A DNA stretch of 64,000 nucleotides, taken from the NCBI GenBank assembly GCA_964482955.1, contig CAYZZW010000003.1, forward strand, positions 68,676 through 132,675, written 5' to 3'. Shown here piece by piece: positions 1 through 64,000 of the stretch (the stretch's first letter is position 1; each line of letters starts with the position of its first letter). The notes beneath the pieces were generated by a model. The model saw nothing but the letters and a program-made list of their open reading frames with translations, did no database searches and had not been told where the DNA came from. Both the position numbers and the translations under genes were made by a program. This stretch comes from an uncultured Treponemataceae bacterium. GTDB taxonomy: Bacteria > Spirochaetota > Spirochaetia > Treponematales > UBA12059.

Positions 1-385
1 GGTCGCGCTGGACCTGCATGCGGTCCTCGACCGCCTTCTTTCGGTCCTGCAGGGCCACGAGCTCCGCGGATACGTCGCGGGCGGTCTGCCGCGGCACCAC
101 GCGCACGTCGCGCAACGTGAAGGCTCCCGCGCCGCTCACCTGCACGCTCGACGGATCGAGCCGCGCCGGCAAGCCGCCGAAGACGAGCGTGCGCTCGCCC
201 GCGGCCAGGTCCAGCTCCGCGCGGCGCGTCACGAGGGCGCGGTCCGCATACACCGTCACCGCGACCACCTTCGACTGGGCGGCTTGCGCGGCGGCGTCCG
301 CCTCCGGGGGTTTCGGCTGCGCGAACGCGGCGGGCGCCGCGAAACACAGGGTCAGCATCGCCAGGAAACATCGGCGTGATTTCAT
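1..385 (-). CDS. Exported DUF4139/DUF4140-family protein (MuiA-like), 5' part only; the gene continues past the left edge
   Basis: Own translation of the minus strand from the ATG at 385-383: MKSRRCFLAMLTLCFAAPAAFAQPKPPEADAAAQAAQSKVVAVTVYADRALVTRRAELDLAAGERTLVFGGLPARLDPSSVQVSGAGAFTLRDVRVVP... It stays open to position 1. It has a signal-peptide-like N-terminus followed by the VTVYxDRAxVxR / LPxxLDxSSxxV pattern I associate with DUF4140. It is absent from the ORF track because it has no stop inside the window. Confidence 0.6.
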   Translation of the reverse strand, partial: MKSRRCFLAMLTLCFAAPAAFAQPKPPEADAAAQAAQSKVVAVTVYADRALVTRRAELDLAAGERTLVFGGLPARLDPSSVQVSGAGAFTLRDVRVVPRQTARDVSAELVALQDRKKAVEDRMQVQRD

Positions 386-461
386 GATCGCTCCTTCGCG
401 AGAACGCGCTACCGAAAGTCTAGGCCGTCGGACCCGCAATCCGCAAGCGCGCGTCCGGGCG

Positions 462-488
462 AAAAAAAGAGCCGGGCGAACCCGGCTC
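462..488 (-). terminator. Rho-independent terminator downstream of the SPOR gene
   Basis: The minus strand reads GAGCCGGG-TTCG-CCCGGCTC (8-bp GC stem, tetraloop) followed directly by TTTTTTT. It lies about 20 nt after the SPOR gene stop at 510. Confidence 0.8.
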
Positions 489-509
489 CCGATACGGCGC
501 GGTACGGAC

Positions 510-1253
510 CTAGCTTCGGCGTTCCACCGTGGAGCGCGACACGAAGGCTTCCACGCAGCCGTCGAAGGCCTTGACGCGCGCTAGCCAGCCGTCGGCTTCG
601 GACTTGACGGTGTAGGGGCCGATGCGCACGCGATAGTAGCTCTTCCCGTCGATGTCCTTCACCGTGATGACGGACGACAGTCCCTTTTCGGCCAACGCCG
701 CCTTGAGGCTTTCGGCGCGCTCGCGGCTGGTGAAGCTCGCGGCCTGGATCCAGTACTCCGTCACGGTGACGGTCGTCGGTTTCGTCGAGGTCGCCGGCTT
801 GGCGGCGGGCTTCGTGGCGGTCGCCGGTTTCGGAGCGGCGGCGGGTTTCGTCGCGGCGGCCGGCTTGGGCGCGGCGGCAGGCTGGGCCGTCGTCGAGCCC
901 TGCGGCGCGGCTGCCGGAGCCGTCGGGGTCGTGGCGGGCGCGGAGGTCGCGGGCGCGGTCGCCGCCGATCCGGCGGGCGCTTCGGTCGGCGGCACCGTCT
1001 CCTCGTCGGGACGCTCGCCGTAGATGATCACCGTCTGCGGCGCGGCCGGCTCGGGTCGGGCGGCGGGAGGCGGCTCGCCCAGGTAATCCTGCGGGTCCTC
1101 GACGCGGGCGGGCGACGCGTTCCCGACGGACGCGGGCGCCTTGGCCATGCCCTGCTTGGGGTAAAACAAAAGTAACGCCAATCCGAAAAACGCGATCAGC
1201 ACCACCCCCACGGAAAACACCGTCCACAGGACCTTTTTCGTCTCCACCGGCAT
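510..1253 (-). CDS. SPOR-domain (peptidoglycan-binding) membrane-anchored protein
   Basis: Track ORF 510..1751 trimmed to the ATG at 1253 (Met167 of the track ORF); the upstream part is Arg/Gly/Pro shadow sequence. It has an N-terminal TM (VLWTVFSVGVVLIAFFGLALLLF) and a Pro/Ala/Thr/Lys low-complexity linker (AAAPKPAAATKPAAAPKPATATKPAAKPATSTKP). The C-terminus is SPOR-like (YWIQAASFTSRERAESLKAALAEKGLSSVITVKDIDGKSYYRVRIGPY). Confidence 0.8.
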   Translation of the reverse strand: MPVETKKVLWTVFSVGVVLIAFFGLALLLFYPKQGMAKAPASVGNASPARVEDPQDYLGEPPPAARPEPAAPQTVIIYGERPDEETVPPTEAPAGSAATAPATSAPATTPTAPAAAPQGSTTAQPAAAPKPAAATKPAAAPKPATATKPAAKPATSTKPTTVTVTEYWIQAASFTSRERAESLKAALAEKGLSSVITVKDIDGKSYYRVRIGPYTVKSEADGWLARVKAFDGCVEAFVSRSTVERRS

Positions 1254-1486
1254 GTTCGCTTCCCTCCCGGACGGTTCCCGGACCGCGCACCGGGCGCGAT
1301 CCGACCATCTCACGTTTGAATATCGGACGGAAACGGCCGCCGGTTTAGCGGCATCAATAAGGGGGGGGCACGGGAACGAAGGCGGTCGGGCGTATCGTTT
1401 CGGGCGAAGGACCGGCCGCTCGCGGCTCCCCCTCGCTCCAGCCTCCTCGCGAACGCTGCGGGGGCTTCCGCTACCCCCACGCCGGT

Positions 1487-2461
1487 TCAAGCCCGCACGG
1501 CCTTCGAAAACCACACCGAAGTCGCGGTCACCGTAAAACCGACCCGCTTCGCCAGCGCCAGCATCGCCAGGTTGTCGCCGCTCGTGCCGAGGTCCGCGAC
1601 GCGCGCCCCGCGTAACTTCAGTTCGCGCAGGGCCGTGAGGAGGAGTGCCGCCCCGAGGCCGCGGCCCTGGTGTCCCGGGCGCGTCGCGACGGGATCGGTG
1701 CAGCCGGCGGTCGGGCAGCCGTCGTCCGCGCGCTCGATCGACGCCATGCAATAGGCCGCGAGCGTTCCGTCGGGCGCGGTGGCCACCAGGTCGAGCTCGG
1801 GAACGTACTCGGGCGTCCGCATCATCGACAGGCGCTCTTCTACGGTCATGTACTCCGTGCCGAAGGCGGCGCGGTGCAGTTCGACGAGCGCCGACGCCTC
1901 CGCTTCGCCGATCGCCGGCCGGATCGCGTAGCCCGGCGGCAGGGTCGGCTCGGGGATCGGCCCGTCGAGCGGGCGTGAAAGCTTCACGGACGTGGCGCCC
2001 TGCCGCTCGAAGCCGTGTCGTTCGAGGAGGGCGATCCGCTCCGCGTCTTCAGCCCGGCAATTCGTGTCCATCGACGCGCCTTCGCCCGGATCTGCTGCGT
2101 CCGGTGCGCCGGCGGCGCGACGCGCGCAGGTCTCGCCCCACGCGACGAGTTCCTCCGCCAGTTTCTCCCCAGCTTCGGCGGATATCGTCGCCGCCGGATC
2201 CGCCTGATTCGTCGGATCCGCCGTATCGTACGCGAACCAGAGGTTTCCGTAGTGCTCGAAGAGCGAGAAGGCGACGGGCGTTTCATCCGCGAACCAGAGG
2301 CGCAGGTTCGCCCGATCCGCTTCGACGCCCGTGAACTCGGTCAGGTCGACGAGGGTCGGATACGCGGGCGCCCGTCCGGCCGCGCGCAGACGTTCCAGCA
2401 GGGCGCCCAGCGCGTCGAGATCGGCTGGGCTCGCATAAACGCGGCTCGTGATGGTGGGCAA
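1487..2461 (-). CDS. GNAT-family N-acetyltransferase (two-lobed)
   Basis: Track ORF 1487..2620 trimmed to the TTG at 2461. This start is 9 nt after AAGGAG and lies downstream of the coaE stop. The C-terminal half carries a GNAT acetyl-CoA motif (VATRPGHQGRGLGAALLLTALRELKLRGA). The start codon is an inference. Confidence 0.7.
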   Translation of the reverse strand: MPTITSRVYASPADLDALGALLERLRAAGRAPAYPTLVDLTEFTGVEADRANLRLWFADETPVAFSLFEHYGNLWFAYDTADPTNQADPAATISAEAGEKLAEELVAWGETCARRAAGAPDAADPGEGASMDTNCRAEDAERIALLERHGFERQGATSVKLSRPLDGPIPEPTLPPGYAIRPAIGEAEASALVELHRAAFGTEYMTVEERLSMMRTPEYVPELDLVATAPDGTLAAYCMASIERADDGCPTAGCTDPVATRPGHQGRGLGAALLLTALRELKLRGARVADLGTSGDNLAMLALAKRVGFTVTATSVWFSKAVRA

Positions 2462-2495
2462 GACAGGCGGCTCCTTTGGACCCGCATTCGCGCGA

Positions 2496-3098
2496 CTACC
2501 TGGTCGCGGTCTGCGGGATTCGCATGAGTGTTCGCTCCAACGCGCGTGCAAGACCCTCTCGCGTCCCCGGATTGCGGATGACGAAGACCGGCACGCCTTC
2601 GGGCCGCTTGCGGGCGGCAAAGAGGCCGCGCTGCCCGTTTATCCGCTTGAGCACCGCGAACAGCCCGAGGCCGTCGCGCTTCCGGCCGCGCGCCACGCGG
2701 GCGCACAGGGGCGCGCGGAGTTCGATGATGGCGTCGCAGCGCTTCGCCGTCGGGAGTTTGTAGAGCACCGCCGCGTTGACGCACACATTCTGGCCGGACG
2801 CGACGATGTCGTCGATCCGTCCGTCGAGCAGCGAGATCATCGCCGGGTGCACGATCGCCTCGTAGCGCTCGAGAAGGCCTTGGTCCGCGAAGACGAGCGC
2901 GCCGATGGCGCGCCGTATCGGCTTGCCGCTGGCGTCGATCACCGACGGCCCGAGGAGCGCGGCGACTTCCTTCGCCGTCGCCTCGAGCGCCGCGTGCCCG
3001 AGCTTGTCCACGTCGATCTCGACGAAGCCCCGCTCCGCCAGCATTCCCGCGAGGACGTTCTTTCCCGCGCAATACCCGCCGGTCAGCCCCAGTATCAT
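2496..3098 (-). CDS. coaE: Dephospho-CoA kinase
   Basis: 200-aa ORF starting MILGLTGGYCAGKN (a P-loop at the extreme N-terminus, as in CoaE). Size and overall pattern fit the CoaE family. Confidence 0.8.
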   Translation of the reverse strand: MILGLTGGYCAGKNVLAGMLAERGFVEIDVDKLGHAALEATAKEVAALLGPSVIDASGKPIRRAIGALVFADQGLLERYEAIVHPAMISLLDGRIDDIVASGQNVCVNAAVLYKLPTAKRCDAIIELRAPLCARVARGRKRDGLGLFAVLKRINGQRGLFAARKRPEGVPVFVIRNPGTREGLARALERTLMRIPQTATR

Positions 3099-3128
3099 GC
3101 AGTCGCCCTACCTTCGAATCGAAGAATT

Positions 3129-3336
3129 TACCACGAAGGGCACGAAGGGAAGAAAATGCACGAAGGACACGAAGAAGAGAAAGGCATCGGTTTTAAAGTT
3201 CGATGCGGAAGCCGCAAATGGTTTACGCGGAAAAAGGAATCTATATAAATCTACACGATCTTCAATTTTCAATCTTTAACCCCTATTTTCTCTTCCTTCG
3301 TGTTCTTCGTGGTCGAACTTCGTGCCCTTCGTGGTA
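3129..3336. repeat. Long imperfect inverted repeat (REP/MITE-like element) between polA and coaE
   Basis: A perfect 19-nt inverted repeat: TACCACGAAGGGCACGAAG (3129-3147) and CTTCGTGCCCTTCGTGGTA (3318-3336). Each arm extends imperfectly to about 55 nt and contains four CACGAAG / CTTCGTG heptamers. The arms enclose about 105 bp of AT-rich DNA. The right arm ends 15 nt from the polA stop. Confidence 0.75.
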
Positions 3337-3350
3337 ATATCTTGTAGACA

Positions 3351-6107
3351 TCAGTGCATGTCGCCCCAGCGGGGGGAGGTCTCGACGCCGGTTCGCAGCG
3401 GCACGCTCAGTTTCATCGTCGATTCCATCTCGGCCTTGAGCGTCTCGGCCACGGCATTCGCGTCGGCCTTCGGACATTCGACGATGAGCTCGTCGTGCAC
3501 CTGGAGGAGGAGCCGCGCGTCCGGGTGGCGTTCCGCGAGCGCCCGGCGCACGCGGATCATGGCCAGCTTGACGATGTCCGCGGCCGAGCCCTGGATGGGC
3601 GTGTTCACGGCCACGCGCTCGGCCGCCTGCTTTTCGGTCTTGTTCGCGCTCGTCACGCGCGGCACCGGCCGCCTGCGGCCGAGCAGCGTGGACACGAAGC
3701 CGGTCCGTTCGGCGTCGCGTATCGTCCGCTCGATGAAGTCCTTCACGCCGACGTAGCGCCGGAAGTACGCGTCGATGAATTTCTGGGCCTCGCCGCGCCC
3801 GATGCCGAGCTCGTTCGCCAGGCGGAAGGCGCTCATCCCGTAGATGACGCCGAAGTTGATCGTCTTGGCGATGCGGCGCTTGTCGGGCGTCACGTCCTTC
3901 TCGTCGAGCCCGAAGATGAGCGCGGCCGTGCGGCGGTGCACGTCGGAGCCTTCCTCGAAGGCCTTGCAGAGCTCCGGATCGCGCGACAGGTGCGCGAACA
4001 CGACGAGCTCGATCTGCGAATAGTCGGCGGACACGAAGGTCATGCCCTTCGACGCGACGAAGGCCTGGCGGATGCGGCGGCCTTCCTCCTCGCGCACGGG
4101 GATGTTCTGGAGGTTCGGGTCGCGGCTCGAGAGGCGCCCCGTCGCGGTGCCGGTCTGCATGAAATGCGTGTGCACGCGGCCGTCGGCGGCGCGGAGTTCG
4201 AGGAGCGAGTCCACGTACGTGCTCTTGAGCTTCGCGAGGCTCCGGTGCCTGAGGATGCGCACCGGCACGGGGTCCTCGCGCGCGAGCTCCTCGAGCACCG
4301 ACACGTCCGTGCTGTAGCCGGTCTTCGTCTTCTTGCCGGAGGCCAGGCCGCGCTCGACGAAGAGCACTTCCTGGAGCTGCTTCGTGGAGGCGATGTTGAA
4401 CTCGTGCCCGACGAGCTCGTAGATTTCCTTCTTGATGCGCTCGAGTTCCGAGTCCAGCTCGACGCCGAACGAACGGAGTGCGTCCGCGTCGAGTCCGATG
4501 CCGATGCGCTCCATCTCGCCGAGGATGGGCAGCACGGGCATCTCCACGTCGCGAAAGAGATCGAGGAGTCCCGCGTCGCCGAGCTCGCGTTCGTAGAGGC
4601 GCTGGAGCCTGAGCGTGAAGTCCGCGTCCTCGGCGGCGTAGTCCGCGGCGCGCTCGATCGGCACCTGCGAAAAGACGCCGCCCTTCGGCACGACGTCCTC
4701 GTAGGCGACGCCCCCGGTGCCGAGCCGCGCCTCCGCGAGCGCGCCGAGCGCGAAGCTCGATTCCTCGGGATCGAGGAGCCACGCGGCGACCATCGTGTCC
4801 CACGGGCGCGCCTTCGCGGCGCAGCCCCAGTTTTCGAGGACGTGCCGGTCGAACTTGAGGTTGTGTCCGACCATCGTGAGGGCTTCGTCGCCCACGAGCG
4901 CGGCGAGGCGCTTCTTCGCGTCGGCCATGGGGATGCACGCGGCGTCCGGCGACGCGATCGGGACGTAGACGGCTTCCTTCGGCGTCCACGCGAGCGAAAA
5001 GCCCACGGGCAGCGTCCCGAGTTCGTCGAGGGAATCGGTCTCGAGGTCGAAGGCGAAGACGCCCGCCTTCCGGCACGCCGCGATGGCCGCGTCGAGTTCC
5101 GAAGCGTCCGTTATGACGCGATAGTTTCCCGCGCCGAGCAGCCCGGGCGGGGTGGGGCGCGTGCCGTGACGCGTGACGGGGGCTCCGGCGCCCGGCGCGG
5201 CGGCCGCGCCTTCGTCCCCCGAACCGGCGAACAAGTCGCCGCCCTCGTCCTTCGAGACGAGCGACTTCATCCCCTCGCGCCGGAATACCGGATTGGCCGC
5301 CGGGCGCTTGAGTCCCTTCACCGCGAGATCATCTATGGAAGAAATCGGAAGCGGAACGTCCTTGTGGAGCGTGACGAGCTCGCGCGAGAGGTAGGCGCTG
5401 CTCCGTCCCGCCTCGAGCTTCTTGCGCACGCCCTCCGGCTTGACGGCGTCGAGGCGCGCGTAGATGTCGTCGAGATCCTTGAACTCGGCCAGGAGCTTTT
5501 GCGCGGTCTTGTCGCCGATGCCCATCACGCCGGGGATGTTGTCGGACGCGTCGCCCGTAAGCGACAGGTAGTCGAGGATGCCTTCGGGCGTGACGCCCCA
5601 CTCGGCGGTCACCTCCTCCGGCCCGAAGAGACGCCAGCTCGTCGCCTTGTCCGGCTTGAGCGCCTTGACCGGGCCGCCCACCAGCTGGAGGAGGTCCTTG
5701 TCGCCCGAGACGACGTAGCAGGGCCTATCCTCTTTCCGGCAGCGCTCCGCGAGCGTGGCGATGAGGTCGTCCGCCTCGTAGCCGTCGACGCAGAGCCGCG
5801 GCACGCCGAGGAGCGCGAGGGTCTCCTCGATGACGGGCACCTGCGCGTGGAGGTCGTCCGGCGTTTTTTGGCGGTTGGCCTTGTACTCCTCGTACATTTC
5901 GTGACGGAAGGTCATCACGGGCGAGTCGAAGACGGCAGCGAAGGCGCCGGGATTGTACTGGTCGAAGAGCGCGAAGAGCGAGTTGAAAAACCCGAACATC
6001 GCGGAGCGGTTTTCGCCCTTCGGGTTCGACAGCGGCTTCGAGATGAACGCGAAGTAGCTCCGGTAGATGATGGCGTACGAATCGAGCAGGTACAACGGCG
6101 TCTTCAT
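3351..6107 (-). CDS. polA: DNA polymerase I
   Basis: 918-aa ORF with a 5'-nuclease N-terminus (MKTPLYLLDSYAIIYRSYFAF). Polymerase motif A is ADYSQIELVV, motif B is RRIAKTINFGVIYGMSAF and motif C is LQVHDELIVE. Confidence 0.95.
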   Translation of the reverse strand: MKTPLYLLDSYAIIYRSYFAFISKPLSNPKGENRSAMFGFFNSLFALFDQYNPGAFAAVFDSPVMTFRHEMYEEYKANRQKTPDDLHAQVPVIEETLALLGVPRLCVDGYEADDLIATLAERCRKEDRPCYVVSGDKDLLQLVGGPVKALKPDKATSWRLFGPEEVTAEWGVTPEGILDYLSLTGDASDNIPGVMGIGDKTAQKLLAEFKDLDDIYARLDAVKPEGVRKKLEAGRSSAYLSRELVTLHKDVPLPISSIDDLAVKGLKRPAANPVFRREGMKSLVSKDEGGDLFAGSGDEGAAAAPGAGAPVTRHGTRPTPPGLLGAGNYRVITDASELDAAIAACRKAGVFAFDLETDSLDELGTLPVGFSLAWTPKEAVYVPIASPDAACIPMADAKKRLAALVGDEALTMVGHNLKFDRHVLENWGCAAKARPWDTMVAAWLLDPEESSFALGALAEARLGTGGVAYEDVVPKGGVFSQVPIERAADYAAEDADFTLRLQRLYERELGDAGLLDLFRDVEMPVLPILGEMERIGIGLDADALRSFGVELDSELERIKKEIYELVGHEFNIASTKQLQEVLFVERGLASGKKTKTGYSTDVSVLEELAREDPVPVRILRHRSLAKLKSTYVDSLLELRAADGRVHTHFMQTGTATGRLSSRDPNLQNIPVREEEGRRIRQAFVASKGMTFVSADYSQIELVVFAHLSRDPELCKAFEEGSDVHRRTAALIFGLDEKDVTPDKRRIAKTINFGVIYGMSAFRLANELGIGRGEAQKFIDAYFRRYVGVKDFIERTIRDAERTGFVSTLLGRRRPVPRVTSANKTEKQAAERVAVNTPIQGSAADIVKLAMIRVRRALAERHPDARLLLQVHDELIVECPKADANAVAETLKAEMESTMKLSVPLRTGVETSPRWGDMH

Positions 6108-6235
6108 GCGAAAATCATACCCGAGCGCCGCGTCGAACGCAACCGCGGGACTTCGCGCGGAAAGACCGCGGCTTTACAAAACGATAATGGCCGCGTAGAC
6201 TTTCGGCACCGAACGCGACGGAACGGGGAGCGGGC

Positions 6236-7060
6236 ATGCAATACGAGTTGCGGAATTACACGGTCGGCGAGTGCGTCGGGAAGGCGTTGACGGTCTACAT
6301 CGACCACTTCTTCCTCTTTTTCGGGCTGGGTTTCGCGTTCGGCATCGTCTATTACGCGACAAACCTGCTGTGGGTCGGTCTCTTGACGAGGCTCGTCGCG
6401 AGCCTGTCCGCCGCGGGAACCATCGTCGGCAGCGTGGTGACCGGTCTGGGCTCGCTCTTCGTATCCCTCGCCTTGACTTCGCTCTTCAGCGTGGTGACCG
6501 CGCGCCTCGTGGCCTCGCGTTTCCTCGGCGCCGGGCGCATCGACGGGCGCCCCAGCCTGCGCGGCGTCATCCTGCCGGGCGTGATCACGTCCCTCCTGAC
6601 GGTGCTCGTCGTCATGGGCGGTTTCATCCTGCTCATCGTGCCCGGCATCCTGTGGGTGCTCTCGTACGCGTTTTCGGTGCAGTGCGCCGCGGTCGAGGGA
6701 CTCAAGCCGAGGGAGGCGATGAAGCGGAGCCGGGCTCTCACGAAGGGCGCGCGCGGGCGCGTGTTCGGGCTTTCCTTCGTCGTCTACCTCGTTTCGATGG
6801 TGGCGTCGGTGCCCGTCATGCTCCTCTCCGCCCTGCTGCTCCAATCGGGCTTCACGAACGGTCTCGCGGCGACCGCCATCGCGATCGTCACGGCGGCGAC
6901 CCAGGCGCTGACCCTGGCCTTCACCATGCCCTTCTCGTCGGCGGCGAAGACCATCCAGTACCTGGCTTTCCGCGTCGAGCGCGAGTCGCTGGACGTCGAG
7001 CGCCTGAGCTCCGATTTCGGAAGCGCCCCCGCCGAGGAATCCCTCGTCGCCTCCTTCTAG
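6236..7060 (+). CDS. Polytopic membrane protein of unknown function; first gene of the MoxR-associated cluster
   Basis: 274-aa ORF with several long hydrophobic segments (FFLFFGLGFAFGIVYYATNLLWVGLL, LTVLVVMGGFILLIVPGILWVLSYAF, VFGLSFVVYLVSMVASVPVMLLSALLL). Composition looks coding rather than shadow-like. It ends 10 nt before the next gene. Confidence 0.6.
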   Translation: MQYELRNYTVGECVGKALTVYIDHFFLFFGLGFAFGIVYYATNLLWVGLLTRLVASLSAAGTIVGSVVTGLGSLFVSLALTSLFSVVTARLVASRFLGAGRIDGRPSLRGVILPGVITSLLTVLVVMGGFILLIVPGILWVLSYAFSVQCAAVEGLKPREAMKRSRALTKGARGRVFGLSFVVYLVSMVASVPVMLLSALLLQSGFTNGLAATAIAIVTAATQALTLAFTMPFSSAAKTIQYLAFRVERESLDVERLSSDFGSAPAEESLVASF

Positions 7061-7070
7061 GTCCGGTCGC

Positions 7071-8846
7071 GTGAAGCAGTCGACCATCGTCATCGAGACG
7101 CCGGAACGCGTCCAGTTCGCGTACCGCATCGCGGAAAGCGCCACGCGAGCGGCGGCCTTCCTCGTCGACGCGCTCATCCAGGGCGTCGCGTTCGTCATCG
7201 TGTTCCTGGCCTTCTTCGGCTTCGTGTCGCGACTTGCCGGAGGGCTGGCGTCCTACGCCTTCATCGTCATTTTGCTCTTCGTCATGCAGTGGGGCTACGG
7301 GTTCGCCTTCGAGTGCCTGCTCGGCGGCAGGACGCCGGGCAAGCTGGCGTTCCGCATCCGCGTGGTCCGGAGCGACGGCGACGTCCTCGACGCGAAGACC
7401 CTCGCGCTCCGCAACCTGCTCCGCGCGGCGGACGGGCTTCCGGCCATGCTCGTGCCGGTGCTCGGGGGCTTCGTGTCGGTGGCGGACAGGTATTCGCGCA
7501 GGTTGGGCGACATCGTCGCCGGCACCATCGTGGTGCAGGACGAGCGCTCCGCCGTGCGCCGCCCCCTTGTCGGCGACCGTTTCATGCGCGACTGGCAGGC
7601 GGTCGAACCGCCGCGGGGATCGCGGCTGGGCGAACGCGAGCTTTTCATCGTCCGGAGCTTCCTCGACGGCCGCGCGAGCATGCCGCCCGAACGCGCCGCC
7701 GCCACCGCCCGCGCGCTCGCGGCCAAGGCCGCCGAACGGATAGGCTTGCCACCGCCGGCGGAAAGCGACGACGCCGTCGCGTTCCTCGGGGGACTCTACC
7801 GCGCGCACCTGCCCGTCGCGTCCACGCGCTTCGCGGACCGGCGGCAATCGTCCCTCGGCGCCCTCGAATCGATGCTCGAACGGGTCAGGACGCGCGGGGG
7901 CACCTTGCCCGCGTCGGAATCCGGCGCCTTCATCGCCCTGTACCGCTCGGCTTGCGCGGATCTGGCCGCCGCGCGGGGCGCGGGCTATTCGGAAGACGTG
8001 ACCGGCTACGTCAACGCCCTGGTCGCGGAAGCGCGTTCGGTGATCTACTCCATGCCGCCGCTCCCGCCCGGCGCGTTGCCCGACATCGTCTTGCGCGAGA
8101 TGCCGGCCCGGATCGCGGCGCGCTGGCGCTACCTGGTCGCGGCCGCCGCGCTCTTCGCGGTGCCCTTCGCGCTGTCGCTATCCGTGTCGCTCCGTTCGCC
8201 CGACTTCGCCGCGCGCCTCGTGAATCCCGCCACGCTGGCGCAGATGGCGGCGGCGCACGGCAGCGCGACCTTCGACGGCCGCGAGACGCCGGAGACGGCG
8301 TACATGCTGTCGTTCTACATCAGCAACAACGTGAGCATCGACTTCATGACGATGGCGACTGGGGTCTTCCTCGGCGTCGGTCCCCTGTTCTTCCTCGTCG
8401 AAAACGGCATCTCGATCGGCGGCGTGATGGGCTATGTCACCGCGATGGGACACGGGCCTTCCATCCTCCGCTTCGTCACGGCGCATTCGCCCTTCGAGCT
8501 CGCGGGACTCGTGCTGTCCGGCGCGGCGGGCCTGCTCCTCGGCATGGCCATGCTCAGGCCCGGGCGCGAAGGCCGGGCCGCCGCGCTGCGCCGCGTCATG
8601 GACGATTTCATCCCGCTCGCGGCCGCGGCGGCCGTCCTCACCTTCCTGGCGGCGTTCATCGAAGCGGGCGTCGGCCCGTCGCCCGTCAGCCAGGGCGCGC
8701 GCGCGATCATCGCCTCCGTGTGCCTGGGGCTCATGGCGGTTTATTTCGTCGCGCTGCCGATGGTTTTCCGCGTCGCCGGTTCGCGTTCCCGTCGGGCGCC
8801 CCCCGCGAACGCGACGCGTCCGACGGTCCCGGCGAGGCGCGCATGA
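7071..8846 (+). CDS. Fusion protein: N-terminal RDD-family domain plus C-terminal SpoIIM-like (stage II sporulation protein M family) membrane domain
   Basis: 591-aa ORF with a GTG start. The N-terminus is RDD-like (AAFLVDALIQGVAFVIVF ... RRLGDIVAGTIVVQDE). The C-terminal half has the SpoIIM-like pattern (FIALYRSACADLAAARGAGYSEDVTGYVNALVAEARSVIYS) followed by multiple TM segments. Confidence 0.7.
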   Translation: MKQSTIVIETPERVQFAYRIAESATRAAAFLVDALIQGVAFVIVFLAFFGFVSRLAGGLASYAFIVILLFVMQWGYGFAFECLLGGRTPGKLAFRIRVVRSDGDVLDAKTLALRNLLRAADGLPAMLVPVLGGFVSVADRYSRRLGDIVAGTIVVQDERSAVRRPLVGDRFMRDWQAVEPPRGSRLGERELFIVRSFLDGRASMPPERAAATARALAAKAAERIGLPPPAESDDAVAFLGGLYRAHLPVASTRFADRRQSSLGALESMLERVRTRGGTLPASESGAFIALYRSACADLAAARGAGYSEDVTGYVNALVAEARSVIYSMPPLPPGALPDIVLREMPARIAARWRYLVAAAALFAVPFALSLSVSLRSPDFAARLVNPATLAQMAAAHGSATFDGRETPETAYMLSFYISNNVSIDFMTMATGVFLGVGPLFFLVENGISIGGVMGYVTAMGHGPSILRFVTAHSPFELAGLVLSGAAGLLLGMAMLRPGREGRAAALRRVMDDFIPLAAAAAVLTFLAAFIEAGVGPSPVSQGARAIIASVCLGLMAVYFVALPMVFRVAGSRSRRAPPANATRPTVPARRA

Positions 8847-9532
8847 AAAAGGAATTTCAAGACGACATGAAGGCGATGCTCGCTCGGCGTTCCCCGGTCG
8901 TCAAAAAGGACGCGCTCGCGAAAGGGCGCGCATTCGCGTTCGCGTTGGCCGCCGCGGCCGTCCTGTCCTCGTGCGGAGCGATCGCCAAGGCGAACAAGGC
9001 GCCCGACGCCGCGCGCGTCCGCGAGGAAGTCGCCTTCATCACGGGCCGGAAGGACGATCCGGCCATCATGACTCTCGACGGCGACCGTATCGTCATTCCG
9101 CCGCAGGTCCTCGTCGGCGTCGGCATCGCCGCGGCGCTCGCGATCGGAGCCCGGTTTTTCATGACGTACGCGGCGTCGCGGAAGGCCGTCGCCCGCGTCG
9201 AAACGGCCGACGACGCGGATATCGCCGCGGAAACCGCGCCGGAGCCGTCGACGCCGGACGAAGCCCTCGCCGCAGCCGAACGCGGCGACTACACGACGGC
9301 CTGTCTCGTCCTCAACCGCGCCGCCGTGGCGCTCGCGGTGGAAGACGAGTCGACGCGCGCGTCGATCTCGAATCGCGAAGTCTACCATTTCCTGCCTGTC
9401 ACGATCCGGTCCGACTTCAGGACGATCTTCCTCAACGCCGAACGGGCGGAGTTCGGCCGGGTGCCCGCGGACGCCGACACGTGGCGGCGCTCGCTCGACG
9501 CGTGGACCGAGTTCAAGGGAGGTTTCGCGTGA
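8843..9532 (+). CDS. DUF4129-domain protein, probable lipoprotein
   Basis: The ATG at 8843 overlaps the upstream stop (ATGA). The frame is that of track ORF 7289..9532. There is a lipobox-like VLSSC near the N-terminus. The C-terminal pattern (ERGDYTTACLVLNRAAVALAV ... FLNAERAEFGRVPADADTWRRSLDAW) resembles DUF4129. Confidence 0.65.
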   Translation: MKKEFQDDMKAMLARRSPVVKKDALAKGRAFAFALAAAAVLSSCGAIAKANKAPDAARVREEVAFITGRKDDPAIMTLDGDRIVIPPQVLVGVGIAAALAIGARFFMTYAASRKAVARVETADDADIAAETAPEPSTPDEALAAAERGDYTTACLVLNRAAVALAVEDESTRASISNREVYHFLPVTIRSDFRTIFLNAERAEFGRVPADADTWRRSLDAWTEFKGGFA

Positions 9533-10770
9533 AGGGGAAACCGGATCGCGTGACGGTCATCGGCGTAGTGGGTGCCGCGCTCATCGCCATCGCCGTCGTG
9601 GCGGGCATCGCGGGCACGGATCGCGTGTTCGATCCCGGCCCGTATCAGACCTTCGCCATCCTCCTCGAACGTCTCGGCTATCCCGTCGGCGGAGTGCCCG
9701 CGGGCGGACTCGATCCCGCCAAGGACGTCGTGCTCGCGCTCGGCGATTACGTCGGAGCGCGAACGGATACGGATGAACCTGCGGCCGTCGACGACGGTCG
9801 GTCGGATGCGGAGGACGACAGCGAGACCTCCGACGAACCGGAACGGGACTCTTTCGACGAAGCCGAAACCGAAGCGCCGGCGGAGGACGCGTTCTTTTCC
9901 GATCTGTCGGCAGAGCTCGCGGCGGAGCGTTCACTCGTCTCTGATTTCCTCGAACGGGGCGGGCTCGTCATTTCGGCGGGCGCGTCGGGTTTCGAGCGTC
10001 GGGCGATCGAACGTCGACTCGTGCCATATCGGTCCGCGTACGCGGATTTCGAAACGCCGTACGATTCCGTCGTGCGCGGCGGCGTCGTGAAGGCGGAAGC
10101 GGCCTTCGCGCCCGCGTCCGGCGCGACGCTCGTGGCGGCCGCGAACGACCGCGCTTATGCCGTCACGGTGCCGGTCGGGAAAGGCCTGCTCGTTCATTTC
10201 GCGGACGACGCGTGTTTCCTCTCCGATGGCGTATTCAGCGCGGAAGGTCCGGTGCTGATCAACGAGTTCCTTCGAGGTCGCTGGGGCGGGCGCGTGTTCT
10301 TTTACGGTCGCACGGTCGTGGCGAAAACCTCGTCGTCGTTTTTCAGATCCCTCGCGGTGCCTGAGATCGCGCTCGTGGCCTCGCTCGCCGCGGTCGTCGT
10401 CCTCGCGGGCGCGGCGTCGCTCGCGATCGGAACCGAAGGCGCCAGGCGATCGATCCCGACGGAGCGTCGCTCGGTGCTGACGCAGACGCGCGCGGTGGCC
10501 GATTTCTACCGGAAGAACGGATCGTACGCGCACGCGGACCGCTTTCTCGCGCGCCGTTTCTGGCGCTTTCTCGAAAGCACCGCTCCGGCCGCGGCCGATC
10601 TCGACGAAGCGGCCAGGACTGTCGGCGCGGCCATTGGCGCGGATCCGGACGAGCTGTCGCGGCTTGCCATGCACGTCGACGGCTGCGACGAAAAAACGTT
10701 CGAAGAACGGCGCCGCGCGAGGGCGCGGCACGTCGATTCGATCAGGAAACGATACGGACGGACCGCGTGA
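9529..10770 (+). CDS. Membrane protein, DUF4350-like by position in the conserved MoxR cluster
   Basis: The GTG at 9529 overlaps the upstream stop (GTGA). The frame is that of track ORF 8434..10770. It has an N-terminal TM (VIGVVGAALIAIAVVAGIAG), an acidic low-complexity insert (DDGRSDAEDDSETSDEPERDSFDEAETEAPAED) and a second TM near residue 290. The family label rests on synteny, not on a motif I can verify. Confidence 0.55.
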   Translation: MKGKPDRVTVIGVVGAALIAIAVVAGIAGTDRVFDPGPYQTFAILLERLGYPVGGVPAGGLDPAKDVVLALGDYVGARTDTDEPAAVDDGRSDAEDDSETSDEPERDSFDEAETEAPAEDAFFSDLSAELAAERSLVSDFLERGGLVISAGASGFERRAIERRLVPYRSAYADFETPYDSVVRGGVVKAEAAFAPASGATLVAAANDRAYAVTVPVGKGLLVHFADDACFLSDGVFSAEGPVLINEFLRGRWGGRVFFYGRTVVAKTSSSFFRSLAVPEIALVASLAAVVVLAGAASLAIGTEGARRSIPTERRSVLTQTRAVADFYRKNGSYAHADRFLARRFWRFLESTAPAAADLDEAARTVGAAIGADPDELSRLAMHVDGCDEKTFEERRRARARHVDSIRKRYGRTA

Positions 10771-10809
10771 CCTTCGTCGCGCGGGAATCCTTTTGACGGG
10801 GAGCGAAGC

Positions 10810-11775
10810 ATGGAAGACGCCCTGACGGGTGAAGTGGCGAAGACGGCGGAAGCCGTCCGCCAGGCGGTGGGCAAGGCGGTGAAAGGTCTCGACGCGCAGG
10901 TCAACGCGACGCTCGTCGCGTTCATGGCCGGGGGACACGTTCTTATCGAGGGGCCGCCGGGCACCGGCAAGACCCTGCTCGCGCGCGCGCTGGCGAAGAG
11001 CCTCGGGCTTTCGCACGCGCGCGTGCAATTCACGCCGGATCTCACGCCGACGGACATCATCGGCGCCACCGTGTACGAGCGCTCGTCGGAGCGCTTCCGC
11101 TTCGAGAAGGGACCCGTCTTCACCGACATCCTCCTCGCCGACGAGATCAACCGCGCCCCGCCCAAGACGCAAGCCGCGCTCCTCGAGGCGATGCAGGAGC
11201 GCTCCGTCTCGGTGAACCGCGAAAGCATGGAGCTGGGCCGCCGCTTTTTCGTCATGGCCACGGAAAATCCCGTGGAGATGGAAGGCACGTATCCCCTGCC
11301 CGAAGCCCAGCTGGACCGTTTCATGATGAAGCTGGCCATCGACAGCCCGGCGCTCGACGCGGAGCTCGAGATACTCCGCTCCGTGCGCGACGGCGCGCGC
11401 TCCGACATCCTCGACCTGTCCGCCGTGACGACGGTGACGGACGCGGCCGCGGTGGACCGTCTCCGCGAAACCGTGCGAGTCGTCACCGTCGAGGACGCCA
11501 TGCTGGGCTACATCGCCTCGATCGTCCGCGGCACACGGGAGGCGTACGGCGTCGAGCTCGGCTGTTCGCCGCGCGCGGGCGTGGCCCTGCTCGCCGCCGC
11601 GCGCGCCGCCGCCGCCATGGAAGGCCGCGGTTTCGTGGTGCCGGACGACGTGAAGTCGCTCGCCCCCGCGGTCCTGCCGCACCGCGTCATCGTCACCGCC
11701 GAGGCGGAACTCGAGGGCCTCAGGCCGGCCGAGATCGTGCGCCGCGTCCTCGAGAGCGTCGAAGTGCCGCGATGA
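10810..11775 (+). CDS. MoxR-family AAA+ ATPase
   Basis: 321-aa ORF. Walker A is LIEGPPGTGKTLLARALA and Walker B/sensor region is ILLADEINRAPPKTQAALLEAMQERSVSV, typical of MoxR/RavA-type AAA+ proteins. Confidence 0.9.
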   Translation: MEDALTGEVAKTAEAVRQAVGKAVKGLDAQVNATLVAFMAGGHVLIEGPPGTGKTLLARALAKSLGLSHARVQFTPDLTPTDIIGATVYERSSERFRFEKGPVFTDILLADEINRAPPKTQAALLEAMQERSVSVNRESMELGRRFFVMATENPVEMEGTYPLPEAQLDRFMMKLAIDSPALDAELEILRSVRDGARSDILDLSAVTTVTDAAAVDRLRETVRVVTVEDAMLGYIASIVRGTREAYGVELGCSPRAGVALLAAARAAAAMEGRGFVVPDDVKSLAPAVLPHRVIVTAEAELEGLRPAEIVRRVLESVEVPR

Positions 11776-13121
11776 TCCCGAAGCCGCGCGCGCGCCTCAT
11801 CGTCCTGTCCGCGCTCCCGCTCGCCGTCGGCGCGCTCGGCACCGCCGTGCCGTACCTGCTCGGACTGCAGCCATTCCGCCATGTCGGCACGGCCGCGTAT
11901 CTCGCGCTCGGCTGCGTCGCGCTCGCGGCCGTCGTGGACGCTGTGGTGTCCTCGCGGGGAAGTCCTCCGCGCGTCCTCCTCGGACGGAGCGACGGGCTCG
12001 CGCTCGGTAAACGCGCCACCGTCGAGTTCCTGCTCGAGCCCGGAGCGGCGAGGGGGCGGCGAATCACGCTGTCGCCCGACGAAGGGCCGTGGCTCGCGTG
12101 GCTCGCGCCCTCCCTGACCGTGACCGCAGGATCGCGCGACGCGGACGAACCGACCGTGGTCTCGTTCGCCGGAACCGCGTCGCGCCGCGGTCCGTTTTCG
12201 GTCGGCACGGTCCGCGTGTCCTGGCCGTCCCGGTTGGGCCTCTTCGCCATGGTCGAAGACGCTTCCGTCGACGGAAGGCTCGTCGTGTTGCCCGCGCTCG
12301 AGGGGCTCGAGCGGGCCCGTTCCCGTTCGCGGCGCGGCGTCAACCGCGAAAACGGCATGCGTAAGACGCGGAGCTTCGGCGAGGACGGCGAAACCGAGGG
12401 CCTCCGCGAGTACGAGCCCGGCGAGGACGCGCGTCGCATAGACTGGAAGTCGTCCGCGCGAACGGAGGAGACGCTCGTCCGCGTGCGCCACTCGAGTTCG
12501 CGCTCGCGCGTCGTGTTCGCGATCGACTCGGGCCGGCTCATGGCCGCCGAGCGGGAAGGGCGCTCGGCCCTCGACCACGCGCTCGCGGCGTTCCTCGCGG
12601 CGGGCGACACCGCGCTCCGCGCCGGCGATTCCGTGTCGGCGTGCGCGTTCGCCGGCGGCATCGTGTCCGAGCTCGGAGAAGTGGCGTCGAACTCGTCGCT
12701 CGCCAGGCTCGCGCGCTTCTCGTCCGAACTCGAAGTGTCGAACGTGGAATCGGACTTCGTCCAGCTGTCGGGCTGGCTCAGGCGTCGGCTCGGGAAGCGC
12801 TCGCTCGTCGTGGTCGTGACCGAGGCGTCGGACACGATGCCGATCGAGGCGATGGAGCGGGCGGCCCGAGCCGTCTCGTCGCGCCACGCCCTCGTCATCG
12901 CCTTCCTCCGCGACCGCACGCTCGAGGAAGCCGCAGCCGACCGCTCCGACGGCGAGGTGGCCGGCTTCCGCGCCGCCGCCGCCGCCGAACTGCTCGAGCT
13001 CCGCGACGAAGCCGTCTCGCGCCTCCGCCGCCACGCCACCGTGATCGTCGCCCGCGCCTCCGACCTCCCCGACGCCGTCGTCAACGCGTATCTCGAGGCG
13101 AAGGCGCACAACCGCGCGTGA
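11772..13121 (+). CDS. DUF58-domain protein (usual MoxR partner)
   Basis: 449-aa ORF whose start overlaps the moxR stop by 4 nt. It carries the DUF58 signature GLREYEPGEDARRIDWKSSARTEETLVRV and two N-terminal TM segments. Confidence 0.85.
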   Translation: MIPKPRARLIVLSALPLAVGALGTAVPYLLGLQPFRHVGTAAYLALGCVALAAVVDAVVSSRGSPPRVLLGRSDGLALGKRATVEFLLEPGAARGRRITLSPDEGPWLAWLAPSLTVTAGSRDADEPTVVSFAGTASRRGPFSVGTVRVSWPSRLGLFAMVEDASVDGRLVVLPALEGLERARSRSRRGVNRENGMRKTRSFGEDGETEGLREYEPGEDARRIDWKSSARTEETLVRVRHSSSRSRVVFAIDSGRLMAAEREGRSALDHALAAFLAAGDTALRAGDSVSACAFAGGIVSELGEVASNSSLARLARFSSELEVSNVESDFVQLSGWLRRRLGKRSLVVVVTEASDTMPIEAMERAARAVSSRHALVIAFLRDRTLEEAAADRSDGEVAGFRAAAAAELLELRDEAVSRLRRHATVIVARASDLPDAVVNAYLEAKAHNRA

Positions 13122-13192
13122 CGCGCGCCATAAAACAAGATCAAATAGTACAACTTATCGCATGATTCTCTTTATCATGGCTGGGATCGATT

Positions 13193-13387
13193 TCAGGTCT
13201 GGGGAGTGGTATCGGAAGTCTTTCGTGTTTTCTTTTCGGACCCAAATTGCGCGTATCCCGGCGCGCTGGCGCCCGCGATGTCGGCTTCGAAGCTGTCCCC
13301 GAGCGACAGCCGTTCGGCGAGCGTGCCGGACCAGACGCCGGCGCGATACGCCAGCGTGCCGTCGAAGTCCCAGAGCAGGGTTTGCAT
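13193..13387 (-). pseudogene. Truncated HAD-superfamily hydrolase (5' remnant)
   Basis: The 64-aa ORF begins MQTLLWDFDGTLAYRAGVWSGTLAE, which is HAD motif I (DxDGT). After about 45 residues it runs into AT-rich non-homologous sequence and stops. Full-length HAD enzymes are about 200 aa or more. It starts 6 nt after the Nudix gene stop. Confidence 0.5.
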
Positions 13388-13393
13388 CGTGAA

Positions 13394-13903
13394 CTACCTT
13401 TCGCAGTACTCGAATAGATCGTCAACATACGGCGATACGTCAGGTACGAACCGCCCGTTTTTCAGCAATTCCGATATTTCCTTCTTGTCGGCGATTCTGT
13501 ACTCGGTGACTTCCTCTTCTTGAAAATCGATTTCCGCGACATCCCTTTCGTATCTCGCGATAAAGACGTCGACGAAATGATTGCTGAAGCGGTTCAAGCC
13601 CTTCAAGGTCCGGAAGAGGGCGATATCGCCGGAGTCGATGTTCAATCCCGTCTCTTCCCGAATCTCTCGAATGGCGGACTGAACGCTTTCCTCTCCCGAT
13701 ACGACGCTGCCGGTCGTTTCCCACAGACCGGGATAGATATCCTTGTCCGGGGATCTTTTTGTTATCAAGAATCTCCCGTTTTTGAGCCGAATCCAGGCAT
13801 GGACGATCAGGTGGAATTCGTCGGGCGCCGAAGGTTCGCCGCGACGCATCGTCTTGCCGGTCTTCCGTCTCGTCGAATCGTATACGTCCCAAAGCTCTGC
13901 CAT
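13394..13903 (-). CDS. Nudix hydrolase
   Basis: 169-aa ORF with the Nudix box GSVVSGEESVQSAIREIREETGL. GC content is visibly lower than the neighbours (29/60 on the line at 13441). Confidence 0.85.
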   Translation of the reverse strand: MAELWDVYDSTRRKTGKTMRRGEPSAPDEFHLIVHAWIRLKNGRFLITKRSPDKDIYPGLWETTGSVVSGEESVQSAIREIREETGLNIDSGDIALFRTLKGLNRFSNHFVDVFIARYERDVAEIDFQEEEVTEYRIADKKEISELLKNGRFVPDVSPYVDDLFEYCER

Positions 13904-14020
13904 CGGCTCTCCCTAATGTTCTCGTTTCGCGTTTCGTCCTTGATATGGTCAAAAGAAAAACAGGAGGACCTTCCGCGCCGCAGAACGTCAGCCTAAGCTC
14001 CGCGAGTATCCTCTCTGTAT

Positions 14021-14145
14021 ACCCCTATTCAACCCCCTTCTTCTTGTTCCCTCTCTTCCGCCCTCTTCCCCTCTTCTCCGTGCCCGACGCTCGAGTACTC
14101 GCTAAGCTTCGCTCCGTGGCCTAACTCTCCGTGGCTCCGTGGTCC
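14021..14145. repeat. Solo copy of the same repeat family as 3129-3336
   Basis: It starts with ACCCCTATT, identical to 3279-3287 at the inner edge of the right arm of the first element. A pyrimidine-rich stretch follows, then four CTCCGTG heptamers (14076, 14112, 14127, 14135) that parallel the four CTTCGTG heptamers of the first element. No inverted partner was seen. Confidence 0.5.
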
Positions 14146-14227
14146 CTCCGATGCGAGCCGCCCAAGAGCCGAAGCCGTGACGCCCCCCGCCTTTGCACGG
14201 CGGGCCACTTCCGGCTAATATGCCCTC

Positions 14228-15616
14228 ATGAGCGACTACAACACCTACCTTTCGCCGTATTCGTGGCGCTACGCCAGCGGAGAGATGCGTTCCCTCTGGA
14301 GCGAGCGTGACAAGCGCCTGCTCTGGCGCAGGATCTGGTGCGCCCTGGCGCGCGTGCAGTCCGGCTTCGGGCTCGTGAAGCCGGAGCAGGTCGCCGAGCT
14401 GGAAGCCAAGGCCGGCGAAATAGACATCGCGCGGTCAATCGCCATCGAGGAAGAGCTCAAGCACGACCTGATGGCCGAGGTGCGCGCCTTCGCGGAAAAG
14501 TGCCCGACGGCGGGCGGCGTCATCCACCTGGGCGCCACGTCGATGGACATCGAGGACAACGCGGACGCCCTCCGCATGCGCGCGGCGCTCGATATCGTCA
14601 TCAAGAAACTCGCGGACCTTCTCGGCGCCTTCGCGGCGAAGATCGACGAGCACGCGGACACGCCGGTCATGGCCTTCACGCACCTCCAGCCCGCGGAGCC
14701 GACGACCCTCGGCTACCGCTTCGCCATGTGGGCGCAGGACCTGCTCGCGGATTACCGCGCGCTCGTCCGCGTCAGGGCGGACTTGAAGGGGAAGGGTTTC
14801 AAGGGCGCCGTCGGCACGGCGGCATCCTACGCGGAGCTCCTCGGGATGGACAAGGTCGACGCCTTCGAGCGGGCGATGTCGAAGGCCCTCGACCTGCCGT
14901 TCTTCCCCATCGCCACGCAGACCTACCCGCGTCGCCAGGACTACGACGTCGTGAGCGCGCTCGCGGGTCTCGGCGCGAGCCTCCACAAGTTCGCGTTCGA
15001 TCTCCGCGTGCTCCAGTCGCCGCCGGTCGGCGAGCTGTCCGAGCCCTTCGGCGCCAAGCAGGTCGGGTCGTCGGCCATGCCCTTCAAGCGCAACCCGATC
15101 AACGCGGAGAAGATCGACTCGCTGTCGCGCGCGCTGTCGGTGCTGCCGCAGGTGGCGTGGCAGAACGCCGCGCAGTCGCTCCTCGAGCGCACGTTGGACG
15201 ATTCCGCCAACCGCCGGAGCATGCTGCCGGAAGCCTTCCTCGCGTGCGACGAGCTCCTCATCGTCGCGAAGAAGCTCGTGACCGGCGTGCAGGTCAGCCT
15301 CGAGTCGATCCAGCGGACGATGGACGCGTACGGACCGTTCGCGTCCACCGAGCGCGTGATGATGGCCGCCGCCAAGAAGGGCGCCGACCGCCAGGAGTGC
15401 CACGAACGCCTGCGCGAACTCGCGCTCGCGGCGTGGGCGGAGGTGCGCCTCGGAAAGCCGAACCCGCTCGCGGCCAACGTCGCGAAGGACACGTTCTTCG
15501 GTCGCTACCTCGATTCGTCGACCATCGCCTCTCTTATGAAGGAAGGCCACTACGCCGGCACCGCGCCCGCGCGCGCGCGCGACCTGGCCAGGGAGATACG
15601 GTCGGCCGTCGGCTGA
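14228..15616 (+). CDS. purB: Adenylosuccinate lyase
   Basis: 462-aa ORF with a fumarate-lyase-family signature (GSSAMPFKRNPINAEK) and a PurB-like N-terminus (YLSPYSWRYASGEMRSLWSE). Confidence 0.9.
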   Translation: MSDYNTYLSPYSWRYASGEMRSLWSERDKRLLWRRIWCALARVQSGFGLVKPEQVAELEAKAGEIDIARSIAIEEELKHDLMAEVRAFAEKCPTAGGVIHLGATSMDIEDNADALRMRAALDIVIKKLADLLGAFAAKIDEHADTPVMAFTHLQPAEPTTLGYRFAMWAQDLLADYRALVRVRADLKGKGFKGAVGTAASYAELLGMDKVDAFERAMSKALDLPFFPIATQTYPRRQDYDVVSALAGLGASLHKFAFDLRVLQSPPVGELSEPFGAKQVGSSAMPFKRNPINAEKIDSLSRALSVLPQVAWQNAAQSLLERTLDDSANRRSMLPEAFLACDELLIVAKKLVTGVQVSLESIQRTMDAYGPFASTERVMMAAAKKGADRQECHERLRELALAAWAEVRLGKPNPLAANVAKDTFFGRYLDSSTIASLMKEGHYAGTAPARARDLAREIRSAVG

Positions 15617-15710
15617 CAGCGTCGTTTTGTATACGGAATACGCGCGGAGCGGAGCGCGTTAAGCGATGCGAACGCTTGACGCGCGCGCGTTTCCGGTGGT
15701 AATAGTTCGC

Positions 15711-18590
15711 ATGGGAAACACGAGCAACGTCTACCGCTTCGTACAGCGGCCCAAGCGACCGGGAGGAGCGCGTTCCGCAGGCCTTTTGGCCGACGCGCGC
15801 GCGCTCGGATTGTCGAAGGTTCGGGCCGTGCGCTGCGCGGACCTGTATTTCATACGGGGTACTTTGACGCCCGGGGAGCAAGAGCTTCTCGGGCGTTCCC
15901 TTTTTTGCGACCCCGTCGTCGAGACCGTCGAGTTCGGTAACGGTCCCTTCCAGGGGCCGCCCGCCGGCGCGCGCCGCGTCGAGGTGGCGTTCCGCCCGGG
16001 CGTGACCGACCCGGTGGCGGCGGAGATCGTCCGCGCGGCGAAGGAACTCGGCGTGAACGGCGTCGAGGCGGCCACAACCGGCAGCTGCTACGACATCGAG
16101 GGCGAAAGCCTTTCGGACGCGGATCTCGCGCTCGTCGCCGACCGCCTGTTGGCCAATCCCGTCATCCAGCGCTGGTCGCTCGGGCGGATCGAGCCGCACT
16201 TCGCCGAGACGGCGGCGGCTTCGTCGGAGGTCGAGCGCTTCGATATCGCCTCGATGGACGACGACGCGCTCATGGCGCTCTCGAACGAACGCCGCGCCGC
16301 GCTCGACCTGGACGAGATGAAGGCCGTGCGCGGGTTCTTCCGCGCCGAAAAGCGGACCTGCACCGACGTCGAGTTCGAGATGATCGCCCAGACCTGGAGC
16401 GAGCACTGCGTGCACAAGACCTTCCGCGCGCGCATCGACGTGGACGCGCCGCAGCCGAATCCGTACGGCGGGCAGGTCGACAACATCCTCAAGACCTTCA
16501 TTAAAAAGGCGACCGACGAGATCGACGCGCCGTGGGTGCTGTCGGCCTTCGTCGACAACGCCGGCGTCATCGAGTTCGACGACGAGTACGAAGTGTCGTT
16601 CAAGGTTGAGACGCACAACCATCCGTCGGCCATCGAGCCCTTCGGCGGCGCGAACACGGGCGTCGGCGGCGTCATCCGCGACGTGGTGGGCGTGTCGGCC
16701 CGGCCCATCGCGGCCACGGACGTGCTCTGCTTCGGCCCCCTCGACACGCCGGTGGAGAGCCTGCCCGCGGGCGTCATCCATCCGCGCCTCGTGTTCTCCG
16801 GCGTCGTCTCCGGCGTGCAGGACTACGGCAACAAGATCGGCATCCCCACGGTGAACGGCGGCGTGCGCTTCGACCCGGGCTACACCGCGAACCCGCTCGT
16901 GTACTGCGGCTGCGTCGGCCTGGCGCCCCGCGGGCTCCGCAAGAGCGAGGCGAAGGCGGGCGACCGCGTCGTGCTCCTGGGCGGCGCCACCGGCCGAGAC
17001 GGCATACGCGGCGCCACGTTCTCTTCCATGACGATGGACTCGTCCACCGGCGAAGTGGCGGGCGCGTCCGTGCAGATCGGCGACCCGGTCGTCGAGAAGA
17101 AAACCACCGAAGTGATCATCCAGGCCCGCGACCTCGGGTTGTATTCTGCGATCACGGACTGCGGCGCGGGCGGCTTGTCCTCCGCGGTCGGCGAAATGGC
17201 GCAGACCCTCGGCGCCGACATCGACCTCGACGCGGTGCCGCTCAAGTACCCCGGTCTCGTGCCGTGGGAAGTGTGGCTCTCCGAGGCGCAGGAGCGCATG
17301 GTCCTCGCCGTGCCCGAGAAGAACATGGCGAAGCTCCGCGAACTCTGCGAGCGCAACGACGTGGACATGACGGACCTCGGTCCCTTCACGGGAAAGGGCC
17401 GGCTCGTCGTGAAGCACGGCGGCAAGGCGGCGCTCGACCTGCCCGGCGAGTTCCTCCACAAGGGACTGCCCCAGCGGAAGCTCAAGGCCGCACCGCCCGC
17501 GAAGAAGCCCGAGACGAAAAAAGCGTCCGGTTCGATCGATCCGAAGGCCGCGCTCCTTTCGCTCCTCGGACACCCGAACGTCGGCTCGCGCGAAAGCGTC
17601 GTGCGGCTCTACGACCACGAAATCCAGGGGGCCACCTGCGTGAAGCCCTTCGAAGGCCCCGAGCGCGACGGTCCCTCGGACGCCGCGGTGCTCAAGCCGC
17701 TCGAGACGAAGGGGACCACGGCGGTCGCCGTCTCGAATGGCTTCAATCCCGACTACGGCGCCGACCCGTACCGCATGGCGCTGTCCGCGGTGGACGAAGC
17801 CGTGCGCAACGTCGTGGCCACCGGCGCCGACCCGGACCGCGTCGCCATCCTCGACAACTTCTGCTGGGGCGATCCCAAGCGGCCAGAAAACATGTGGTCG
17901 CTCCTCGAAGCCGCGCGCGGCTGCAAGGACGCCGCGATCGCGCATCGCGCACCCTTCGTCTCCGGCAAGGACTCGTTCAACAACGAGTACAAGGCGGCGG
18001 ACGGCCAGCGCGTCTCCATCCCGCCCTCGCTCCTCATCTCCGCCATCGCGATCGTGCCGGACGTCGGCCGCAAGGTGACGATGGACTTGAAGAAGCCGGG
18101 GAACCCGCTCTACCTCGTCGGCGAATGGAAGCCGGTCGCGGGCGGCAGCCTCGTCGCCAAGCTCTACGGAGTCCCGGCGGGCGCGTCCGTCGAAGTGCCG
18201 GACGCGTCGCCGAGAGCGCACGACGCGTACAAGTCGCTCCACAGGGCGATGTCGGGCGGCCTCGTCGTCGCGTGCCACGACCTCTCCGAGGGCGGCCTCG
18301 GCGTCGCGGTGGCGGAGATGTGCATCGGCGGGCGCCTCGGCGCCGCGCTCGACCTGCCGGCCGGGGACGCGATCATCAATCTGTACGGAGAGACGAACGG
18401 CTGCCTCGTCGCGGAAGTGCCCGCGGGCAAGGCCGCGGAGTTCGAAAAGGCGATGGCCGGAGCGCCCTGCGCGAAGATCGGCCGCGTGACGGACGACGGA
18501 ACGCTCGCTGTGAAGGGAGCCGCGTCGTTCGCGGTCCCGGTGGCGACGCTCGTGGACGCCTGGAAGGGCGCGATCGGAGGTGGGAAATGA
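15711..18590 (+). CDS. purL: Phosphoribosylformylglycinamidine synthase, synthetase subunit with a fused N-terminal PurS-like extension
   Basis: Track ORF 15666..18590. I prefer the ATG at 15711 (MGNTSNVYRF...), with 15666 as the alternative. The FGAM synthase II core has QTWSEHCVHKTF and a duplicated AIR-synthase-like fold. It is preceded by about 190 aa resembling the PurS/linker region of large PurL proteins. Confidence 0.9.
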   Translation: MGNTSNVYRFVQRPKRPGGARSAGLLADARALGLSKVRAVRCADLYFIRGTLTPGEQELLGRSLFCDPVVETVEFGNGPFQGPPAGARRVEVAFRPGVTDPVAAEIVRAAKELGVNGVEAATTGSCYDIEGESLSDADLALVADRLLANPVIQRWSLGRIEPHFAETAAASSEVERFDIASMDDDALMALSNERRAALDLDEMKAVRGFFRAEKRTCTDVEFEMIAQTWSEHCVHKTFRARIDVDAPQPNPYGGQVDNILKTFIKKATDEIDAPWVLSAFVDNAGVIEFDDEYEVSFKVETHNHPSAIEPFGGANTGVGGVIRDVVGVSARPIAATDVLCFGPLDTPVESLPAGVIHPRLVFSGVVSGVQDYGNKIGIPTVNGGVRFDPGYTANPLVYCGCVGLAPRGLRKSEAKAGDRVVLLGGATGRDGIRGATFSSMTMDSSTGEVAGASVQIGDPVVEKKTTEVIIQARDLGLYSAITDCGAGGLSSAVGEMAQTLGADIDLDAVPLKYPGLVPWEVWLSEAQERMVLAVPEKNMAKLRELCERNDVDMTDLGPFTGKGRLVVKHGGKAALDLPGEFLHKGLPQRKLKAAPPAKKPETKKASGSIDPKAALLSLLGHPNVGSRESVVRLYDHEIQGATCVKPFEGPERDGPSDAAVLKPLETKGTTAVAVSNGFNPDYGADPYRMALSAVDEAVRNVVATGADPDRVAILDNFCWGDPKRPENMWSLLEAARGCKDAAIAHRAPFVSGKDSFNNEYKAADGQRVSIPPSLLISAIAIVPDVGRKVTMDLKKPGNPLYLVGEWKPVAGGSLVAKLYGVPAGASVEVPDASPRAHDAYKSLHRAMSGGLVVACHDLSEGGLGVAVAEMCIGGRLGAALDLPAGDAIINLYGETNGCLVAEVPAGKAAEFEKAMAGAPCAKIGRVTDDGTLAVKGAASFAVPVATLVDAWKGAIGGGK

Positions 18591-19372
18591 CGAAACCGAA
18601 AGCGCTCGTGCTGCACGCCGCGGGCACCAACCGCGACCCGGACGCCTGCGCCGCACTCGAGCTCGCGGGCGCCCAGCCTGAGATCGTCCACGTCAACCAG
18701 CTCAGGCGGAAGGAGCGCCGCATTTCGGACTACCAGATGCTCCTCCTCCCGGGCGGCTTTTCCTACGCGGACGCGCTCGGCGCGGGAAGGCTCATCGCGC
18801 TTGACCTCACGCGCTACTTCGAGGACGAAGTGAAAGCCTTCGTCGAGAGCGGCAAGCCCGTCATCGGCATCTGCAACGGCTTTCAGGCGCTCGTGAAGTC
18901 GGGCATCCTGCCGGACGCGGACATCCAGCGCCCGACGCCGCGCGCCACGCTCGCGCACAACGAGCTCGGCCGCTTCGAGTGCCGCTGGGTATTCCTCGAG
19001 GCGAAGGACGGTCCCTGCGTCTGGACGAAGGGAATCGGCCAGCCGATCTTCTGCCCCATCGCGCACGGCGAAGGCAACTTCGTGACGGATTCGGAAGCGA
19101 CGCTCGACGAGCTCGAAAAGCGCGGCCAGCTCGCGCTCCGCTACGTGAACGCCGACGGCACGCCCGCGCGCGGCGCGTATCCGGCGAACCCGAACGGATC
19201 GCTCCGCGACGTCGCCGGCGTCTGCAACAAGCGCGGCAACGTGCTCGGCCTCATGCCGCACCCCGAGGACAACATCTTCGCCAGGCAGGACACGGGCAAG
19301 ATCGCGTCGTCCCGCGCCATCTCCGGACTCAAACTGTTCGAAAACGGCGTCCGCTACGCGGCGTCCCTGTAA
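18587..19372 (+). CDS. purQ: Phosphoribosylformylglycinamidine synthase, glutaminase subunit
   Basis: The ATG at 18587 overlaps the purL stop (ATGA). The class-I amidotransferase triad context is present (GICNGFQAL ... MPHPED). Confidence 0.9.
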   Translation: MTKPKALVLHAAGTNRDPDACAALELAGAQPEIVHVNQLRRKERRISDYQMLLLPGGFSYADALGAGRLIALDLTRYFEDEVKAFVESGKPVIGICNGFQALVKSGILPDADIQRPTPRATLAHNELGRFECRWVFLEAKDGPCVWTKGIGQPIFCPIAHGEGNFVTDSEATLDELEKRGQLALRYVNADGTPARGAYPANPNGSLRDVAGVCNKRGNVLGLMPHPEDNIFARQDTGKIASSRAISGLKLFENGVRYAASL

Positions 19373-19411
19373 GCATACCCCCGCGCCAACGACACGACGA
19401 GGAGGAACGAC

Positions 19412-20382
<971 letters not shown>

Positions 20383-20386
<4 letters not shown>

Positions 20387-20883
20387 AGCCGCTCCTCGTC
20401 ATCCTCATGGGCTCCAAGGCCGACGAAGCCCACTGCGCCAAGATCGCGGAGGCCGCCGCCGCGTTCGGCATCGAGACCGAGACGCGCATCGGCAGCGCCC
20501 ACAAGACTCCGGCCCACGTCATGCGCATCCTCGAAGCGCACGAAGCCTCCGGCCGGCCCACGGTCTTCGTCACCGTGGCGGGACGCTCGAACGCGCTGTC
20601 CGGCTTCACCGACGCGTCGCTCAGCCTTCCCGTCATCGCGTGCCCGCCGCCCTCGGACGCTTTCGCGGGAGCGGACCTCTATTCGTCCATCCGCATGCCC
20701 TCGGGCGTCGCGCCGGCCTTCGTGCTGGAGCCGGCCAACGCGGCCCTGCTCGCCGCGAAGATCTTCGGCGTGTCCGACGCCGCGGTGCGCGACAAGGTGC
20801 GCGCCTACCAGCGGGCGCAAGCCGACAAGATCGTCAAGGACGACGAGGCGGTTTCGAAGCTGCCCGGCGGAGGCACGCGATGA
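20383..20883 (+). CDS. purE: PurE; the sequence suggests the class II (AIR carboxylase) type
   Basis: The GTG at 20383 overlaps the purC stop (GTGA). The product is VKPLLVILMGSKADEAH...RIGSAHKTPAHV...VAGRSNALSG. The SAHK (Lys) motif replaces the SAHR of class I N5-CAIR mutases. No purK is present in the operon. Confidence 0.85.
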
Positions 20884-22310
20884 GCGATCCCCTCCGGCGG
20901 GACGAGCGGCCGCGCGAGGAGTGCGGCGTCGTCGCGGTGGCGTCGAAGGGATCCGACGCGGCCACCACCGCCTTCTACGGCATCTACGCGCTCCAGCACC
21001 GCGGACAGGAGGCGGCGGGCATCGTCACGCACGACGGCGTCGCCGCGCACATCCACAAGGACGTGGGGCTCGTGTCGCGCGTCTTCGGCGAAAAGGAGAT
21101 CGCGTCGCTCCCCGGCGGCATGGCCATCGGGCACACGCGCTACTCGACCACCGGCGCCTCGAGCGCGCGCAACGCGCAACCGTTCCTCATCGAGACGCGG
21201 TACGGCCAGGCCGCGCTCGCGCACAACGGCAACCTCGTGAACGCCCCCGAACTGCGGAAGAAGCTTCTCGAGCGCGGCGTGGGGCTCTCGTCGGCTTCAG
21301 ACACCGAGCTCATGGTGATGACCCTGGCGTCCGCGGAGGGAAGCGATTGGCCCGAGCGCATCGTCAACGCGATGAAGTCGTGGACCGGCGCGTTTTCATT
21401 CGTGACCGTCGTGGGCGGCCGCGTCTTCGCCGCGCGCGATCCCTGGGGCTTCCGCCCGCTCAGTTGCGGCACGCTGCCGGACGGCGGCACGGCGGCGGCG
21501 TCGGAAACCTGCGCCCTGCGCACCATCGGCTGCGAAGCGACGACCGAGGTCGAGCCCGGCGCCGTCGTCGAGCTCACGCCGAGCGGCGTGGTCAGGCACC
21601 CCGGGCTGCCTCCCGCCAAGCGCCTCGCCTCGTGCGTGTTCGAGTTCATCTACTTCGCCCGTCCGGACAGCGTGTGGAACGGAATCTCAGTCCACGAAGC
21701 CAGGCGGCGCTTCGGCGCCATGCTGGCCGAGGAAGCCCCTGTGGAGGCGGACATCGTCATACCCGTGCCGGACTCCTCCATCTCCGCGGCCATCGGCTAC
21801 GCCGCGAAAGCGGGCCTCCCGTACGACGAGGGCTTCGTGAAGAACCGCTACATCGGCCGCACCTTCATCCAGCCGACGCAGGCGCTCCGTAAGCAGGGCG
21901 TGGCGCTCAAGTTCAACGCCCTGCCGCATACGGTGAAGGGCAAGCGCCTCGTCGTCGTGGACGATTCGATCGTGCGCGGCACGACGGCCGGTCCCCTCAT
22001 CGCCCTGCTTCGCAAGGCCGGCGCGAAGGAAGTGCACCTGCGCGTATCCAGCCCGCCGATCAAGCACCCCTGCTACATGGGCGTCGACATGGGCGAGCCT
22101 GACGACCTCATCGCCCACCGCCTTTCCGTCGAGGAGATCCGCGCCTCGATCGGCGCCGACTCGCTCGCGTACCTGTCGCTCGCCGGACTGGCCCGTTCCA
22201 TGGGCAGCGATTCCGGCTACTGCGAAGCCTGTTTTACGGGCGACTATCCGGTCGACATCGCGCCGGGATCCTCAAAGCACGGCTTCGAGGCTGGAGGGAA
22301 ACGCTCATGA
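20880..22310 (+). CDS. purF: Amidophosphoribosyltransferase
   Basis: The ATG at 20880 overlaps the purE stop (ATGA). It has an N-terminal propeptide followed by the nucleophile Cys (EECGVVAV), the PRPP motif VVVDDSIVRGTT and a C-terminal Cys cluster (YCEACFTGDYP). Confidence 0.9.
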   Translation: MSDPLRRDERPREECGVVAVASKGSDAATTAFYGIYALQHRGQEAAGIVTHDGVAAHIHKDVGLVSRVFGEKEIASLPGGMAIGHTRYSTTGASSARNAQPFLIETRYGQAALAHNGNLVNAPELRKKLLERGVGLSSASDTELMVMTLASAEGSDWPERIVNAMKSWTGAFSFVTVVGGRVFAARDPWGFRPLSCGTLPDGGTAAASETCALRTIGCEATTEVEPGAVVELTPSGVVRHPGLPPAKRLASCVFEFIYFARPDSVWNGISVHEARRRFGAMLAEEAPVEADIVIPVPDSSISAAIGYAAKAGLPYDEGFVKNRYIGRTFIQPTQALRKQGVALKFNALPHTVKGKRLVVVDDSIVRGTTAGPLIALLRKAGAKEVHLRVSSPPIKHPCYMGVDMGEPDDLIAHRLSVEEIRASIGADSLAYLSLAGLARSMGSDSGYCEACFTGDYPVDIAPGSSKHGFEAGGKRS

Positions 22311-24595
22311 AAGTTCTCGTCGTCGGATCAGGCGCCCGCGAGCACGCGATCGCCTGGAAACTGTCGCAGTCCCCGCTCGTCGACGAGTTGCTCGTCGCCC
22401 CGGGCAACGCGGGCACCGAAGCGATGGCGCGCAACGTCTCTGTCAAGGCGGAGGACGTCCCCGGCATCGTCGGACTCGCGGCAAGCGAAGGAATCGACTT
22501 CGTCGTGGTCGGCCCGGAAGGCCCGCTCGCGCTCGGCCTCGCGGACGCGATCCGCGCGAAGGGCATCCCGTGCTTCGGCCCGTCGAAGGTCGCCGCCGAG
22601 ATCGAAAGCTCCAAGGCTTTCGCGAAAGACTTCATGAAACGGCACGGCATACCCAGCGCAGCGTACGAGCGCTTCACCGACTTTGACAAGGCGCTCGCGT
22701 ACGCGAAGACGCGCGGGACCGCCGTCGTCGTCAAGGCGTCCGGACTGGCGGCGGGGAAGGGCGTCGTCGTCCCCGAGACGCCGAAGGAAGTCGAAGACGC
22801 GCTCCGCGCCTTCATGGTCGATAAAAAGCTCGGCGAAGCCGGGGCGGAAGTGGTGATCGAGGAGCGCCTGTCCGGACCGGAGCTGTCCCTGATGGCGTTC
22901 ACCGACGGGAAGACCGTCCGCCTCATGCCGCCGTCGCGCGACCACAAGCGCCTCCTCGACGGCGACCTGGGACCGAACACGGGCGGCATGGGCGCCTTCG
23001 CGCCGGTGCAGGGCATCGCGCCCGCGCTCCTCGAGGAGATCGAGGCGAAAATCATGCGCCCCGCGATCGAAGGACTCGCGAAGGACGGCCGCCCGTTCTC
23101 GGGCTGTCTCTACGCCGGCCTCATGCTCACCGCGGACGGACCGCGCGTCATCGAATTCAACTGCCGCTTCGGCGATCCCGAAACCGAAGTCGTCCTGCCG
23201 CTCCTCGACGGCGACCTCCTTCCCGTCCTGTACGCCTGCGCGACCGGCAAGCTCGACTCCGTCCAACCGCGCTGGAAACACGGCGCCGCGGCGTGTGTCG
23301 TCATCGCCTCCGAAGGTTATCCCGACAGCCCCAAGACGGGGCGGGTGATCGCGGGCCTCGGCAAGACGCCCGCGGACGCGACGGTCTTCCACGCGGCCAC
23401 AGCGAAGAAAGACGGCGCGGTCGTCACGTCGGGCGGACGCGTGCTGTGCGTCGCCGGCTCGGGCGCCGATCTCTCCGCGGCAGTGAGGTCAGCCAACGCG
23501 GCCGCCGCGGCGATATCGTTCGAAGGGGCGCAGCGCCGCTCCGACATCGCCGCGCGCGAATTGACGCCCGCCGCGGGAGGCTCGGCGTACGCCTCCGCCG
23601 GCGTCGACATCGACGCGGGCAACGAAGCCGTGCGGCTCATGTCGAAGGCGGTGAAGTCCACCTACACGCCCGCCGTGCTCGCGGGCATCGGCTCGTTCGG
23701 CGGTCTCTTCGACGCGGCGGAACTCCGTTCCATGAAGAATCCCGCGCTCGTCGCGTCCACGGACGGCGTCGGCACGAAGGTGAAGCTCGCGTCGATGGCG
23801 AAGAGCTACCGCTCCGTCGGCATGGACATCGTCAACCACTGCATCGACGACATCCTCGTGCAGGGCGCGAAGCCGCTCTTTTTCCTCGATTACTTCGCCA
23901 GCTCCAAGCTCGACCCGACCCACGTGGCGGAAGTCGTCGCGGGCATGTCCGAAGCCTGCCGCGCCTCGGGCTGCGTCCTGCTGGGCGGCGAGACCGCGGA
24001 GATGCCGGGAGTCTACGCTCCCGGCGAGTTCGACATCGCGGGCACCATCGTCGGCGTCGTCGAGCGCGACATGATCCTGCCGACCCTTGATCTCGTACCC
24101 GGCGACGTCCTCGTGGGGCTCGCCTCGAGCGGCCTCCACACGAACGGCTACTCGCTGGCGCGGAAGATCTTCGAGGGCTACGACCTCAAGGCCGCGTTGC
24201 CCGAACTCGGAAGGCCGCTCGGCGAGGTGCTCCTCGCGCCGCACCGCTCGTACCTGAACGCCCTGTACCCGGTGCTCCAGAAGATGCCCGGTTCCGTGAA
24301 GGCGCTCGCGCACATCACGGGCGGCGGCTTCCCCGAAAACCTGCCGCGCGTGCTCACCGAAAGCGTGGACGCGGTGGTGCGCATGGACGCGTGGACTCCG
24401 CCCGCCATCTACGGCCTCATGCAGAGGATCGGCAAGGTGGATAGGCTCGAGATGTACCGCGTGTTCAATATGGGCATCGGCATGGTCGCCGTCGTCCCGA
24501 AGGACAAGGCGGACGATTTCCGCCGCGCCCTCGACGAGGACAGCTGGATCCTGGGCGAGCTCGTCCCGGGTTCGGGAAAGGTCAGGCTCGCGTGA
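22307..24595 (+). CDS. purD/purM: Bifunctional GAR synthetase / AIR synthetase (PurD::PurM fusion)
   Basis: 762-aa ORF. The N-terminal ~425 aa are ATP-grasp PurD (MKVLVVGSGAREHAIAWKL, NTGGMGAFAP). The C-terminal ~335 aa are PurM (GSFGGLFD, STDGVGTKVKLA, LGGETAEMPGVY). The start overlaps the purF stop. Confidence 0.9.
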   Translation: MKVLVVGSGAREHAIAWKLSQSPLVDELLVAPGNAGTEAMARNVSVKAEDVPGIVGLAASEGIDFVVVGPEGPLALGLADAIRAKGIPCFGPSKVAAEIESSKAFAKDFMKRHGIPSAAYERFTDFDKALAYAKTRGTAVVVKASGLAAGKGVVVPETPKEVEDALRAFMVDKKLGEAGAEVVIEERLSGPELSLMAFTDGKTVRLMPPSRDHKRLLDGDLGPNTGGMGAFAPVQGIAPALLEEIEAKIMRPAIEGLAKDGRPFSGCLYAGLMLTADGPRVIEFNCRFGDPETEVVLPLLDGDLLPVLYACATGKLDSVQPRWKHGAAACVVIASEGYPDSPKTGRVIAGLGKTPADATVFHAATAKKDGAVVTSGGRVLCVAGSGADLSAAVRSANAAAAAISFEGAQRRSDIAARELTPAAGGSAYASAGVDIDAGNEAVRLMSKAVKSTYTPAVLAGIGSFGGLFDAAELRSMKNPALVASTDGVGTKVKLASMAKSYRSVGMDIVNHCIDDILVQGAKPLFFLDYFASSKLDPTHVAEVVAGMSEACRASGCVLLGGETAEMPGVYAPGEFDIAGTIVGVVERDMILPTLDLVPGDVLVGLASSGLHTNGYSLARKIFEGYDLKAALPELGRPLGEVLLAPHRSYLNALYPVLQKMPGSVKALAHITGGGFPENLPRVLTESVDAVVRMDAWTPPAIYGLMQRIGKVDRLEMYRVFNMGIGMVAVVPKDKADDFRRALDEDSWILGELVPGSGKVRLA

Positions 24596-25203
24596 CGGAA
24601 ACGAAACGCGCCCGGCTCGTCGTGCTGGCGTCGGGCAACGGCTCGAACCTGCAGGCGGTCATCGACGCGTGCGCCGAAAGCCGCCTGGACGCGGTCGTGG
24701 CCGGCGTGGTTTCCGACAAGCCGGAGGCGTACGCCCTCACGCGCGCGCACGAAGCGGGCGTCACGCATGTCGCCGTCCCGAAGCGCAAGGAAGAGTCCCG
24801 GGGCGATTACGATCGCGCGTTGGCTGACGTCGTCGCGTCCTTCGATCCGGACTGGGTGCTGCTGCTCGGCTGGATGCGCGTCCTGTCGCCGGGCTTCCTC
24901 GACCGCTTTCCCGGCCGCGTCGTGAATCTGCATCCGGCCCTGCCGGGCGCCTACCCCGGCACGCACGCCATCGAGCGCGCCTTCGAGGACTGGAAATCGG
25001 GCGGCAAGCCTGAATCCGGCGTGATGACGCACCTCGTGCCGGACTCCGGCGTCGACGACGGACCGGTGCTGGGAACGCGCACGGTGCCCATCCTGCCGGG
25101 CGACACGCTCGAAGCCTTCGAAGAACGCGTACACGAAGCCGAACGGGCGCTCGTGTTCGAGACTCTTGGTCGGCTCATTTCCGAAAGCGCCACGAACCAT
25201 TGA
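24592..25203 (+). CDS. purN: GAR formyltransferase
   Basis: 203-aa ORF whose GTG overlaps the upstream stop (GTGA). Motifs are LVVLASGNGSNLQAVID and VVNLHPALPGAYPG. Confidence 0.9.
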   Translation: MTETKRARLVVLASGNGSNLQAVIDACAESRLDAVVAGVVSDKPEAYALTRAHEAGVTHVAVPKRKEESRGDYDRALADVVASFDPDWVLLLGWMRVLSPGFLDRFPGRVVNLHPALPGAYPGTHAIERAFEDWKSGGKPESGVMTHLVPDSGVDDGPVLGTRTVPILPGDTLEAFEERVHEAERALVFETLGRLISESATNH

Positions 25204-25219
25204 TTTATTGGAGGACGAC

Positions 25220-26722
25220 ATGCCCACGGCTTTGATCTCGGTGTCCGACAAGACCGGACTCGTCGATTTCGCGAAGGGACTCTCCGCGCTCGGCTGGAAG
25301 CTGCTCGCCTCCGGCGGGACCGCAAAGGCTATCCGGGACGCCGGCATCGACGCGACGGAAGTGGCGACGTACGCCGGGTCGCCCGAGATTCTCGGGGGGC
25401 GCGTGAAGACGCTCCATCCCGCGATCCACGGCGGCATCCTGGCGCGCGGCACCGACGCGGACGCCGCGGAACTCGCCAGGCAGGGCTGGGGCTACATCGA
25501 TCTCGTCGCCGTGAACCTGTATCCCTTCGAGGCGACCGTGGCCAAGCCCGGCGTCACCCTGGCGGAGGCGATCGAGGAGATTGACATCGGCGGCGTCGCG
25601 CTCATCCGGGCCGCCGCGAAGAACCACGACCGCGTGACGCTCGTCTGCGACCCCGCCGATTACGGCGCCGTGCTCGACGAGTTCAAGAAGTCGGGCTCAG
25701 TCTCGCCCGAGACGCGGACGCGACTCGCGCGGAAGGGCTTCGCGCGCACGGCCGCCTACGATTCGGCCATCTTCGCGTACCTCGATCCGGACGGCGCGAC
25801 GATGGTGCGCGGCTACTCGAAGAAGACGCTCCGTTACGGCGAAAACCCGCACCAGGAAGCCGAGTACTGGTCGCTGACGCCCGGCGGCGGACCCCTGGGC
25901 GGCGAAGTCCTCCAGGGCAAGGAACTCTCCTACAACAACATTCTCGACCTCGACGCCGCGTGGCGCGCGGTGGAATCGCTCGACGGAAACGGCGTCGTGA
26001 TCGTAAAGCACCTGTCGCCTTGCGGCATCGCGGAAGCCCCCGCGTTGCGCGACGCCGTGACGTCGGCGATAGCGTCGGATCCGGTATCGGCGTTCGGCGG
26101 CGTCATCGCCGTCAATCGCGTGATGGACTCCGCGTCCGTGGAAGCCCTCGGCGAACTCTTCGTGGAGTGCATAGCGGCCGTCGGCTTCGACGACGGGGCG
26201 CGGGCTTTGCTCTCCAAGCGGAAGAACGCGCGCCTCGTCTCGATGGGGAACGCGCCGGCCCGGACGGGGAGGGAACTCCGCACGGTGGCGGGCGGCTTCC
26301 TGTCCCAGTCGCCGGACTCGGGCGATCCCGCGGGCACCGAGTGGAAAGTCGTGTCGAAGCGGCAGCCGACGGACGCCGAACTGGCCGCGCTCCGCTTCGC
26401 GTGGAAGGCGTGTACGCACGTGAAGTCGAACGCCATCGTCTTCGCTCGGGGTACCGCGACCGTCGGCATCGGGGGCGGGCAACCGAACCGCGTCGATTGC
26501 GTGCGCATCGCCGTGAACCGCGCGGGAGAGAAATCGAAGGGCGCCGTGATGGCGTCCGACGCGTTCTTCCCGTTCCCCGACTCGATCGAGGAGGCGGCCA
26601 AGGCCGGCGTGACGGCCGTCGTGCATCCGGGCGGCTCCATCCGCGACGACCTGAGCGTGGCCGCCGCCGACGCCGCCGGCATGGCGATGGTGGTGACGGG
26701 CGTGAGGCATTTTCGGCACTGA
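25220..26722 (+). CDS. purH: Bifunctional AICAR formyltransferase / IMP cyclohydrolase
   Basis: Track ORF 25166..26722 trimmed to the ATG at 25220, which is preceded by GGAGGA. It has an MGS-like N-terminus (ALISVSDKTGLVDFAKGL, RVKTLHPAIHGGIL) and an AICARFT C-terminus. Confidence 0.9.
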   Translation: MPTALISVSDKTGLVDFAKGLSALGWKLLASGGTAKAIRDAGIDATEVATYAGSPEILGGRVKTLHPAIHGGILARGTDADAAELARQGWGYIDLVAVNLYPFEATVAKPGVTLAEAIEEIDIGGVALIRAAAKNHDRVTLVCDPADYGAVLDEFKKSGSVSPETRTRLARKGFARTAAYDSAIFAYLDPDGATMVRGYSKKTLRYGENPHQEAEYWSLTPGGGPLGGEVLQGKELSYNNILDLDAAWRAVESLDGNGVVIVKHLSPCGIAEAPALRDAVTSAIASDPVSAFGGVIAVNRVMDSASVEALGELFVECIAAVGFDDGARALLSKRKNARLVSMGNAPARTGRELRTVAGGFLSQSPDSGDPAGTEWKVVSKRQPTDAELAALRFAWKACTHVKSNAIVFARGTATVGIGGGQPNRVDCVRIAVNRAGEKSKGAVMASDAFFPFPDSIEEAAKAGVTAVVHPGGSIRDDLSVAAADAAGMAMVVTGVRHFRH

Positions 26723-26737
26723 TTTCGTAAGCATGAT

Positions 26738-28231
26738 ATGGAGGGTGATATGAACGAGAGGATTTTCGGGGGAGACGCGGCGTTGACGTTCGACGACGTG
26801 CTCGTCGTGCCGGGATACAGCGAGGTGTTGCCGTCGCAGGTGGACGTGAAGGCCACGCTGGCGCGCGGCGTCAAGCTCGGCATACCGCTCGTGTCGGCGG
26901 CCATGGACACGGTCACCGGTTCCGCGCTCGCCATCGCCATGGCGCGCATGGGCGGCATCGGCATCATCCACCGCAACATGTCGCCGGACGAGCAGGCGCT
27001 CGAGGTCGAACGCGTGAAGCGCTCCGAGTCCGGCATGATCCACGATCCCGTGTGCCTGCACGAAAGCGCCACGCTCGGCGAGGCGCTCAAGATCATGGGG
27101 TCATTCCGCATCTCCGGCATCCCCATCGTCGAGGAAGGCACGAAGAAGCTCGTCGGCATCCTCACGAACCGCGACATCCGTTTCTGCGGCCGGGAAGAAG
27201 AGGGCAAGGCCGTCCGCGAGTTCATGACGCGAGAAGGTCTCGTCACCGCCCGCGTCGGCACCACGCTCGACGAGGCGCGCGGCATCCTCCAGAAGCACCG
27301 CATCGAAAAGTTGCCGCTCGTCGACGACAAGGGCCGCCTCGAGGGACTCATCACCGTAAAGGACATACAGAAGAAGGCCGATTACCCGAACGCCTCCGTC
27401 GACTCGGACGGGCGACTCCTCGCGGGCGCGGCCGTCGGCGTCGGCGCGGACCTCGAGACGCGCGTGAAGCTCCTCGTCGCGCGCGGCGTGGACGTCGTCG
27501 CGGTGGACACGGCGCACGGCCACTCGAAGGGCGTCATCGACGCCGTGAAGCGCATCAAGGCCGTCGCGAAGGACCTGCCAGTCATCGCGGGCAACGTCGT
27601 CACCGCCGAAGGCGTCGCGGCGCTCGTGGCCGCCGGCGCGGACGCGGTGAAGATCGGCGTGGGCGCCGGCTCCATCTGCACGACGCGCATCGTCTCCGGC
27701 TCCGGCATGCCGCAACTCTCCGCCGTCTACGCCTGCGCCGTCGAAGGCAGGAAACGCGGCGTCCCGGTCATCGCGGACGGCGGCGTCAAGTATTCCGGTG
27801 ACATCGTGAAAGCCATCGTCGCGGGCGCGGAGACGGTCATGCTCGGCAGCCTCCTCGCGGGTTTGGAAGAATCGCCCGGCGAACTCATCCTCTATAATGG
27901 AAGGCAGTACAAGACCTATCGCGGCATGGGCAGCATGGGCGCGCTCCAGGGCTACGGCCGCGACCGCTACGGCACCGGCCAGTCGGGCCCGGACAAGCTC
28001 GTGCCGGAAGGCGTCGAGGGCATGATCCCGTACAAGGGCAAGCTCGAGGAATACGTCTTTCAGCTCGTCGGCGGCCTCCGCTCCGGCATGGGCTACGCGG
28101 GCGCCGCGACCCTAAACGACCTCCGCACGAAGACCGCGCTCGTCCGCATCACGAACGCCGGTCTCACCGAAAGTCACCCGCACTCGATCACCATCACCCG
28201 CGAAGCCCCGAACTACAACCGCGGCGAGTAA
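26738..28231 (+). CDS. guaB: IMP dehydrogenase
   Basis: 497-aa ORF with the catalytic loop [15 protein letters not shown] and a CBS pair in the middle. An alternative start is the second Met at 26750. Confidence 0.9.
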
Positions 28232-28237
28232 ACAACG

Positions 28238-28268
28238 GCCCGGATTTCCTTTAATGGGGGATCCGGGC
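28238..28268. terminator. Hairpin between convergent guaB and the GGDEF gene (possible bidirectional terminator)
   Basis: GCCCGGAT (28238-28245) pairs with ATCCGGGC (28261-28268), and TATTT follows on the plus strand. The loop is rather long (15 nt), so confidence is moderate. Confidence 0.45.
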
Positions 28269-28296
28269 TATTTCCCAATACCGAAATACCCTGCCG

Positions 28297-30036
28297 TCAA
28301 ACGACGTGCGCCACCGTCTTCATCCCCTCCGCCCACGTGACGACCCTGTTCCGTCCCGATCGCTTGGCTTCGTAGAGGGCTTCGTCCGCACGGAGGAGGC
28401 CGGTCTCCAGGTCGAGCCCGACGGAGGAGTGGACGCCGATCGAGATCGTAAAGGAAATTTCCCTATCCTGGTGGACGAAGGACATGGCCTCCACGGATTT
28501 CCGCAGGCGCTCCGCGATCTCGCGGGCGGTGTCGGCCCCGGCTTCGGGGAGGAGGAGCGCGAATTCCTCCCCGCCGTAGCGGCAGGCGCGATCGGAGGAG
28601 CGGAGCGCGGAACCGATGACGGCGGCGAGCTTCCGGAGGGCCTCGTCGCCGGCGGCGTGCCCGTGCGTGTCGTTCACCGCCTTGAAGAAGTCGATGTCGG
28701 CCATGGCCACGGCGCAGGTCTTGCCGCGTTCGGAAAGCGACGCGACGATGCGGGCGCCCCGCTCCGTGAAGGCGCGCCGGTTCAAGAGCCCGGTGAGCCC
28801 GTCGTAGTCGGCGATCTTCCGGATCTCGGCGTTCAGACGGTGCTCCGCGAGGTTCGCGCTGATGAGCACGTCCGCCGCCCGGGCCAGCACGACTAATTCG
28901 TCGGTGCGGGCATCCGTCCCGGAGCCGGTCTCGATGCAGCTCTGGCAGGCGTCGTTGAGGCGGCGCATCACCTCCTCGATGGGCTTGAAGACGCGGTCGC
29001 GCAGGATGGCGGGGGCGGCGATCACGGCGCAAATGGACCAGACGAAGAGGAGGAAGCCGCCTGAAAAGCCGAAGGCAGCGTTTTTTTCGCGCGCGTCCGC
29101 GTAGGACATCGCCTCGGCGAAGACGGCTTCCCGCAGCATCGAGATGGAATCCAACGCTTTCACGGAGAGTTCCGAAAGGCGGACGGCGTCGTAGGGCGGC
29201 GTCGTTCCGGCGGCCAGCGCGTTCCGCACGCCGTTCAAGGCCATGCGGTATTCGCCGTTGCACAGGCGGTCCACCATGGCGAACGCGGCGGGCAGGACCG
29301 GCGAACCGAGGCTGTCGACGTACACGCGCATCGCGCGGAAGGCTTCGTCCTGCCGCCCGACGTGGCGCATGACGCTCTCCATCTCGTCGAAGGTCGGTTC
29401 GCGCCCGCTCTTGAGCAGGGCCGTCACCGCGGAGGCTTCGCTGCCGTAATAGTCGCGGAAGATGACGGTCATCACGAGCAGCCGCTCGTAGACGAAGGCG
29501 GCGCTCGAGCGCTTTCGGTCGAGCGACAGCCGAGACAGCGTGTCGCAGGTCTCCTGAACGAACGACGAGGCGCGCGCGAACCAGACCGGACGGAAGTCCG
29601 CGTCGCGACGGTCCAAGGGCTTGAGGGCTTCGGTATCGGCCTTCACCTTGAGGGCGAGCATCGATCCGTAGCGGGTGCGGAGCGCGTCGGCGATGTCGGG
29701 CGTGTCGCGACCGAGCAGCTCGAGTCCGGCATTGATGGCGTCGGTCGCCTTCGCCAGGCGCGTGGCCATGAAGGCCGCGTCCGCGTTCGACACCGGAGCC
29801 GCGGCCACGAGCACGACGTTCATGCGGCCGCGCACGAACATGAAGTCCATGCAACCGGCCAGCACGCGCTCGATCCCGGAGGTCGAGCGTTTCATCGCGG
29901 AGGAATCGCGGTAGGCTTGCATCGACTGTATGGTGATGATGAACGAGGCGACCAGGAGCGATATCGAGAGGGCGGCGACGATCGAGTTGATGACGGTTTC
30001 GAGGCGACCTTGCCGTTGGTACCGTACGCGTCCCAT
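28297..30036 (-). CDS. Membrane-bound diguanylate cyclase (GGDEF) with an extracytoplasmic sensor region
   Basis: 579-aa ORF. Two hydrophobic segments (IVAALSISLLVASFIITIQSM and GFLLFVWSICAVIAAPAIL) bracket a region of roughly 280 aa. The active site is RYGGEEFALLL, and an RSSD (RxxD I-site) lies five residues upstream. Confidence 0.9.
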   Translation of the reverse strand: MGRVRYQRQGRLETVINSIVAALSISLLVASFIITIQSMQAYRDSSAMKRSTSGIERVLAGCMDFMFVRGRMNVVLVAAAPVSNADAAFMATRLAKATDAINAGLELLGRDTPDIADALRTRYGSMLALKVKADTEALKPLDRRDADFRPVWFARASSFVQETCDTLSRLSLDRKRSSAAFVYERLLVMTVIFRDYYGSEASAVTALLKSGREPTFDEMESVMRHVGRQDEAFRAMRVYVDSLGSPVLPAAFAMVDRLCNGEYRMALNGVRNALAAGTTPPYDAVRLSELSVKALDSISMLREAVFAEAMSYADAREKNAAFGFSGGFLLFVWSICAVIAAPAILRDRVFKPIEEVMRRLNDACQSCIETGSGTDARTDELVVLARAADVLISANLAEHRLNAEIRKIADYDGLTGLLNRRAFTERGARIVASLSERGKTCAVAMADIDFFKAVNDTHGHAAGDEALRKLAAVIGSALRSSDRACRYGGEEFALLLPEAGADTAREIAERLRKSVEAMSFVHQDREISFTISIGVHSSVGLDLETGLLRADEALYEAKRSGRNRVVTWAEGMKTVAHVV

Positions 30037-30085
30037 GCTTCAACTATACCGGAGCGGGGGCTCCGCGGCAAACGGGCAAAGGAAA

Positions 30086-30120
30086 GGAAGGCCGGCGGAC
30101 GCGCGGTCCGCCGGCCTTCC
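30086..30120 (-). terminator. Strong hairpin downstream of the DAACS symporter gene
   Basis: A 15-bp perfect stem, GGAAGGCCGGCGGAC (30086-30100) with GTCCGCCGGCCTTCC (30106-30120), and a 5-nt loop. On the minus strand it is followed by TTTCCTTTG, a modest U-tract. Confidence 0.6.
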
Positions 30121-30190
30121 TGTTCGGTTCATGCGATTCCGGGAACCCGATGGGATTCGGAATCCGGACGGATCCCGGAACCGGCCCGGA

Positions 30191-31504
30191 TCACTTCCAT
30201 TTCGAGAGATCGAGTTCCTTTTCGGTCTTGGCGACGATGGCGGAGCCGGCGATGTCGCCCGTGACGTTGAGGCAGGTGCGGCCCATGTCGAGAAGGGCGT
30301 CGATGCCGAGGATCATCGCGTAGGCGGCCGCGATGGCCGAGCCTTCGGTGACCTTGAGGCCGATGGACTCGAGGACCATGAGGAGCATGATGGCGCCGGC
30401 GCCGGGCACGCCCGCCGTGCCGATGGACGCGAGCGTGGCGGTGATGACCACCGTCAGCTGCTGGTTGAAGGTGAGGGGATTCCCGGTGGCGTAGCCGATG
30501 AACATCGCGCAGACGCCAAGGTAGATGGCCGTTCCGTCCATGTTGATCGTCGCGCCGAGGGGCAGAGTGAAGGAGCAGATGCCGCGCGGGATGCCGAGCT
30601 TCTCCTCGGAGCAGCGCATGGTGACGGGCAGGGTGCCGTTCGACGAGCGGGACACGAACGCCGTGATCATCGCCTCGTTCGCGCCCTTCAGGAACTTGAA
30701 GAAGCCGAGGCGGAAGATCGAGAGGAAGCCGCCGTAGCAGCCGACGAGGTGGATGAGGAGTCCGAGGTAGACGGTGATCGTCACCATGAGGAGCGGACCG
30801 ACGGCCTTCGCGCCCTGCTGGGCGAAGACCTGCGCGATGAGGACGAACACGCCGACCGGCGCGTACTGCATGATGCCGGCCACGACCTTGTACATGGTCT
30901 CGGCGGCGGCGTTGCAGACGTCGAAGAGGGCGGAGGCTCCTTTGGCGACGGACTCGTTCTTCGAATCCTTGACGTAGGAGATGGCCAGGCCGAAGACCAC
31001 CGCGAAGAATATGATGGGGAGCACGTCGCCCTTGGTCAGGGATTCGACCGGGTTGGTGGGTACGATGTTGAGGAGGATCTGGACGAGCGTCGGGGCTTCC
31101 GCCGTCTTGCCCTTGATGGCGGCGTCGCCGACGATGTTCATGCCCAGGCCCGGCTGGAAAATGTTGGCGAACGCGAGGCCGATGACGACGGCGACCGCGC
31201 TCGTGAAGAGGTAATAGAGGATGATCTTCACGCCGACTCGGCCGAGGCGCGACGGCGCGATGCTCGCGGCGCCCGCGATGAGCGAGAAGAGGATGACCGG
31301 CACGACGATCATCTTGAGCAGGCGGATGAAGAGGTCTCCGAAGAATTTCGTGTAGTCGACGAAGGGTTTGACCGCGTCGGGATTGAACCCGAGCGCGATG
31401 CCGACCACGGCGCCGAGCCCGAGGGCGATGAGGATCCTGAGAAGCAGATTCGACTTGAAGTACCAGTCGAAGATGCCCCTCTTTCCGGAATTGGCAGCGC
31501 TCAT
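30191..31504 (-). CDS. Dicarboxylate/amino acid:cation symporter (DAACS/SDF family)
   Basis: 437-aa ORF preceded by AAGGAGG. Family motifs are [25 protein letters not shown] and [14 protein letters not shown]. Confidence 0.9.
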
Positions 31505-31632
31505 GTGCGCCTCCTTATGGAACCTGACGTACGCTCCGCCCGATCGGGCGAAAACTTTTCATCCAGTCTACACCTCGCCCGTCGCGGGCGAAATGCACCA
31601 TAGGGAGTATTTTGCTTGCGCCGCGGGCGCCG

Positions 31633-32289
31633 TCAGATGAGACGTTCCTCGAGGACCTTCTTCACGATCTCGGCCTTCGACGAGACGTTGAGCTTCTGGT
31701 AGATGTGAAGGATGTGTTTCTTCGCGGTGGAGCCGGCGATGTGGTGCCGTTCGGCCAGCTCGCGGTAGGTGAGCCCGTCGACGATGTCCTTGAGGACTTC
31801 GCGTTCGCGGGAGGTCAGCTTGTAGTCGCTGACCGGTTCGCGGTTCGCGTCGCGCCTGACTTCGTCGAGCAGGCGGCGGGCCACGGTGGGGCTGATCGGC
31901 GAGCCGTCGTCGCGGGCCGAGAGGATCTGCTCGACGAGCGCGTCCGGCTTCGTGTTCTTGAGGATGTAGCCCTTCGCGCCGGCCTTGATCGAATCGAGGA
32001 TGCGGTCTTCGTCCTCGAAGATCGTGAGGACGATGACGGATACGGACGGGTATCGCCCGCCGAGCAGCTTCGTGGCTTCGATGCCGGTCATGCCGGTGAG
32101 GTTGATGTCCATGAGGACGATCTCCGGCGGCTGGTTGTCCCCGAGCCACGAGAAGAGGTCCTCGGCCCCGGAAAACGACGCCAGGACCTTCACCCGCGCG
32201 TCCAGCCCGAGGAGGTAGCACAGGCCTTCCCGCACCTCGAGCTCGTCCTCGACGACGACGATCGTCGTCGGTTCCCCCGTTTCCTTCAC
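31633..32289 (-). CDS. NarL/LuxR-type response regulator
   Basis: Track ORF 31633..33738 trimmed to the GTG at 32289, which overlaps the kinase stop (GTGA); the product is 218 aa. It has a receiver domain (IVVVEDELEVREGL, IVLMDINLTGMTG) and a LuxR HTH (LTSREREVLKDIVDGLTYRELAERHHIAGSTAKKHILHIYQKLNV). Confidence 0.9.
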   Translation of the reverse strand: MKETGEPTTIVVVEDELEVREGLCYLLGLDARVKVLASFSGAEDLFSWLGDNQPPEIVLMDINLTGMTGIEATKLLGGRYPSVSVIVLTIFEDEDRILDSIKAGAKGYILKNTKPDALVEQILSARDDGSPISPTVARRLLDEVRRDANREPVSDYKLTSREREVLKDIVDGLTYRELAERHHIAGSTAKKHILHIYQKLNVSSKAEIVKKVLEERLI

Positions 32290-34082
32290 GCCTTCACCTC
32301 CGCGCCCGCCGGAACTTCGATCACATAACGCGTGCCCGCTCCGTCGGCCGATTCGAAATCCACCGCGCCGCCGAGCCTCGTTATGCGATATTGGATGTTG
32401 TCGAGGCCCGTCGCGCCGCGCCCGCGGCTCCGCGAGCCGATGCCGATCCCGTCGTCCGAGAACCGGAGGATGACGCCGTTCTTGCCTCCCCCGAGGAGGA
32501 AGCGCACTTTCGCGGCCTTCGAATGCTTGAGCACGTTGCTCACGAGCTCCTCGCACACCTTCTCGATCTCGTCGCGGCTTTCCTGCGAAAGGCCGTTGTA
32601 GGCTTCCCGGCCGCGGACGCGGCATTCGAAGCCGATGCCGGACGCCTTGAGCCGATTGCGCATGCCGGCCACGAGGAGCTTCGAGGGATCGCTGCCGATG
32701 GTCTCGTCGCGCTTCATCCCGAGGATGATCTCCTTGAGCTGGCGCACGGCCTCGAGGCAGTTGCCCTCGACGCGGTCCAGGAGCTCGCGCAGGCGGGCCG
32801 GGCCGCCCTTGGCCAGGTCCTTGGCGACGCCGTTCGCGAAGAAGATGTTCGTGAGCCGCGCCCCGATGGAGTCGTGCATGTCGCGGTAGATCCGCTGGCG
32901 CTCCTCCATGATCCGGAGCTGGGTGTTTTCCCGCTGGAGGCGCCACGCTTCCTCGGTGCGCCGGGCGACCTTCTCCTCGAGTTCGCGCGAGTATTCCTCG
33001 ACCGTGCCGAAGAGGCGGTTGAACTCGTTCCCGAGTATGCCGAATTCGTCGTGGGTCTTGATGTCCACCCGGGCGTTCTTGTCCCCGGATTCGAGCCGGT
33101 TGATCACCGAGACGATGTGGCCGAGCGGCGACACGATCAGCTTCCCGGTGACGGCAGCTATGGCGAGCACGAGGAAGACCGTGAGGGCGATCTCGATGGC
33201 GCTCACCGTGTTGAGGAGGGTCCGCATGGAGAGGAACATGGGCTCGAGGGGCATGCCCACCGCGATCTTCCATTTGAAGCGTCCCGTCTGCCGGTGGAAG
33301 AAGAGGTATTCCCGTCCGCTCGCCACGCCGCGGAAGTCGCCCGAATCGAGCTCGACGATTCGGCGGTAGTCCCGTTCCGACAGGCCGCCGCGCGGCGGAC
33401 CGGCGGATACCGCGTCCTCGAACTGGCTGGCCACGATGACGCCGCCGGGAGCCAGGACGATGGCCTTGCCGCCCCGGGGGATGTCGAGCTTTTCGAGCAT
33501 GGTGTGGAAGTCGTCGAGCAGGATGTCCAGCCCGAGCACGCCGACGAAGGAGCCGTTCTCGGCGAGCACGGGCATGGCGCAAGTGATGCCGTAGCGGTCG
33601 GTGCTCGCGAAACGGTAGGGCTTGGACAGGATGAGGTCTCCGCGCGCGATCGCGTCGAGGTACCAGGGCCGCGTCCGCGGGTCGTAGTCGGGGGGGATGG
33701 CGGGCAGGTAATCGGAAAAGCCCTCTCCGTAGCCCCATTCCAGCATCCGTCCGTCGACGGTGCCGAGATAGATCGCCCTCAAATAGCTCTGGCGTTCGAG
33801 CACGGTGGACACGAAGAGGTCCCGCATCGCGTCGGCCCGGACGTTCTTGACGATTTTCAAGTCCGCGTAGGATCGGGCCAGGTGTTCCAGTTCGCCGACG
33901 AAGTCGTCGAGGCGGCGCTCGGTCTGGTCGAGCATGAGCGAGGCGATGCCGTCGGCCGTGTCGTTCGCGTATTCGCCGACCATGCCGCGGATCACGGCGA
34001 AGCTGGCTACCATGAACGCTACCACGAAGCAGGCGACCACGAGTATGAATTTCTCACCGAGTCCGAAACGACGCTTGTCCAT
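32286..34082 (-). CDS. Sensor histidine kinase: dCache-like sensor, HAMP, HisKA_3, HATPase
   Basis: Track ORF 32286..34223 trimmed to Met48 (ATG at 34082, MDKRRFGLGEKFILVVACFVVAFMV). It has a Cache-like periplasmic region (YRFASTDRYGITCAMPVLAENGSFVGVLGLDILLDDF), an H-box (RQRIYRDMHDSIGARLTNI) and an ATPase G-box region (DDGIGIGSRSRGRGATGLDNI). Confidence 0.9.
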   Translation of the reverse strand: MDKRRFGLGEKFILVVACFVVAFMVASFAVIRGMVGEYANDTADGIASLMLDQTERRLDDFVGELEHLARSYADLKIVKNVRADAMRDLFVSTVLERQSYLRAIYLGTVDGRMLEWGYGEGFSDYLPAIPPDYDPRTRPWYLDAIARGDLILSKPYRFASTDRYGITCAMPVLAENGSFVGVLGLDILLDDFHTMLEKLDIPRGGKAIVLAPGGVIVASQFEDAVSAGPPRGGLSERDYRRIVELDSGDFRGVASGREYLFFHRQTGRFKWKIAVGMPLEPMFLSMRTLLNTVSAIEIALTVFLVLAIAAVTGKLIVSPLGHIVSVINRLESGDKNARVDIKTHDEFGILGNEFNRLFGTVEEYSRELEEKVARRTEEAWRLQRENTQLRIMEERQRIYRDMHDSIGARLTNIFFANGVAKDLAKGGPARLRELLDRVEGNCLEAVRQLKEIILGMKRDETIGSDPSKLLVAGMRNRLKASGIGFECRVRGREAYNGLSQESRDEIEKVCEELVSNVLKHSKAAKVRFLLGGGKNGVILRFSDDGIGIGSRSRGRGATGLDNIQYRITRLGGAVDFESADGAGTRYVIEVPAGAEVKA

Positions 34083-34181
34083 GACGGACGCCGATTGTAC
34101 CGCGCCTTCGGGCGCGGGGCAAGGACCGGCCCGAACGCGCGTTCCGAAAAACCGCCTTGGAAAATTGCCAGCGGCGGGCAA

Positions 34182-37100
34182 ATGGAGTACACTGTCTCCA
34201 TGGATCCAGAACGATCTCATCATATCGCCCCGACCGACTTCCCGAACCTCGCGTTCGACAAGCTCGCGTCTTCATACACCATCGTCAAGACGGTCCATGA
34301 CCAGTTCCGCGGGCGCATCGCCGAGATAGCGCCGAAACTGGACGGCCAGGAAAGGCTCATCGCGCAGGCGCAGGCCCGTTGCGACGCGCTCAAGCCGCGG
34401 CTCGCCGAGCTTGCCGAGGCCATATCCGCGGTCATCTCCGTGGTCAACGACGCGCGCGGCTTCGTCGCGTCTGGCGAGGAGAGCCTCAAGGTCTCGGTCG
34501 TCAGGGTGCGCGACGCCGTCGAGCGCGTGCGCGCCCTGGACGCCGAGATGCGGGTCATCGTGGAGATCGCGGGGCGCGTGGCGGAGCGCATGGGGGAGAT
34601 CGCGGACATCGCCGTCGAGAACAAGCTGATAGCGATCAACGCGTCCATCACCGCGAGCCGCGCCGGCGACAAGGTACGCGGATTCAAGGTGATCGCGGCG
34701 GAAGTGACCCGCCTGTCGGTGCTCATGGCCGAAAAGGTGGACGCCATCGTGGCCCGGTCGTCGAGGACGGCGGAGCGCGTGTCGCTCATGACGCGGCAGA
34801 TGCGGGACGGCGTGGACAGCACAGCCAACGCCGTGCGCAGCATCGACGAGGCCTTCGGCATCCTGTCGGACATCCTGGAGACGATGGAAGGCGCCGGCCG
34901 TTCGGCCCGCGAGATGCTCGAGGAAGCGGGCACGCTCGCCGCGGGCGTCGAGCACCTCCGTTCCTCGCTGTCCGACGTCGCCGAATCGGGTTCGGGCGCC
35001 GCCCGCGTGGCGGAGGAGAGCGCGCGGCTCATCGCCTCCCAGCAGTCGGAACTCGAAGGCATCGGTTCGGACATGCCGGAGCTCGGGCATCGCGCCCGCG
35101 ATCTGGCCGCTCGGGCGCGAGAACTCGGGGGCGAAGGGCAGGAGCCCGGCGACGACGAGACCACCCTCGTCATGAGCGAACTTCCCATCGGCCAATACGA
35201 TCCGGCGCTCGCCACCCTCGTGCGCGAATACCACTACGCCATCTTCACGTGCCTCCGGCTCATCCGTTACTCGAGCGACAAGAAACTCGTGCCGTACTTC
35301 GCGGAATCCTGGACCCTGGTCGACGGCGAACGCACCTGGGACTTCACGCTCAAGAAGGGCGTCAAGTTCCCCGACGGCACCGAGGTGACGTCCGCGGACG
35401 TCAAGTTCTCGCTCGAACGCGTCCTCAAGCCCGATTTGAAATCGCCCTACGCCAACTTCCTCACCGTCATCGAGGGAGCGGACGAGTTCCGCGCCGGGCG
35501 GGCGGCCGAAGTGCGCGGCATCGCGCCGACCGGCCCCTACGCCGTGCGCATCGTGCTCAAGAGCGCGACGAATTTCTTCCTCGGGCTCCTCGCGCACAGT
35601 TTCTGCTCGATCGTGAAGAAGGATCCCGCTTGGTTCGGCGCGCCCCTGACCCGTTCCGCCGTCGTGTCGGCGGGGCCCTACCGTTCGCTTCCCGAGAGCA
35701 CCGACGCCGTGCAGGTCCTCGAGGCGAATCCCGGTTTCGTGAACGGTTCGCCGTTCTTCCGCCGGTTGGTGATCAGGCGGGACGTGAAGGACATCGCGGC
35801 CGCGGCGGCCGCCGGCGAGATGCGGATCGCCTACAACATTCCCGCGGCGCTCGAGCGCGACATCAGGCACGCCGGTTTCCGCGGCGAAACGCGCCGCTAC
35901 GTCTCGCGGTACTGCGCCGGCATCTGCGTCAACTTCCTGAAGGACAATCCCGTCACCCGGAACGCCGAGCTCAGGCGCGCCCTGGTCATGGCGCTCGACC
36001 GGGACGGCATCGTGGGACGGGCGTTCGGGGGCGACGCTGTCCGGGCCGATACCGTCATCGTGAAGGAACTCCTCGACACGGGCGAGCGCGGATTCGTGGA
36101 ATTCAACCCGGATCGCGCCAAGGAGACAATCGCGGCTTCGGGCGTCTCGGGCATGACCTTCACGCTCGCGTTCGTGAAAAGCCCGGCGTACGTCGGCGCG
36201 GACAAGGTCGTCCGCGACGTGGCCGAGGATTTCGCGCGTGCCGGGGTCAAGGTTTCGATCGTGGAGCTGCCGCCCGAAAAGGCCAAGGTCGAGGAATACC
36301 GAAAATACGACCTCGTGCTCCTCCGCTTCATGCCGGAGCCGGATCTCTACGCGGGACTCGAGCCCTTCATCAATCCCGAAGGCGGCGACAACTACTTCCA
36401 TTACGACAATCCGGCCATCTTCGACGAGCTCAAGGCGTCGATCTCGATCCGCAACGAAAACGACCGCAAGGAGCGGTTCAAGACCATCATCGAGCACTTC
36501 ACGCTCGACGTGTTCATGATCCCGCTCTATTTCCAGAAGACCATCTGCCTCATCGCGCGCGGGGTGAAGAGCGTGTACCTTTCGCTCGAGGAATCCTTCT
36601 TGCCCGACGCCGCCTATCCGGACGTCCTTTCGGCTTCGTTCGAGGCGGTCCGAAGGGACCAGGCTGGCAAGGCGCTCGTGGCCGAGTACGCGAGCCGAAC
36701 CAACGCGATGCGCGCCCGCGTTGCGCGGGTGGACGAGAGCGCGGCATCGCTGAACGGTTCGCTCGGCGCGATGATACACGGCGTCCTCGGGCAGGGGCGA
36801 AAACTGGCGGAAATAGACGCGGCCATCCGCGATTTCGAGGAACGTTCCGCGCGGCTCAAGGGCAAGAGCGTCGCCGTCAGCGCCGAGGTCCGCAAGTCGG
36901 CCGAGGAAGCCCGCGGCAGCGCGGACGCCGCGCGCATGATCCTGGACGGCCTGGACCGGCTCCAGCGCGAGCTGTCGGCCACCGCGGCGTCGCTCGACCT
37001 CGTGACGAAGGACATCGCCGAGATGGTGTCCATCTCCGAGTCGATCGCCAAGTCGAACGACGTGATCGGCTCGGTGGCGGTCAACGCGGCCATCATCTCG

Positions 37101-37577
37101 TCGAAGGGGGGAGCCGCGAAGGCGGATCTGCTCAAGGTGTCGAAAGCCATCGCGGAACTCGCCCGGCGCAACGACGAGTACGGCACGGCGACGAAGAGCA
37201 TCCTCGCCGAGATGTACGAGCTCGCGCGCGCGGACTCGGGCGGGCTCGCGAAGTCGATCGCCGTCATGGCGGAGGCGATCGGCGAAGTCGGTTCGTCGGG
37301 CGCCATGCTGGCGCGCGTGGCGCCCACCCTGGGCGACGTCGAAGGCCGGACGAACCGCATCGCCGCGCTCACCGACGAACTCGCCGGGCTCCTCGGCGAG
37401 ACGGCCCGGGCGGTTTCGGACAGGAGCGGCGCCTCGAGCTACGTCATGTCGTCCGCCGAGACGATGAAGTACGGCATCGAGCTCGAGCGCGCCGTCGTGG
37501 AAGTCCTCCGCGACGTAGTCGAGCTCAACAAGCAGTTCGGCGTCGAAGTGTCCGGCGAGCAGGCTTCGATTCGCTGA
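34182..37577 (+). CDS. Cytoplasmic chimera: MCP-signalling domain, family-5 solute-binding (OppA/DppA-like) domain, then a second degenerate MCP-like coiled coil
   Basis: This is the 3' part (1131 aa) of track ORF 32391..37577, starting at the ATG at 34182 (alternative 34200). The upstream part of that ORF is antisense to the kinase gene. The MCP hairpin tip is EIADIAVENKLIAINASITASRAGDKVRGFKVIAAEVTRLS (34599-34718). The SBP_bac_5-like core is FAESWTLVDGERTWDFTLKKGVKFPDGTEVTSADVKFSLERVLKP, spanning roughly 35163-36611. A degenerate second tip is ISESIAKSNDVIGSVAVNAAIISSKGG (37032-37163). I see no signal peptide or TM segment. Confidence 0.8.
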   Translation: MEYTVSMDPERSHHIAPTDFPNLAFDKLASSYTIVKTVHDQFRGRIAEIAPKLDGQERLIAQAQARCDALKPRLAELAEAISAVISVVNDARGFVASGEESLKVSVVRVRDAVERVRALDAEMRVIVEIAGRVAERMGEIADIAVENKLIAINASITASRAGDKVRGFKVIAAEVTRLSVLMAEKVDAIVARSSRTAERVSLMTRQMRDGVDSTANAVRSIDEAFGILSDILETMEGAGRSAREMLEEAGTLAAGVEHLRSSLSDVAESGSGAARVAEESARLIASQQSELEGIGSDMPELGHRARDLAARARELGGEGQEPGDDETTLVMSELPIGQYDPALATLVREYHYAIFTCLRLIRYSSDKKLVPYFAESWTLVDGERTWDFTLKKGVKFPDGTEVTSADVKFSLERVLKPDLKSPYANFLTVIEGADEFRAGRAAEVRGIAPTGPYAVRIVLKSATNFFLGLLAHSFCSIVKKDPAWFGAPLTRSAVVSAGPYRSLPESTDAVQVLEANPGFVNGSPFFRRLVIRRDVKDIAAAAAAGEMRIAYNIPAALERDIRHAGFRGETRRYVSRYCAGICVNFLKDNPVTRNAELRRALVMALDRDGIVGRAFGGDAVRADTVIVKELLDTGERGFVEFNPDRAKETIAASGVSGMTFTLAFVKSPAYVGADKVVRDVAEDFARAGVKVSIVELPPEKAKVEEYRKYDLVLLRFMPEPDLYAGLEPFINPEGGDNYFHYDNPAIFDELKASISIRNENDRKERFKTIIEHFTLDVFMIPLYFQKTICLIARGVKSVYLSLEESFLPDAAYPDVLSASFEAVRRDQAGKALVAEYASRTNAMRARVARVDESAASLNGSLGAMIHGVLGQGRKLAEIDAAIRDFEERSARLKGKSVAVSAEVRKSAEEARGSADAARMILDGLDRLQRELSATAASLDLVTKDIAEMVSISESIAKSNDVIGSVAVNAAIISSKGGAAKADLLKVSKAIAELARRNDEYGTATKSILAEMYELARADSGGLAKSIAVMAEAIGEVGSSGAMLARVAPTLGDVEGRTNRIAALTDELAGLLGETARAVSDRSGASSYVMSSAETMKYGIELERAVVEVLRDVVELNKQFGVEVSGEQASIR

Positions 37578-37624
37578 CCGCGCGGCCGGTCTTTCGCGTC
37601 CGGCGCTCGGATCGGAGGGCCGCT

Positions 37625-38548
37625 TCAGGCGCGGGAAGCGACGAAGGCCAGCACCGCGCGCTCGATGTCGTCGCGCACCGCCCGCACGCGAGCCATGATA
37701 TCGTCGTCGCTTCCCTGAAAGGCCGAAGGATCGTCGAAGGGCCAGTGAAGGCGTTCGACGCGGCCGGGAAAGATGGGGCAGCGTTCGGAAGCTTCCTTCG
37801 AACAGACCGTCACGACGACGTCGAACGCGGCTCCCGCGTCCTCGAGCGCGAACACGGTTTTCGTCGAGTTGCCGGAGATGTCGATGCCGCGTTCCGCCAT
37901 CGCGCGCACGACGAAGGGATTCAGTTTTCCCGCCTCCAGTCCGGCGCTTTCGACCGCGTAGTCGCCGCCGGCGTGTCGTTCCAGGAAAGCCGCGGCCATC
38001 TGGCTCCGCGCGGAGTTGTGGACGCACAGGAAGAGGACGCGCGTCTTGCCGACGCCGGCAAGACGATCGGCGCCGCGCTCCGGCTCCCGTTGCGCCGGCT
38101 TCGCCATGAGCGGATTCTCCCCGGATCGTGTCTTGATCTTGCAGGCGCACTGACCGCCGAGTTCGTATTCGACGTCGCGCCGTACCGGCAGGCCGTCGTT
38201 GTCCCACTCCACCATGCCGCCCGCCAGGTACGCGATGTTTTCGTAGCCGGCGGCGGCAAGCGCCGCCGCCGCCTGCCGGGCGTAGATGCCAACGGCGTCC
38301 GCGATCACGAGCGGCCTGTCCCGAGGCAGCTCCGGCTCGATCGACTCGAATTTCGTCCAGGGCGCGTAGATCGCGTCGGGTACGTCGAAGACGCGGAAGT
38401 TCGTCTCGTAGGTTTCGCGGAGATCGACGAGGACCGCGCCTCGGCGGAGGCATTCGTACGCTTCCGCCGACGACAGAACCGCGATGCCGTCGTGCCGCGG
38501 CAGCTTGCCTTGGTACGCGCGGAAATCCGGGATCCCGACCATGCTCAC
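37625..38548 (-). CDS. arsC: Rhodanese-like domain fused to a thioredoxin-coupled (LMW-PTP type) arsenate reductase
   Basis: 307-aa ORF. The N-terminal rhodanese fold includes LVDLRETYE and ENIAYLAGGMVEW. The C-terminal ArsC has a CX5R P-loop (LFLCVHNSARSQMAAAF) and the downstream Cys pair (VTVCSKEASERCPIFPG). Confidence 0.85.
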   Translation of the reverse strand: MSMVGIPDFRAYQGKLPRHDGIAVLSSAEAYECLRRGAVLVDLRETYETNFRVFDVPDAIYAPWTKFESIEPELPRDRPLVIADAVGIYARQAAAALAAAGYENIAYLAGGMVEWDNDGLPVRRDVEYELGGQCACKIKTRSGENPLMAKPAQREPERGADRLAGVGKTRVLFLCVHNSARSQMAAAFLERHAGGDYAVESAGLEAGKLNPFVVRAMAERGIDISGNSTKTVFALEDAGAAFDVVVTVCSKEASERCPIFPGRVERLHWPFDDPSAFQGSDDDIMARVRAVRDDIERAVLAFVASRA

Positions 38549-38570
38549 CTCCGGTACGGTCCGGACGGGC

Positions 38571-39623
38571 TCACGCCGTCTTCGGGAACGAGGAGCGGGT
38601 GGCCTTGGCGATGCGCACGAGCGAGAGCATCACGGGCACTTCCACGAGCACGCCGACAACGGTCGCCAACGCGGCGCCCGAAGACAGCCCGAAGAGGCTG
38701 ATCGCCACGGCGACGGAGAGCTCGAAGAAATTCGACGCGCCGATCATTCCCGCGGGCGCCGCCACTTCGTACGGCACCTTCCACGCCTTGGCCCAGCCGT
38801 AGCCGAGGAAGAAGATGACGTAGGTCTGGATGACGAGCGGCACGGCGATGAGGACGATGGCGAGCGGATTGGCGAGGATCACGCGGCCCTGGAAGGCGAA
38901 GAGGATGACGAGCGTGAGGAGGAGTCCCGCTTCGGTGATGCCTTCGAAACGCTTGAGGAAGACGCCCTCGAACCACTCGACGCCGCGCTTCCGGATGAGA
39001 AGCGTCCGGGTGACCGCCCCGGCGCCGAGCGGGATGACCACGAAGAGCGCGACGGAGAGGAAGAGCGTGTCCCAGGGGACGCGCACGTCGCTCACGCCGA
39101 GGAGGAAGCCCACGATGGGCGTGAAGGCGAAGAGGATGACGAGGTCGTTGACCGCCACCTGCACCACGGTGTAGCCCGCGTCGCCGTCGGAGAGGTAGGA
39201 CCAGACGAAGACCATGGCGGTGCAGGGCGCGGCGCCGAGGAGCACGGCCCCGGCCAAATATTCGGTGGAGAGTCCCGCGGGGATGAGCGCCTTGAAGACC
39301 ACCTTGAGGAAGAACCAGGCGATCGCGTACATCGTGAAGGGCTTCACGAGCCAGTTCACGACGAGCGTGACGACGAGTCCCTTCGGTTTCTTTCCGGCGT
39401 TCTTGACGCTGCCGAAATCGACCTTGAGCATCATGGGATAGATCATGAGCCAGATGAGGATGGCGACGGGTATCGAGACCCGCGCGTATTCGAACTTGCC
39501 GAGGAAGGCGGGCACTCCCGGGAGGAAATGCCCGATGGCCACGCCGAGCCCGATGCAGAGCGCCACCCACAGCGAAAGATACTTCGCGAAAAAGCCGATG
39601 CCCGAACGCGCCGCTTTTTCCAT
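38571..39623 (-). CDS. acr3: ACR3-family arsenite efflux transporter
   Basis: 350-aa polytopic ORF with an ACR3-like N-terminus (FFAKYLSLWVALCIGLGVAIG ... VAILIWLMIYPMMLKVDF). Confidence 0.9.
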   Translation of the reverse strand: MEKAARSGIGFFAKYLSLWVALCIGLGVAIGHFLPGVPAFLGKFEYARVSIPVAILIWLMIYPMMLKVDFGSVKNAGKKPKGLVVTLVVNWLVKPFTMYAIAWFFLKVVFKALIPAGLSTEYLAGAVLLGAAPCTAMVFVWSYLSDGDAGYTVVQVAVNDLVILFAFTPIVGFLLGVSDVRVPWDTLFLSVALFVVIPLGAGAVTRTLLIRKRGVEWFEGVFLKRFEGITEAGLLLTLVILFAFQGRVILANPLAIVLIAVPLVIQTYVIFFLGYGWAKAWKVPYEVAAPAGMIGASNFFELSVAVAISLFGLSSGAALATVVGVLVEVPVMLSLVRIAKATRSSFPKTA

Positions 39624-39660
39624 GTCGACCTCCCGATTTCGTTCCTTCCTGTTCGACCGG

Positions 39661-39903
39661 TTACTTCGAGAACTTCCTGATGAGCGTCACCGCGTCTTTC
39701 GTCTCGATGAGCTTGCCGAAGGACACGACCTTCCCGTCGATGACGAGCGCGGGCGTGGTCATGACCCCGTACGCCGCGATCTCCCCGAGGTCCCCGACGT
39801 TCTCGACCTCGACGCCGAGCCCGAGCTCGGCCACCGCCTTCTTCACGTTTTCGAAACTGGCCTGGCTTTTCTTGCAGCAGGCGCCCAGCACTTTGATGGT
39901 CAT
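39661..39903 (-). CDS. Small thioredoxin-fold protein (redox-active disulfide protein 2-like) with a vicinal Cys pair
   Basis: 80-aa ORF, MTIKVLGACCKKSQASFENVKKAV...TPALVIDGKVVSFGK. Size and pattern match the small Trx_3-type proteins. The usual CxxC position reads CCKKS. Confidence 0.75.
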   Translation of the reverse strand: MTIKVLGACCKKSQASFENVKKAVAELGLGVEVENVGDLGEIAAYGVMTTPALVIDGKVVSFGKLIETKDAVTLIRKFSK

Positions 39904-39916
39904 GATATCGCCTCCC

Positions 39917-40162
39917 TTATCCGCAGCACTTGCCGCCGCAGCCGCATTCGTCCTTGACCGACGCGTCGCCGACGTACTGGATGGCGCCGGCGGGGCACTT
40001 GTTGCCGCAGCCTTTGCAGCCCTGTACGCAGCCTTCGGGATACACGACGAGGGGCGAAGGCGCCTTCGCCTTGTCGTAGACGCCGTGGCGGCACATGGCC
40101 ACGCAGGCGCCGCACTCGGCGCAGAGCGAATAATCGATTACCGGGTACCAGGTCTTGGACAT
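39917..40162 (-). CDS. Small 2x[4Fe-4S] ferredoxin-like protein with a Cys-rich tail
   Basis: Track ORF 39917..41137 trimmed to the ATG at 40162 (81 aa). The cluster motifs are CAECGACVAMC and CVQGCKGCGNKCP, and the C-terminus is DECGCGGKCCG. Confidence 0.75.
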   Translation of the reverse strand: MSKTWYPVIDYSLCAECGACVAMCRHGVYDKAKAPSPLVVYPEGCVQGCKGCGNKCPAGAIQYVGDASVKDECGCGGKCCG

Positions 40163-40179
40163 GGCTCTCTCCTTTCGTG

Positions 40180-41184
40180 TCAGACGAACAAGAATCCCAG
40201 GGCGTTGAACGCGTAGCCGATGACGACGATGCCGGCGGCGACGATGGAAACGAAGACGGCGAGCAGTTTCGCCTTCACGACCTTCTTGAGCATGATCATG
40301 GAAGGCAATGACAACGCGGTCACGGCCATCATGAGCGAGAGGATGGTCCCGACCCCGACGCCCTTGGCGTAGAGAGCTTCCGCCACGGGAATGGTCCCGA
40401 ATATGTCCGCGTACATGGGGATGCCGACCGCGGTGGCGATGAGCACGGAAAAGGGATTGCCGGCGCCGAGGACGTTCTGTATCCATGTCTCCGGCACCCA
40501 GTTGTGGATGACGGCGCCGACGCCCACGCCGACGAGGACGTAGGGCCACACTTTGAGGAAGGTCTCCAGCATGCGGTCCCGCGCGTAGACCAGACGGTCT
40601 CTCCGCGTCAGCTCGGGAAGCTCGAGGTCCGCGCCCCCTGCGGGTTTTCCGATGCGGATGACGAACGCCTCCATCCCGAGCTTGTCGATGAGGGTGCCGC
40701 CGACGACGGCCAGCATGAGGCCGACGACGACGTAGGCCACGGCGATGGGCGCTCCGAAGACGCTCACGAGGAGGACGAGGGCCCCGAGGTCCACGAGCGG
40801 CGACGATATGAGGAAGGAAAACGTCACGCCGACGGGAAGGCCGGCGTTCGTGAAGCCGATGAAGAGCGGTATGGACGAACAGCTGCAGAACGGCGTGATC
40901 GTGCCGAGCAGGGCGCTCAGGACGTTGGCCGTGATTCCCTTGAAACGCCCGAGGATTTTCTTCGTGCGCTCCGGCGGAAAGTGGCTCTGGACGTACGAGA
41001 TGACGAAGATGAGCGTGCAGAGGAGGGCGAGTATCTTGACCGAGTCGTAGAGGAAGAACCGGACGCTGGCCCCGAGCCGCGACGAAACGTCGAACCCGAG
41101 CGCGGCGAGCGCCGAACCGACGAGCGCGTCGAGCCACGCCATTCCCAGCACCTGTTTTTGGATGAAGTTCCAGATCACGAGCAT
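40180..41184 (-). CDS. DUF318/ArsP-type permease
   Basis: 334-aa polytopic ORF with the conserved TPFCSCSSIPLF motif of this permease family. An alternative start is Met15 at 41142. The first start overlaps the arsR stop by 10 nt. Confidence 0.8.
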   Translation of the reverse strand: MLVIWNFIQKQVLGMAWLDALVGSALAALGFDVSSRLGASVRFFLYDSVKILALLCTLIFVISYVQSHFPPERTKKILGRFKGITANVLSALLGTITPFCSCSSIPLFIGFTNAGLPVGVTFSFLISSPLVDLGALVLLVSVFGAPIAVAYVVVGLMLAVVGGTLIDKLGMEAFVIRIGKPAGGADLELPELTRRDRLVYARDRMLETFLKVWPYVLVGVGVGAVIHNWVPETWIQNVLGAGNPFSVLIATAVGIPMYADIFGTIPVAEALYAKGVGVGTILSLMMAVTALSLPSMIMLKKVVKAKLLAVFVSIVAAGIVVIGYAFNALGFLFV

Positions 41185-41510
41185 GCGTTCATCTCCTTGG
41201 CGCCGAATGAGGCGGCTTTCCGGCGTCCGGCGTGCGGAGCGGTGAAGGCTTCGAAGACTTTGAGCGCCTCGTCATGGCCGGAGCGCGACAGCGAGTAATG
41301 CGTCCATTTGCCGTCCTGGCGCGAATCGACGAGGCCCGAATCGCAGAGGATCTTCAGATGGTGGGACAGGGTGGACTGCGCGATGTCGAGTTCCTCGAGG
41401 AGGACGCAGGCGCATTTTTCGCCGGAGCACAGCAGCTCCAGGACGCGCAGGCGGTTTTCGTCGCAGAGCGCCTTGAAGATCCGCGCGCCGCGGGCGTAGC
41501 CGGTTTCCAG
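41175..41510 (-). CDS. arsR: ArsR/SmtB-family metalloregulator
   Basis: This is the C-terminal 111 codons of track ORF 41175..42716. The winged HTH is IFKALCDENRLRVLELLCSGEKCACVLLEELDIAQSTLSHHLKILCDSGLV, with the CAC metalloid site. There is no in-frame ATG/GTG/TTG after the promoter. The only candidate is CTG at 41510, 6 nt after AGGAGG, so the start is uncertain. Confidence 0.75.
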   Translation of the reverse strand: METGYARGARIFKALCDENRLRVLELLCSGEKCACVLLEELDIAQSTLSHHLKILCDSGLVDSRQDGKWTHYSLSRSGHDEALKVFEAFTAPHAGRRKAASFGAKEMNACS

Positions 41511-41522
41511 AACGGGCCTCCT

Positions 41523-41576
41523 CGTATCGAAAAACGTCGATACGAGGAGGATAGCGATCACATCGACGATTGTCAA
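41523..41576 (-). promoter_or_regulatory. Sigma70-type promoter plus palindromic operator of the ars operon
   Basis: The minus strand reads TTGACA (41576-41571), a 17-nt spacer, TATCCT (41553-41548), and then the perfect palindrome CGTATCGA-CGTTTT-TCGATACG (41544-41523). The palindrome abuts the AGGAGG ribosome-binding site of arsR. Confidence 0.55.
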
Positions 41577-41593
41577 TGTGAAGCGGGGAAGGA

Positions 41594-42871
41594 TCAGCGG
41601 ATCGCGGCGGCGACCGCGGAGGCGTCCTTGGCGGCCTCGAGCGAGACCGAGAGGTTCGAGAGCGTGCCGACGGGGTCGTGGAAGCCCATCGAGTTCGCGC
41701 TCGCCGTGTAGTCCCAGAACCACTGCGCCTTGCGCACCAGGTCCCGCGCGCGCGCGAGGTCGGGAGACGAAGGCGCGCGTTTCGCGGCGGCCGCGATGGC
41801 CAGGTGGGCGTCGGCCACGGCCGAGCCGGCCCTGGTCTGGGCGGCGTAGACCGCGTCCTGCCGCGACTTGACCTGGGCGACGATCCAGTCCTTCGTCTTC
41901 GACTTGTGGCAGCGCAGGCACGAATCCTCGACGGCCGCGAGCGGGGTCGTGATGTGGTGGCTCCGCATCCCCTTGCCGTCCACCTCGGTCCACGGCATGT
42001 GGCAGGTGGCGCAAGACACTTTCGACTGTCCGTGCACCCCGGCCGAGTATTCCTCGTAGTCGGGGTGCTGCGCCTTGAGGAGGCGGGCTTTCGAGTCGTC
42101 GTGCGTGAAGTCGCCGTCGAAGCCCGCGGGCTTCGTCTCGTAGTAATCCCACGCGGCTTGCGCGCCGAGGCCCTTCGCCCACGGGAAGACGACCTTCGTC
42201 GTCCCCGGCTCGAAGTAGTATTCCGAGTGGCACTGGGCGCACACGTAGGTTTCCATCTGTCCGCGCGTCGCCTGGTCGAAGTCGATGCCGGTCGCCTTCG
42301 CGGCGTCGAGGAAGCCGGGCTGGATCGGGCGGAGCTTGCCCGTCGCCTTGTCGTGGCAGGTGAGGCAGTCGATGCCGGGATGCTCCGTCGAGGTGAATTC
42401 CTTCAGGGGCTTTTTCGCGTAGTCCCAGCCTTCCTTGGCGTAGATGTCGGCGATCGAGCTCGTCTTGCACGACAGGCAGGCGCCCGGGCTCTTGTCGGAA
42501 ACCCGCTTCGTCTTGAGGAGGTCTTCCCACGCGTAGACGTGGCCGCGGTCTTCCGCGTAGTCCTTCGAGAACGGACTGCCGCGGAAGTTGACGGCGAGCT
42601 CCTTCACGAGCCCGACGCGCTGGAACGGTACCGAGCCGCCGTAGCCCGTCGGAGACGGGGCCATGATCCGGTTGTCCGCGTCCATCTTCGCCTGGAGCGG
42701 GAAGCGCGCCGCCCACTGCGCCGCGTTCGGGCCTTCCGCCTCGGGCGTGGCGGCGCCGACCGCGTCGGGCTGCTGGGGAGCCTGCGCCGGTGCCGGTTTG
42801 GGGGCGCAGGACGCGACTGCGAAGGCGACTACCGCTACGGATAGAATCGTGGCTACGCGGCGTTGGATCAT
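41594..42871 (-). CDS. nrfA: Pentahaem cytochrome c nitrite reductase (NrfA-like), probable lipoprotein
   Basis: Track ORF trimmed to Met24 (ATG at 42871, preceded by GGAGGT). The signal/lipobox is MIQRRVATILSVAVVAFAVASC. The haem motifs are CLSCK (the NrfA-specific CxxCK), CLTCH, CAQCH, CATCH and CLRCH. Confidence 0.85.
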   Translation of the reverse strand: MIQRRVATILSVAVVAFAVASCAPKPAPAQAPQQPDAVGAATPEAEGPNAAQWAARFPLQAKMDADNRIMAPSPTGYGGSVPFQRVGLVKELAVNFRGSPFSKDYAEDRGHVYAWEDLLKTKRVSDKSPGACLSCKTSSIADIYAKEGWDYAKKPLKEFTSTEHPGIDCLTCHDKATGKLRPIQPGFLDAAKATGIDFDQATRGQMETYVCAQCHSEYYFEPGTTKVVFPWAKGLGAQAAWDYYETKPAGFDGDFTHDDSKARLLKAQHPDYEEYSAGVHGQSKVSCATCHMPWTEVDGKGMRSHHITTPLAAVEDSCLRCHKSKTKDWIVAQVKSRQDAVYAAQTRAGSAVADAHLAIAAAAKRAPSSPDLARARDLVRKAQWFWDYTASANSMGFHDPVGTLSNLSVSLEAAKDASAVAAAIR

Positions 42872-42958
42872 GGCGACCTCCCGGCGGGCGCGACGGCGGC
42901 CCGACGCCCGAATTCTAGCCGATGCGGCGCCGCGGGGCAAGCGTACGGCCGACGTGGG

Positions 42959-43984
42959 TCACGTGTCCCGGTGGGCGTGGCGGTGGTGGAGGTCGGGATA
43001 ATGCCGGTGCGCGTGCGCGGTTTCCGCGTGCTCGTGTTGGTGCGAATGCGGCGCCGTCGGGACCGATCCGTCCGCGTGGACGTGGTCGTGGTGGCCGTCG
43101 TCGTGCGCGTGGAGGTGCACGTGGGACGTCGCGGCATGCCGGTGCGCGTGTTCGTGGACGACGAGATTCGTGAAGACGATGCCGAGAGCGAGGAGGCCCA
43201 TGGCGACGATCGCGTGGACGGAGACGGATTCGCCGAGGACGGCGAACGCGACGAGGATCCCCCAGAACGGCCCCGTGGAAAAGAGGATCTGGGCCCGCGT
43301 GGCGCCGAGCTGCTGGGCGGACGCCACGTACAGCGCGATGCTCGCGCCGTAGGACACCGCGCCGACGCCGAGCGCGAGGGCGAGCTGCGGGAGCGGGACG
43401 CCGCCTCCGGCGACGAGGAAGCCGAGCGCGAAGTTCACCGAGCCCGCGAAGAGTCCCTTGATGAACGTGATGGTCTTGGGGGACGCGCCGTCCACGAGGG
43501 CGGTCAGGTGGTTGTCCATCCCCCAGCTGACGCACGCGAGCGTGACGAGGAGCGCGGGCGCGAGGCCGCCGAGGCCGTCCTTGACCGACATGACGAGCCC
43601 GGCCGCGAGCGTGAGGAGGACGCCGACGGCGGCGGGCGCGTCCAGGTGGTCCTTGAAGAAGAGGACGCCGAGCGCCGCGGTGGCCACGAGCTCCATGTTG
43701 AGCCACACGGACACGGACGACGAGGCGGCGAGCCCGAGGCCGGCGAGGAGCAGCACGGGTCCGAGCAATCCTCCGAACACGACGATGCCGACGACCGCTC
43801 CTTTTCGCTTCGTGTCCCGCATCCACGAAAGCTCGCGCGTCCGGTTCCGGAGGAGGTACGGCAGGAAGGCGAGGGCGGCGCCGAGGTAGAGGAGCCCCGC
43901 CAGCTGGAAGCCGTTCATCGAGCCGAGGAGGAGCTTGCTGACCGGCGTCGCGACCCCGAAGAGGATTCCCGCGGCCAGCCCCAT
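42959..43984 (-). CDS. EamA/DMT-family transporter with a His-rich C-terminal tail
   Basis: 341-aa ORF with about ten hydrophobic segments typical of the duplicated EamA fold. The last 65 residues contain 23 His (HEHAHRHAATSHVHLHAHDDGHHDHVHADG...HRHYPDLHHRHAHRDT). Confidence 0.8.
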   Translation of the reverse strand: MGLAAGILFGVATPVSKLLLGSMNGFQLAGLLYLGAALAFLPYLLRNRTRELSWMRDTKRKGAVVGIVVFGGLLGPVLLLAGLGLAASSSVSVWLNMELVATAALGVLFFKDHLDAPAAVGVLLTLAAGLVMSVKDGLGGLAPALLVTLACVSWGMDNHLTALVDGASPKTITFIKGLFAGSVNFALGFLVAGGGVPLPQLALALGVGAVSYGASIALYVASAQQLGATRAQILFSTGPFWGILVAFAVLGESVSVHAIVAMGLLALGIVFTNLVVHEHAHRHAATSHVHLHAHDDGHHDHVHADGSVPTAPHSHQHEHAETAHAHRHYPDLHHRHAHRDT

Positions 43985-44086
43985 GACGACGGCGAGGATC
44001 TTCCTACCCGGCCCCTGACGGTTCGCATCATGGCGGCAGTATACACGATCGGACCGGGCCGTGTCGGCGGGCGATCCGATCCGGTG

Positions 44087-47000
44087 TCATTTGCCCCAAT
44101 ACTGGAACGCCGCGTAATAGTACGGATTCGAGTAATCCGTCGGCGTTCCCGCGCCGAGGAGCGCCTTCCATCGCGCGTCGCGCGGCCACGTGCCGTCAGC
44201 CAACGCGTCCCGGGCCGTCCGCATGGCGTCGCGGGGCGAGGCTCCGGACGCGAGCATGGAATGGAAGATGACCATGAACACGCGCGTCGCGTCGTCGGAG
44301 ACCGGCCAGAGGCTGACGACGACGCCGTTGGCGCCCGAGGTCATCCAGGCTTGGGTCAAGCCGATCACGCCCTCGGTGGCCGTCACCTTGCCCATCGCCG
44401 TCTCGCAGGCTGAGAGGACGACGAGGTCCGCTTTCGTCTCGAGCGCGACGATCTCGGCGGCGAGCAGGCTGCCGTCTTCCCGGCGACCCGGGGCTTCGAG
44501 CGACTCGTATGCCTGCCGTTTCGCGGCCGGCACGGCGTCGGGCTGGGTGAGGAGGAGCCGGCTCGTCTCGGGCAGGTCGGGCACCGATTCGCCGTGGCAC
44601 GCGAAGTGGATCGTCTTCGCGTCCGCGAGGCGCAGGGTTTTTCCGTTCGCCGAAAGGCCCGGGCCTCCGAGCTTCTTCACGACGGGTTCAGAGGCCATGA
44701 TCCCCCGGAACAGCGCCGCCTGGGCATTCTTGGGATCCGCGTAATGGATGGCGGCCACCTCGATCGCCTCGCGTTCGGCCCCCGGAAGATCCTCCCATCT
44801 GCGCTCGCGGAAGCCGCGGTCCAGGATGTCCGCGAGCGCCGAGACGCGGCGGGATCCGTCGAGGTCCGCCGCCTCGCCCGCGGACGCGTCCGTGCCGCCC
44901 GACTCCGCGCTTTCCACCGAGTAGTGCGCGCCTCCGAACGCCAACACGGGGACGCGCTTCAGTTTCGAGTAGTCGCGATTCGGGCTCCGGAGCCGCGCGA
45001 GGACGGCGAGGGACGGCGCGTAGGAGGTCGAAAAACGTTGGCCGAACCGCGCGCCCTCGTAAGGCAGCGCATCCCACGGGAGGAGGCAGAGATCGCCGTC
45101 CGGCACCACGACGAGCGAGGATACGTCCGGGCCGAACGACGCCTTCGAAGGAAGGATCACGAGCGCGATGACGGCGAGCCGCTCCGCCGGCCGCGTTTCG
45201 CCGAGTTTCCGCGAACCTTGCACCCAGCGCAGGAGCGAGGCGCGGTATTCGCCGACCGCCTTGTGGAGATCCTGCTCCTTGTCGTGTTCGAAATACTTCA
45301 CGGTACCGTCGCGTTTGGCGATCCACGCGCCCGTGCGGTCTTCCACCGTCGCGTACACGAGCGCCGCCTCGTCGCCGGCGAGGCAGGCGAGCGACGCGCC
45401 CAGGGCGGGCGCGGACGATTCGCGCAGCTCGGCGTAGCGGGGATACCGGCGCCCGAGTTCGGCTTCCAGCGCGTCCACGTCCCGTTCCGCCGAGCGCTTC
45501 GACGACGCGAGCTGGGCCAGCGCGCCGTCCTTCCCGCGGGCCGAGTCCGACAGTTCCCTGAGCCCCGAGGACAGGGCCGCCAGGCGCTCGTCGAGGGCGA
45601 CGCGCCGTTCGATGTCGGCGGCGGAAACCCCCGCCGCCTTGAGCGCGTCGCGCACGGAGAGGTTTTCCATGAAGGTCCGGCCCTTGAGCGCTTCCCACGC
45701 CTCGAGGGCGCCCGCGGGATCGGAAGGCGCCAGCTCGAGCGCGAGCCGCTTCAGGGTGTCGGAGACGTTTTCGGCGTACTGCGTGCGTTCCGCCGAGACG
45801 CCGGCGCGCCTCCGCACGGCGAGCGCCTCGGAGACGGCCGCGCGCAGTTCGGCCATGGCGCGTTTCGGTTCGCCGCCGCGCGCCACGGCTCGGGCGAGGC
45901 CGGCGCGCGCGTACACGGACGACCAGGCGTCGCCCGCGTCGCCGAACAGGGCGAGGGCCGCGCGGTAGCGGGCTTCGGCGCGCGCCGGGTCGGGCGGCGT
46001 CGAGTCGAGCGCGAGGTCGCCGAGGCTCTGCTCGCAGTTCGCCTCGCCGAGCGACGAGCCGTACGCGCGGTAGAGCGGTATCGCCTCCTCGAAGCGCCGT
46101 TTCGCCTCGTCATGGCGGCCGGTCCGGAGCGCGATCTCGCCGAGCCCGTGCAGGCAGTTCGCCGTTCCCAGCGTCGACTTGGTTCTTTCAAAGGCGGCCA
46201 ACGCGGCTTCGTAGCGTCCGAGCGCCTCCGGATAGCGCTTCCGCGCGAGCGACACGTCGCCGGCGGAGCGCAGGCAGTTGGCCTCGCCGAGCAGGTCGCC
46301 CGCGGAGCGGTAGAGCGCGGCGGCTTCGTCGTAACGGGCTTCCGCCTCGGCGTATTCGCCGCGGGCGCGATACAGCTCGGCGATCCCGAACGCGCACGAC
46401 GCCTCGCCCGCCGGATCCTTCGCAGCCGTGCTGAGCGACCGGGCCTCGTCGAACGAGGCGCGGGCTCCCGAGGCGTCGGCCCTCCGCGAAAGGAGCGTCC
46501 CGAGTCCGAGCAGCGCCTGAGCGCGCAGGCGCGGATCGGCCTTCGCGGCGGGATCGGCCAGGACGCCCCGGTATTTCTTCTCCGCGGCCGCGAGGTCGCC
46601 GCGCCTCGTCAAAATGCCGGCCGCCTCGAGCTCGCACGCGAGGACGCCCCCGGGGGCGTTCGCCGAGCGGTAGGCTTCCCGCGCCGCGTTCACTGCCTTT
46701 TCCGCCGCGTCGAAGTCGGAGGTCGCGAGGGCCGCCTGCGCGTCGACGAGCCAGCACGCCGCGACGTCGCCAGGTCGCTTGGCGGCCGCGTACCGTTCGC
46801 GGGCGCGGGCCGAACGCTCGAGCGCACGGGGGAAATCGGCTTCGCGGAGATCGGCGCGCGCGAGTCCCGCGAGGGCGCCGCCTTCGCCGGTCGCGTCGCC
46901 GCTCCGGGCGAAGGCGTCCGCCGCGAGCTGGAAGAAGACACGGGCGGCCGCCGTCTCGCCGAGCGCGAACGCGGCGGTCCCGGACGCGAGGTCCGCGTTC

Positions 47001-48289
47001 GCGAGTCCCCGCGCCGCGCCGGGCGTCGCCGACGCCTTGAACTGCGCACGGGCGTCGTCGAGCAGGGAGAGCGCCTCCCGGTGTTCCCCGGTCGCGTCGA
47101 CGAGCACCGCCAGGGCCAGGAGCGCGTTGCCGAAATCGAGCCGGCGTTCCGGATCGAGCGCGGTCGAAGCCCGGTAGCAGGCGATCGCCTCCCGGTACGC
47201 GGCCGACGCTGCCGCGACCTTGCCCGCCAGGCGGTCTTCGTCAGCGGAACGCTGGAGGAAATACGCCCGCTCGGGAAGGAGGCCGTTCCGTTCGCAGAGA
47301 TCCTCGGCGGCGGCCCACGCCGCGCGCGCCTTCGGAAGGTCTCCGAGGAAAACGCACAGGTCGCCCAGGCGCCCGAGGGCGTCGACCGCGCCGGCGGGAT
47401 CGCCCGCTTCAGAGAGGAATTCGGCCGCGGAGGCGTAGCGCTCCCGCGCTTTCGCGTAGAGCTTCGCCGCGGCGCTTCCGGCGGCCGGCGTCTTGCCCGC
47501 GCGCGCCTCCGGACTCGACGCGTGGGCCGCATCGCCCGCGTTCCGGTACGCGTCGCCCGCAAAGGCGCGCGCCGTTCCTGCCGCGTACGGGTCGGAGGCG
47601 GCAGGCGACGCGAACCCGGTCGCCGCGCGGTCGAAGGCGTCCGCCGCGCCCGCGTGGTCCTTCGACGCCGCCAGGCAACGGCCGATGCCGGCCCACGCCG
47701 CCGCCGTCCCGTAGGCGGCGCCGCCCGGATCGCCGGACGCCTCGTACAGCCCGACGGCGCTCCGGTAGTCGGCCAAGGCCCGGTCTGACGGACCCCACGT
47801 TTCGCCGACGAGCCCGCGGTAGCGGACGCAATCGGCGATCCCGAGCGGCGCCTCGTTGTCGCGGTAGATCGCCTGGGCGCGATCGACGAGGGCTTCCGCC
47901 TTGGCCCGCTCCGCCTTCGCGGCGACGAGGCAGTCCGCGTACACGAGCCTGAGCCACGCGTCAGAGAGCGGGAGGCCCGTGAGATCGCACAACGCGGCCA
48001 GGTTGAGGAAGGCGCGCTCGGCCCGCGCCCGCTCGCCGGACTCGAACAGCGAGCGCGCTGCGTCCGCGGCTTCGGCGATCCATTCGTCCGTAAGGAAGGC
48101 TTCCGCCCCGTCCGCGACGGCGCGGAGGGCGGCGCCCGCGGGCTTCCACGGATCGCCCGCGTCGGCGATGCGCGCGAGGATGGCGCCGTCCCGTTCCGAG
48201 TCCCAGGCCGCGGCCGGGAGCGCGAGGACGAAGGCGAACGCGAGGAGCGCGAGGGTTTTCGCGTAGTTTTCGCGGAACTGCTTCTTCAT
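44087..48289 (-). CDS. Exported TPR-repeat protein with a C-terminal CHAT (caspase-like) protease domain
   Basis: 1404-aa track ORF. I prefer the Met5 start at 48289 (MKKQFRENYAKTLALLAFAFVLALPAAAWD, signal-like). It has many ~40-aa TPR-like units with a recurring LGEANCxxSLGD. The CHAT dyad is intact: IHFACHGE (His codon 44594-44596) and VVLSACETAMG (Cys codon 44405-44407). Confidence 0.9.
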   Translation of the reverse strand: MKKQFRENYAKTLALLAFAFVLALPAAAWDSERDGAILARIADAGDPWKPAGAALRAVADGAEAFLTDEWIAEAADAARSLFESGERARAERAFLNLAALCDLTGLPLSDAWLRLVYADCLVAAKAERAKAEALVDRAQAIYRDNEAPLGIADCVRYRGLVGETWGPSDRALADYRSAVGLYEASGDPGGAAYGTAAAWAGIGRCLAASKDHAGAADAFDRAATGFASPAASDPYAAGTARAFAGDAYRNAGDAAHASSPEARAGKTPAAGSAAAKLYAKARERYASAAEFLSEAGDPAGAVDALGRLGDLCVFLGDLPKARAAWAAAEDLCERNGLLPERAYFLQRSADEDRLAGKVAAASAAYREAIACYRASTALDPERRLDFGNALLALAVLVDATGEHREALSLLDDARAQFKASATPGAARGLANADLASGTAAFALGETAAARVFFQLAADAFARSGDATGEGGALAGLARADLREADFPRALERSARARERYAAAKRPGDVAACWLVDAQAALATSDFDAAEKAVNAAREAYRSANAPGGVLACELEAAGILTRRGDLAAAEKKYRGVLADPAAKADPRLRAQALLGLGTLLSRRADASGARASFDEARSLSTAAKDPAGEASCAFGIAELYRARGEYAEAEARYDEAAALYRSAGDLLGEANCLRSAGDVSLARKRYPEALGRYEAALAAFERTKSTLGTANCLHGLGEIALRTGRHDEAKRRFEEAIPLYRAYGSSLGEANCEQSLGDLALDSTPPDPARAEARYRAALALFGDAGDAWSSVYARAGLARAVARGGEPKRAMAELRAAVSEALAVRRRAGVSAERTQYAENVSDTLKRLALELAPSDPAGALEAWEALKGRTFMENLSVRDALKAAGVSAADIERRVALDERLAALSSGLRELSDSARGKDGALAQLASSKRSAERDVDALEAELGRRYPRYAELRESSAPALGASLACLAGDEAALVYATVEDRTGAWIAKRDGTVKYFEHDKEQDLHKAVGEYRASLLRWVQGSRKLGETRPAERLAVIALVILPSKASFGPDVSSLVVVPDGDLCLLPWDALPYEGARFGQRFSTSYAPSLAVLARLRSPNRDYSKLKRVPVLAFGGAHYSVESAESGGTDASAGEAADLDGSRRVSALADILDRGFRERRWEDLPGAEREAIEVAAIHYADPKNAQAALFRGIMASEPVVKKLGGPGLSANGKTLRLADAKTIHFACHGESVPDLPETSRLLLTQPDAVPAAKRQAYESLEAPGRREDGSLLAAEIVALETKADLVVLSACETAMGKVTATEGVIGLTQAWMTSGANGVVVSLWPVSDDATRVFMVIFHSMLASGASPRDAMRTARDALADGTWPRDARWKALLGAGTPTDYSNPYYYAAFQYWGK

Positions 48290-48305
48290 CGGATACCCCA
48301 TTGTC

Positions 48306-49817
48306 TCAGCGGACGCTCTGGGCCAGACGCAGCCCGATGAACTCGTCGCGGTAGGACGGATCGTACGGGTAGCGTATGCTCGTGCGCGCGCCGTCCTCGT
48401 TGTAGTACCAGGAACCGCCGCGCAGGACGCGGTAATCGTCGCCGCCGGGGCCGACCGGATCGGTCTGGTCCGCGGCGTCGTAGCTCCCGAAATTGTCCCA
48501 GCACCATTCCCACACGTTGCCGCTCATGTCGTACAGCCCGAGCTCGTTCGCGGCCTTGAGCGCCACTTCGTGGGCCAGGTCGCCCGAGTTGCCCTTGTAG
48601 AACGCCACCGCGTCGATGTCGTCTGAACCCGCGTAACGGGTGCCCCGCGACTTCTGGCCGCCGCGCGCGGCGTATTCCCATTCGGCTTCGGTGGGCAGGC
48701 GGTAGCCGTCCGCGCCGAAATCGCACGTTACCGAAGCGCCGTCCACGCGGTACGCGGGCGCGAGCCCGTCCTTGAGGCTCTTGGCGTTGCAGAACGCGAC
48801 GGCGTCCAGCCACGACACCGATTCCACGGGAAGGTTCTTGTACCCCTGGATGGCGCTCGGGTTCGAACCCATGACCGACTGCCATTCGCCCTGCGTGACT
48901 TCGTACTTGCTCAGGCGATAGTCGCCCAGCGTCACCGCGTGCACCGGCTCGGCGATGCCGCGCTGGCCCATCTGGAAGGCGCCGCCCTTCACGAGGACGA
49001 ACTCCGACTTGAGCTGCGGCCGAGCCGCCGTGGGCTTGGCCGCGCGAGTGGGGATGGCCGCCGCGGGCTTCTTCGCGGTCGCGGAAGCCGTGTCGACCGT
49101 GGCCGACGAACCCGCCGGGCCCGACGATCTCCGTTCGGCTTCGGAACTCTGCCGCTTGAGCTCCGCCACCTTGTCGATGCGGGCTTTCGCCTCCGCGTAC
49201 TCGGCGGCGGCCACCATGCCCCGTTCGTTCATGCTCTCGAGCACTTCGCGCGCGAACGCCGGGGCCGCCGAATCGAGCGCCTTGTCGACGAGCGCGAGCC
49301 CTTCCTCTTTCGTCAGGATGGCCGCCGCGATGAAGCGACCGCGCTCGACTTCGACGCTTTCGTCCGCGCTCACGGCGTCGCGGAAGGGCAGGGTCATGGC
49401 CTCGACGTATTCGGCGCGCGCCAGCGCGGCTTCCATCGCCTTGGAAGCGGGCGCTTCGGCGCGTGCCGCCTCCAGCGCGTCCACCAGTTCCGAAACGGCG
49501 CGATCCCTCGTCATCCCCGTTTCGCTACTCGGCCCCACCTGACCGTTCGCGGTCATGCCAGCGAGCGCTTCGTCGACGAGCTTCGCCGCGGAATCGCGCG
49601 AAACGGAATCTTTGGCTTCCAGGGCGGACACGATGCCGCGGGCGGCGTCTTTCGGATCCGACGGCGCTGCGGATGGTGCGGTCGTCCGCGTTGAATCTGT
49701 CGTTGTAGAGTTTGTCGCGGTTTCCTTTTTCGTGCAGGAAACGAGCGCGATGAACGTCATCGTCGAAAGCAGCGCCGTGACGCAAAGTACCGCAATCATT
49801 TTGATCGTTCTTGTCAT
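48306..49817 (-). CDS. Lipoprotein with a C-terminal FGE-sulfatase (SUMF1/C-type-lectin-like fold) domain, probably non-catalytic
   Basis: 503-aa ORF. The lipobox is MTRTIKMIAVLCVTALLSTMTFIALVSC, followed by an Ala/Glu-rich helical region. The FGE-sulfatase domain has YRLSKYEVTQGEWQSVMG, YRLPTEAEWEYAARGG, LYDMSGNVWEWCWD and RVLRGGSWYYNEDGAR. The Cys pair of true formylglycine-generating enzymes is absent after RGGSW. Confidence 0.85.
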   Translation of the reverse strand: MTRTIKMIAVLCVTALLSTMTFIALVSCTKKETATNSTTTDSTRTTAPSAAPSDPKDAARGIVSALEAKDSVSRDSAAKLVDEALAGMTANGQVGPSSETGMTRDRAVSELVDALEAARAEAPASKAMEAALARAEYVEAMTLPFRDAVSADESVEVERGRFIAAAILTKEEGLALVDKALDSAAPAFAREVLESMNERGMVAAAEYAEAKARIDKVAELKRQSSEAERRSSGPAGSSATVDTASATAKKPAAAIPTRAAKPTAARPQLKSEFVLVKGGAFQMGQRGIAEPVHAVTLGDYRLSKYEVTQGEWQSVMGSNPSAIQGYKNLPVESVSWLDAVAFCNAKSLKDGLAPAYRVDGASVTCDFGADGYRLPTEAEWEYAARGGQKSRGTRYAGSDDIDAVAFYKGNSGDLAHEVALKAANELGLYDMSGNVWEWCWDNFGSYDAADQTDPVGPGGDDYRVLRGGSWYYNEDGARTSIRYPYDPSYRDEFIGLRLAQSVR

Positions 49818-49850
49818 GCCAGTACTCCCATGAATCGTCTGGTGAACCGT

Positions 49851-51116
49851 TTATTTCCGGATGTCTTCAAAGACGGCTTTCGAACCGTCCCAGCTGAAAT
49901 CGGCCGCTTTCGCGCGCGTTGTCCGGCCGTCGGCGAAGATGTCGGAATCGATGATGTGCCCGAGGATCACATCGCCCGACGCGTCGAGGCGGAGCTGGAT
50001 GCCTTGGGCGAAGCGATAGGTCTTGCCGTCAGCGGCCCGGAGCGGCGTCGGTTCTTTCAGGACGAGTACCGACTTGTCGAAACGTGCCGTGCCGCCCGTG
50101 AAATCCGCTCCCCACCCCAGCGTCTGCACGGCGACACCGCGGATGTCGGTGGTGCCTTCGGATCGCGCCACGCCCTGGATCACGCGGCCTTCGTCGTTCC
50201 AGTTGATCGACATCGCCCAACCGGGTTGGAACGCGTACGCCTTTCCGTCGTTCGCGTCGAGACGCGCCTCTTCATCGAGGTACGCCTCCCCGAGCAGGAT
50301 CGAAGGCTGCCCGCTTTCCGGGCGGTCGAACCAAGCCATGCACCACGCGACGGCAAGGTCGCGTCCCGCGAAGCGGATCTTCTGGCTTAGCAACGCGCCG
50401 CTCTTGACGAGTCCGGATCCGCCGTCATCGAAGCATGTGTAGCGGAATCCGGCGGTGAAATAATACGAACGTCCGTCCAGCGCTTCGAGACTCGTCATGG
50501 CGTCCAAGGCGACCTTGCGACGTCCGAAGACCGCGCGCCCTCCCTCGTCGAAACTCAAGTCGCACGCGTTCACGACGACCGGTCGACCCGTTTCCAGCTT
50601 GAGGGTGCGGACGCCTTGCACGGTTCCGCGCTCGACAAGACCTTCCGTCGTCAGCCACAGTTCCTCGCCTGCCATGAAAGGGTAAGCGTTTCCGTCACGC
50701 GCTTTCAGGATGATATCGTCGATCGGCATCGAAAAATCGCCCGCCAGATCGTACGCCGCGACACGGATTGTCCTGCCCTGAAGCGTCGCGTCCTTTTCTT
50801 CCCTGAATCCGGCTTCGAAAAGCGTTCCGTCCTTGTCGATGCATACCGGGTGGTCCCAACCGCCCATCAGGACGGTAGCCCGTCCGTCCGGCAGCGTCAC
50901 GTCGGCGTCGTTCCGCAAGTAAAGGCGATATCCGCCTCCGTCCAGCTCCGTGACGGAAACGCAATCGAGCTCCTGCCCGTTCCAGGAGAAGGAGCGCTCC
51001 GTATTTCCGCCCGAGCCGACGGCCTGTGCTTCTGGGTCCGCGCTCGTAAAAGGCAACGCGAGCTCGCTGACGATGAGGAGAAGGACAAGGCGGGCAAGGC
51101 GGCTCGGATGGATCAC
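49851..51116 (-). CDS. Exported repeat protein of unknown function
   Basis: 421-aa ORF preceded by GAGGAGG. The N-terminus is signal-like (MIHPSRLARLVLLLIVSELALPFTSA). It has at least five spaced repeats of the form DG(K/R/N)xYxFxxG ... G: DGRATVLMGG, DGNAYPFMAG, DGRSYYFTAG, DGKAYAFQPG, DGKTYRFAQG. I recognised no family. Confidence 0.7.
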   Translation of the reverse strand: MIHPSRLARLVLLLIVSELALPFTSADPEAQAVGSGGNTERSFSWNGQELDCVSVTELDGGGYRLYLRNDADVTLPDGRATVLMGGWDHPVCIDKDGTLFEAGFREEKDATLQGRTIRVAAYDLAGDFSMPIDDIILKARDGNAYPFMAGEELWLTTEGLVERGTVQGVRTLKLETGRPVVVNACDLSFDEGGRAVFGRRKVALDAMTSLEALDGRSYYFTAGFRYTCFDDGGSGLVKSGALLSQKIRFAGRDLAVAWCMAWFDRPESGQPSILLGEAYLDEEARLDANDGKAYAFQPGWAMSINWNDEGRVIQGVARSEGTTDIRGVAVQTLGWGADFTGGTARFDKSVLVLKEPTPLRAADGKTYRFAQGIQLRLDASGDVILGHIIDSDIFADGRTTRAKAADFSWDGSKAVFEDIRK

Positions 51117-51406
51117 GTGTTCCTCCTCGAACTTGTTGGCATGATACGATAATTACGAGGCCGGGTTTTGGGTTACGGGGGAGAAGGAAATTTGTTTCGC
51201 GTTCTTCGCGGATGCTTGAAAACGCCGCATCCGGAAGCGGGGATTCTCTCGACTAGTGATGATGTTGACCTCTGGAAACCGAAGCCGAGTATCGGCGAGC
51301 CCGAACCGTATGTCAAGGATAATGGGCGTCGCTGCGGCTGGTCGAAAAAGATAAAACATGCCGCTTCCGTCAGCTTGATCTCATGTTACACGAGCTTGAT
51401 TCCGGT

Positions 51407-51435
51407 TTGACAGCACCCGAAACGCCCCTTATAGT
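51407..51435 (+). promoter_or_regulatory. Candidate sigma70 promoter for the giant-gene operon
   Basis: TTGACA (51407-51412), a 17-nt spacer, then TATAGT (51430-51435), about 90 nt upstream of the ATG at 51528. It sits inside the AT-richer 411-bp divergent spacer. Confidence 0.45.
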
Positions 51436-51527
51436 GACCGCAACAAGTAACCGAAGACTAATCCGCGTGTTTATCGGGCAGGTCCACGACCGCTTTCCCG
51501 AAAATCCATGCATGAAGGACAAGCCAC

Positions 51528-54500
51528 ATGAAACGTCCGCGCATCGTCGCCCTCCTGACAGTGATCGTCGCCGCAGCTTCCTTCGCCCAAACCCCTTCTT
51601 TGGACGACTACCGCGTGTGGACCCAGCTCAAGGAATACGTCTATTGCGATACCGGCGTGGCGGAATCGGGGGAAGTGCTGGGTATCTTTCCGGATTTTCC
51701 GCCTTTCGCCGATTTCCCCTTTCGGTATCGGGGCCAGGACACCTTCGCGGTCACCGGATCAGGCAACGAGATTTTCGTGGACGGGAAACCGTATTGCCTG
51801 CTCGTGGAAACCGAAGCTGATTTCGCGAAAGCCGACGGACGTTACGAAGCGTTGTGGTTCACGGACGCCGCCCTGCTCAAGCCCGAACGTCTCAAGCTGC
51901 TCCCGAAGCCGCTCGCGGGACGCAGCATCAAGATTACCGGGGCGGACGACGAGACGATTGCCGGCATGGTGAATGCGGGAGTCCTGGATGGCGTGACGGT
52001 GCTCTCCGTCAGTCGGTGCCGTATCGGAGATGATACGGCGATAGCACTGTGCAAAAGGCTTCCCGATCTTGAATATCTTGATATCACCGCCACTGACGTC
52101 GGGGATCGCGGCTTTCTGGAAGGCGTCGTGTCGTTTTGCGGCGGATTGAGAGGACTCAGTATCCGGGAAACCCGAATAACGGAGGCGAGTTACGTCAAGG
52201 GAATTTCCAAACTCGCCACTTTGAGGAACCTGTATCTCGGGGACTGGTCAGGAACCAGCCTGACGGATCGGGCCATTGTCGATGGCGTTTGCGCCGTCAA
52301 AGGGCTCAGGAAGATCGACATCATGTGGGCCAGCAGTCCTACGGATGTTTCAATGGCGGCGCTTTCCGGATTGCCTGAACTCCGGAGCCTCGTTTTTTCC
52401 TGCCCGAAGGTGACGGATCGGGCACTGATGACTATCGCGAAAAACGCGAAAAAGCTGATGGAACTCCGCTTCGGAACCGGTCGGAACGCGAAACAAGATG
52501 ACGCCTTGGTTTCGCTGGGCGCGATGCAGAACCTGAAAATCCTGCATCTCAATACGGATTACGGAGTCGAGTGGAACGAAATCTACGAGCCCATCATGAG
52601 CGAAATCGCCTGGAGAGACGGTATCGGCAAGCTCGGGAATTTGAAGGTATTGGGAATCAACGGGGCGCGAATCACGGAAGCCGACGCGCGCGATGGTCTC
52701 GGTCGGCTCGAAAACCTCGAGTTCCTCCAGCTTATGGGCTCCGATCTGAACGACAGGACCATGTCCGTGGCCTTCGCCAACCTCCATAAGTTAAAGCGCG
52801 TGTATCTGAACGACTGCAAACAAGCCGGCGACGACGGGGCGATCGCTCTCTGCGTCAACAACCCGGGCATGGATACGCTTTACATCAGCCAGTCAACCAT
52901 CGGCGACCGGGCGTTCGTCGACGGGATTTCCCGCCTCAAGTCGCTCAGGACGCTCAACGTGTGGGGCAACCGACGCTTGGGAACGGATGGCGTCGTCGCA
53001 TTGTGCGAAGGATGTCCGGATCTGTTGTCGCTCGACATGCTCGGAGCCCAAGTAGACGTAAAAGCCTTCAACGAAGGCGTCGCATCGCTCAAGAAACTCG
53101 TCAGGCTCGGCGCGCAACAAACGTCGTTGTCGGACGATTTCTTTTCGGGGAATCCCGATATCGCGCCCAGGCTGAAAGTACTTGTCGCACACGATCACAC
53201 CGAATTGACCGATCGTTTCGCCAAAGAAGTATTGCCTAAAATGAGGAACCTTTATTCCCTCACGGTGGCGGGAACCCGGATTTCCGAGGAAGCCCTCTAC
53301 GCCGCGCTTCCGCGCCTCCCCCGCCTCTATTCGATCGACGACCAGACCGTGAAGGATAGGATGCGCTACCTGCTCGAGCGTATCGCCGTGAAAAAGCGGG
53401 TGGGGCCGGATATCTACAGATTCGATCCAGGCACGGGGACGCTCGGCGGACTCAAATGCGGCATGGCGCTGGCCGAGATAGAATCCGTTTACGGCAGGAA
53501 ACTCGTTCCGTGGAAAAACCCGGACGAGTGGGAACGGACGAACTTCGACGCCGTGTACGAACTGTTCGGTCTCAAGATCTGCTCCAAGAACGGCCGCGTG
53601 GCGCGGATCCTGAGCCCGTGGTGGGACATGAAGTTTTCGACCGTCGCCGGAACGACGCTCGGCATGAAACTCGAACGAGGTCTGGCGCTCGAGCGAAAAC
53701 CCGATGACATAAGTCAAAACAGCTTCGCGTTCCGCGATGGTCCGGAAACCCGCTCATTCTTGACTGAAGAAAAAGGTCGGATTGTCCATTTCGAAGTCAA
53801 TACGAAGATCGAATTTCTGGAAACCGCCGGACTGCCGTCGTTCGCTCCTCTGCCGAGGGAACTGGTTGATTCGCTCGGTGACCGGGCATTCATGTTCAAG
53901 ACAGGTAAGGAACTCGAGTTGTGCGGTATCGCGCCGGGCATGAAGATTCCCGAAATTCTCTCGAAAACGTACGCAAATTACGCGGCACTCGACGCCGTAA
54001 GGGAACTTCAAGCGCTGCCCGGCGAGACGATGTATCGTTTTCCGAACGTTGCCTTCGCGGCGAAGAACGGCATCGTGACGCGCGTACAGGGCAACCTATG
54101 GGACGCGCGACTCCATCTATCCAGCATGAACGTGAAGGTGGGCGACGATTCGGCGATGCTCGTGGCTTCGACCGGCGCCCCGCAGCGTACGACGAACCGG
54201 AGCGACGGCCTCCGTGAGCTCGCGTGGGACGCCGCGAAAGCGACGGTCGTCGTCATCGTGGACAGGCACGGAACCGTGGCCGGTTTCCGCCTGGAGATCC
54301 TGGCGTCAGGCGTTACGGGCGGCAACCGTGTATTCGACAACGAAGAAGATCCGAACGCCGGGGAACGCTTCCGCTCAGCCGTCGCGCGAATCTCCGAAGG
54401 ATCCGGGCGCTGGGAAGCATGGGACAACATCCGCGATTTCTCGTGTTCGAATGGCCGCATACTCGGCGTCGCGAGAAACGATGATCCCTACTTCGGCGCA

Positions 54501-55880
54501 GAAGGTCTTTCCATCGGGGGCGCGGAAGGGCAGAAGATCGTCGTGCGGTTCAAGGCGGGCTCGGGGGATTCGATCGGCATGTATTGGATAACCGAAGACG
54601 CGCCGGAATTCGATGAAGAAAAAGCGATGCATCTTCCTCTCGTTTCTGACGGCCAGTTCCGCGACTACGTGTTCGACGTGGGCGCCAGATCTGAATGGGC
54701 GGGCAAGCGGATCACCGGTCTCCGCATCGATCCGACGGAAGGCGGTCCCGGCGGACCGTTCGAGATCGAGTCGATCAAGGGCGTGTATCTATCGAAGTCG
54801 GAGCGCGAGGCGCTCGACCGGAAGAACAATCCGCAGCTCGGAAAATCCTTCGAGCGCATCGTTGCGAACTTGGCGGCCGAATGCGGCATGAGGCCGGGTT
54901 TCCGGACGGATTTCAAAGACGCGGCTATCAAGACTTTTGACCGGTGGAATTCGCCGGAACTCGTCGTGAAAGACGGAGCGGTCATATTCGCGAAGGGCAA
55001 TACCGAAGATCCCGCGTTCGTCCGGCCGTCTACCATGAAGCCGGGCAAGCTCATAGCCCTGCGCTTCCGCAAGACGCCGGGAGCCAGATTCGCGATGGAT
55101 GTCGAACGCGGAACCTGGGACACGCCGGATTTCCAGAGCATACACGTGGAAGGGGTTCCCGAACAGGAATGGTATTCGAGCGGATTCAACGCGGGAGCCG
55201 ATAAGCGCGCGGACTGGGAAACCCGTGGATACGAGGTCAAAAACGACGGCGAGTACCTGGCCGTCTGGACGACGACCGAAGACGGGAAACTTCTGGTGAA
55301 TGTCTATGACGCGAATGGCCGTGAATGGAGTTCGGGACCGCGTTTGGCCGTCGCCGGCATGCCCTGGCATTGGATCGTCAGGATATGGGAAGGTTCGATA
55401 AAGCTGGTAGACTACGCCGAATACGAAATCGTCAAACCGGCGAGTGATTTTGCGAAGATCATGGAGGTCATTTCCGCGGACCCCGCCGGCTGGTATCCGC
55501 TCAATCAAATGAAGGGCCTGGATTCCGCGGGAACGACGCTGAAGGGTACGGCGACCGGTGGCGATCCGAGTCTGGAACGATACGATATGTGTTTTCAAGG
55601 CGACAGGAACCAAACCATCGTGATTCGCGCCAAGGCCGAATCCGGAAAGATGATCGCCCTGTATTGGTGCAGCAACGACACGAATACCATGGACGAGACA
55701 AAGTCCATCCATCTTCCGCTCATCGCGGACGGCAAGTTCCACGATTACGTCTTCAAGGTAGGTTCCGATCCCGATTGGATCGGCAAGACTATATCCGGTC
55801 TCCGCATCGACCCGACGGAAGGCGGCCCCGGTGGCCCGTTCGAGATCGAGTTGATCAAAGGTCTCTACAAAGGAAGGTAA
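51528..55880 (+). CDS. Giant exported protein 1: conserved N-domain, RNI-type leucine-rich repeats, small beta-rich domains, and two copies of an unassigned ~140-aa module flanking a ~220-aa module
   Basis: 1450-aa ORF with a signal-like N-terminus (MKRPRIVALLTVIVAAASFAQ). The LRR array spans roughly aa 140-600 (nt 51945-53327), for example LPDLEYLDITATDVGDRGFLEGV and LENLEFLQLMGSDLNDRTM. The modules end in GLRIDPTEGGPGGPFEIESIKGVY (A1, nt 54378-54788) and GLRIDPTEGGPGGPFEIELIKGLY (A2, nt 55449-55868). Confidence 0.85.
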   Translation: MKRPRIVALLTVIVAAASFAQTPSLDDYRVWTQLKEYVYCDTGVAESGEVLGIFPDFPPFADFPFRYRGQDTFAVTGSGNEIFVDGKPYCLLVETEADFAKADGRYEALWFTDAALLKPERLKLLPKPLAGRSIKITGADDETIAGMVNAGVLDGVTVLSVSRCRIGDDTAIALCKRLPDLEYLDITATDVGDRGFLEGVVSFCGGLRGLSIRETRITEASYVKGISKLATLRNLYLGDWSGTSLTDRAIVDGVCAVKGLRKIDIMWASSPTDVSMAALSGLPELRSLVFSCPKVTDRALMTIAKNAKKLMELRFGTGRNAKQDDALVSLGAMQNLKILHLNTDYGVEWNEIYEPIMSEIAWRDGIGKLGNLKVLGINGARITEADARDGLGRLENLEFLQLMGSDLNDRTMSVAFANLHKLKRVYLNDCKQAGDDGAIALCVNNPGMDTLYISQSTIGDRAFVDGISRLKSLRTLNVWGNRRLGTDGVVALCEGCPDLLSLDMLGAQVDVKAFNEGVASLKKLVRLGAQQTSLSDDFFSGNPDIAPRLKVLVAHDHTELTDRFAKEVLPKMRNLYSLTVAGTRISEEALYAALPRLPRLYSIDDQTVKDRMRYLLERIAVKKRVGPDIYRFDPGTGTLGGLKCGMALAEIESVYGRKLVPWKNPDEWERTNFDAVYELFGLKICSKNGRVARILSPWWDMKFSTVAGTTLGMKLERGLALERKPDDISQNSFAFRDGPETRSFLTEEKGRIVHFEVNTKIEFLETAGLPSFAPLPRELVDSLGDRAFMFKTGKELELCGIAPGMKIPEILSKTYANYAALDAVRELQALPGETMYRFPNVAFAAKNGIVTRVQGNLWDARLHLSSMNVKVGDDSAMLVASTGAPQRTTNRSDGLRELAWDAAKATVVVIVDRHGTVAGFRLEILASGVTGGNRVFDNEEDPNAGERFRSAVARISEGSGRWEAWDNIRDFSCSNGRILGVARNDDPYFGAEGLSIGGAEGQKIVVRFKAGSGDSIGMYWITEDAPEFDEEKAMHLPLVSDGQFRDYVFDVGARSEWAGKRITGLRIDPTEGGPGGPFEIESIKGVYLSKSEREALDRKNNPQLGKSFERIVANLAAECGMRPGFRTDFKDAAIKTFDRWNSPELVVKDGAVIFAKGNTEDPAFVRPSTMKPGKLIALRFRKTPGARFAMDVERGTWDTPDFQSIHVEGVPEQEWYSSGFNAGADKRADWETRGYEVKNDGEYLAVWTTTEDGKLLVNVYDANGREWSSGPRLAVAGMPWHWIVRIWEGSIKLVDYAEYEIVKPASDFAKIMEVISADPAGWYPLNQMKGLDSAGTTLKGTATGGDPSLERYDMCFQGDRNQTIVIRAKAESGKMIALYWCSNDTNTMDETKSIHLPLIADGKFHDYVFKVGSDPDWIGKTISGLRIDPTEGGPGGPFEIELIKGLYKGR

Positions 55881-55883
55881 ACG

Positions 55884-58800
55884 ATGAACAAATCATCCCG
55901 CGTCACGCTGATGCTCGCGCTGCTGTGTGCGGCCATGGTGACCGCGCAGGCCCCGTCTCCGGACGGGTACCGGCACTGCATCGTGTTCAAGGAAAACGCG
56001 TTCATCGACGACTTTTGCGCGCGACCCGGGGACCTCGTGAGCATAAGCGTCGATTTCCCGCCGTGGGGCAGCGTGCCGTTCCGCTATGAAGGCCAGGAAT
56101 CGATACGGATCTCCGGCAAGGGCAACGAGATCTTCATAGACGGGAAACCGTGGTGCCTGCTCATCGAGTCGGAGGCGGATTTCGCCAAGGCGGATTCGCG
56201 CTACGCCGCGCTCTGGTTCACGAAAGGCGAACTCCTGAAGCCGGAGTACTTCAAGAAGATCCCCGGATCGCTGGCCAATAGGATCATCCGGGTATCGAAA
56301 ACGACCACGGAACAGTGGAAGGCGATAGCGGAGTCCGGAGCCTTGGACGCGGTAACCATTCTGGACATTTCCGGTTGCCCGATCCAGGGCCATTGGTTCC
56401 TGCCGACGCTCAAGCGCATGCCGAATCTCGTGTACCTCGACGCGAGCAATACGAATATCAACGATGGCGGAGCACTGGCGAGTCTCCAAGAGTATGCGGG
56501 AACTCCGAAACTAGAAACGTTGCTCTTGCATGGCGTGATTGTCTGGGAAGCCGATTTGGTGAACGGGATTTCAAAGCTAACGATGCTTCGTTCCCTCGCG
56601 TTCGTCAACTATTGGGAAGGTTTTCCAAAACCTGAGGTCATAAGTGCTCTGTGCAAGCTTGAAAAACTGGAAAATCTCGAACTGGGACCGGTTGCTTTTC
56701 TTTCCGACGACAATCTCAAGACAATCTGCGAACGGCTCGTGAATCTCCGGAAACTGCGTATCTATTCGAAAAAAGCAACGTCGGCAGCCGTCATCGACTC
56801 AATTTCAAAACGCACAGACCTCGTGGAATTGCAACTCGGTCTGTCGACGAACGGACTTTCGGAAGACGCGGTCGTGTCGCTGTCGAAGCTGCAAAACCTC
56901 AAAAAGCTCAACCTCAATACGGATTACTGGCCCAACTGGAACGAGCCTTTCAAGCCGCTGCTGACGGAACGGAGCTGGATCGACGGTCTCGGCAAGCTCG
57001 CTTCGCTCGAAAGCTTAACCGCGTACGGGGCGCGGATCACGGAAAAAGCCGCGCGGGAGGGATTGGGGCGGCTTTCGAACTTGACCTATCTCGATCTGTG
57101 CGGCAACGAGCTCGACGACGCGGGGGCCAAGGCCGCGTTCCCGACGCTCGGGAAGCTCCGCCACCTCAACCTCTATCGATCTCCCAAGTTGGGCGATGAC
57201 GGAGTGGTAGCCGTCTGCGCTGGTGCTCCGCAACTTGAAACGCTGCTCGTGACGAGCTCCGGACTTTCGGATCGCGGCATCAAGGAGGGAATCGCCAAGC
57301 TGTCGAAGTTGCGCGTGACGAAGCTGTCGATCAACAAGATAACGGCGGACGGCTTGATCGCCCTCTGCTCGGCGATACCGGGCATTACCACGTTGGACAT
57401 CGGCGGACAGAATATCGAGGACCGCGGTTTCGTCGAAGGCTTGCCCAAACTGAAAAATCTGGAAGTATTGAACGCATGGCAGTCGCTCATTACCGACCGG
57501 TACTTCCTGGAGCATCCCGAAATGGCGACGAAGTTCCGCGTGCTTGATTTCCATGACCACGCGATGATGACCGATCGCTTCGCCAAGGAAGTCCTGCCGA
57601 CGATGACAAACCTGCATTCCTTGAACGTAGACAAAAATCCCGTGAGCGAGGAAGCGGTCGTGTCGGTACTGCCGCGGCTTCCGCGTCTCGACACTCTGGA
57701 CGGAGAACCGGTATTTGAACGGCAAAAGCGGTATGTCGAGCGGATTGGCATCAAGAAACGCGTCGGGTCGGGAATTTATACGTTCGACGTGGCGACGAAC
57801 GTCTACGGCGGGGTGCGGCTCGGCATGACCTTGCAGGAAGTCGCGTCCATCTACGGTTCAATGCCCACACGCGTGGCCAAGCCCAGCGAATGGGAGGCGA
57901 AGACCTTCGAATCGGTCTGGGAGAACTTCAACCTCCGCTTTGGGGTAAAACGGAACCGCGTCGTCCGCATCGCGGGGCAGTGGTGGGATCCGAGGTATAC
58001 GACCAAGACTGGCGTGCGACCCGGGACGATCCTCGCCGCGGCCAAGACGGCCGACCGGGCGCCGGACGAAGTCCGCGACGACGCGCTCGTGTACCGCAAC
58101 GGCATCGTCTCGTTCACGATCGGCGCGTACGCCTTGGTCGGTTCCGATCGCTACGTCACGGATTTCTCGGCCGACGCGGACATCGACGCGCTCGAAGCCT
58201 CCGGTCTGCCGAAGCTCGCGCCGTTCGACGATGTACTCAATACCGCTTTGAAAGGCGACGCCTTTACGCTCAGGACTGGGGACAAGCCTTCGATCGGCGG
58301 CATCCGGCCGGGCATGAAGTACGACGGCGTCGTATGGAACGTCTACGCCGGGCAGGCGCCGCTCGAGGGATCCCCGGGCGTGAAAGCCGCAGCCGGCGAA
58401 AAGTCGTACCATTACGGCAACGTCTCGTTCGGCGCGAAGAACGGTCTCGTTACCTGGGTGTCGGGCAACGCGTGGGACGAACGATTCAAGGTTTCGAAAC
58501 CCCGCATGCGCGTGGGCGATCCGGCGGACGAACTCCTCAGGAAAGCCGGCCCGGCGGCGAGGAAGGCGAAAACGGACGACGGGCTCGACGATCTGGCGTG
58601 GGAAACGCCCGACGCCGTGGTGCATGTTTTTATCGACCGATATGGCACGATCGCGGGCTTCCGGCTTGACGCCCAAACCACCGCTAAAATACCGCGCCAT
58701 CCGTTCTGGAACGATCCGACGGATTACGGAAAGGGTGTGTCCGCGTGGGGCTCGCTCAAGCCGGGAGACGTCGCGGAATTCACGGCGGGCGGGGTGTCCT

Positions 58801-61715
58801 TCGCGATGCGCTTCGTGCCGGGCACGACCTTCCCGCAGGGATGGGAAGACGTCGACGTCGCGACGCTCGACGCGGGATTCTGGCTCGGCGAGACGGAAGT
58901 GACCTGGGAGCTCTGGGATGCCGTGGTCTCGTGGGCTACCGATCCGGCGAGGGGTGAAGCGATGTATCGTTTCGCCCAAACGGGTTGGCAGGGCGGATTC
59001 ACCGGACCCCAATGGATCGTGGATCCGCGCAGCACCGACCAGCATCCCGTGACGCTCGTCGCCTGGCGCAGTTCCATGATTTGGTGCAACGCGCTCACCG
59101 AATGGTACAACGCGACGAACGGCACTTCGTACACCTGCGCGTATTACGAAGACGCCGATTATAAAAAACCCATACGCACCTGCACGGACGAACGAAACGT
59201 CAATACCATCGAAGGCAAGCAGGACCGGCCCTATGTCAAGGCGGAGCTTCCCGGCAACGTGGATCCCGCCCGCTGCGACGCCACGGGCTTCCGGATGCAG
59301 CGCGCGCTCGAGTGGGAACTGGCGGCCCGCTACCGCGGCGACACGAACGACGATGGAGATATCCGGGATCCGGGAGAGTATTCTCCCTATAACTGGGCAA
59401 GCGGCGCCAAAGGGGACTTCAACGACATGGCCGCGACCGCGGAGGTGGCGAACGTCGATAAAGTCCTGACCGAACGCGTCGGAACGAGGAAGGCAAATGC
59501 CCTCGGCATCCACGACATGAGCGGAAACGTGTCGGAATGGTGTTTTGACGGTGAACCGACCGAAGGCAATCCCGTCCGCACCCGCGTCGGCTCCTCCTGG
59601 TCGTGGGGCCCGGGAATACACAACGGTTGCGCCGTGGTCGAACGCTGGATGCTGTATGGCACGAATACGGGCACCGGCTTGCGCGTAGCGCGGTCGTGGT
59701 TCCCCGAGGCAACCGCGGCGCGGACCGCTACGCAAAAAGAAGCGTACTGGCGCTCCGCTCTCGAAAAGTTGGCGCTTTCGCCCCGCGGCTGGAAGGCGGC
59801 CGACCAGGTCGCCGATCTCCAATCGGACCGCGGCCTCGTCTCCGGCCAGGCGACGGGCGGAAAGCCGATCCTCTTCCGTGACGATCTCCGTCTCTTCGGA
59901 GAAGCCGGCCAGGCGATTCCGATCCGCGTTTCCGCGGCCTCCGGTTCCGCGCTTCGCCTGTACTGGATCACGGACGACGACGGCGCGTGGTCCGAGAAAA
60001 AATCATTGCGCGTTCCGATCAAAGCCGACGGCACAGTCCACGACTACGTCCTGCAAGTCGGGACGAACGCGGCGTGGGCTGGCAAGATCGTCACCGCCCT
60101 CAGGCTCGTTCCGGCGGAAGGCGGGAAGGGCGGCGCGTTCTCCGTCGACTTCGGCGGCGGCGCCGCGTGCTACGAAGAGAGCCGCGCGAACCCCGAATTC
60201 GCCAAGGCGATCGAACTGCTCTCCGCCCATCCGGAAGTCTGGAGCGCGTGGAACCAGGTGGAAGGGCTCGCGGTTTCGAAGGGCATAATCAAGGGTAAGG
60301 CTACGGGGGGCGATCCTTTCATCGGCATCAATCGGACGCGCCTTGTCGGCACCACGACACAGAAGATCCTCATCCGCATCAAGGCCGTTTCGGGTGATCG
60401 AACCGCCATATTCTGGACCACGACCGACGATACGAACTGGGGCGGCGACAAGTGCGTGAGCGTGCCGCTCGTCCCCGACGGCGCTTTCCACGACTACGTG
60501 TTCGACGTCGGCGCGAATCCGGCTTGGGCAGGCTGGGTGATTAACAGGCTCCGCATAGATCCGACCGCGGGCGGTCCGGGCGGGCCTTTCGAGATCGAGT
60601 CGATCAAAGGCGTGTACGTATCGAAAGAAGAACGGGCGGCCGCGGAGCGCGCCGCGAATCCGCAGCTCGGGAAATCCTTCGAGCGCATCGTGGCTGATCT
60701 TGCCGCCGAGCGTGGGATGAAACCGGGTTTCCGGACGGATTTCAAGGACGCCGCGTTCAAGACCTTCGACCTCTGGGAAGAACCTGAAATCGCCGTAAAA
60801 GACGGCTTTCTTCAGTTCACGAAAGGGAAGACGCAAAATCCCGTGCTCGCGCGGTACCAAGCGATGAAAGCGGGAAGGATGATCGCGCTGCGGTTTTCGA
60901 TGCTGAAAGGAGCGCGCTTCTGCTTCATGCTCGAACGTGGCGAATGGCCGACCCCGGCGTATCAAAAGTCGATCCTGTGCGGCGGATCGGAAAGCGGATG
61001 GGGGTTGGATGAAGGCGGGGTTGACGCGACAAAGGCCCTCGCGTGGGATGCAAGCGGCTACACGGTCAAGCAGGGACCCGAATACCTGGCCGTATGGACC
61101 GCGACGCCCGACGGGAAGATCGGTCTCGCCGTGTACGATGGTACCGGGCGCGAGTGGCGCGCCGTATCATGTGCGGACGGCTCGGGCGCTCCGTGGATGC
61201 TGACCATCCGGATCGGTCAAGGTTCTATCAAGCTCATCGACTACGCGGAATACGAAACAGTCCAGCTGGCGAGCGACTTTCCGAAAATCATGGACGGCAT
61301 CTCCGCGAACCCGGCCGGGTGGAACCCGATCAACCACCTGAAGGATTTGAAAGCCGCGGGCACGATTTTGAAGGGTGTGGCGACGGGGGACGATCCGTAC
61401 ATGGAGCGCTACGACCTGTGCTTCGAGGGGGACATAAGTCACAAGATAGTCGTTCGGCTCAAAGCTGTTTCAGGTGACGACACCGAATTTCTGTGGATCA
61501 CCGCGGAGGAACCGAATTGGGGCGGGAACAAAGGACTCGGTGTTTCACTCATCCCGGACGGGCAGTTTCACGACTACGTGTTCGACGTGGGCAGCCGGAA
61601 AGAATGGGCCGGCAAGCGGATCACGGGACTCAGGCTCGATCCGACCGCGGGCGGACCGGGCGGGTCCTTCGAGCTCGAATCGATCAAGGGCGTGTACGAA
61701 ACGCAGAATCGCTGA
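55884..61715 (+). CDS. Giant exported protein 2: paralogue of protein 1 with an extra FGE-sulfatase domain and three copies of the ~140-aa module
   Basis: 1943-aa ORF starting 3 nt after the previous stop, with AGGAAGG upstream. The signal is MNKSSRVTLMLALLCAAMVTAQA. It is collinear with protein 1 over aa 1-930. An inserted FGE-sulfatase domain covers roughly nt 58776-59702 (FWLGETEVTWELWDAV, FRMQRALEWELAARY, IHDMSGNVSEWCFDG). The modules are B1 59742-60158, B2 60195-60617 and B3 61275-61697. Confidence 0.85.
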   Translation: MNKSSRVTLMLALLCAAMVTAQAPSPDGYRHCIVFKENAFIDDFCARPGDLVSISVDFPPWGSVPFRYEGQESIRISGKGNEIFIDGKPWCLLIESEADFAKADSRYAALWFTKGELLKPEYFKKIPGSLANRIIRVSKTTTEQWKAIAESGALDAVTILDISGCPIQGHWFLPTLKRMPNLVYLDASNTNINDGGALASLQEYAGTPKLETLLLHGVIVWEADLVNGISKLTMLRSLAFVNYWEGFPKPEVISALCKLEKLENLELGPVAFLSDDNLKTICERLVNLRKLRIYSKKATSAAVIDSISKRTDLVELQLGLSTNGLSEDAVVSLSKLQNLKKLNLNTDYWPNWNEPFKPLLTERSWIDGLGKLASLESLTAYGARITEKAAREGLGRLSNLTYLDLCGNELDDAGAKAAFPTLGKLRHLNLYRSPKLGDDGVVAVCAGAPQLETLLVTSSGLSDRGIKEGIAKLSKLRVTKLSINKITADGLIALCSAIPGITTLDIGGQNIEDRGFVEGLPKLKNLEVLNAWQSLITDRYFLEHPEMATKFRVLDFHDHAMMTDRFAKEVLPTMTNLHSLNVDKNPVSEEAVVSVLPRLPRLDTLDGEPVFERQKRYVERIGIKKRVGSGIYTFDVATNVYGGVRLGMTLQEVASIYGSMPTRVAKPSEWEAKTFESVWENFNLRFGVKRNRVVRIAGQWWDPRYTTKTGVRPGTILAAAKTADRAPDEVRDDALVYRNGIVSFTIGAYALVGSDRYVTDFSADADIDALEASGLPKLAPFDDVLNTALKGDAFTLRTGDKPSIGGIRPGMKYDGVVWNVYAGQAPLEGSPGVKAAAGEKSYHYGNVSFGAKNGLVTWVSGNAWDERFKVSKPRMRVGDPADELLRKAGPAARKAKTDDGLDDLAWETPDAVVHVFIDRYGTIAGFRLDAQTTAKIPRHPFWNDPTDYGKGVSAWGSLKPGDVAEFTAGGVSFAMRFVPGTTFPQGWEDVDVATLDAGFWLGETEVTWELWDAVVSWATDPARGEAMYRFAQTGWQGGFTGPQWIVDPRSTDQHPVTLVAWRSSMIWCNALTEWYNATNGTSYTCAYYEDADYKKPIRTCTDERNVNTIEGKQDRPYVKAELPGNVDPARCDATGFRMQRALEWELAARYRGDTNDDGDIRDPGEYSPYNWASGAKGDFNDMAATAEVANVDKVLTERVGTRKANALGIHDMSGNVSEWCFDGEPTEGNPVRTRVGSSWSWGPGIHNGCAVVERWMLYGTNTGTGLRVARSWFPEATAARTATQKEAYWRSALEKLALSPRGWKAADQVADLQSDRGLVSGQATGGKPILFRDDLRLFGEAGQAIPIRVSAASGSALRLYWITDDDGAWSEKKSLRVPIKADGTVHDYVLQVGTNAAWAGKIVTALRLVPAEGGKGGAFSVDFGGGAACYEESRANPEFAKAIELLSAHPEVWSAWNQVEGLAVSKGIIKGKATGGDPFIGINRTRLVGTTTQKILIRIKAVSGDRTAIFWTTTDDTNWGGDKCVSVPLVPDGAFHDYVFDVGANPAWAGWVINRLRIDPTAGGPGGPFEIESIKGVYVSKEERAAAERAANPQLGKSFERIVADLAAERGMKPGFRTDFKDAAFKTFDLWEEPEIAVKDGFLQFTKGKTQNPVLARYQAMKAGRMIALRFSMLKGARFCFMLERGEWPTPAYQKSILCGGSESGWGLDEGGVDATKALAWDASGYTVKQGPEYLAVWTATPDGKIGLAVYDGTGREWRAVSCADGSGAPWMLTIRIGQGSIKLIDYAEYETVQLASDFPKIMDGISANPAGWNPINHLKDLKAAGTILKGVATGDDPYMERYDLCFEGDISHKIVVRLKAVSGDDTEFLWITAEEPNWGGNKGLGVSLIPDGQFHDYVFDVGSRKEWAGKRITGLRLDPTAGGPGGSFELESIKGVYETQNR

Positions 61716-61724
61716 GGAGAAAAC

Positions 61725-62318
61725 ATGGATATTGCCGACGGCAAGCACCGCATGAGCGACGAGGATATGCGTCGTTTGATAGATCTAAGCGTATCGCCGT
61801 ATCTGCAGCTGGCGTACCGGCTCGTGGACGTGCCGCGGAAATACCACGGCAACATGTTCCGTCACCAGGGAGCCACCTTCTTCATCCTCATCGACTACGG
61901 CTACACGGACCACGTCCTGCTCAAGGCTTCGATCATCCACGACATCCTCGAGGACACGCCTACGAAACCGGAAGAGATCGAACGGCTCGACGACGGGGCC
62001 GCGGTGCTGGCGCTCGTGCGCGAAGTGACGAAGGCGGAGGATGAAACGAAGGACGAGTTCCTCGGACGCATCGTGGCCGCGGGATCCGAACGGGCGCGCG
62101 TCCTCAAGTGCGCGGACCGGATTTCCAACATGACGGACATCGGCTTTTCGTGCGAGTACGAGGAGCTCATGAAAACCGTCAGGGAGACGGAGCGGCACAT
62201 CCTGCCGATGGCGCGCTCGATCAATCCGTGGATGGCGAAGGAGCTCGAGGATCTCGTCGCGTCGCGTACGGCGATAGCCGCGCGAATGCTCGAAAACGGA
62301 AAAGGAAGAAGATTCTAA
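61725..62318 (+). CDS. HD-domain hydrolase resembling the SpoT/RelA (p)ppGpp-hydrolase domain (small-alarmone-hydrolase-like)
   Basis: 197-aa ORF starting 9 nt after the giant gene, preceded by GAGGAG. Motifs are FRHQGATFFIL, ASIIHDILEDTPTKPEEI, VLALVREVTK and ARVLKCADRISNM, in the same order as the SpoT hydrolase HD motifs. There is no signal peptide. Confidence 0.75.
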   Translation: MDIADGKHRMSDEDMRRLIDLSVSPYLQLAYRLVDVPRKYHGNMFRHQGATFFILIDYGYTDHVLLKASIIHDILEDTPTKPEEIERLDDGAAVLALVREVTKAEDETKDEFLGRIVAAGSERARVLKCADRISNMTDIGFSCEYEELMKTVRETERHILPMARSINPWMAKELEDLVASRTAIAARMLENGKGRRF

Positions 62319-62362
62319 AAGGCCGGACCGCTTGGTCTCGTTCGATGCTTGCGCGACCTGCT

Positions 62363-62908
62363 TCACGCCCGCAGCATGCCCCTGAAGCCGCGTACCGCAT
62401 AGTAGGAGTCCGCGCCGTTGTGGTAGACGAACACGCGGCCGTAGCGGCGGTCGCCGAAGATGGCGCCGCCGAGCTTCCGCACTCCGGGCGGCGTCTCGAG
62501 CCAGCTCGAGGTCTTCAAGTCGAACTCGCCGAGTTCCTGGAGCGCGCGGTACCGCTCCTCGGTGAGGAGCTCGATTCCCAGCTCCTTGGCCAGGCTGGCG
62601 GCGTCGCCCGCGGGCTGATGCTCCTTACGCGACTCCAGCCCCGCGCGGTCGTAGCACAGGCTCCGCCTGCCGGCCGGGCTTTCAGCCGCGCAGTCGACGA
62701 ACAGGCATTCGCCGGTTTTCCCGTCGATTCCGATCACGTCGGGCTCCCCGCCCGTGCGCTCCATGCCGTCGACCGCGTCGAGCTTTTTCGGATTCGCGTC
62801 GAGCCGGGCGCGGACCGTCTCCCACGCGACGCCCTCGTGGCGTTCCGCGTTCGCCTCGAAGCGGAACCGCAGGATTTCGGTCAATTCTTTCCGTCGTTTC
62901 GCGTCCAT
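62363..62908 (-). CDS. DUF4256-family protein
   Basis: Track ORF trimmed to Met13 (ATG at 62908). Recognisable family strings are MERTGGEPDVIGID, RRSLCYD, KTSSWLETP and VFVYHNGADSYYAVRGFRG. Confidence 0.75.
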   Translation of the reverse strand: MDAKRRKELTEILRFRFEANAERHEGVAWETVRARLDANPKKLDAVDGMERTGGEPDVIGIDGKTGECLFVDCAAESPAGRRSLCYDRAGLESRKEHQPAGDAASLAKELGIELLTEERYRALQELGEFDLKTSSWLETPPGVRKLGGAIFGDRRYGRVFVYHNGADSYYAVRGFRGMLRA

Positions 62909-62940
62909 GCGTTTCCCCCTCCCGTTCGGGCGGCTTGACC

Positions 62941-63426
62941 TCAACCGACCTCGTAGGCGCGGCGCAGCGCGGCCACGTCGAACTTTTTCATGGCCATGAA
63001 CGCCTCGGTGACCGCGCGGCGCTGACCGGTCGTCCCGGTTTGCAGCATCTCACCGAGTCCGGACGGCACGATCTGCCACGACACGCCGTACTTGTCGCGC
63101 AGCCAGCCGCATTGCTCCGCCTCGGGATACGCGGACAGCCGCTCCCAGAACCGGTCGATCTCTTCCTGGTCGTCGCATTCGACCATGAACGACACCGACG
63201 GATTGAACCGGAACTCGGGACCGGCGTTGATGGCGATGAACCTGGACCCGCGTATCTCGAACTCGATGGTGAGGATGTCGCCTTCCTCGTGGCCCGTGAT
63301 CTCCTCGCCGACGTCGGTATAGCGGTCGACGGCGAGGATCCGACCGTCCTCGAACACCGACAGATAGAAGTCGACGGCTTCCTTCGCGTTGCCGTCGAAC
63401 CAGAGGTTCGGCGTGATTCCTCTCAT
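62941..63426 (-). CDS. VOC-superfamily protein (PhnB / 3-demethylubiquinone-9 3-methyltransferase-domain type)
   Basis: 161-aa ORF, MRGITPNLWFDGNAKEAVDFYLSVF ... CGWLRDKYGVSWQIVP ... MKKFDVAALRRAY, a pattern typical of this family. Confidence 0.8.
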   Translation of the reverse strand: MRGITPNLWFDGNAKEAVDFYLSVFEDGRILAVDRYTDVGEEITGHEEGDILTIEFEIRGSRFIAINAGPEFRFNPSVSFMVECDDQEEIDRFWERLSAYPEAEQCGWLRDKYGVSWQIVPSGLGEMLQTGTTGQRRAVTEAFMAMKKFDVAALRRAYEVG

Positions 63427-63496
63427 GGCGCGCCCCTTCCCGGATCCGTCGTCCGGTTTCCCTCAAGATACCGAAATCCGGGCGGAACGAGCACGT

Positions 63497-64000
63497 TCAC
63501 CACACGCCGGGAATGAGCTTGAAGCGCACCCGTTTCACGTACTCTTCGTAGCCGGGCAGCCCTTCGCGCAGCACCTTTTCCTCGTTCGCGATGCGGAGGG
63601 CGAGCACGAACGGCATGAGGAGGGCGGGCGCGAGCGCCACGAACGATCCGAGCGCCAGGGCCGATCCAGCGTAGATGAAGATGATCGCCGTGTACATGGG
63701 ATGCCGCACGATCGAGTAGAGCCCCGTATCGACCAGGGTTTGACGCTCCTGGATTTCCACGACGCGCGACGCGTAGGCGTTCTGGAGCATCGCGACCAGG
63801 TTGACGACGTAGCCGCCCGTCACGACGGCGAAGCCGACGACGACGAGCCAGGTCGGCACGGCCGTCCAGCCGTAGCGCCGGTCCAACCCGGGCAGCGCGT
63901 AGACGAGGAGAATCGCGATGGAGGACGCGACGACGAACGCCACCTGCGCCTTTTGCGTCTCGCGCGTCTTGAGCCGCTTGCGGAGCAGTTCCCGGTCCGT
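63497..64000 (-). CDS. Isoprenylcysteine carboxyl / phospholipid methyltransferase-family membrane protein; the 5' end lies beyond the right edge
   Basis: The C-terminal motif is VRHPMYTAIIFIYAGSALALGS...LRIANEEKVLREGLPGYEEYVKRVRFKLIPGVW. My translation upstream of the track start (GTG at 63943) stays open to position 64000 (...DRELLRKRLKTRETQKAQ), so the real start is probably outside the window. Confidence 0.75.
   Translation of the reverse strand, partial: TDRELLRKRLKTRETQKAQVAFVVASSIAILLVYALPGLDRRYGWTAVPTWLVVVGFAVVTGGYVVNLVAMLQNAYASRVVEIQERQTLVDTGLYSIVRHPMYTAIIFIYAGSALALGSFVALAPALLMPFVLALRIANEEKVLREGLPGYEEYVKRVRFKLIPGVW

Follow-up and report, generated by a model that had tools for sequence, protein, structure and literature searches.

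The locus and its reading frame

The gene lies at positions 34182..37577 on the + strand of the window, i.e. of the whole 64-kb stretch of DNA that was analysed. It consists of a single ORF, from ATG to TGA, encoding a protein of 1131 aa whose residue numbering is used below; an identical protein is already on record in NCBI (P0001). The in-frame GC content at third codon positions (GC3, frame 1) was 0.81-0.94 in each 300-nt block, and since it was uniform across the whole ORF, both domain junctions included, a frameshift is absent. A longer ORF starting at 32391 was rejected as the antisense shadow of a dCache-HAMP-HisKA_3 kinase gene located on the - strand. The DNA upstream of the gene is the coding strand of this divergent kinase gene, so an N-terminal extension of the protein is impossible.

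A sigma-70-like promoter sequence (TTGCCA, 17 nt, TACACT), which is a match to the consensus only, was found at 34165..34193 (+). The scanned region contained two such matches in comparison to 0.2 expected, and both were placed within the divergent intergenic gap. The putative -10 box (34188-34193) follows ATG 34182 and precedes ATG 34200 by 6 nt. The true start may therefore be ATG 34200, which would give a protein six residues shorter (1125 aa), and the transcript may be a leaderless mRNA. No signal peptide is gained from either of the two starts.

The earlier note described a soluble protein, and the description holds for the whole family: a signal peptide, lipobox or TM segment was present in 0 of the 31 members. 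The Kyte-Doolittle maxima calculated over 19 residues reached only 1.1-1.9 in these proteins and all of them fell within core elements of the SBP or within segments of the helical arms and tips. Judged by its sequence, the protein is membrane-free and has no export signal. A frameshift, a missed signal peptide and the lack of an MCPsignal match, named in the same note as findings that would speak against it, were all tested for and none of them applies.

The two hairpins and the SBP5 domain

Hairpin 1 (34230..35126, +, residues 17-315) was delimited using AF2, Pfam MCPsignal, the family profile and the alignment. In the AF2 model an N-arm helix (17-161), a turn at 162 and a C-arm helix (163-315) make up a complete MCP signalling hairpin of ~21 heptads per arm. 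Pfam MCPsignal (PF00015) matched residues 140-267 with E 5.8e-11 and 43.0 bits, above the gathering cut-off of 34.6, and the family profile of the hairpin matched TM1143 (E 6e-16), Tm14 (3g67/3g6b, E ~2e-14) and PcaY (E 3e-12, gapless). No indels were found within hairpin 1 among the 31 members. Its tip-distal end carries the N-terminal cap motif (34236..34316, +, residues 19-45) with the consensus (D/E)YPxIAAEKYxAALxRVxxVHxRFxxEL, in which Y20, I23, A24, K27, A31, R34, V38, H39 and F42 are almost invariant and which forms a local conservation peak (0.68).

Tip 1 (34599..34718, +, residues 140-179, IADIAVENKLIAINASITASRAGDKVRGFKVIAAEVTRLS) is in register with Tsr 368-407. The near-canonical chemoreceptor tip proposed at this place is borne out by the Pfam match, and with invariant columns from A141 to S179 and conservation of 0.84-0.90 the tip belongs to the most conserved blocks of the protein. 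Residues N153, K/R160, D163, G167, F168 and E174 are invariant or nearly so. In Tsr numbering the tip keeps N381, R388 (K/R), E391 (as D), G395, F396 and E402, with T in place of E385. However, a transmembrane MCP encoded on the contig of one homologue has a canonical tip with which tip 1 had only ~13 of 35 residues in common, and the MCPsignal score of hairpin 1 was 43 bits versus 117-160 for the four ordinary MCPs scanned. Since tip 1 is clearly divergent, it may stay outside the main array or use another partner. An [EQ][EQ] pair shared by 70 % or more of the members was found in neither hairpin, and a C-terminal pentapeptide-like motif was not visible in the family alignment. Many soluble receptors are also devoid of methylation sites, so their absence here is compatible with membership of the MCPs.

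The SBP_bac_5 (SBP5) domain (35163..36629, +, residues 328-816) was assigned by Pfam, phmmer and Foldseek. Pfam SBP_bac_5 matched residues 368-731 with E 7.8e-50, and the phmmer matches in the PDB included 8upi (2e-22) and OppA (1e-17). The target-normalised Foldseek TM score of the AF2 model was 0.76-0.83 to the liganded structures of OppA, DppA, GbpA and NikA, and 0.64-0.67 to open DppA and MppA. The mid-protein SBP5 domain recognised earlier is hence complete, with a predicted cluster-C fold of the OppA/DppA/NikA type that in the model is nearer to the closed, liganded structures than to the open ones. With these binding proteins it has in common its fold and Pfam signature and, going by sequence alignment, probably also the ligand-strand motif and the conserved acid in it. 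It differs from them in being flanked by coiled coils and in lacking a signal peptide, a lipobox and cognate ABC transporter genes next to it. The ligand-strand motif (36306..36410, +, residues 709-743), located by HMMER alignment to OppA 1b05, has the consensus YDLVFLGFLSELDLYSAVEPFINPEGGDNYFxYxN and, with conservation of 0.92, is also among the most conserved blocks; E719, D721, Y723, E727, P728, F729, G734, G735, D736 and N737 are invariant. In the sequence alignment G-F-L-S-E719 is placed opposite G415-W-C-A-D419 of OppA, with the invariant Glu replacing Asp. G415-D419 of OppA is the strand, with its acid, that holds the peptide backbone and the N-terminal amine.

Flexible linkers connect the domain to each hairpin at the end away from the tip. 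Linker 1 (35127..35162, +, residues 316-327), defined by alignment and pLDDT, is rich in G/A/D/E/P, varies in length by up to ~30 residues among homologues and shows a dip of pLDDT to 61-73. Linker 2 (36630..36659, +, residues 817-826, with the variable stretch reaching ~833), defined by alignment, varies by up to ~40 residues and is G/D/A/P-rich in homologues. An SBP inserted at the distal end of the helical bundle had been suggested. Its position between the hairpins, at their tip-distal ends, was confirmed; a rigid insertion was not, and because the linkers are flexible, variable and not continuous helices, the domain is better described as tethered.

Hairpin 2 (36660..37553, +, residues 827-1124) was defined by AF2 and profile comparisons. 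It comprises a helix (827-975), a turn (976-979) and a second helix (980-1124), and is preceded by a short helix (818-825). As a single sequence it scored 13.8 bits against MCPsignal, below the threshold. The family profile of residues 834-1131, in turn, matched PcaY (6s18) with E 6e-9 over 250 gapless columns, tip on tip, and TM1143 with E 1e-5. An exhaustive search with this profile gave 9558 proteins at E<=0.001; all 13 that were checked with Pfam carry MCPsignal, and the others are MCP-like in length and in the position of the match. No indels were found within hairpin 2 among the 31 members.

The N and C halves were also related to each other by hhalign profile-profile comparison (probability 94.5 %, E 8e-8). 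Both hairpins map gapless to the same PcaY residues over 246-250 columns, and of 13 registers tried r to r+815 gave the highest identity between them. Hairpin 2 is thus a divergent paralogue of hairpin 1, equal to it in length and register. Position by position, the hairpins were compared for conserved charges of opposite sign, as a designed heterodimer might have, and none were found. The idea that the two helical halves are one hairpin split by the SBP does not agree with AlphaFold and the homology registers: both halves are complete hairpins that turn at 162 and at 976-979, respectively, which gives two signalling domains per protein.

Tip 2 (37044..37163, +, residues 955-994, IAKSNDVIGSVAVNAAIISSKGGAAKADLLKVSKAIAELA), pointed out previously as a second, degenerate tip, was corroborated by the profile match to PcaY and by the alignment with hairpin 1. 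I955, N959, S964, N968, A969, K975, L983, K985, V986 and I990 are invariant (conservation 0.72-0.75), and among the critical tip residues it keeps only N968 (=N381) and K975 (=R388). G395-F396 is replaced by (D/E)-L983 and E402 by A/S, while the residue at the E391 position varies. The C-terminal cap motif at the tip-distal end of hairpin 2 (37434..37529, +, residues 1085-1116) has the consensus LAxxAETLxFGLDMExAVADILxDVxxxN, with D1111 invariant and L1088, A1092, T1094, L1095, F1097, G1098, D1100, E1102, V1105, L1109 and N1116 almost invariant; its conservation was 0.66-0.67 versus ~0.5 in the mid-arms.

Family and gene neighbourhood

The homologues with the same domain order that had been anticipated do exist: 31 full-length relatives (34-49 % identity) with identical domain order were found, and the architecture recurs in 31 protein clusters whose source assemblies (NCBI, JGI, ENA and Logan) are independent of each other. 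All named relatives come from Spirochaetota MAGs, and the 14 GTDB species genomes in which a relative covers the protein wholly or for the most part are all Spirochaetota MAGs too (14/14). The family is uncharacterised and every member of known source belongs to Spirochaetota. Its architecture is kept under purifying selection, and the two tips, the ligand strand of the SBP and the two caps stand out as peaks of conservation. Rare relatives have the order hairpin-SBP5-hairpin-SBP5. The NCBI pipeline labels family members 'ABC transporter substrate-binding protein'.

SBP5-type peptide-binding domains normally work outside the cell. Here such a domain sits between two signalling hairpins of a membrane-free spirochaete protein, and no paper describing an SBP5 domain between two complete chemoreceptor hairpins was found in the literature. 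The nearest relatives of this SBP5 outside the family are the C-terminal SBP5 domains of STAND/kinase proteins, and since these carry no evident TM segment, a cytoplasmic SBP5 sensor has a precedent.

No che, flagellar or ABC-transporter genes adjoin the gene, either in the window or at any homologous locus inspected, and ABC permease or ATPase genes are likewise not adjacent. There are no che genes anywhere in the 64-kb window or among the called genes of four homologous loci inspected, and no neighbour gene is conserved across the homologous loci. Because most MCP genes are orphans, the missing che neighbours constitute weak counter-evidence to a chemoreceptor function.

A proposed tethered cytoplasmic chemoreceptor and its alternatives

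From these sequence features we infer chemoreceptor action, with the SBP5 domain as the ligand sensor and a predicted CheW/CheA coupling via tip 1. The best reading, to which we would assign a probability of about 0.6, is a soluble cytoplasmic chemoreceptor-type protein in which the tethered SBP5 is the sensor, possibly built as a single-chain pseudo-dimer.

The protein could instead be a double-ended homodimer similar to DosM of Vibrio cholerae (VC1403), although this is unlikely. Hairpins 1 and 1' and hairpins 2 and 2' would then form two opposed four-helix bundles with the SBP5 domains in the centre, and the rod would reach from one CheA/CheW baseplate of a sandwich-type cytoplasmic array to the other, adding a sensor to a scaffold that is sensor-less in Vibrio. 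DosM is also soluble with two MCP signalling domains per polypeptide (PMC7534058, PMC9321776), one at each end of an extended rod (PMC7534058), and equal hairpin lengths together with flexible linkers permit the same geometry here. Only two signalling domains and no sensory domain are present in 98 % of DosM homologues (PMC9321776), and the ~2 % that depart from this pattern leave room for such a variant. DosM is encoded together with triple CheW in F9 clusters, whereas no F9 genes lie near this gene, no CheW3 or cheA gene was found near any family member inspected and the F9 class was found in none of 42 Spirochaetes genomes (PMC9321776 supplement). In DosM, moreover, the domains are in direct tandem, whereas ~490 residues of SBP5 separate the hairpins here and tip 2 is degenerate, without the equivalents of G-F, E391 and E402 expected of a baseplate-binding tip. 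Both signalling domains of DosM are, we assume, canonical. No sequence relationship with DosM was seen beyond the general MCP level, and P0067 and P0097, which lack an SBP5 domain but have two stretches of MCPsignal, were no nearer to hairpin 2 than ordinary MCPs (E ~1e-11).

Slightly less probable still is a role outside chemotaxis, in which the MCP coiled coils would be re-used as a rigid scaffold or as a module for a partner beyond CheA/CheW, and the SBP5 would serve some other kind of regulation by binding a ligand or a second protein. The low MCPsignal scores, the lack of conserved methylation pairs and che neighbours, and the difference of both tips from the canonical tip found in the genome of a homologue would fit such a role, and tip sequences that are invariant and peculiar to the family point to a dedicated partner. 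On the other hand, tip 1 invariantly keeps the residues listed above, which in canonical receptors matter most for kinase control, the hairpin length is rigidly kept and indel-free as in array-forming receptors, and the protein has no other output domain. A mis-assembled or frameshifted fusion of an MCP and an SBP, or an exported SBP with a missed signal peptide, would suit the NCBI name of the family. This explanation has next to no credibility and was refuted by the intact ORF with third-position GC uniform over both junctions, the recurrence of the architecture in 31 clusters from independent assemblies, the divergent kinase gene that leaves no room for extension, the absence of a hydrophobic N-terminus in all 31 members and the lack of adjacent transporter genes.

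If the protein is a tethered cytoplasmic chemoreceptor, the Venus-flytrap cleft of SBP5 would bind a small molecule of the cytoplasm. A free amine on this ligand, as in a short peptide, is probable given the invariance of the strand that pairs with the backbone and of the acid at the position of OppA D419. SBP5 domains accept a wide range of ligands (peptides, Ni-His, glutathione, haem, opines and sugars), and this diversity, together with the Asp-to-Glu exchange at the D419 position, makes the peptide a soft guess. Both termini of the SBP are expected to exit from one lobe and the linkers are floppy, so the signal is probably not pulled through them. The closed SBP5 would rather dock, in a ligand-dependent manner, on the conserved distal caps (residues 19-45 and 1085-1116), and the resulting change of packing would run along the bundle to tip 1, the bearer of the residues by which canonical receptors couple to CheW/CheA. 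Adaptation by CheR/CheB methylation is probably absent.

Such docking would be a cis-tethered version of that of periplasmic MBP or DppA on Tar or Tap, the model for a closed binding protein acting on the distal end of a receptor; in E. coli a binding protein of the OppA/DppA family gives an MCP its ligand specificity (DppA with Tap; PMC8050422). The E. coli binding protein is a separate periplasmic molecule, its docking site is a four-helix sensor domain in the periplasm and the signal has to cross the membrane, whereas the SBP described here is covalently tethered, cytoplasmic and would act directly on the signalling bundle. T. maritima Tm14, HemAT, Aer2 and TlpD likewise have an MCP hairpin and no TM segment. 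They are homodimers with a single signalling domain; a small sensor (globin, PAS, CZB), where there is one, sits at one end, and an SBP5 sensor or second hairpin is found in none of them.

In ordinary receptors the four-helix bundle is built from two identical subunits. In the tethered receptor hairpin 2 would lie beside hairpin 1, in register, and a single chain would provide the four-helix bundle of a pseudo-dimer, with the degenerate tip 2 as the partner without kinase contact. The equal length and register of the hairpins, the pTM of 0.64 for the 1131-aa three-module chain (by a rough inference, ~0.45-0.5 would be expected for independent modules) and the hairpin-SBP5-hairpin-SBP5 relatives, which look like the tandem-duplicated protomer of an obligate dimer, lend some weak support to the pseudo-dimer. 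AlphaFold run on a monomer would tend to pack two amphipathic hairpins together regardless, and side-by-side packing of hairpins 1 and 2 is conjectural. The full version of this proposal, a natural single-chain 'dimer' with one kinase-coupling and one silent tip and a distally docking tethered SBP, which would have arisen by tandem duplication of a hairpin-SBP5 unit, is tentative and has clearly less than an even chance of being correct. If true, it would mean an intrinsically asymmetric receptor sensing the intracellular pool of an imported, peptide-like solute, and the tandem-duplicated state of the hairpin-SBP5 protomer would persist in the hairpin-SBP5-hairpin-SBP5 relatives.

Reading frame, start site and surrounding genes

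The gene at 34182-37577 (+) consists of one open reading frame of 1131 codons and a stop. Third-position G+C in frame 1 was 0.81-0.94 in each 300-nt block, both domain junctions included, and this uniformity indicates that there is no frameshift. Together with the finding of 31 full-length relatives with the same domain content, it ruled out a frameshift or fusion artefact, i.e. separate MCP and SBP genes joined by an assembly error, which the earlier note had raised. Likewise, an overlooked start further upstream that would add a signal peptide was ruled out, since the DNA ahead of the gene is the complementary strand of a dCache-HAMP-HisKA_3 histidine kinase gene (32289-34082, - strand), which starts 99 bp away and is transcribed divergently. 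A much longer ORF from 32391 was rejected as an artefact of high G+C, its upstream part being antisense to the kinase gene.

The 99-bp gap is filled by two divergent sigma-70-like promoter matches (34094-34193; 2 found versus 0.2 expected). With ATG 34182 as the start, the -10 box on the + strand (34188-34193) falls within the ORF, whereas it lies 6 bases ahead of ATG 34200; the predicted -10 boxes end 6-12 nt ahead of ATG 34200 (+) and ATG 34082 (-). The true start may be ATG 34200 on a leaderless mRNA, in which case the annotated 34182 would be wrong, and this gene and the kinase gene may both be leaderless or nearly so. The choice of start alters nothing else because the homologues can be aligned only from about residue 19; residues are numbered here from ATG 34182.

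The kinase gene is part of a divergent string of - strand genes (28300-34082) that also encodes a NarL/LuxR-type response regulator (31636-32283), a Na+:dicarboxylate symporter (30194-31504) and a GGDEF protein (28300-30036); beside the homologues this set of genes is not conserved. Directly downstream (37628-42940, - strand) lie an arsenic-type resistance cluster, comprising a rhodanese-LMW phosphatase fusion (ArsC-like), an ACR3/SBF carrier and an ArsP-type permease, and then a cytochrome c552 (NrfA-like) nitrite reductase. At 44090-51116 (-) a 1404-aa TPR + CHAT (caspase-like) protein adjoins an FGE-sulfatase-domain protein and a 421-aa protein without a Pfam match, and together they may form a module for signalling or a defence-like function. 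The G+C content falls from about 0.67 to 0.57-0.61 in the region 50000-62000, which encodes a 1943-aa protein (55884-61712, + strand) that combines leucine-rich repeats with an FGE-sulfatase domain. This region resembles DNA of foreign or recent acquisition. A purine-biosynthesis cluster at 14228-28228 (+) contains, besides PurB, PurC, PurF, PurH and IMP dehydrogenase, a PurS-PurL-type FGAM synthase (974 aa) and a GARS+AIRS, i.e. PurD-PurM, fusion (762 aa).

The protein family and its other layouts

A search of 5.8 billion proteins returned an identical protein on record in NCBI (140-kb contig) together with 31 full-length relatives (1056-1173 aa, 34-49 % identity), in all of which the domain content and order are repeated. 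Their source names, where given, are Spirochaetes, Spirochaetales or Spirochaetaceae, and their descriptions read either 'hypothetical protein' or, in other entries, 'ABC transporter substrate-binding protein', with both domains listed by the JGI pipeline. Among the GTDB species, each represented by one genome, 14 loci with a relative covering the whole protein or most of it were detected; all lie in Spirochaetota MAGs (Treponemataceae, Rectinemataceae, Treponematales, Spirochaetaceae). One Spirochaetes MAG (RA.bin94) carries two paralogues (loci L006 and L016), 38 % and 49 % identical to the protein studied here, so the family comprises at least two subfamilies, both present in this genome. 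An all-against-all comparison of flanking ORFs at 18 loci revealed no shared neighbour beyond the gene itself, and no che, flagellar or ABC-transporter genes adjoin it in the 64-kb window or in the homologous loci whose genes were inspected.

An exhaustive search also yielded three AT-rich proteins that are 1634-1687 aa long and have the layout MCPsignal-SBP5-MCPsignal-SBP5, namely P0046 (positions 5688-10751 of locus L019), P0047 and P0050, and two distant proteins of 1100-1143 aa with the three-part layout. Only these three clusters of the four-domain variant were found, a further homologue search included, and their second tip (AINAAIIAAKAGxWxxxFxxVSxEVRxLS) is nearer canonical. These relatives suggest that a hairpin-SBP5 unit, duplicated in tandem, gave rise to the family. 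Outside the family, the closest relatives of the SBP5 domain occur in large kinase/STAND-NTPase proteins, which carry one or two such domains at the C-terminus and lack an evident TM segment; cytoplasmic SBP5 sensor domains are thus not unique to this family. P0033, P0035 and P0036 (1310-1893 aa) combine a Ser/Thr kinase and/or STAND NTPase (AAA_16), sometimes with TPR, with one or two C-terminal SBP_bac_5 domains, and appear to represent another uncharacterised class of cytoplasmic SBP5-sensor proteins.

Domains, hairpins and tips

In Pfam, SBP_bac_5 was matched at residues 368-731 (E 7.8e-50) and MCPsignal at residues 140-267 with 43 bits, above the curated cut-off of 34.6; the central binding-protein domain and the chemoreceptor tip proposed from the sequence alone were thereby borne out, and a lack of MCPsignal match is no longer an objection. 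NCBIfam gave sub-threshold matches only, to Opp/Nik/Gsi/Dpp binding proteins and various MCPs. As the earlier note had claimed for this protein, no signal peptide, lipobox or TM segment was detected in any of 31 family members; their top 19-residue hydropathy windows (1.1-1.9) are located in SBP core elements or in helical-arm or tip segments.

An AlphaFold2 model built on a 31-sequence alignment (mean pLDDT 81.8, pTM 0.64) comprised a first hairpin (helix 17-161, turn 162, helix 163-315), a mixed alpha/beta domain (328-816) and a C-terminal half with helices 818-825 and 827-975, a turn at 976-979 and a helix at 980-1124. Since there is one turn per half, each helical half is a separate hairpin and not an arm of one. 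The profile of the N half matched T. maritima TM1143 (E 6e-16), Tm14 and Tsr, and aligned with PcaY over 246 columns without a gap (E 3e-12). That of the C half aligned with PcaY over 250 gap-free columns (E 6e-9), NAAI on NAAI, and with TM1143 (E 1e-5). The suggestion that both halves are MCP-type coiled coils therefore stands, and a single hairpin split by the inserted SBP domain was ruled out by the turn in each half and by the gap-free match of each to a whole MCP hairpin.

Through PcaY the two hairpins are collinear, residue r corresponding to r+815 (N153 = N968), the register with the highest identity among 13 tried; symmetric 7-residue gaps placed by hhalign at the tips were judged an alignment artefact, both hairpins being gap-free on PcaY. 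Direct profile-profile comparison of the two halves gave a probability of 94.5 % (E 8e-8). When 1.84 billion representatives were searched exhaustively with the C-half profile (HMMER), the family ranked first, followed by 9558 proteins at E<=0.001; all 13 checked by Pfam contained MCPsignal, and the others had MCP-like lengths and match positions. These matches identify hairpin 2 as a diverged MCP signalling domain. The arms measure about 145-150 residues each, roughly 21 heptads, and no indels occur within either hairpin among the 31 members, a behaviour expected of array-forming receptors. No conserved Glu/Gln pairs (methylation sites) were found in the arms in the 31-member alignment, nor was charge complementarity, a possible heterodimer signature, at equivalent positions of the two hairpins.

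Tip 1 (residues 140-179) has the consensus IAEIAIENKLIAINASVTASKASDKVKGFKVIASEITRLS and is in register with Tsr 368-407. The equivalents of Tsr N381, R388 (K/R), E391 (D), G395, F396 and E402 are invariant or nearly so, and Thr replaces Tsr E385. The tip is nevertheless divergent from the canonical one: 7.5 kb from one homologue lies the gene of a transmembrane dCache MCP whose tip is fully canonical, and tip 1 has only about 13 of 35 positions in common with it. Tip 2 (residues 955-994; SNxFIGSIAINAAIISAKxDxxxGELxKVSQSIAEQA) is degenerate, as first perceived: N968 and K975 are invariant, G395-F396 are replaced by (D/E)-L983 and E402 by A/S, and the E391 position is variable. Conservation was 0.84-0.90 in tip 1, 0.72-0.75 in tip 2 and about 0.5 in the arms; tip 2 is a conservation peak and therefore specialised, not decaying.

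The SBP5 domain is a complete cluster-C fold, in keeping with the OppA/DppA likeness noticed at the outset (Foldseek target-normalised TM 0.76-0.83 to OppA, DppA, DppE, GbpA, NikA, NikZ and AapF). Its model is closer to liganded than to open forms (DppA 0.76 versus 0.65, MppA 0.78 versus 0.64-0.67). In the HMMER alignment the OppA strand G415-W-C-A-D419, which pairs with the peptide backbone and salt-bridges the N-terminal amine of the peptide, corresponds to G-F-L-S-E719 of the family, with E719 invariant and within the most conserved block of the entire protein. Since this strand and E719 are retained, the cleft looks functional and is predicted to suit an amine-bearing, possibly peptide-like, ligand. 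The linkers (about 316-327 and 817-833) are rich in G/A/D/P and differ in length by tens of residues among the 31 members, which argues against rigid helix-to-helix coupling of SBP5 to the hairpins. In contrast, the tip-distal bundle ends are strongly conserved, and these caps, (D/E)YPxIAAEKYxAALxRVxxVHxRF (within residues 19-45) and AETLxFGLDMExAVADILxDV (within residues 1085-1116), are natural candidates for a docking surface.

Arrangement of the hairpins and significance of the family

The best-supported reading is that of a soluble protein of the chemoreceptor type in which a cytoplasmic binding-protein domain, held on a tether, acts as the sensor. Hairpins 1 and 2 would pack side by side within one polypeptide as a single-chain pseudo-dimer, a geometry that is favoured at a probability of roughly 35-40 %. 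It is in line with the identical length and register of the hairpins, with an asymmetric tip divergence that fits unequal roles of receptor-dimer subunits, with the duplicated-protomer relatives (hairpin-SBP5-hairpin-SBP5), which suggest such an origin, and with a model pTM that exceeds the expectation for three independent modules, none of these points being decisive.

The main rival is a double-ended rod like that of DosM (PMC7534058, PMC9321776), the only double-signalling-domain receptor in the literature. Three points speak against it: tip 2 is degenerate, the F9 class was found in none of 42 Spirochaetes genomes (PMC9321776), and there is no special sequence affinity to two-domain MCPs. 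It is also conceivable that the MCP-derived coils serve a role outside chemotaxis, to which the wide difference between tip 1 and the canonical tip of the MCP encoded near one homologue would point.

Full-text searches gave no paper in which MCPsignal and SBP_bac_5 are named together, nor any on a fusion of the two, and a review of SBP signalling treats SBP5 proteins only as separate periplasmic receptor partners. The parts are familiar; the combination of a cytoplasmic SBP5, two diverged signalling hairpins and flexible tethers is not. In an ordinary chemoreceptor dimer two sequence-identical subunits take different roles inside the trimer-of-dimers, and this asymmetry is difficult to take apart, as any mutation enters both subunits. 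If the pseudo-dimer is true, the diverged halves in one chain would reveal which tip residues each role needs and provide a natural scaffold for asymmetric receptor engineering.

Solute-binding-protein folds are usually considered extracytoplasmic. The present protein extends the idea of such folds as cytoplasmic sensors, as the STAND/kinase-SBP5 proteins also suggest, and that of binding-protein-mediated chemoreception, here hard-wired in cis. The database annotation 'ABC transporter substrate-binding protein' is misleading for this family, which is a candidate link of motility to an internal metabolite in uncultured Treponemataceae/Rectinemataceae-type spirochaetes.

Follow-up and report, generated by a model that had tools for sequence, protein, structure and literature searches.

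The six genes at 44,087 to 62,318 of a 64,000-nucleotide stretch of DNA (the window) from an uncultured Treponemataceae bacterium appear, on balance, to form a cluster of exported envelope or surface-protein genes in which at least two pieces with separate evolutionary histories lie side by side and no single machine can be demonstrated. The locus looks like a set of neighboring, lineage-specific surface-protein genes that are assembled mostly from common parts. The evidence comes from codon usage, from domain and fold comparisons, and from the neighbors of related genes in other genomes and metagenomes.

Layout and composition of the locus

An earlier note on this DNA had described six open reading frames, their spacings and a 411-bp spacer richer in A and T than its surroundings, and all of these are present (Table 1). 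The CHAT, TPR, FGE-sulfatase, LRR and HD calls made there are also found with Pfam, with the exception that HD_4 scores below its cut-off (22.3 bits as compared to 27.2); the HD protein has in addition a local match to the NCBIfam spoT_relA model (4.6e-11).

Table 1. Genes, domains and residues of the locus, with residues numbered within each protein and positions within the window
Feature	Residues	Window position	Strand	Details
TPR-CHAT gene		44087-48301	minus	1404 aa
TPR region of TPR-CHAT protein	about 35-850			Ala-rich; TPR_12 6e-30 (Pfam)
CHAT domain	1057-1403	44093-45133	minus	Pfam PF12770, 2.4e-49, 168.8 bits vs cut-off 24
Catalytic His	H1236	44594-44596	minus	HFACHG
Catalytic Cys	C1299	44405-44407	minus	VLSACET
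FGE-sulfatase lipoprotein gene		48306-49817	minus	503 aa
FGE-sulfatase / C-type-lectin-fold domain of lipoprotein	272-499	48321-49004	minus	Pfam PF03781, 5.4e-48, 164.3 bits vs cut-off 23.3
U421 gene		49851-51116	minus	421 aa, GTG start
Divergent spacer		51117-51527	both arms diverge	411 bp, 52.3% GC vs ~68% GC for the window
Giant 1 (G1) gene		51528-55880	plus	1450 aa
G1 N-domain, after signal peptide	21-150		plus
G1 LRR array	about 150-600	51975-53327	plus
G1 middle region	600-940		plus	no domain assigned
G1 module M, first copy	954-1088	54387-54791	plus
G1 domain X	1090-1300	54795-55427	plus	no domain assigned
G1 module M, second copy	1300-1450	55425-55877	plus
Giant 2 (G2) gene		55884-61715	plus	1943 aa
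G2 FGE-sulfatase domain	993-1222	58860-59549	plus	Pfam 1.3e-18, 68.1 bits vs cut-off 23.3
G2 module M, first copy	1292-1423	59757-60152	plus
G2 module M, second copy	1437-1579	60192-60620	plus
G2 domain X	1581-1791	60624-61256	plus
G2 module M, third copy	1792-1939	61257-61700	plus
HD gene		61725-62318	plus	197 aa

Spacing is tight within both arms. The 33-nt gap between the U421 and FGE lipoprotein genes bears a GGGAG Shine-Dalgarno sequence, as read from the DNA, and the TPR-CHAT gene starts 4 nt or 16 nt after the lipoprotein stop codon, depending on the choice between two candidate ATG codons, of which the ATG at 48289 (MKKQ...) is the likely start. On the other arm, G1 and G2 are separated by 3 nt and G2 and the HD gene by 9 nt. 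The spacer holds one sigma-70-like promoter site per strand, at 51407-51435 on the plus strand (11/12) and at 51316-51288 on the minus strand (10/12), in a region where the total of promoter-like sites is at chance level. A scan of the locus with Rfam, spacer included, gave zero matches.

The flanks of the locus are ordinary chromosomal genes, and a MoxR/DUF58 pair lies at 10.8-13.1 kb of the window, 33 kb away. An origin as a phage or island was dropped, given that viral contigs yielded no relatives of U421 or G1 and the 64-kb window no tRNA. All six products are singletons when clustered at 90% identity, and housekeeping proteins are singletons as well.

Each of the five large products has a single N-terminal basic-plus-hydrophobic segment and no further transmembrane-like segment by a hydropathy heuristic. 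By this measure the signal-like N-termini that had been claimed for them are present, with a lipobox on the FGE protein, and export of the CHAT protein, the FGE lipoprotein, U421, G1 and G2 is probable from their sequences. Five soluble proteins of exported type are encoded in a row on either side of a single divergent promoter region, a denser grouping than elsewhere in the window.

By codon usage, the locus divides at about 49.8 kb and not at the divergent spacer. The CHAT gene (GC 0.727, GC3 0.88, codon distance 0.041) and the FGE lipoprotein gene look native, and the genes for U421 (GC 0.63, GC3 0.76), for both giants (for G1, GC 0.58, GC3 0.71, codon distance 0.139) and for the HD protein look atypical. 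U421 shares a minus-strand operon with the FGE and CHAT genes, yet its composition resembles that of the giants, such that the two pieces are not cleanly separable.

The lipoprotein and the TPR-CHAT protein

The 503-aa FGE protein has a lipobox, LVSC, at Cys28, followed by an N-terminal half that is helical and of low complexity. Its best solved relative is TvpA (PDB 2y3c, 4e-38), which like the window protein is a lipoprotein with a non-catalytic C-type-lectin fold of the FGE subtype. The two differ in that the window is without a DGR and in that the window lipoprotein has an extra N-terminal region of 240 residues, for which no homologue was found in 80 metagenomic FGE loci or in the window. 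In an alignment with the Streptomyces FGE 6muj, GGSWYYNED of the lipoprotein falls opposite GGSYLCHDS, and the protein has no Cys beyond residue 439. A Tyr thus takes the position of the first catalytic Cys in true FGE, and the FGE-fold domain is for this reason taken to be a binder rather than an enzyme, as had been proposed; a true FGE/SUMF1 enzyme is ruled out, given that the pair of catalytic cysteines that follows the GGS motif is missing. Assignment as a T9SS ring lipoprotein of the PorK/GldK type was also rejected, with an NCBIfam score of 78.4 bits where the cut-off is 350.

For the TPR-CHAT protein, the earlier description as a His/Cys protease is supported by an intact dyad, with H1236 and C1299 both in invariant columns of a 26-sequence alignment (A1). 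The closest relative, P0009 from JGI 3300020048, is a frameshifted TPR-CHAT protein of 54% identity. A phmmer search for a CHAT-bearing PDB chain returned TPR proteins only. Leptospirales and Spirochaetes MAGs are among the CHAT matches, which, along with the TvpA-like lipoprotein, gives no more than a hint of a spirochete-like origin. Exported TPR-CHAT proteins are common: signal-peptide-like N-termini occur in at least 62 of 102 TPR-CHAT homologues, and the periplasmic DdvA has already been described (PMC11506125).

DdvA is an anti-sigma factor from Myxococcus xanthus, a structurally characterized periplasmic TPR-CHAT protein for which a role as a latent protease, activated by a signal, has been proposed (PMC11506125). 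In both DdvA and the window protein, a CHAT domain that has a His-Cys dyad comes after a TPR array, and both are extracytoplasmic, which for the window protein is a prediction. Unlike DdvA, the window protein has no zinc-binding anti-sigma domain, given that the hydrophobic segment of its signal-peptide-like N-terminus begins after only about 15 residues; it has no gene for a sigma-70 family or ECF sigma factor among its neighbors; and at 1404 aa it has a far longer TPR region. A DdvA-type anti-sigma factor was rejected for want of both the N-terminal zinc domain and an adjacent ECF sigma gene. Csx29 of Craspase is also a TPR-CHAT protein, with allosteric activation (as summarized in PMC11506125), but it is cytoplasmic and bound to Cas7-11, whereas the window protein has a signal-like N-terminus and its locus is without cas genes. 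A type III-E Craspase Csx29 was set aside, as there is no cas-like product, no PADLOC or NCBIfam match and, as reported for 43-64 kb, no CRISPR-like array. Generic signal-peptide-bearing TPR-CHAT proteins from Acidobacteriota, Krumholzibacteriota, Opitutaceae, Gemmatimonadota, Aminicenantes and other MAGs are 25-32% identical to the window protein and have the same order of TPR and CHAT, the conserved His and Cys and mostly export-type N-termini. These proteins are shorter, at 850-1050 aa, and an upstream FGE lipoprotein is found in none of their 15 inspected loci.

The giants, U421 and the HD protein

The proposed paralogy of the giants is confirmed, with their N-terminal 930 aa 39% identical and their C-terminal 510 aa 53% identical. 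The domain order of G2 is that of G1, with an FGE-plus-M cassette inserted after the middle region. LRR_14 scores 47.4 bits in G1 and 62.1 bits in G2 against a Pfam cut-off of 40; LRR_4 likewise exceeds its cut-off in both giants, and LRR_6 does so in G1 only. An identity as internalins was rejected (NCBIfam, 26.7 bits against a cut-off of 1600). A word-index search with G1 matched G1 itself and two weak LRR proteins only, and the LRR, middle and X regions of the giants have no detectable relatives. Over 486 aa, the cassette of G2 (residues 960-1421) shares 40% identity with P0140, an unrelated secreted protein from another organism, in which it recurs alone with neither LRR nor CHAT nearby.

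A module of about 140 aa, module M, had been noted and left without assignment. Its existence is borne out by five copies across G1 and G2, but it can now be assigned: module M is by its modeled fold a CBM4-like beta-sandwich, with putative carbohydrate binding. The AF2 model (pLDDT 87, pTM 0.84) has as its top Foldseek matches CBM4 (1gui, E 8e-6, TM 0.55), a GH85 accessory sandwich, CBM86, CBM16 and CBM17, with E values from 8e-6 to 6e-4 and TM scores of 0.4-0.6. As with CBM4, CBM16, CBM17 and CBM86, the beta-sandwich occurs in multiple copies in secreted multidomain proteins; in contrast to them, module M is matched by no Pfam or NCBIfam model, and its sequence identity to solved CBMs is 7-18%. 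An exhaustive HMMER search with residues 600-1450 of G1 matched 997 representative proteins at E<=1e-3, all of them through module M only; in the best 150 of these matches, the middle and X regions were reached only where the alignment of M overran its edge. Partner domains elsewhere are DUF5722, CEMIP beta-helix, Beta_helix, F5/8-C, dockerin/cohesin and T9SS tails.

U421 is an exported-type, all-beta protein of five repeats of about 70 aa, with the consensus L.A.DGk.Y.F..G....eG.V..G. It belongs to no family and has no homologue in Pfam, NCBIfam or a word-index search, which matched U421 itself only, and its single-sequence AF2 model is poor (pLDDT 41). The HD protein has no signal peptide. 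From its motifs HD72, ED76 and ADR131 (KCADRISN), it resembles the (p)ppGpp-hydrolase domain of RelA/SpoT-type proteins and may be a small alarmone hydrolase.

Linkage of the arms and readings of the locus

The earlier note had pointed to an FGE fold on both arms as an argument that the arms belong together. The fold is indeed on both arms, but the two domains are 35% identical over just 94 aa, at the conserved motif of the family. The lipoprotein domain is TvpA-like and that of G2 is part of the FGE-plus-M cassette; because the two FGE domains come from different subfamilies, the argument fails. Conserved co-occurrence across genomes, proposed there as a check, was not found. Eleven TPR-CHAT loci from species-representative genomes, which do not include the source genome, were collected with a 3-sequence alignment and supplemented with 4 further loci. 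Homologues of FGE, LRR, module M and U421 are absent from all 11 of the former and an FGE neighbor from all 4 of the latter, and a CHAT gene is missing from all 80 metagenomic loci that have FGE relatives, 28 of which hold at least 4.5 kb downstream; these comparisons are with distant relatives (25-49% identity), often on short contigs, as the collections contain no closer one. Linkage of the giants and U421 to the protease is not disproved by these counts, in that no relatives of U421 or of the LRR, middle and X regions of the giants are detectable by sequence. In four other TPR-CHAT loci, from other phyla, the immediate neighbor of the CHAT gene encodes a large exported protein, which hints that a protease with a variable exported partner is a recurrent theme that could extend to the giants.

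The earlier note had taken both arms as a single undescribed system, in which LRR, lectin and CBM-like modules would sense a ligand and the TPR-CHAT protein would process the giants or another envelope target. The divergent spacer that the arms share, its promoter-like sites (one per strand), the close packing of each arm, the export-type N-termini on all five products, the intact dyad and the large exported neighbors of TPR-CHAT genes in other phyla are consistent with such a recognition-plus-proteolysis system. We consider it quite unlikely, given the lack of conserved linkage, the split in codon usage, two FGE domains unrelated beyond the family motif, and parts that are common extracellular domains, with module M widespread and the generic TPR model the only PADLOC match in the locus. 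It is unlikely, too, that the locus serves glycan capture, with the giants as scaffolds or substrate binders for a complex polysaccharide, similar to non-catalytic cellulosome or SusE/F-like binders, and the protease pair unrelated to them. The five copies of a CBM4-like fold, and the glycosidase-like, beta-helix and dockerin/cohesin domains and T9SS tails that accompany module M elsewhere, would suit that role. However, no glycoside hydrolase, lyase, transporter or regulator is found in or beside the locus; Foldseek TM scores of about 0.5 at 10-18% identity do not establish sugar binding by the modeled module; and LRR arrays usually bind proteins.

Two further explanations are very improbable. 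TvpA is a DGR variable lipoprotein of Treponema denticola, and DGR-diversified FGE/CLec domains have been described with CHAT or caspase-like domains (PMC7159879; bioRxiv 10.1101/2023.09.22.558884; PMC7517822), such that the lipoprotein, and perhaps the lectin-fold domain of G2, could be remote hypermutation targets of a DGR encoded elsewhere in the genome. Against this, the 64-kb window contains neither a reverse-transcriptase ORF nor a template repeat that matches the 3' region of one or the other FGE domain, and two independent assemblies agree at 100% and 99.99% identity over the part that they cover. For the window itself, the DGR idea was rejected, with neither a TR/VR pair nor an RT domain. 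An envelope-level anti-phage or conflict system, akin to the DdvA pathway or to the caspase/TPR/FGS systems of multicellular bacteria, would draw on the same domain vocabulary: a caspase-like peptidase, a TPR-type superstructure and an FGS/FGE lectin-fold sensor. In the account of Kaur et al. (2020, PMC7159879), the latter systems center on a cytoplasmic NTPase (MoxR-vWA, STAND or a GTPase) and frequently include a DGR, in contrast to the predicted exported proteins here. The locus has no STAND, MoxR-vWA or GTPase core, ECF sigma factor, anti-sigma N-domain or effector, the MoxR/DUF58 pair is distant, and U421 and G1 are without viral-contig relatives. NTPase-centered conflict systems (VMAP / iSTAND) were rejected because Pfam finds no NTPase gene in 44-62 kb, and a defense system was dropped with PADLOC support nil beyond the generic TPR model.

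The reading that we lean towards, a cluster of separate pieces, can be put in mechanistic terms. In the piece of native composition, the membrane-anchored, TvpA-like lectin-fold lipoprotein would bind a ligand and make no formylglycine. Its gene appears translationally coupled to that of the presumably exported TPR-CHAT cysteine protease, and we infer that the protease most plausibly has the co-translated lipoprotein as its partner, anchor or substrate. By analogy with separase, Craspase and DdvA, the protease would probably be latent and become active once its TPR scaffold engages a partner. The second piece, lineage-specific and of atypical codon usage, would comprise U421, the two diverging giants and the HD gene. 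The giants would be Sec-exported, multivalent binders, with the LRR solenoid presumably binding protein ligands and the CBM4-like modules and the lectin-fold domain of G2 presumably binding glycans, and their combined binding may serve to adhere to external polymers or cells or to capture them. It is decidedly unlikely, but conceivable, that the lipoprotein and the protease form a hitherto undescribed envelope sensor-protease pair, in which the protease, on a ligand trigger, cleaves the giants, U421 or both and releases or activates them in a lineage-specific extracytoplasmic "caspase cascade" for surface remodeling or cell interaction.

For now, the locus is chiefly a catalog item, a lineage-specific surface-protein cluster from an uncultured and poorly sampled bacterium of 68% GC. 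Module M is a large family of about 1000 representative proteins that is absent from Pfam and merits curation. The giants illustrate how bacteria build up very large secreted binders by the shuffling of LRR, lectin-fold and CBM-like cassettes. The anti-sigma factor DdvA is so far the sole mechanistic hint for the widespread and uncharacterized family of signal-peptide-bearing TPR-CHAT proteins; if the lipoprotein and the protease cooperate, they would provide this family, found in many phyla, with a concrete and testable partner.

Gene layout and predicted products

The six open reading frames of the locus were recovered exactly where the earlier note had placed them, and each translates cleanly as a long frame whose third codon positions are high in GC. 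On the minus arm, the gene for the repeat protein U421 is separated from the FGE lipoprotein gene by 33 nt that include a GGGAG ribosome-binding site. The first ATG of the CHAT gene lies 4 nt after the lipoprotein stop and a second lies at 16 nt, the latter opening a textbook signal-peptide start (MKKQ...). On the plus arm, the genes for the two giants, G1 and G2, are 3 nt apart, and the gene for the HD protein follows after 9 nt. The spacer between the arms is lower in GC than the window (about 68%) and has one good sigma-70-like site per strand; region-wide, such sites are not enriched relative to shuffled sequence.

Comparison with Pfam and NCBIfam bore out the domains that had been read from the sequence: CHAT (2.4e-49) with TPR_12, FGE-sulfatase in the lipoprotein (5.4e-48) and in G2 (1.3e-18), and LRR in both giants. 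The giants are indeed paralogous, with identities of 39% across the first 930 aa and 53% across the last 510 aa. All five large products have the signal-like N-terminus claimed for them, as a single basic-plus-hydrophobic segment with no other TM-like stretch, and the FGE protein has its lipobox, LVSC. We infer, on good grounds, that all five are exported.

U421 is a predicted exported all-beta protein with five repeats of about 70 aa each. It has no Pfam or NCBIfam match and no homologue in 5.8 billion clusters, and its single-sequence structure model was too poor for use. The last gene gives a weak HD match in Pfam/NCBIfam, aligned to the RelA/SpoT hydrolase region, and its product shows the motif series HD...ED...KxADRxxN known from (p)ppGpp hydrolases, lacks a signal peptide and is predicted to be cytoplasmic.

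Features of the locus and of the rest of the window (composition ranges are those of U421, G1, G2 and HD together)
Feature	Positions	Strand	Description	GC	GC3	Codon distance
CHAT gene	44087-48301	minus	TPR-CHAT protein, 1404 aa	0.73	0.88	0.04
FGE lipoprotein gene	48306-49817	minus	503 aa	0.67	0.84	0.085
U421	49851-51116	minus	repeat protein, 421 aa	0.58-0.63	0.71-0.80	0.11-0.14
Spacer	51117-51527		411 bp	52%		
G1	51528-55880	plus	1450 aa	0.58-0.63	0.71-0.80	0.11-0.14
G2	55884-61715	plus	1943 aa	0.58-0.63	0.71-0.80	0.11-0.14
HD	61725-62318	plus	197 aa	0.58-0.63	0.71-0.80	0.11-0.14
AT-rich stretch	3099-3350		intergenic, upstream of polA	43.7%		
MoxR (AAA_3) and DUF58 gene pair	10810-13121		33 kb from the locus			
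Low-GC patch	13122-14227		contains NUDIX gene at 13394-13903	52-60%		0.17
Very long ORF	32391-37577	plus	1728 aa as listed			
Arsenic-resistance-like cluster	37625-42940					

Elsewhere in the window, the very long ORF, whose true start is probably further downstream, contains an MCP signalling domain (residues 737-864) and a family-5 solute-binding domain (residues 965-1327), and its predicted product is an unusual chemoreceptor/solute-binding fusion. The arsenic-resistance-like cluster encodes a rhodanese plus a low-molecular-weight phosphatase, an SBF/Acr3-type carrier and an ArsP permease, and adjoins a cytochrome c552 nitrite reductase whose N-terminus ends in a lipobox-like VASC. The low-GC patch lies inside a 68% GC chromosome and has strongly atypical codon usage, and the intergenic stretch upstream of polA is the most AT-rich measured in the window. 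The MoxR/DUF58 pair recalls MoxR-centred conflict systems, but no vWA or effector partner is in view.

The protease and the lipoprotein

The window protein tests as a member of the CHAT family, and retains the catalytic dyad of H1236 and C1299, both columns of which are invariant across 26 homologues. Its sole close relatives are two metagenomic fragments with 52-54% identity, one of which is a full-length TPR-CHAT gene with a frameshift. The wider TPR-CHAT family is very large, with members of 850-1050 aa from many phyla that are 25-32% identical to the window protein. By a crude heuristic, 62 or more of 102 full-length members begin with a signal-peptide-like segment, and several others look similar by eye; predicted export is therefore the rule in the family. 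The periplasmic TPR-CHAT of DdvA, an anti-sigma factor of M. xanthus, has been solved by cryo-EM, and the proposal is that it acts as a site-1 protease that stays latent until a signal activates it (PMC11506125). Unlike DdvA, the window protein has no cytoplasmic anti-sigma domain, and no sigma gene is nearby. A sequence search of solved structures matched it to no CHAT-bearing chain, including those of the DdvA and Csx29 types.

The best solved relative of the lipoprotein is TvpA (4e-38), a variable lipoprotein of Treponema denticola. The first catalytic Cys of true FGEs (GGSYLCHDS) is replaced by Tyr (GGSWYYNED), and there is no downstream cysteine. The protein is therefore taken to be a lectin-fold binder, as had been supposed, with an FGE-sulfatase fold but not a true FGE. 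TvpA is a DGR target, and because of this a template repeat and a reverse transcriptase were looked for; neither was found within the 64-kb window. A locus targeted by a remote DGR, which the kinship with TvpA would favor, seems very improbable. Two Logan assemblies from independent runs, L001 (SRR10083294; window 48677-62477) and L002 (SRR10083296; window 48677-56522), both break exactly at 48677, within the FGE domain of the lipoprotein, and away from the break match the window at 100% and 99.99% identity. This shared break suggests that assembly was confused by a repeated FGE motif or by paralogues.

The giants and module M

The giants consist of a signal peptide, an N-domain, an LRR array, a middle region and then modules M and X, and G2 is G1 with an inserted FGE-M cassette. 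Module M, about 140 aa in five copies, had been left unassigned. An alignment of the five paralogues gave a confident AF2 model (pLDDT 87, pTM 0.84), for which the Foldseek neighbours are CBM4, a GH85 accessory sandwich, CBM86, CBM16 and CBM17. G1 residues 600-1450 served as the query for an exhaustive HMMER search across 1.84 billion representatives, which produced 997 matches at E<=1e-3, with M as the best stretch in every one. Many of the matched proteins have M in several copies, and in many it is C-terminal; it occurs alongside DUF5722, CEMIP-type and other beta-helices, F5/8-C, LamG, G8, dockerin/cohesin and T9SS tails. Given its fold, distribution and company, M is thus assigned as a widespread, uncurated CBM-like domain of secreted proteins.

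Among the best 150 of the 997 matches, the best-scoring stretch is never in the middle region (free of the N-domain) or X themselves, and three stretches reach into middle or X from an adjoining M. Neither region has solved relatives by sequence, and a search with the whole of G1 gave none for the N-domain. The FGE-M cassette (G2 residues 960-1421) aligns over 486 aa, with 40% identity, to a secreted protein of 1254 aa from another organism, P0140 (L099, 220-3984), and seems to travel between proteins as a single unit. P0140 is flanked by genes for signalling and metabolism, none of them LRR or CHAT, and its C-terminus is faintly X-like. Weak matches to the LRR array of G1 include P0002, fused to an ECF-type sigma factor, and P0003, fused to a BlaR1-type peptidase M56 sensor; in both, the array belongs to a signalling protein.

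Linkage of the parts and competing readings

The presence of an FGE domain on both arms had been taken as a sign that the arms belong together. Between the two, identity is only 35% over an alignment of 94 aa at the family motif, and by sequence they are of different lineages, the lipoprotein TvpA-like and G2 with a P0140-type cassette, so their co-presence says little. Conserved linkage was not found either. TPR-CHAT loci, with flanks of up to 10 kb, came from searching 185,579 species-representative genomes with a CHAT alignment; the matches did not include the window's own genome. None of 11 distant loci has a relative of the window FGE domains, LRR, M, X, middle region, U421 or HD, and the CHAT query, as a positive control, matched all 11. 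Two TPR-CHAT genes occur within 10 kb of each other in four of these loci (L005, L008, L009, L011), usually on opposite strands. Four further loci with precomputed Pfam labels have no FGE neighbour (0/4), and no CHAT or TPR-CHAT gene accompanies the FGE relatives (35-49% identity to the lipoprotein query) in 80 metagenomic loci, 45 of which have at least 2 kb of downstream sequence and 28 at least 4.5 kb. Relatives of the giants and U421 are limited to module M and the FGE-M cassette, and the test of linkage thus bears on the CHAT and FGE genes.

Composition divides the locus. The CHAT and FGE genes resemble the flanking genes, and the long giant genes are far from the codon distances of 0.05-0.07 of long native genes; the contrast in codon usage and GC therefore puts a boundary at about 49.8 kb, where the FGE gene gives way to U421, rather than at the divergent spacer. 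In all four labelled TPR-CHAT loci (L095-L098), from unrelated phyla, a large exported protein is directly beside the CHAT gene. These neighbours comprise FG-GAP and Ig-repeat proteins, an unknown protein of 912 aa encoded 3 nt upstream, a peptidase M14 protein encoded 18 nt upstream, with an ECF sigma gene also near, and an FG-GAP/ASPIC protein with FlgD_ig. There may be a loose general theme of TPR-CHAT plus a variable exported neighbour, and given this theme a lipoprotein-protease partnership stays plausible and an integrated system less so.

We therefore lean, by somewhat better than even chances, toward a locus of two pieces. In one, a membrane-anchored, TvpA-like binder would be paired with a translationally coupled, exported and probably latent TPR-CHAT protease, as its partner, anchor or substrate, by analogy with DdvA, separase and Craspase. 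The other would be a compositionally atypical, lineage-specific block with two diverging giant binders, in which LRR could bind protein ligands and CBM-like and lectin-fold modules glycans, together providing adhesion or polymer capture; U421 and the cytoplasmic alarmone-hydrolase-like gene would complete it. A locus purely for glycan capture is unlikely. Slightly less likely still is the earlier proposal that the five exported proteins form one recognition-plus-proteolysis system; the exported neighbours in four loci speak for it, more weakly than for the lipoprotein-protease pair, and the lack of co-occurrence in comparison loci, the different FGE lineages and the compositional split speak against it. 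Envelope defence is highly doubtful; PADLOC returned only a generic TPR model, and no viral relatives of U421 or G1 were found.

All the parts belong to known kinds or are variants of them, namely the CHAT family, the FGE-sulfatase fold, LRR and the CBM-like fold. The locus as a whole falls outside the DdvA, Csx29, PorK/GldK and internalin families and the NTPase-centred conflict systems, because it lacks their defining features. What is new is the mosaic of LRR, lectin fold, CBM-like modules and three unassigned regions in the giants, the orphan U421 and the FGE-lipoprotein/TPR-CHAT gene pair, seen in none of 95 comparison loci. An extracytoplasmic sensor-caspase cascade that acts on the giants is improbable, with no positive support from the comparisons; if true, it is the reading that would make the locus exciting.

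Follow-up and report, generated by a model that had tools for sequence, protein, structure and literature searches.

Tandem giant exported paralogues with LRR arrays and CBM-like modules in an uncultured Treponemataceae bacterium

The megatron protein of roseophage vB_DshS-R4C (R4C; PDB chain 8gtc_M) carries a peripheral beta-sandwich accessory domain, and its authors, who named aa 482-629 a carbohydrate-binding domain, read it as binding host polysaccharide (PMC10276861). A similar module of about 145 aa recurs in two adjacent giant ORFs, ORF1 and ORF2, of an uncultured, high-GC Treponemataceae bacterium. Unlike these modules, the R4C domain occurs in a single copy and in a phage tail protein, and sugar binding there is itself an interpretation. 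The best fold matches to the module are type-B beta-sandwich CBMs (CBM4, CBM9/22, CBM29, CBM11, and CBM86), and the module family, like these CBMs, accompanies the catalytic domains of CAZymes. The resemblance to characterized CBMs is distant, with a TM of only about 0.55 and an identity of 8-18%. No CBM Pfam model matches the modules studied here even at E<=10, or the module regions of 57 relatives. Our copies start with an alpha-helix, whereas most relatives have a W.F....eGW strand at this position.

Other parts of the two proteins lead to other systems. TvpA of Treponema denticola (2y3c) has the FGE-type C-type-lectin fold of a domain that is specific to ORF2, where it forms a single unit of a chain of 1943 aa and lacks the catalytic cysteine pair. 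Internalins and Planctomycetota-type LRR proteins (P0002 and P0003) likewise combine a signal peptide with a long protein-binding LRR solenoid; P0002 and P0003 are the best LRR-only relatives, with 23% identity over about 20% of the query. Internalins differ from ORF1 and ORF2 in having 22-aa rather than 25-26-aa repeats, in the inter-repeat Ig domain and the LPXTG or GW anchor that ORF1 and ORF2 lack, and in having no counterpart of the lectin-like C-terminal array. The class 1 internalin models score far below their cut-offs (NF033189, 26.7 bits against 1600; NF033188, 18.8 against 1050). Finally, an uncharacterized and otherwise unrelated metagenomic protein of 1254 aa (P0045; Logan SRR22746138) shares with ORF2 a cassette of an FGE-like domain and a module, and possibly also has a C-terminal domain resembling the middle domain described below (hhalign E 0.003, probability only 10%). 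In contrast to ORF2, it has TPRs in place of the LRRs, N-domain, and small domains, carries the module only once, and is surrounded by other genes.

The window, that is, the whole 64-kb stretch of DNA that was analyzed, contains the two ORFs on the same strand, both ATG-started and separated by 3 nt. The features of the locus are as follows:

49851..51116, minus strand: exported repeat protein of 421 aa without a family match, divergent from the giant genes, with GC3 lowered as in these genes
51407..51435, plus strand: sigma-70-like promoter TTGACA-17-TATAGT (11/12 matches, consensus match only), 93 nt upstream of the ORF1 ATG
51528..55880, plus strand: ORF1, the shorter paralogue (1450 aa, GC3 0.71)
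51528..51587, plus strand: Sec signal peptide of ORF1 (MKRPRIVALLTVIVAAASFA, followed by Q), read from the sequence
51588..51932, plus strand: orphan N-terminal domain of ORF1 (aa 21-135), core 67% identical to that of ORF2
51933..53372, plus strand: LRR array of ORF1 (aa 136-615), ~17 repeats of 25-26 aa (Pfam matches; repeats counted by eye)
53385..54302, plus strand: pair of ~150-aa orphan domains of ORF1 (aa 620-770 and 771-925), mutually homologous by hhalign
54345..54788, plus strand: module 1 of ORF1 (aa 940-1087), CBM-like beta-sandwich (AF2, Foldseek, PDB sequence match)
54789..55421, plus strand: middle domain of ORF1 (aa 1088-1298), 55% identical to that of ORF2 (AF2, Foldseek)
55422..55877, plus strand: module 2 of ORF1 (aa 1299-1450; module alignment)
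55884..61715, plus strand: ORF2, the longer paralogue (1943 aa, GC3 0.76), 3 nt past the ORF1 stop codon
55884..57728, plus strand: signal peptide of ORF2 (MNKSSRVTLMLALLCAAMVTA, followed by Q), N-domain, and LRR array (aa 1-615; sequence, Pfam, BLASTP)
57741..58673, plus strand: pair of small orphan domains of ORF2 (aa 620-930; hhalign homology)
58746..59693, plus strand: ORF2-specific FGE-sulfatase-like domain of C-type-lectin fold (~aa 955-1270; PF03781, 68.1 bits), without CxxxxC
59721..60170, plus strand: ORF2-specific extra module (aa 1280-1429), which diverges most among the five copies
60171..61712, plus strand: C-terminal unit of ORF2, composed of a module (aa 1430-1579), the middle domain (aa 1580-1792), and a module (aa 1790-1943), by alignment to ORF1
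61725..62318, plus strand: HD-domain protein of 197 aa, RelA/SpoT hydrolase-like (TIGR00691 E 4.6e-11, far below the family cut-off; Pfam HD_4 and HD weak)

The layout common to both proteins includes a Sec signal peptide, an orphan N-domain of ~115 aa, ~17 LRRs, two orphan domains of ~150 aa, and a C-terminal module-middle domain-module unit. An earlier note on this DNA had proposed tandem paralogues with a collinear modular architecture, and this is borne out by BLASTP. The N-terminal parts (ORF1 aa 2-923 and ORF2 aa 3-929) share 367/930 identities (39%, 11 gaps), and the C-terminal parts (aa 940-1448 and 1431-1939) align without gaps at 268/509 identities (53%). The similarity is collinear and far above chance, and low complexity is not its cause. 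The DNA-level likeness noticed near 54700-54930 and 60530-60760 is real as well: segments 54636-55020 and 60465-60849 agree at 74% of 388 nt (E 8e-65), and there are another four matching blocks. The N-domain peptides quoted in the note are present, and it had the C-terminal layout right, with a middle domain of ~210 aa and modules that number two in ORF1 and three in ORF2. The paired endings GTVAGFRLE and GTIAGFRLD, which it had assigned to both small domains, are present in the second small domain but not in the first. Export of both proteins, which the note had also proposed, is supported by the cleavage sites SFA/Q and VTA/Q that can be read in the signal peptides. As the note had supposed, neither ORF as a whole protein can be filed under any characterized family: Pfam, NCBIfam, and PADLOC match only LRR and FGE-sulfatase, and no close relatives are detectable.

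The LRR arrays consist of tandem LxxLxLxx(N/C)xL repeats recognized by several profile models (LRR_4, 50.9 bits with a cut-off of 27; LRR_14, 47.4 and 62.1 with a cut-off of 40; LRR_6, 27 with a cut-off of 23.4). By their repeat pattern, they are cysteine-containing or F-box-like members of the RNI-like group. Thus, the earlier description as RNI-type holds for the group and fails for the classical 28-29-residue RI repeats, since the repeats parsed from the sequence are 25-26 residues long (Pfam LRR_6, LRR_14, and LRR_At5g56370). By hhalign, the first and the second small domain are homologues (E 9e-7, probability 91%); their sole Pfam match is DUF7256 at a sub-threshold E of 0.002, and they have no PDB match. 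From the sequence pattern alone, they might be BamE/BLIP-like. The N-domain has no Pfam or PDB match, and a JGI metagenome scan gave no relatives of the N-domain or the middle domain. Among the matches listed, no clear relative of the N-, small, or middle domains is found.

The modules are not private to the two ORFs and, by profile similarity and predicted fold, belong to a large CBM-like domain family. A profile search of 1.84 billion representative proteins found the family in 1,947 representative clusters (E<=1e-3), with each protein carrying 1-8 copies; among the best 150 of the 1,947 matches, only the module part of the query was matched. Similarly, the contigs that a scan with the profile retrieved, from MAGs under the labels Planctomycetaceae, Kiritimatiellia, Akkermansia, and Lentisphaeraceae, contain module relatives only, and the genome of the window was not among them. 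Module carriers often also hold beta-helix/pectate-lyase-like, GH99, GH28, WbsX, CBM_4_9, CBM6, CBM35, SLH, dockerin, or T9SS sorting domains. No Pfam or NCBIfam model matched the module itself. Its AF2 model is a beta-sandwich with a pLDDT of 95.8. In a Foldseek search against the PDB, the best matches were CBM4, CBM29, CBM86, CBM11, and C-terminal domains of GH85 enzymes (E 1e-7 to 1e-5), and most of the 50 listed matches are CBMs or glycoside-hydrolase accessory domains (TM 0.5-0.6). When BFVD was searched, phage fibre and tip-attachment proteins ranked first, with a TM of up to 0.73. The only sequence relative in the PDB is the R4C chain 8gtc_M, in which aa 489-626 cover the whole module (profile E 4.6e-10).

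The middle domain, modeled by AF2 from a two-sequence alignment, has two helices followed by a beta-sandwich (pLDDT 60.9, pTM 0.66). All 50 listed Foldseek matches are ConA-like lectins or glucanases, but the model is of low confidence and the matches are loose (E about 1e-4, TM 0.31-0.49 and about 0.45 for the top ones, rmsd 6-12 Å). On this weak model, the domain probably has a ConA-like lectin/glucanase fold. It has no Pfam or PDB sequence match, and its origin as a divergent module was rejected (hhalign probability 0.3%).

The extra block of ORF2, roughly 500 aa, consists of a non-catalytic FGE-sulfatase (C-type-lectin-like) domain and the third module. Residues 993-1222 match PF03781 with 68.1 bits (cut-off 23.3), and no PF03781 domain is found in ORF1. 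The domain is 40-47% identical to many exported FGE-family proteins, and its PDB relatives include 5aoh and TvpA. To form formylglycine, true FGE needs two catalytic cysteines, spaced as C-x4-C and located towards the C-terminus of the domain. This pair is absent from ORF2, where the segment RVGSSWSWGPGIHNGCAVVERW holds a single Cys (checked by eye). A gene for another FGE-sulfatase protein is located nearby, and copying of the ORF2 domain from this gene was rejected, as the two share only 35% over 94 aa. In the search for repeats, the sole match between the FGE regions was the conserved YDMSGNV.EWC motif, which the neighbouring gene also has. The diversification machinery associated with TvpA has no counterpart here, as no template/variable repeat pair of a diversity-generating retroelement was found within the 64-kb window and no reverse transcriptase among the ORFs scanned.

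At four-fold degenerate sites, the identity of ORF1 and ORF2 is 0.35-0.51 depending on the domain, compared with 0.34 expected at saturation. Because synonymous sites are near saturation, the duplication is, on this measure, old. For the same reason, recent gene conversion is rejected as the cause of the better conservation of the C-terminal half for most of its length. What is left is an excess of third-position identity confined to the linker and the module 3' ends, and the latter thus carry probable signs of later short sequence exchange. The FGE-like domain and the module are also contiguous in the metagenomic protein P0045 (40% over 486 aa, E 7e-105; ORF2 aa 960-1421). There is no outgroup to separate a gain of this cassette by ORF2 from its loss by ORF1, and the contiguous recurrence favours gain as one unit. 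The most likely order of events is an old tandem duplication, gain of the cassette by ORF2 (or loss by ORF1), and exchange of short stretches between modules. Of the history suggested in the earlier note, the tandem duplication stands, the gained block is the FGE-like domain with its module, and the direction of the change is favoured rather than settled; exchange at the module 3' ends would make the history more mosaic than one duplication plus one insertion.

The surroundings of the genes are consistent with a common transcript. An AAGGA ribosome-binding site precedes the ORF1 ATG by 9 nt, and the only two promoter-like sites in the region 49800-63500 are both in the divergent intergenic region upstream of ORF1. 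The gene of the HD protein starts 9 nt past the ORF2 stop and, judging by this spacing, is probably in the same transcript. Thus, the upstream promoter-like site and the gaps of 3 and 9 nt all point to co-transcription. The divergent 421-aa repeat protein may be linked to the giant genes, given its position and composition. Scans for tRNAs and Rfam families gave no match, and an exact-sequence comparison placed eight housekeeping and neighbouring proteins in clusters of which seven are singletons.

Taken together, these data are best explained, with a probability that we put at roughly 0.55, if ORF1 and ORF2 are co-transcribed, Sec-exported, non-enzymatic paralogues capable of multivalent binding of glycans and proteins. 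Each protein would act as a chain of binding-type domains without a recognizable catalytic domain. The LRR solenoid of ~17 repeats would provide a protein-binding surface that contacts a protein partner, and the C-terminal array (the CBM-like module, the probable ConA-like domain, and the second module) would bind glycans, be it in the envelope or exopolysaccharide of the same cell or on a foreign cell or substrate. ORF2 would add the non-catalytic FGE-type C-type-lectin-like domain and the third module. Multivalent binding would occur at the cell envelope or cell surface: since both proteins are exported and consist of binding-type domains alone, a binding role in the envelope or at the surface is probable. 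Surface and periplasmic locations are both possible, because, apart from the Sec peptide, ORF1 and ORF2 show no signal for anchoring or secretion (lipobox, LPXTG, PEP-CTERM, T9SS CTD, or SLH). It speaks against glycan binding that genes for glycan utilization are missing from the vicinity; CBM-like, ConA-like, and C-type-lectin folds can also bind proteins or serve as spacers, and the N-, small, and middle domains could hide an activity. What the analyses show directly are the paralogy, the domain boundaries, the signal peptides, the module fold, and the FGE-family membership, whereas glycan binding, location, co-transcription, the direction of the insertion or deletion, and the biological role are inferred.

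The glycan-binding parts may also be seen as substrate-capturing or scaffold components of a polysaccharide-degrading apparatus, which, similar to surface glycan-binding proteins or multi-CBM scaffolds, would hold insoluble glycans at the cell while separate enzymes digest them. The enrichment of the module family in proteins with glycoside-hydrolase, pectate-lyase-like, and classical CBM domains fits this scenario, as does the match of the module fold to CBM4, CBM29, and CBM86 and to a Bacteroides surface glycan-binding protein (7kwc). However, no glycoside hydrolase, SusC/D-like gene, or sugar transporter is present among the ORFs scanned in the 64-kb window, ORF1 and ORF2 have no dockerin, cohesin, or SLH domain, and a 17-repeat LRR solenoid with orphan domains is foreign to known glycan-capture proteins; we therefore regard the scenario as rather unlikely. 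It is very improbable that at least one domain is itself an enzyme modifying envelope polymers, with the middle domain as a GH16-like endo-glycanase or the FGE-like domain as an oxidase of the SUMF1/EgtB/PvdO type. GH16 glucanases and mucin O-glycanases do occur among the fold matches of the middle domain, the FGE family does include true enzymes, and the neighbouring FGE protein matches EgtB, SenA, and PvdO in NCBIfam. But these fold matches come from the weak model of pLDDT 61, the only GH16-like acidic stretch, MDVERG in ORF1, is not kept in ORF2 (FMLERG), the FGE-like domain of ORF2 lacks the cysteine pair, and the non-enzymatic TvpA is among its nearest solved relatives.

The neighbourhood suggests another scenario, that of a conflict or immunity island of which ORF1 and ORF2 would be exported components, with LRR and C-type-lectin-like domains serving as sensors of foreign molecules in the envelope. 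The divergent neighbours, namely the 421-aa protein, a lipoprotein of FGE-like type, and a protease with TPRs and CHAT, would belong to the same island, with the caspase-like CHAT protease as the effector. Directly upstream, on the opposite strand, are indeed genes for a TPR+CHAT protein (PF12770, E 2.4e-49) and an FGE-sulfatase protein (E 5.4e-48), both with export signals. The FGE-type domain of ORF2 is related to TvpA, a diversified ligand-binding protein, and hypermutated putative antigen sensors are reported from bacterial conflict systems in a 2024 paper (PMC10907252). Several observations nevertheless make this scenario quite unlikely. PADLOC gives no match for ORF1, ORF2, the 421-aa protein, the FGE neighbour, or the HD protein, and only a generic TPR match for the CHAT protein; no STAND or other NTPase and no retroelement repeat pair were found; the FGE-like domain of ORF2 is no more than a distant relative of that in the neighbour; the genes are transcribed divergently, as separate units; and the P0045 contig has no such neighbours. 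Besides, GC3 is host-like in the CHAT (0.88) and FGE (0.84) genes and 0.71-0.76 in the giant genes, so that they do not look like one acquired unit. Atypical composition of the giant genes (GC 0.57-0.61 compared with 0.65-0.71 in the flanks, GC3 compared with about 0.9) and the occurrence of their sequences in this lineage only could also be signs of decaying genes or of an assembly artefact, such as a collapsed or chimeric repeat region in the MAG. This explanation is largely refuted, and its remaining probability is close to negligible. The two frames stay open for 1450 and 1943 codons, the locus has promoter-like and ribosome-binding signals, and the graded, domain-wise conservation between the copies despite saturated synonymous sites indicates purifying selection. 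Mis-assembly is unlikely because the arrangement recurs in Logan assemblies of two sequencing runs: in SRR10083294 (L001), both genes are complete in the same two-gene arrangement, and in SRR10083296 (L002), ORF1 is followed by the first 213 residues of ORF2 up to the contig end.

The preferred reading of ORF1 and ORF2 as exported, non-enzymatic binding paralogues has a bolder extension that we consider doubtful. According to it, the two proteins would be founding members of an undescribed exported family with LRRs and a lectin array, forming a heteromeric envelope receptor that couples glycan recognition by the modules, ConA-like, and FGE-like domains to protein recognition by the LRRs; the module would be a new widespread CBM family, with ~2,000 clusters at 50% identity, found in CAZymes, surface proteins, and phage tail proteins.

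In summary, the protein family is unusual, but the kind of biology is not new. If the preferred reading is true, it would add one more architecture to the many poorly charted giant exported binding proteins of uncultured bacteria, with no bearing on any long-standing open question. The pair is a clean natural case of genes that were duplicated in tandem long ago, differ by the gain or loss of a domain cassette, and have probably exchanged sequence between their modules. Of greater use is a by-product, the module, with its confident CBM-like model, ~2,000 clusters, and one solved relative; its curation and testing could improve the annotation of many CAZyme-like and phage receptor-binding proteins.

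Both reading frames lie where the earlier note had placed them, on the same strand and with the lengths it gave, and are separated by 3 nt:

51528-55880, plus strand: ORF1, 1450 aa, ATG start
55884-61715, plus strand: ORF2, 1943 aa, ATG start

Their collinear paralogy is confirmed by pairwise BLASTP. The N-terminal parts (ORF1 aa 2-923 and ORF2 aa 3-929) are 39% identical with 11 gaps, and the C-terminal parts (ORF1 aa 940-1448 and ORF2 aa 1431-1939) are 53% identical and ungapped. DNA-level similarity, also claimed in that note, is seen between 54636-55020 and 60465-60849 (74% over 388 nt, E 8e-65); four shorter blocks likewise match. An assembly artefact is unlikely, because the tandem arrangement recurs in Logan assemblies of two sequencing runs, SRR10083294, with both genes complete, and SRR10083296, where the contig stops 213 residues into ORF2.

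Typical Sec signal peptides can be read from the sequence of both proteins (MKRPRIVALLTVIVAAASFA and MNKSSRVTLMLALLCAAMVTA, each followed by Q). Next comes an N-domain of ~115 aa, whose core is 67% identical between ORF1 and ORF2 and which has no match in Pfam or PDB. The following array comprises ~17 leucine-rich repeats (LRRs) of 25-26 residues, with LRR_4, LRR_14 and LRR_6 scores all exceeding the Pfam cut-offs. The two subsequent small domains of ~150 aa are mutually homologous (hhalign E 9e-7); their only match in Pfam or PDB is DUF7256 at a sub-threshold score. Both had been described as ending in GTVAGFRLE / GTIAGFRLD, which holds for the second one, while the first ends otherwise. In the C-terminal unit, a 210-aa middle domain has a 145-aa module on either side. 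In ORF2, this unit is separated from the small domains by an extra block of ~500 residues, formed by an FGE-sulfatase domain (PF03781, 68 bits, aa 993-1222) and a third module (aa 1280-1429) more divergent than the others. No relatives of the N-, small, and middle domains were found in two targeted metagenome scans, among 235 collected proteins, or elsewhere in the window.

The modules are present as described in the note, but belong to a large family extending beyond these genes. A profile built from ORF1 aa 600-1450 and the corresponding parts of ORF2 was searched against 1.84 billion representative proteins and yielded 1,947 proteins at E<=1e-3; in the best 150 of them, window proteins aside, the top-scoring stretch is always the module. 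The family comprises ~1,950 clusters at 50% identity, and its members are large proteins with 1-8 module copies (collected proteins P0005-P0153, loci L003-L007). No Pfam model matches the module, neither for the copies of the window at E<=10 nor for 57 relatives, and NCBIfam gave no module match for the two window proteins. The module often stands beside glycoside-hydrolase and beta-helix domains; partner domains among 47 module carriers include right-handed beta-helix, pectate-lyase-like domains (in 6), GH99 (in 4), and WbsX (in 3), as well as GH28, CBM_4_9, CBM6, CBM35, SLH, dockerin, and T9SS sorting domains. AlphaFold2, given an alignment of 40 sequences, produced a very confident model (pLDDT 95.8, pTM 0.89), a helix followed by a beta-sandwich of ~10 strands. 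Foldseek matched it in PDB to CBM4, CBM29, CBM86, and CBM11 (E 1e-7 to 1e-5, TM ~0.55), and also to GH85 endo-glycosidase accessory domains and Cry-toxin sandwich domains; among viral models, it is matched best by fibre and tip-attachment proteins of phages (TM up to 0.73). Only one solved structure is related by sequence: the megatron baseplate protein of roseophage R4C, which the module matches at aa 489-626 (E 4.6e-10). There, aa 482-629 were termed a carbohydrate-binding domain and attachment to capsular polysaccharide was proposed (PMC10276861). Given the family size, the confident fold model, the CBM matches, and the R4C relative, the module can be described as a CBM-like domain that is widespread and lacks a Pfam model. 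Sugar binding by the module is plausible.

For the middle domain, the model was built from only two sequences and is weak (pLDDT 61, pTM 0.66). All 50 Foldseek matches listed for this weak model have the concanavalin-A-like lectin/glucanase fold (E ~1e-4, TM 0.31-0.49), among them Emp46/47, GH16, galectins, thrombospondin C-terminal domains, and DUF1080; thus the model points to a probable concanavalin-A-like fold. ORF1 contains a GH16-like acidic stretch that ORF2 does not conserve, which argues against catalysis by this domain. The possibility that the middle domain is a divergent module was rejected by hhalign comparison.

The FGE-like domain of ORF2 has many relatives (40-47% identity) in exported multi-domain proteins, several named ones coming from Spirochaetota MAGs. 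Among its closest solved relatives is TvpA of Treponema denticola, a ligand-binding protein with a C-type-lectin fold. True formylglycine-generating enzymes carry a cysteine pair, which is absent from the inspected ORF2 sequence. No diversity-generating-retroelement repeat was found in the window. The whole ORF2-specific block recurs as a contiguous cassette (40% over 486 aa, E 7e-105) in P0045, an uncharacterised 1254-aa metagenomic protein from an unrelated run (SRR22746138, locus L009, 220-3984). P0045 otherwise differs from ORF2, having TPRs after the cassette and a different gene neighbourhood; a faint similarity to the middle domain is seen at its C-terminus (hhalign E 0.003, probability 10%). 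Among the proteins found, P0045 alone is partly related to the pair in architecture. The module is absent from all 73 further proteins related to the FGE-like domain. Since the block recurs as one cassette in P0045 and is absent from these relatives, the comparison speaks for ORF2 having taken up the cassette ready-made. Loss of the cassette from ORF1 is a possible alternative, as no outgroup polarises the change; of the domain gain proposed in the earlier note, the insert is now identified and the direction is the favoured one.

Tandem duplication, the origin proposed there, agrees with the paralogy and can be refined in time. At four-fold degenerate sites with a conserved amino acid, identity ranges from 0.35 to 0.51 by domain, compared with 0.34 expected at saturation for the present base composition. 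The duplication must therefore be old, and selection explains why the proteins are more alike in their C-terminal half. Four of the five modules depart from this in their last 47 codons, as does the adjoining linker, with a third-position identity of 0.43-0.66 against a background of ~0.34:

54648-54788, plus strand: module end, 47 codons
55728-55868, plus strand: module end, 47 codons
60477-60617, plus strand: module end, 47 codons
61557-61697, plus strand: module end, 47 codons

At its 3' end, ORF1 module 1 resembles ORF2 module 3 (83% over 141 nt) more closely than it does its counterpart by position. These patterns suggest short sequence exchanges, or gene conversion, between modules.

The window is ordinary chromosome of ~68% GC, with PolA, a purine-biosynthesis cluster, IMPDH, NrfA, transporters, and a chemoreceptor. 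Its purine genes include two fusions, PurS with a PurL-type FGAM synthase (15666-18590, plus strand, 974 aa) and PurD-PurM (GARS-AIRS; 22307-24595, plus strand, 762 aa), which might be of use for taxonomic placement. Of eight housekeeping and neighbouring proteins traced to protein clusters, seven are singletons at 90% identity. Three long ORFs (1728, 1393, and 1440 aa) overlap on both strands at 32286-38701, as is typical of high GC. Only the 34302-37574 part of the plus frame matches known families (MCP signalling and SBP_bac_5 domains), and the 5' part of this frame overlaps an opposite-strand histidine-kinase gene (32286-34223). The 1393-aa minus-strand ORF is probably spurious because it has no Pfam match and a wrong codon-position GC pattern. 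The surroundings of the pair are as follows:

44087-49817, minus strand: TPR-CHAT protein and FGE-like lipoprotein, further upstream of ORF1
49851-51116, minus strand: exported repeat protein, 421 aa, divergent from ORF1, GC3 0.76
93 nt upstream of ORF1: sigma-70-like promoter TTGACA-17-TATAGT, a near-consensus sequence match
61725-62318, plus strand: HD-domain protein, 197 aa (TIGR00691, E 4.6e-11, well below the family cut-off)

Four genes, those of the 421-aa protein, ORF1, ORF2, and the HD protein, form a stretch (49851-62318) with GC of 0.57-0.61 and GC3 of 0.71-0.80, compared with 0.65-0.74 and ~0.9 in the flanks. Either horizontal acquisition or, if the genes are rarely expressed, weak codon bias could account for such an island. 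The 421-aa protein contains ~8 degenerate repeats of ~45 aa (DG..Y.F..G....G.V..G) and has no match in Pfam, NCBIfam, or PADLOC. The HD protein, starting 9 nt past the ORF2 stop, is similar to the RelA/SpoT hydrolase domain and may act as a small alarmone hydrolase; its co-transcription with two giant exported proteins would be an odd pairing. The upstream minus-strand genes encode a 1404-aa protein with a signal peptide, TPRs, and a caspase-like CHAT domain, followed by a 503-aa FGE-sulfatase-family protein with lipobox LVSC and without catalytic cysteines, seemingly a pair of exported protease and lectin-like lipoprotein.

All identifiable parts of both giants are binding-type domains, and none looks catalytic. 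On these grounds we consider, with a probability of about 0.55, that ORF1 and ORF2 are transcribed together and exported, and serve as multivalent binding proteins at the envelope or surface. The LRR solenoid would then recognise protein, and the lectin-like array at the C-terminus would recognise glycans. Glycan binding, location, co-transcription, and the biological role of the pair are what we infer.

The same domains could form a glycan-capture scaffold serving polysaccharide degradation, a possible but distinctly less probable role. Participation in a CHAT-linked envelope conflict island, brought to mind by the upstream genes, is rather unlikely: PADLOC detects no defence system at the locus, and the FGE-like domains of ORF2 and the neighbouring lipoprotein are only distantly related. 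Still more doubtful is a hidden enzymatic activity, given the acidic stretch of ORF1 that ORF2 lacks. An artefact or decaying genes can hardly be credited in view of the recurrence in two runs.

Thus, the initial interpretation of the pair was largely right, and is refined by identification of the insert, assignment of the modules to a big family, an old date for the duplication, and the possible alternative of loss from ORF1 in place of domain gain. The pair adds to the known giant exported modular binding proteins, here from a poorly sampled lineage. What can best be reused is the so far uncurated family of CBM-like modules, which could be curated as a new domain or CBM family.
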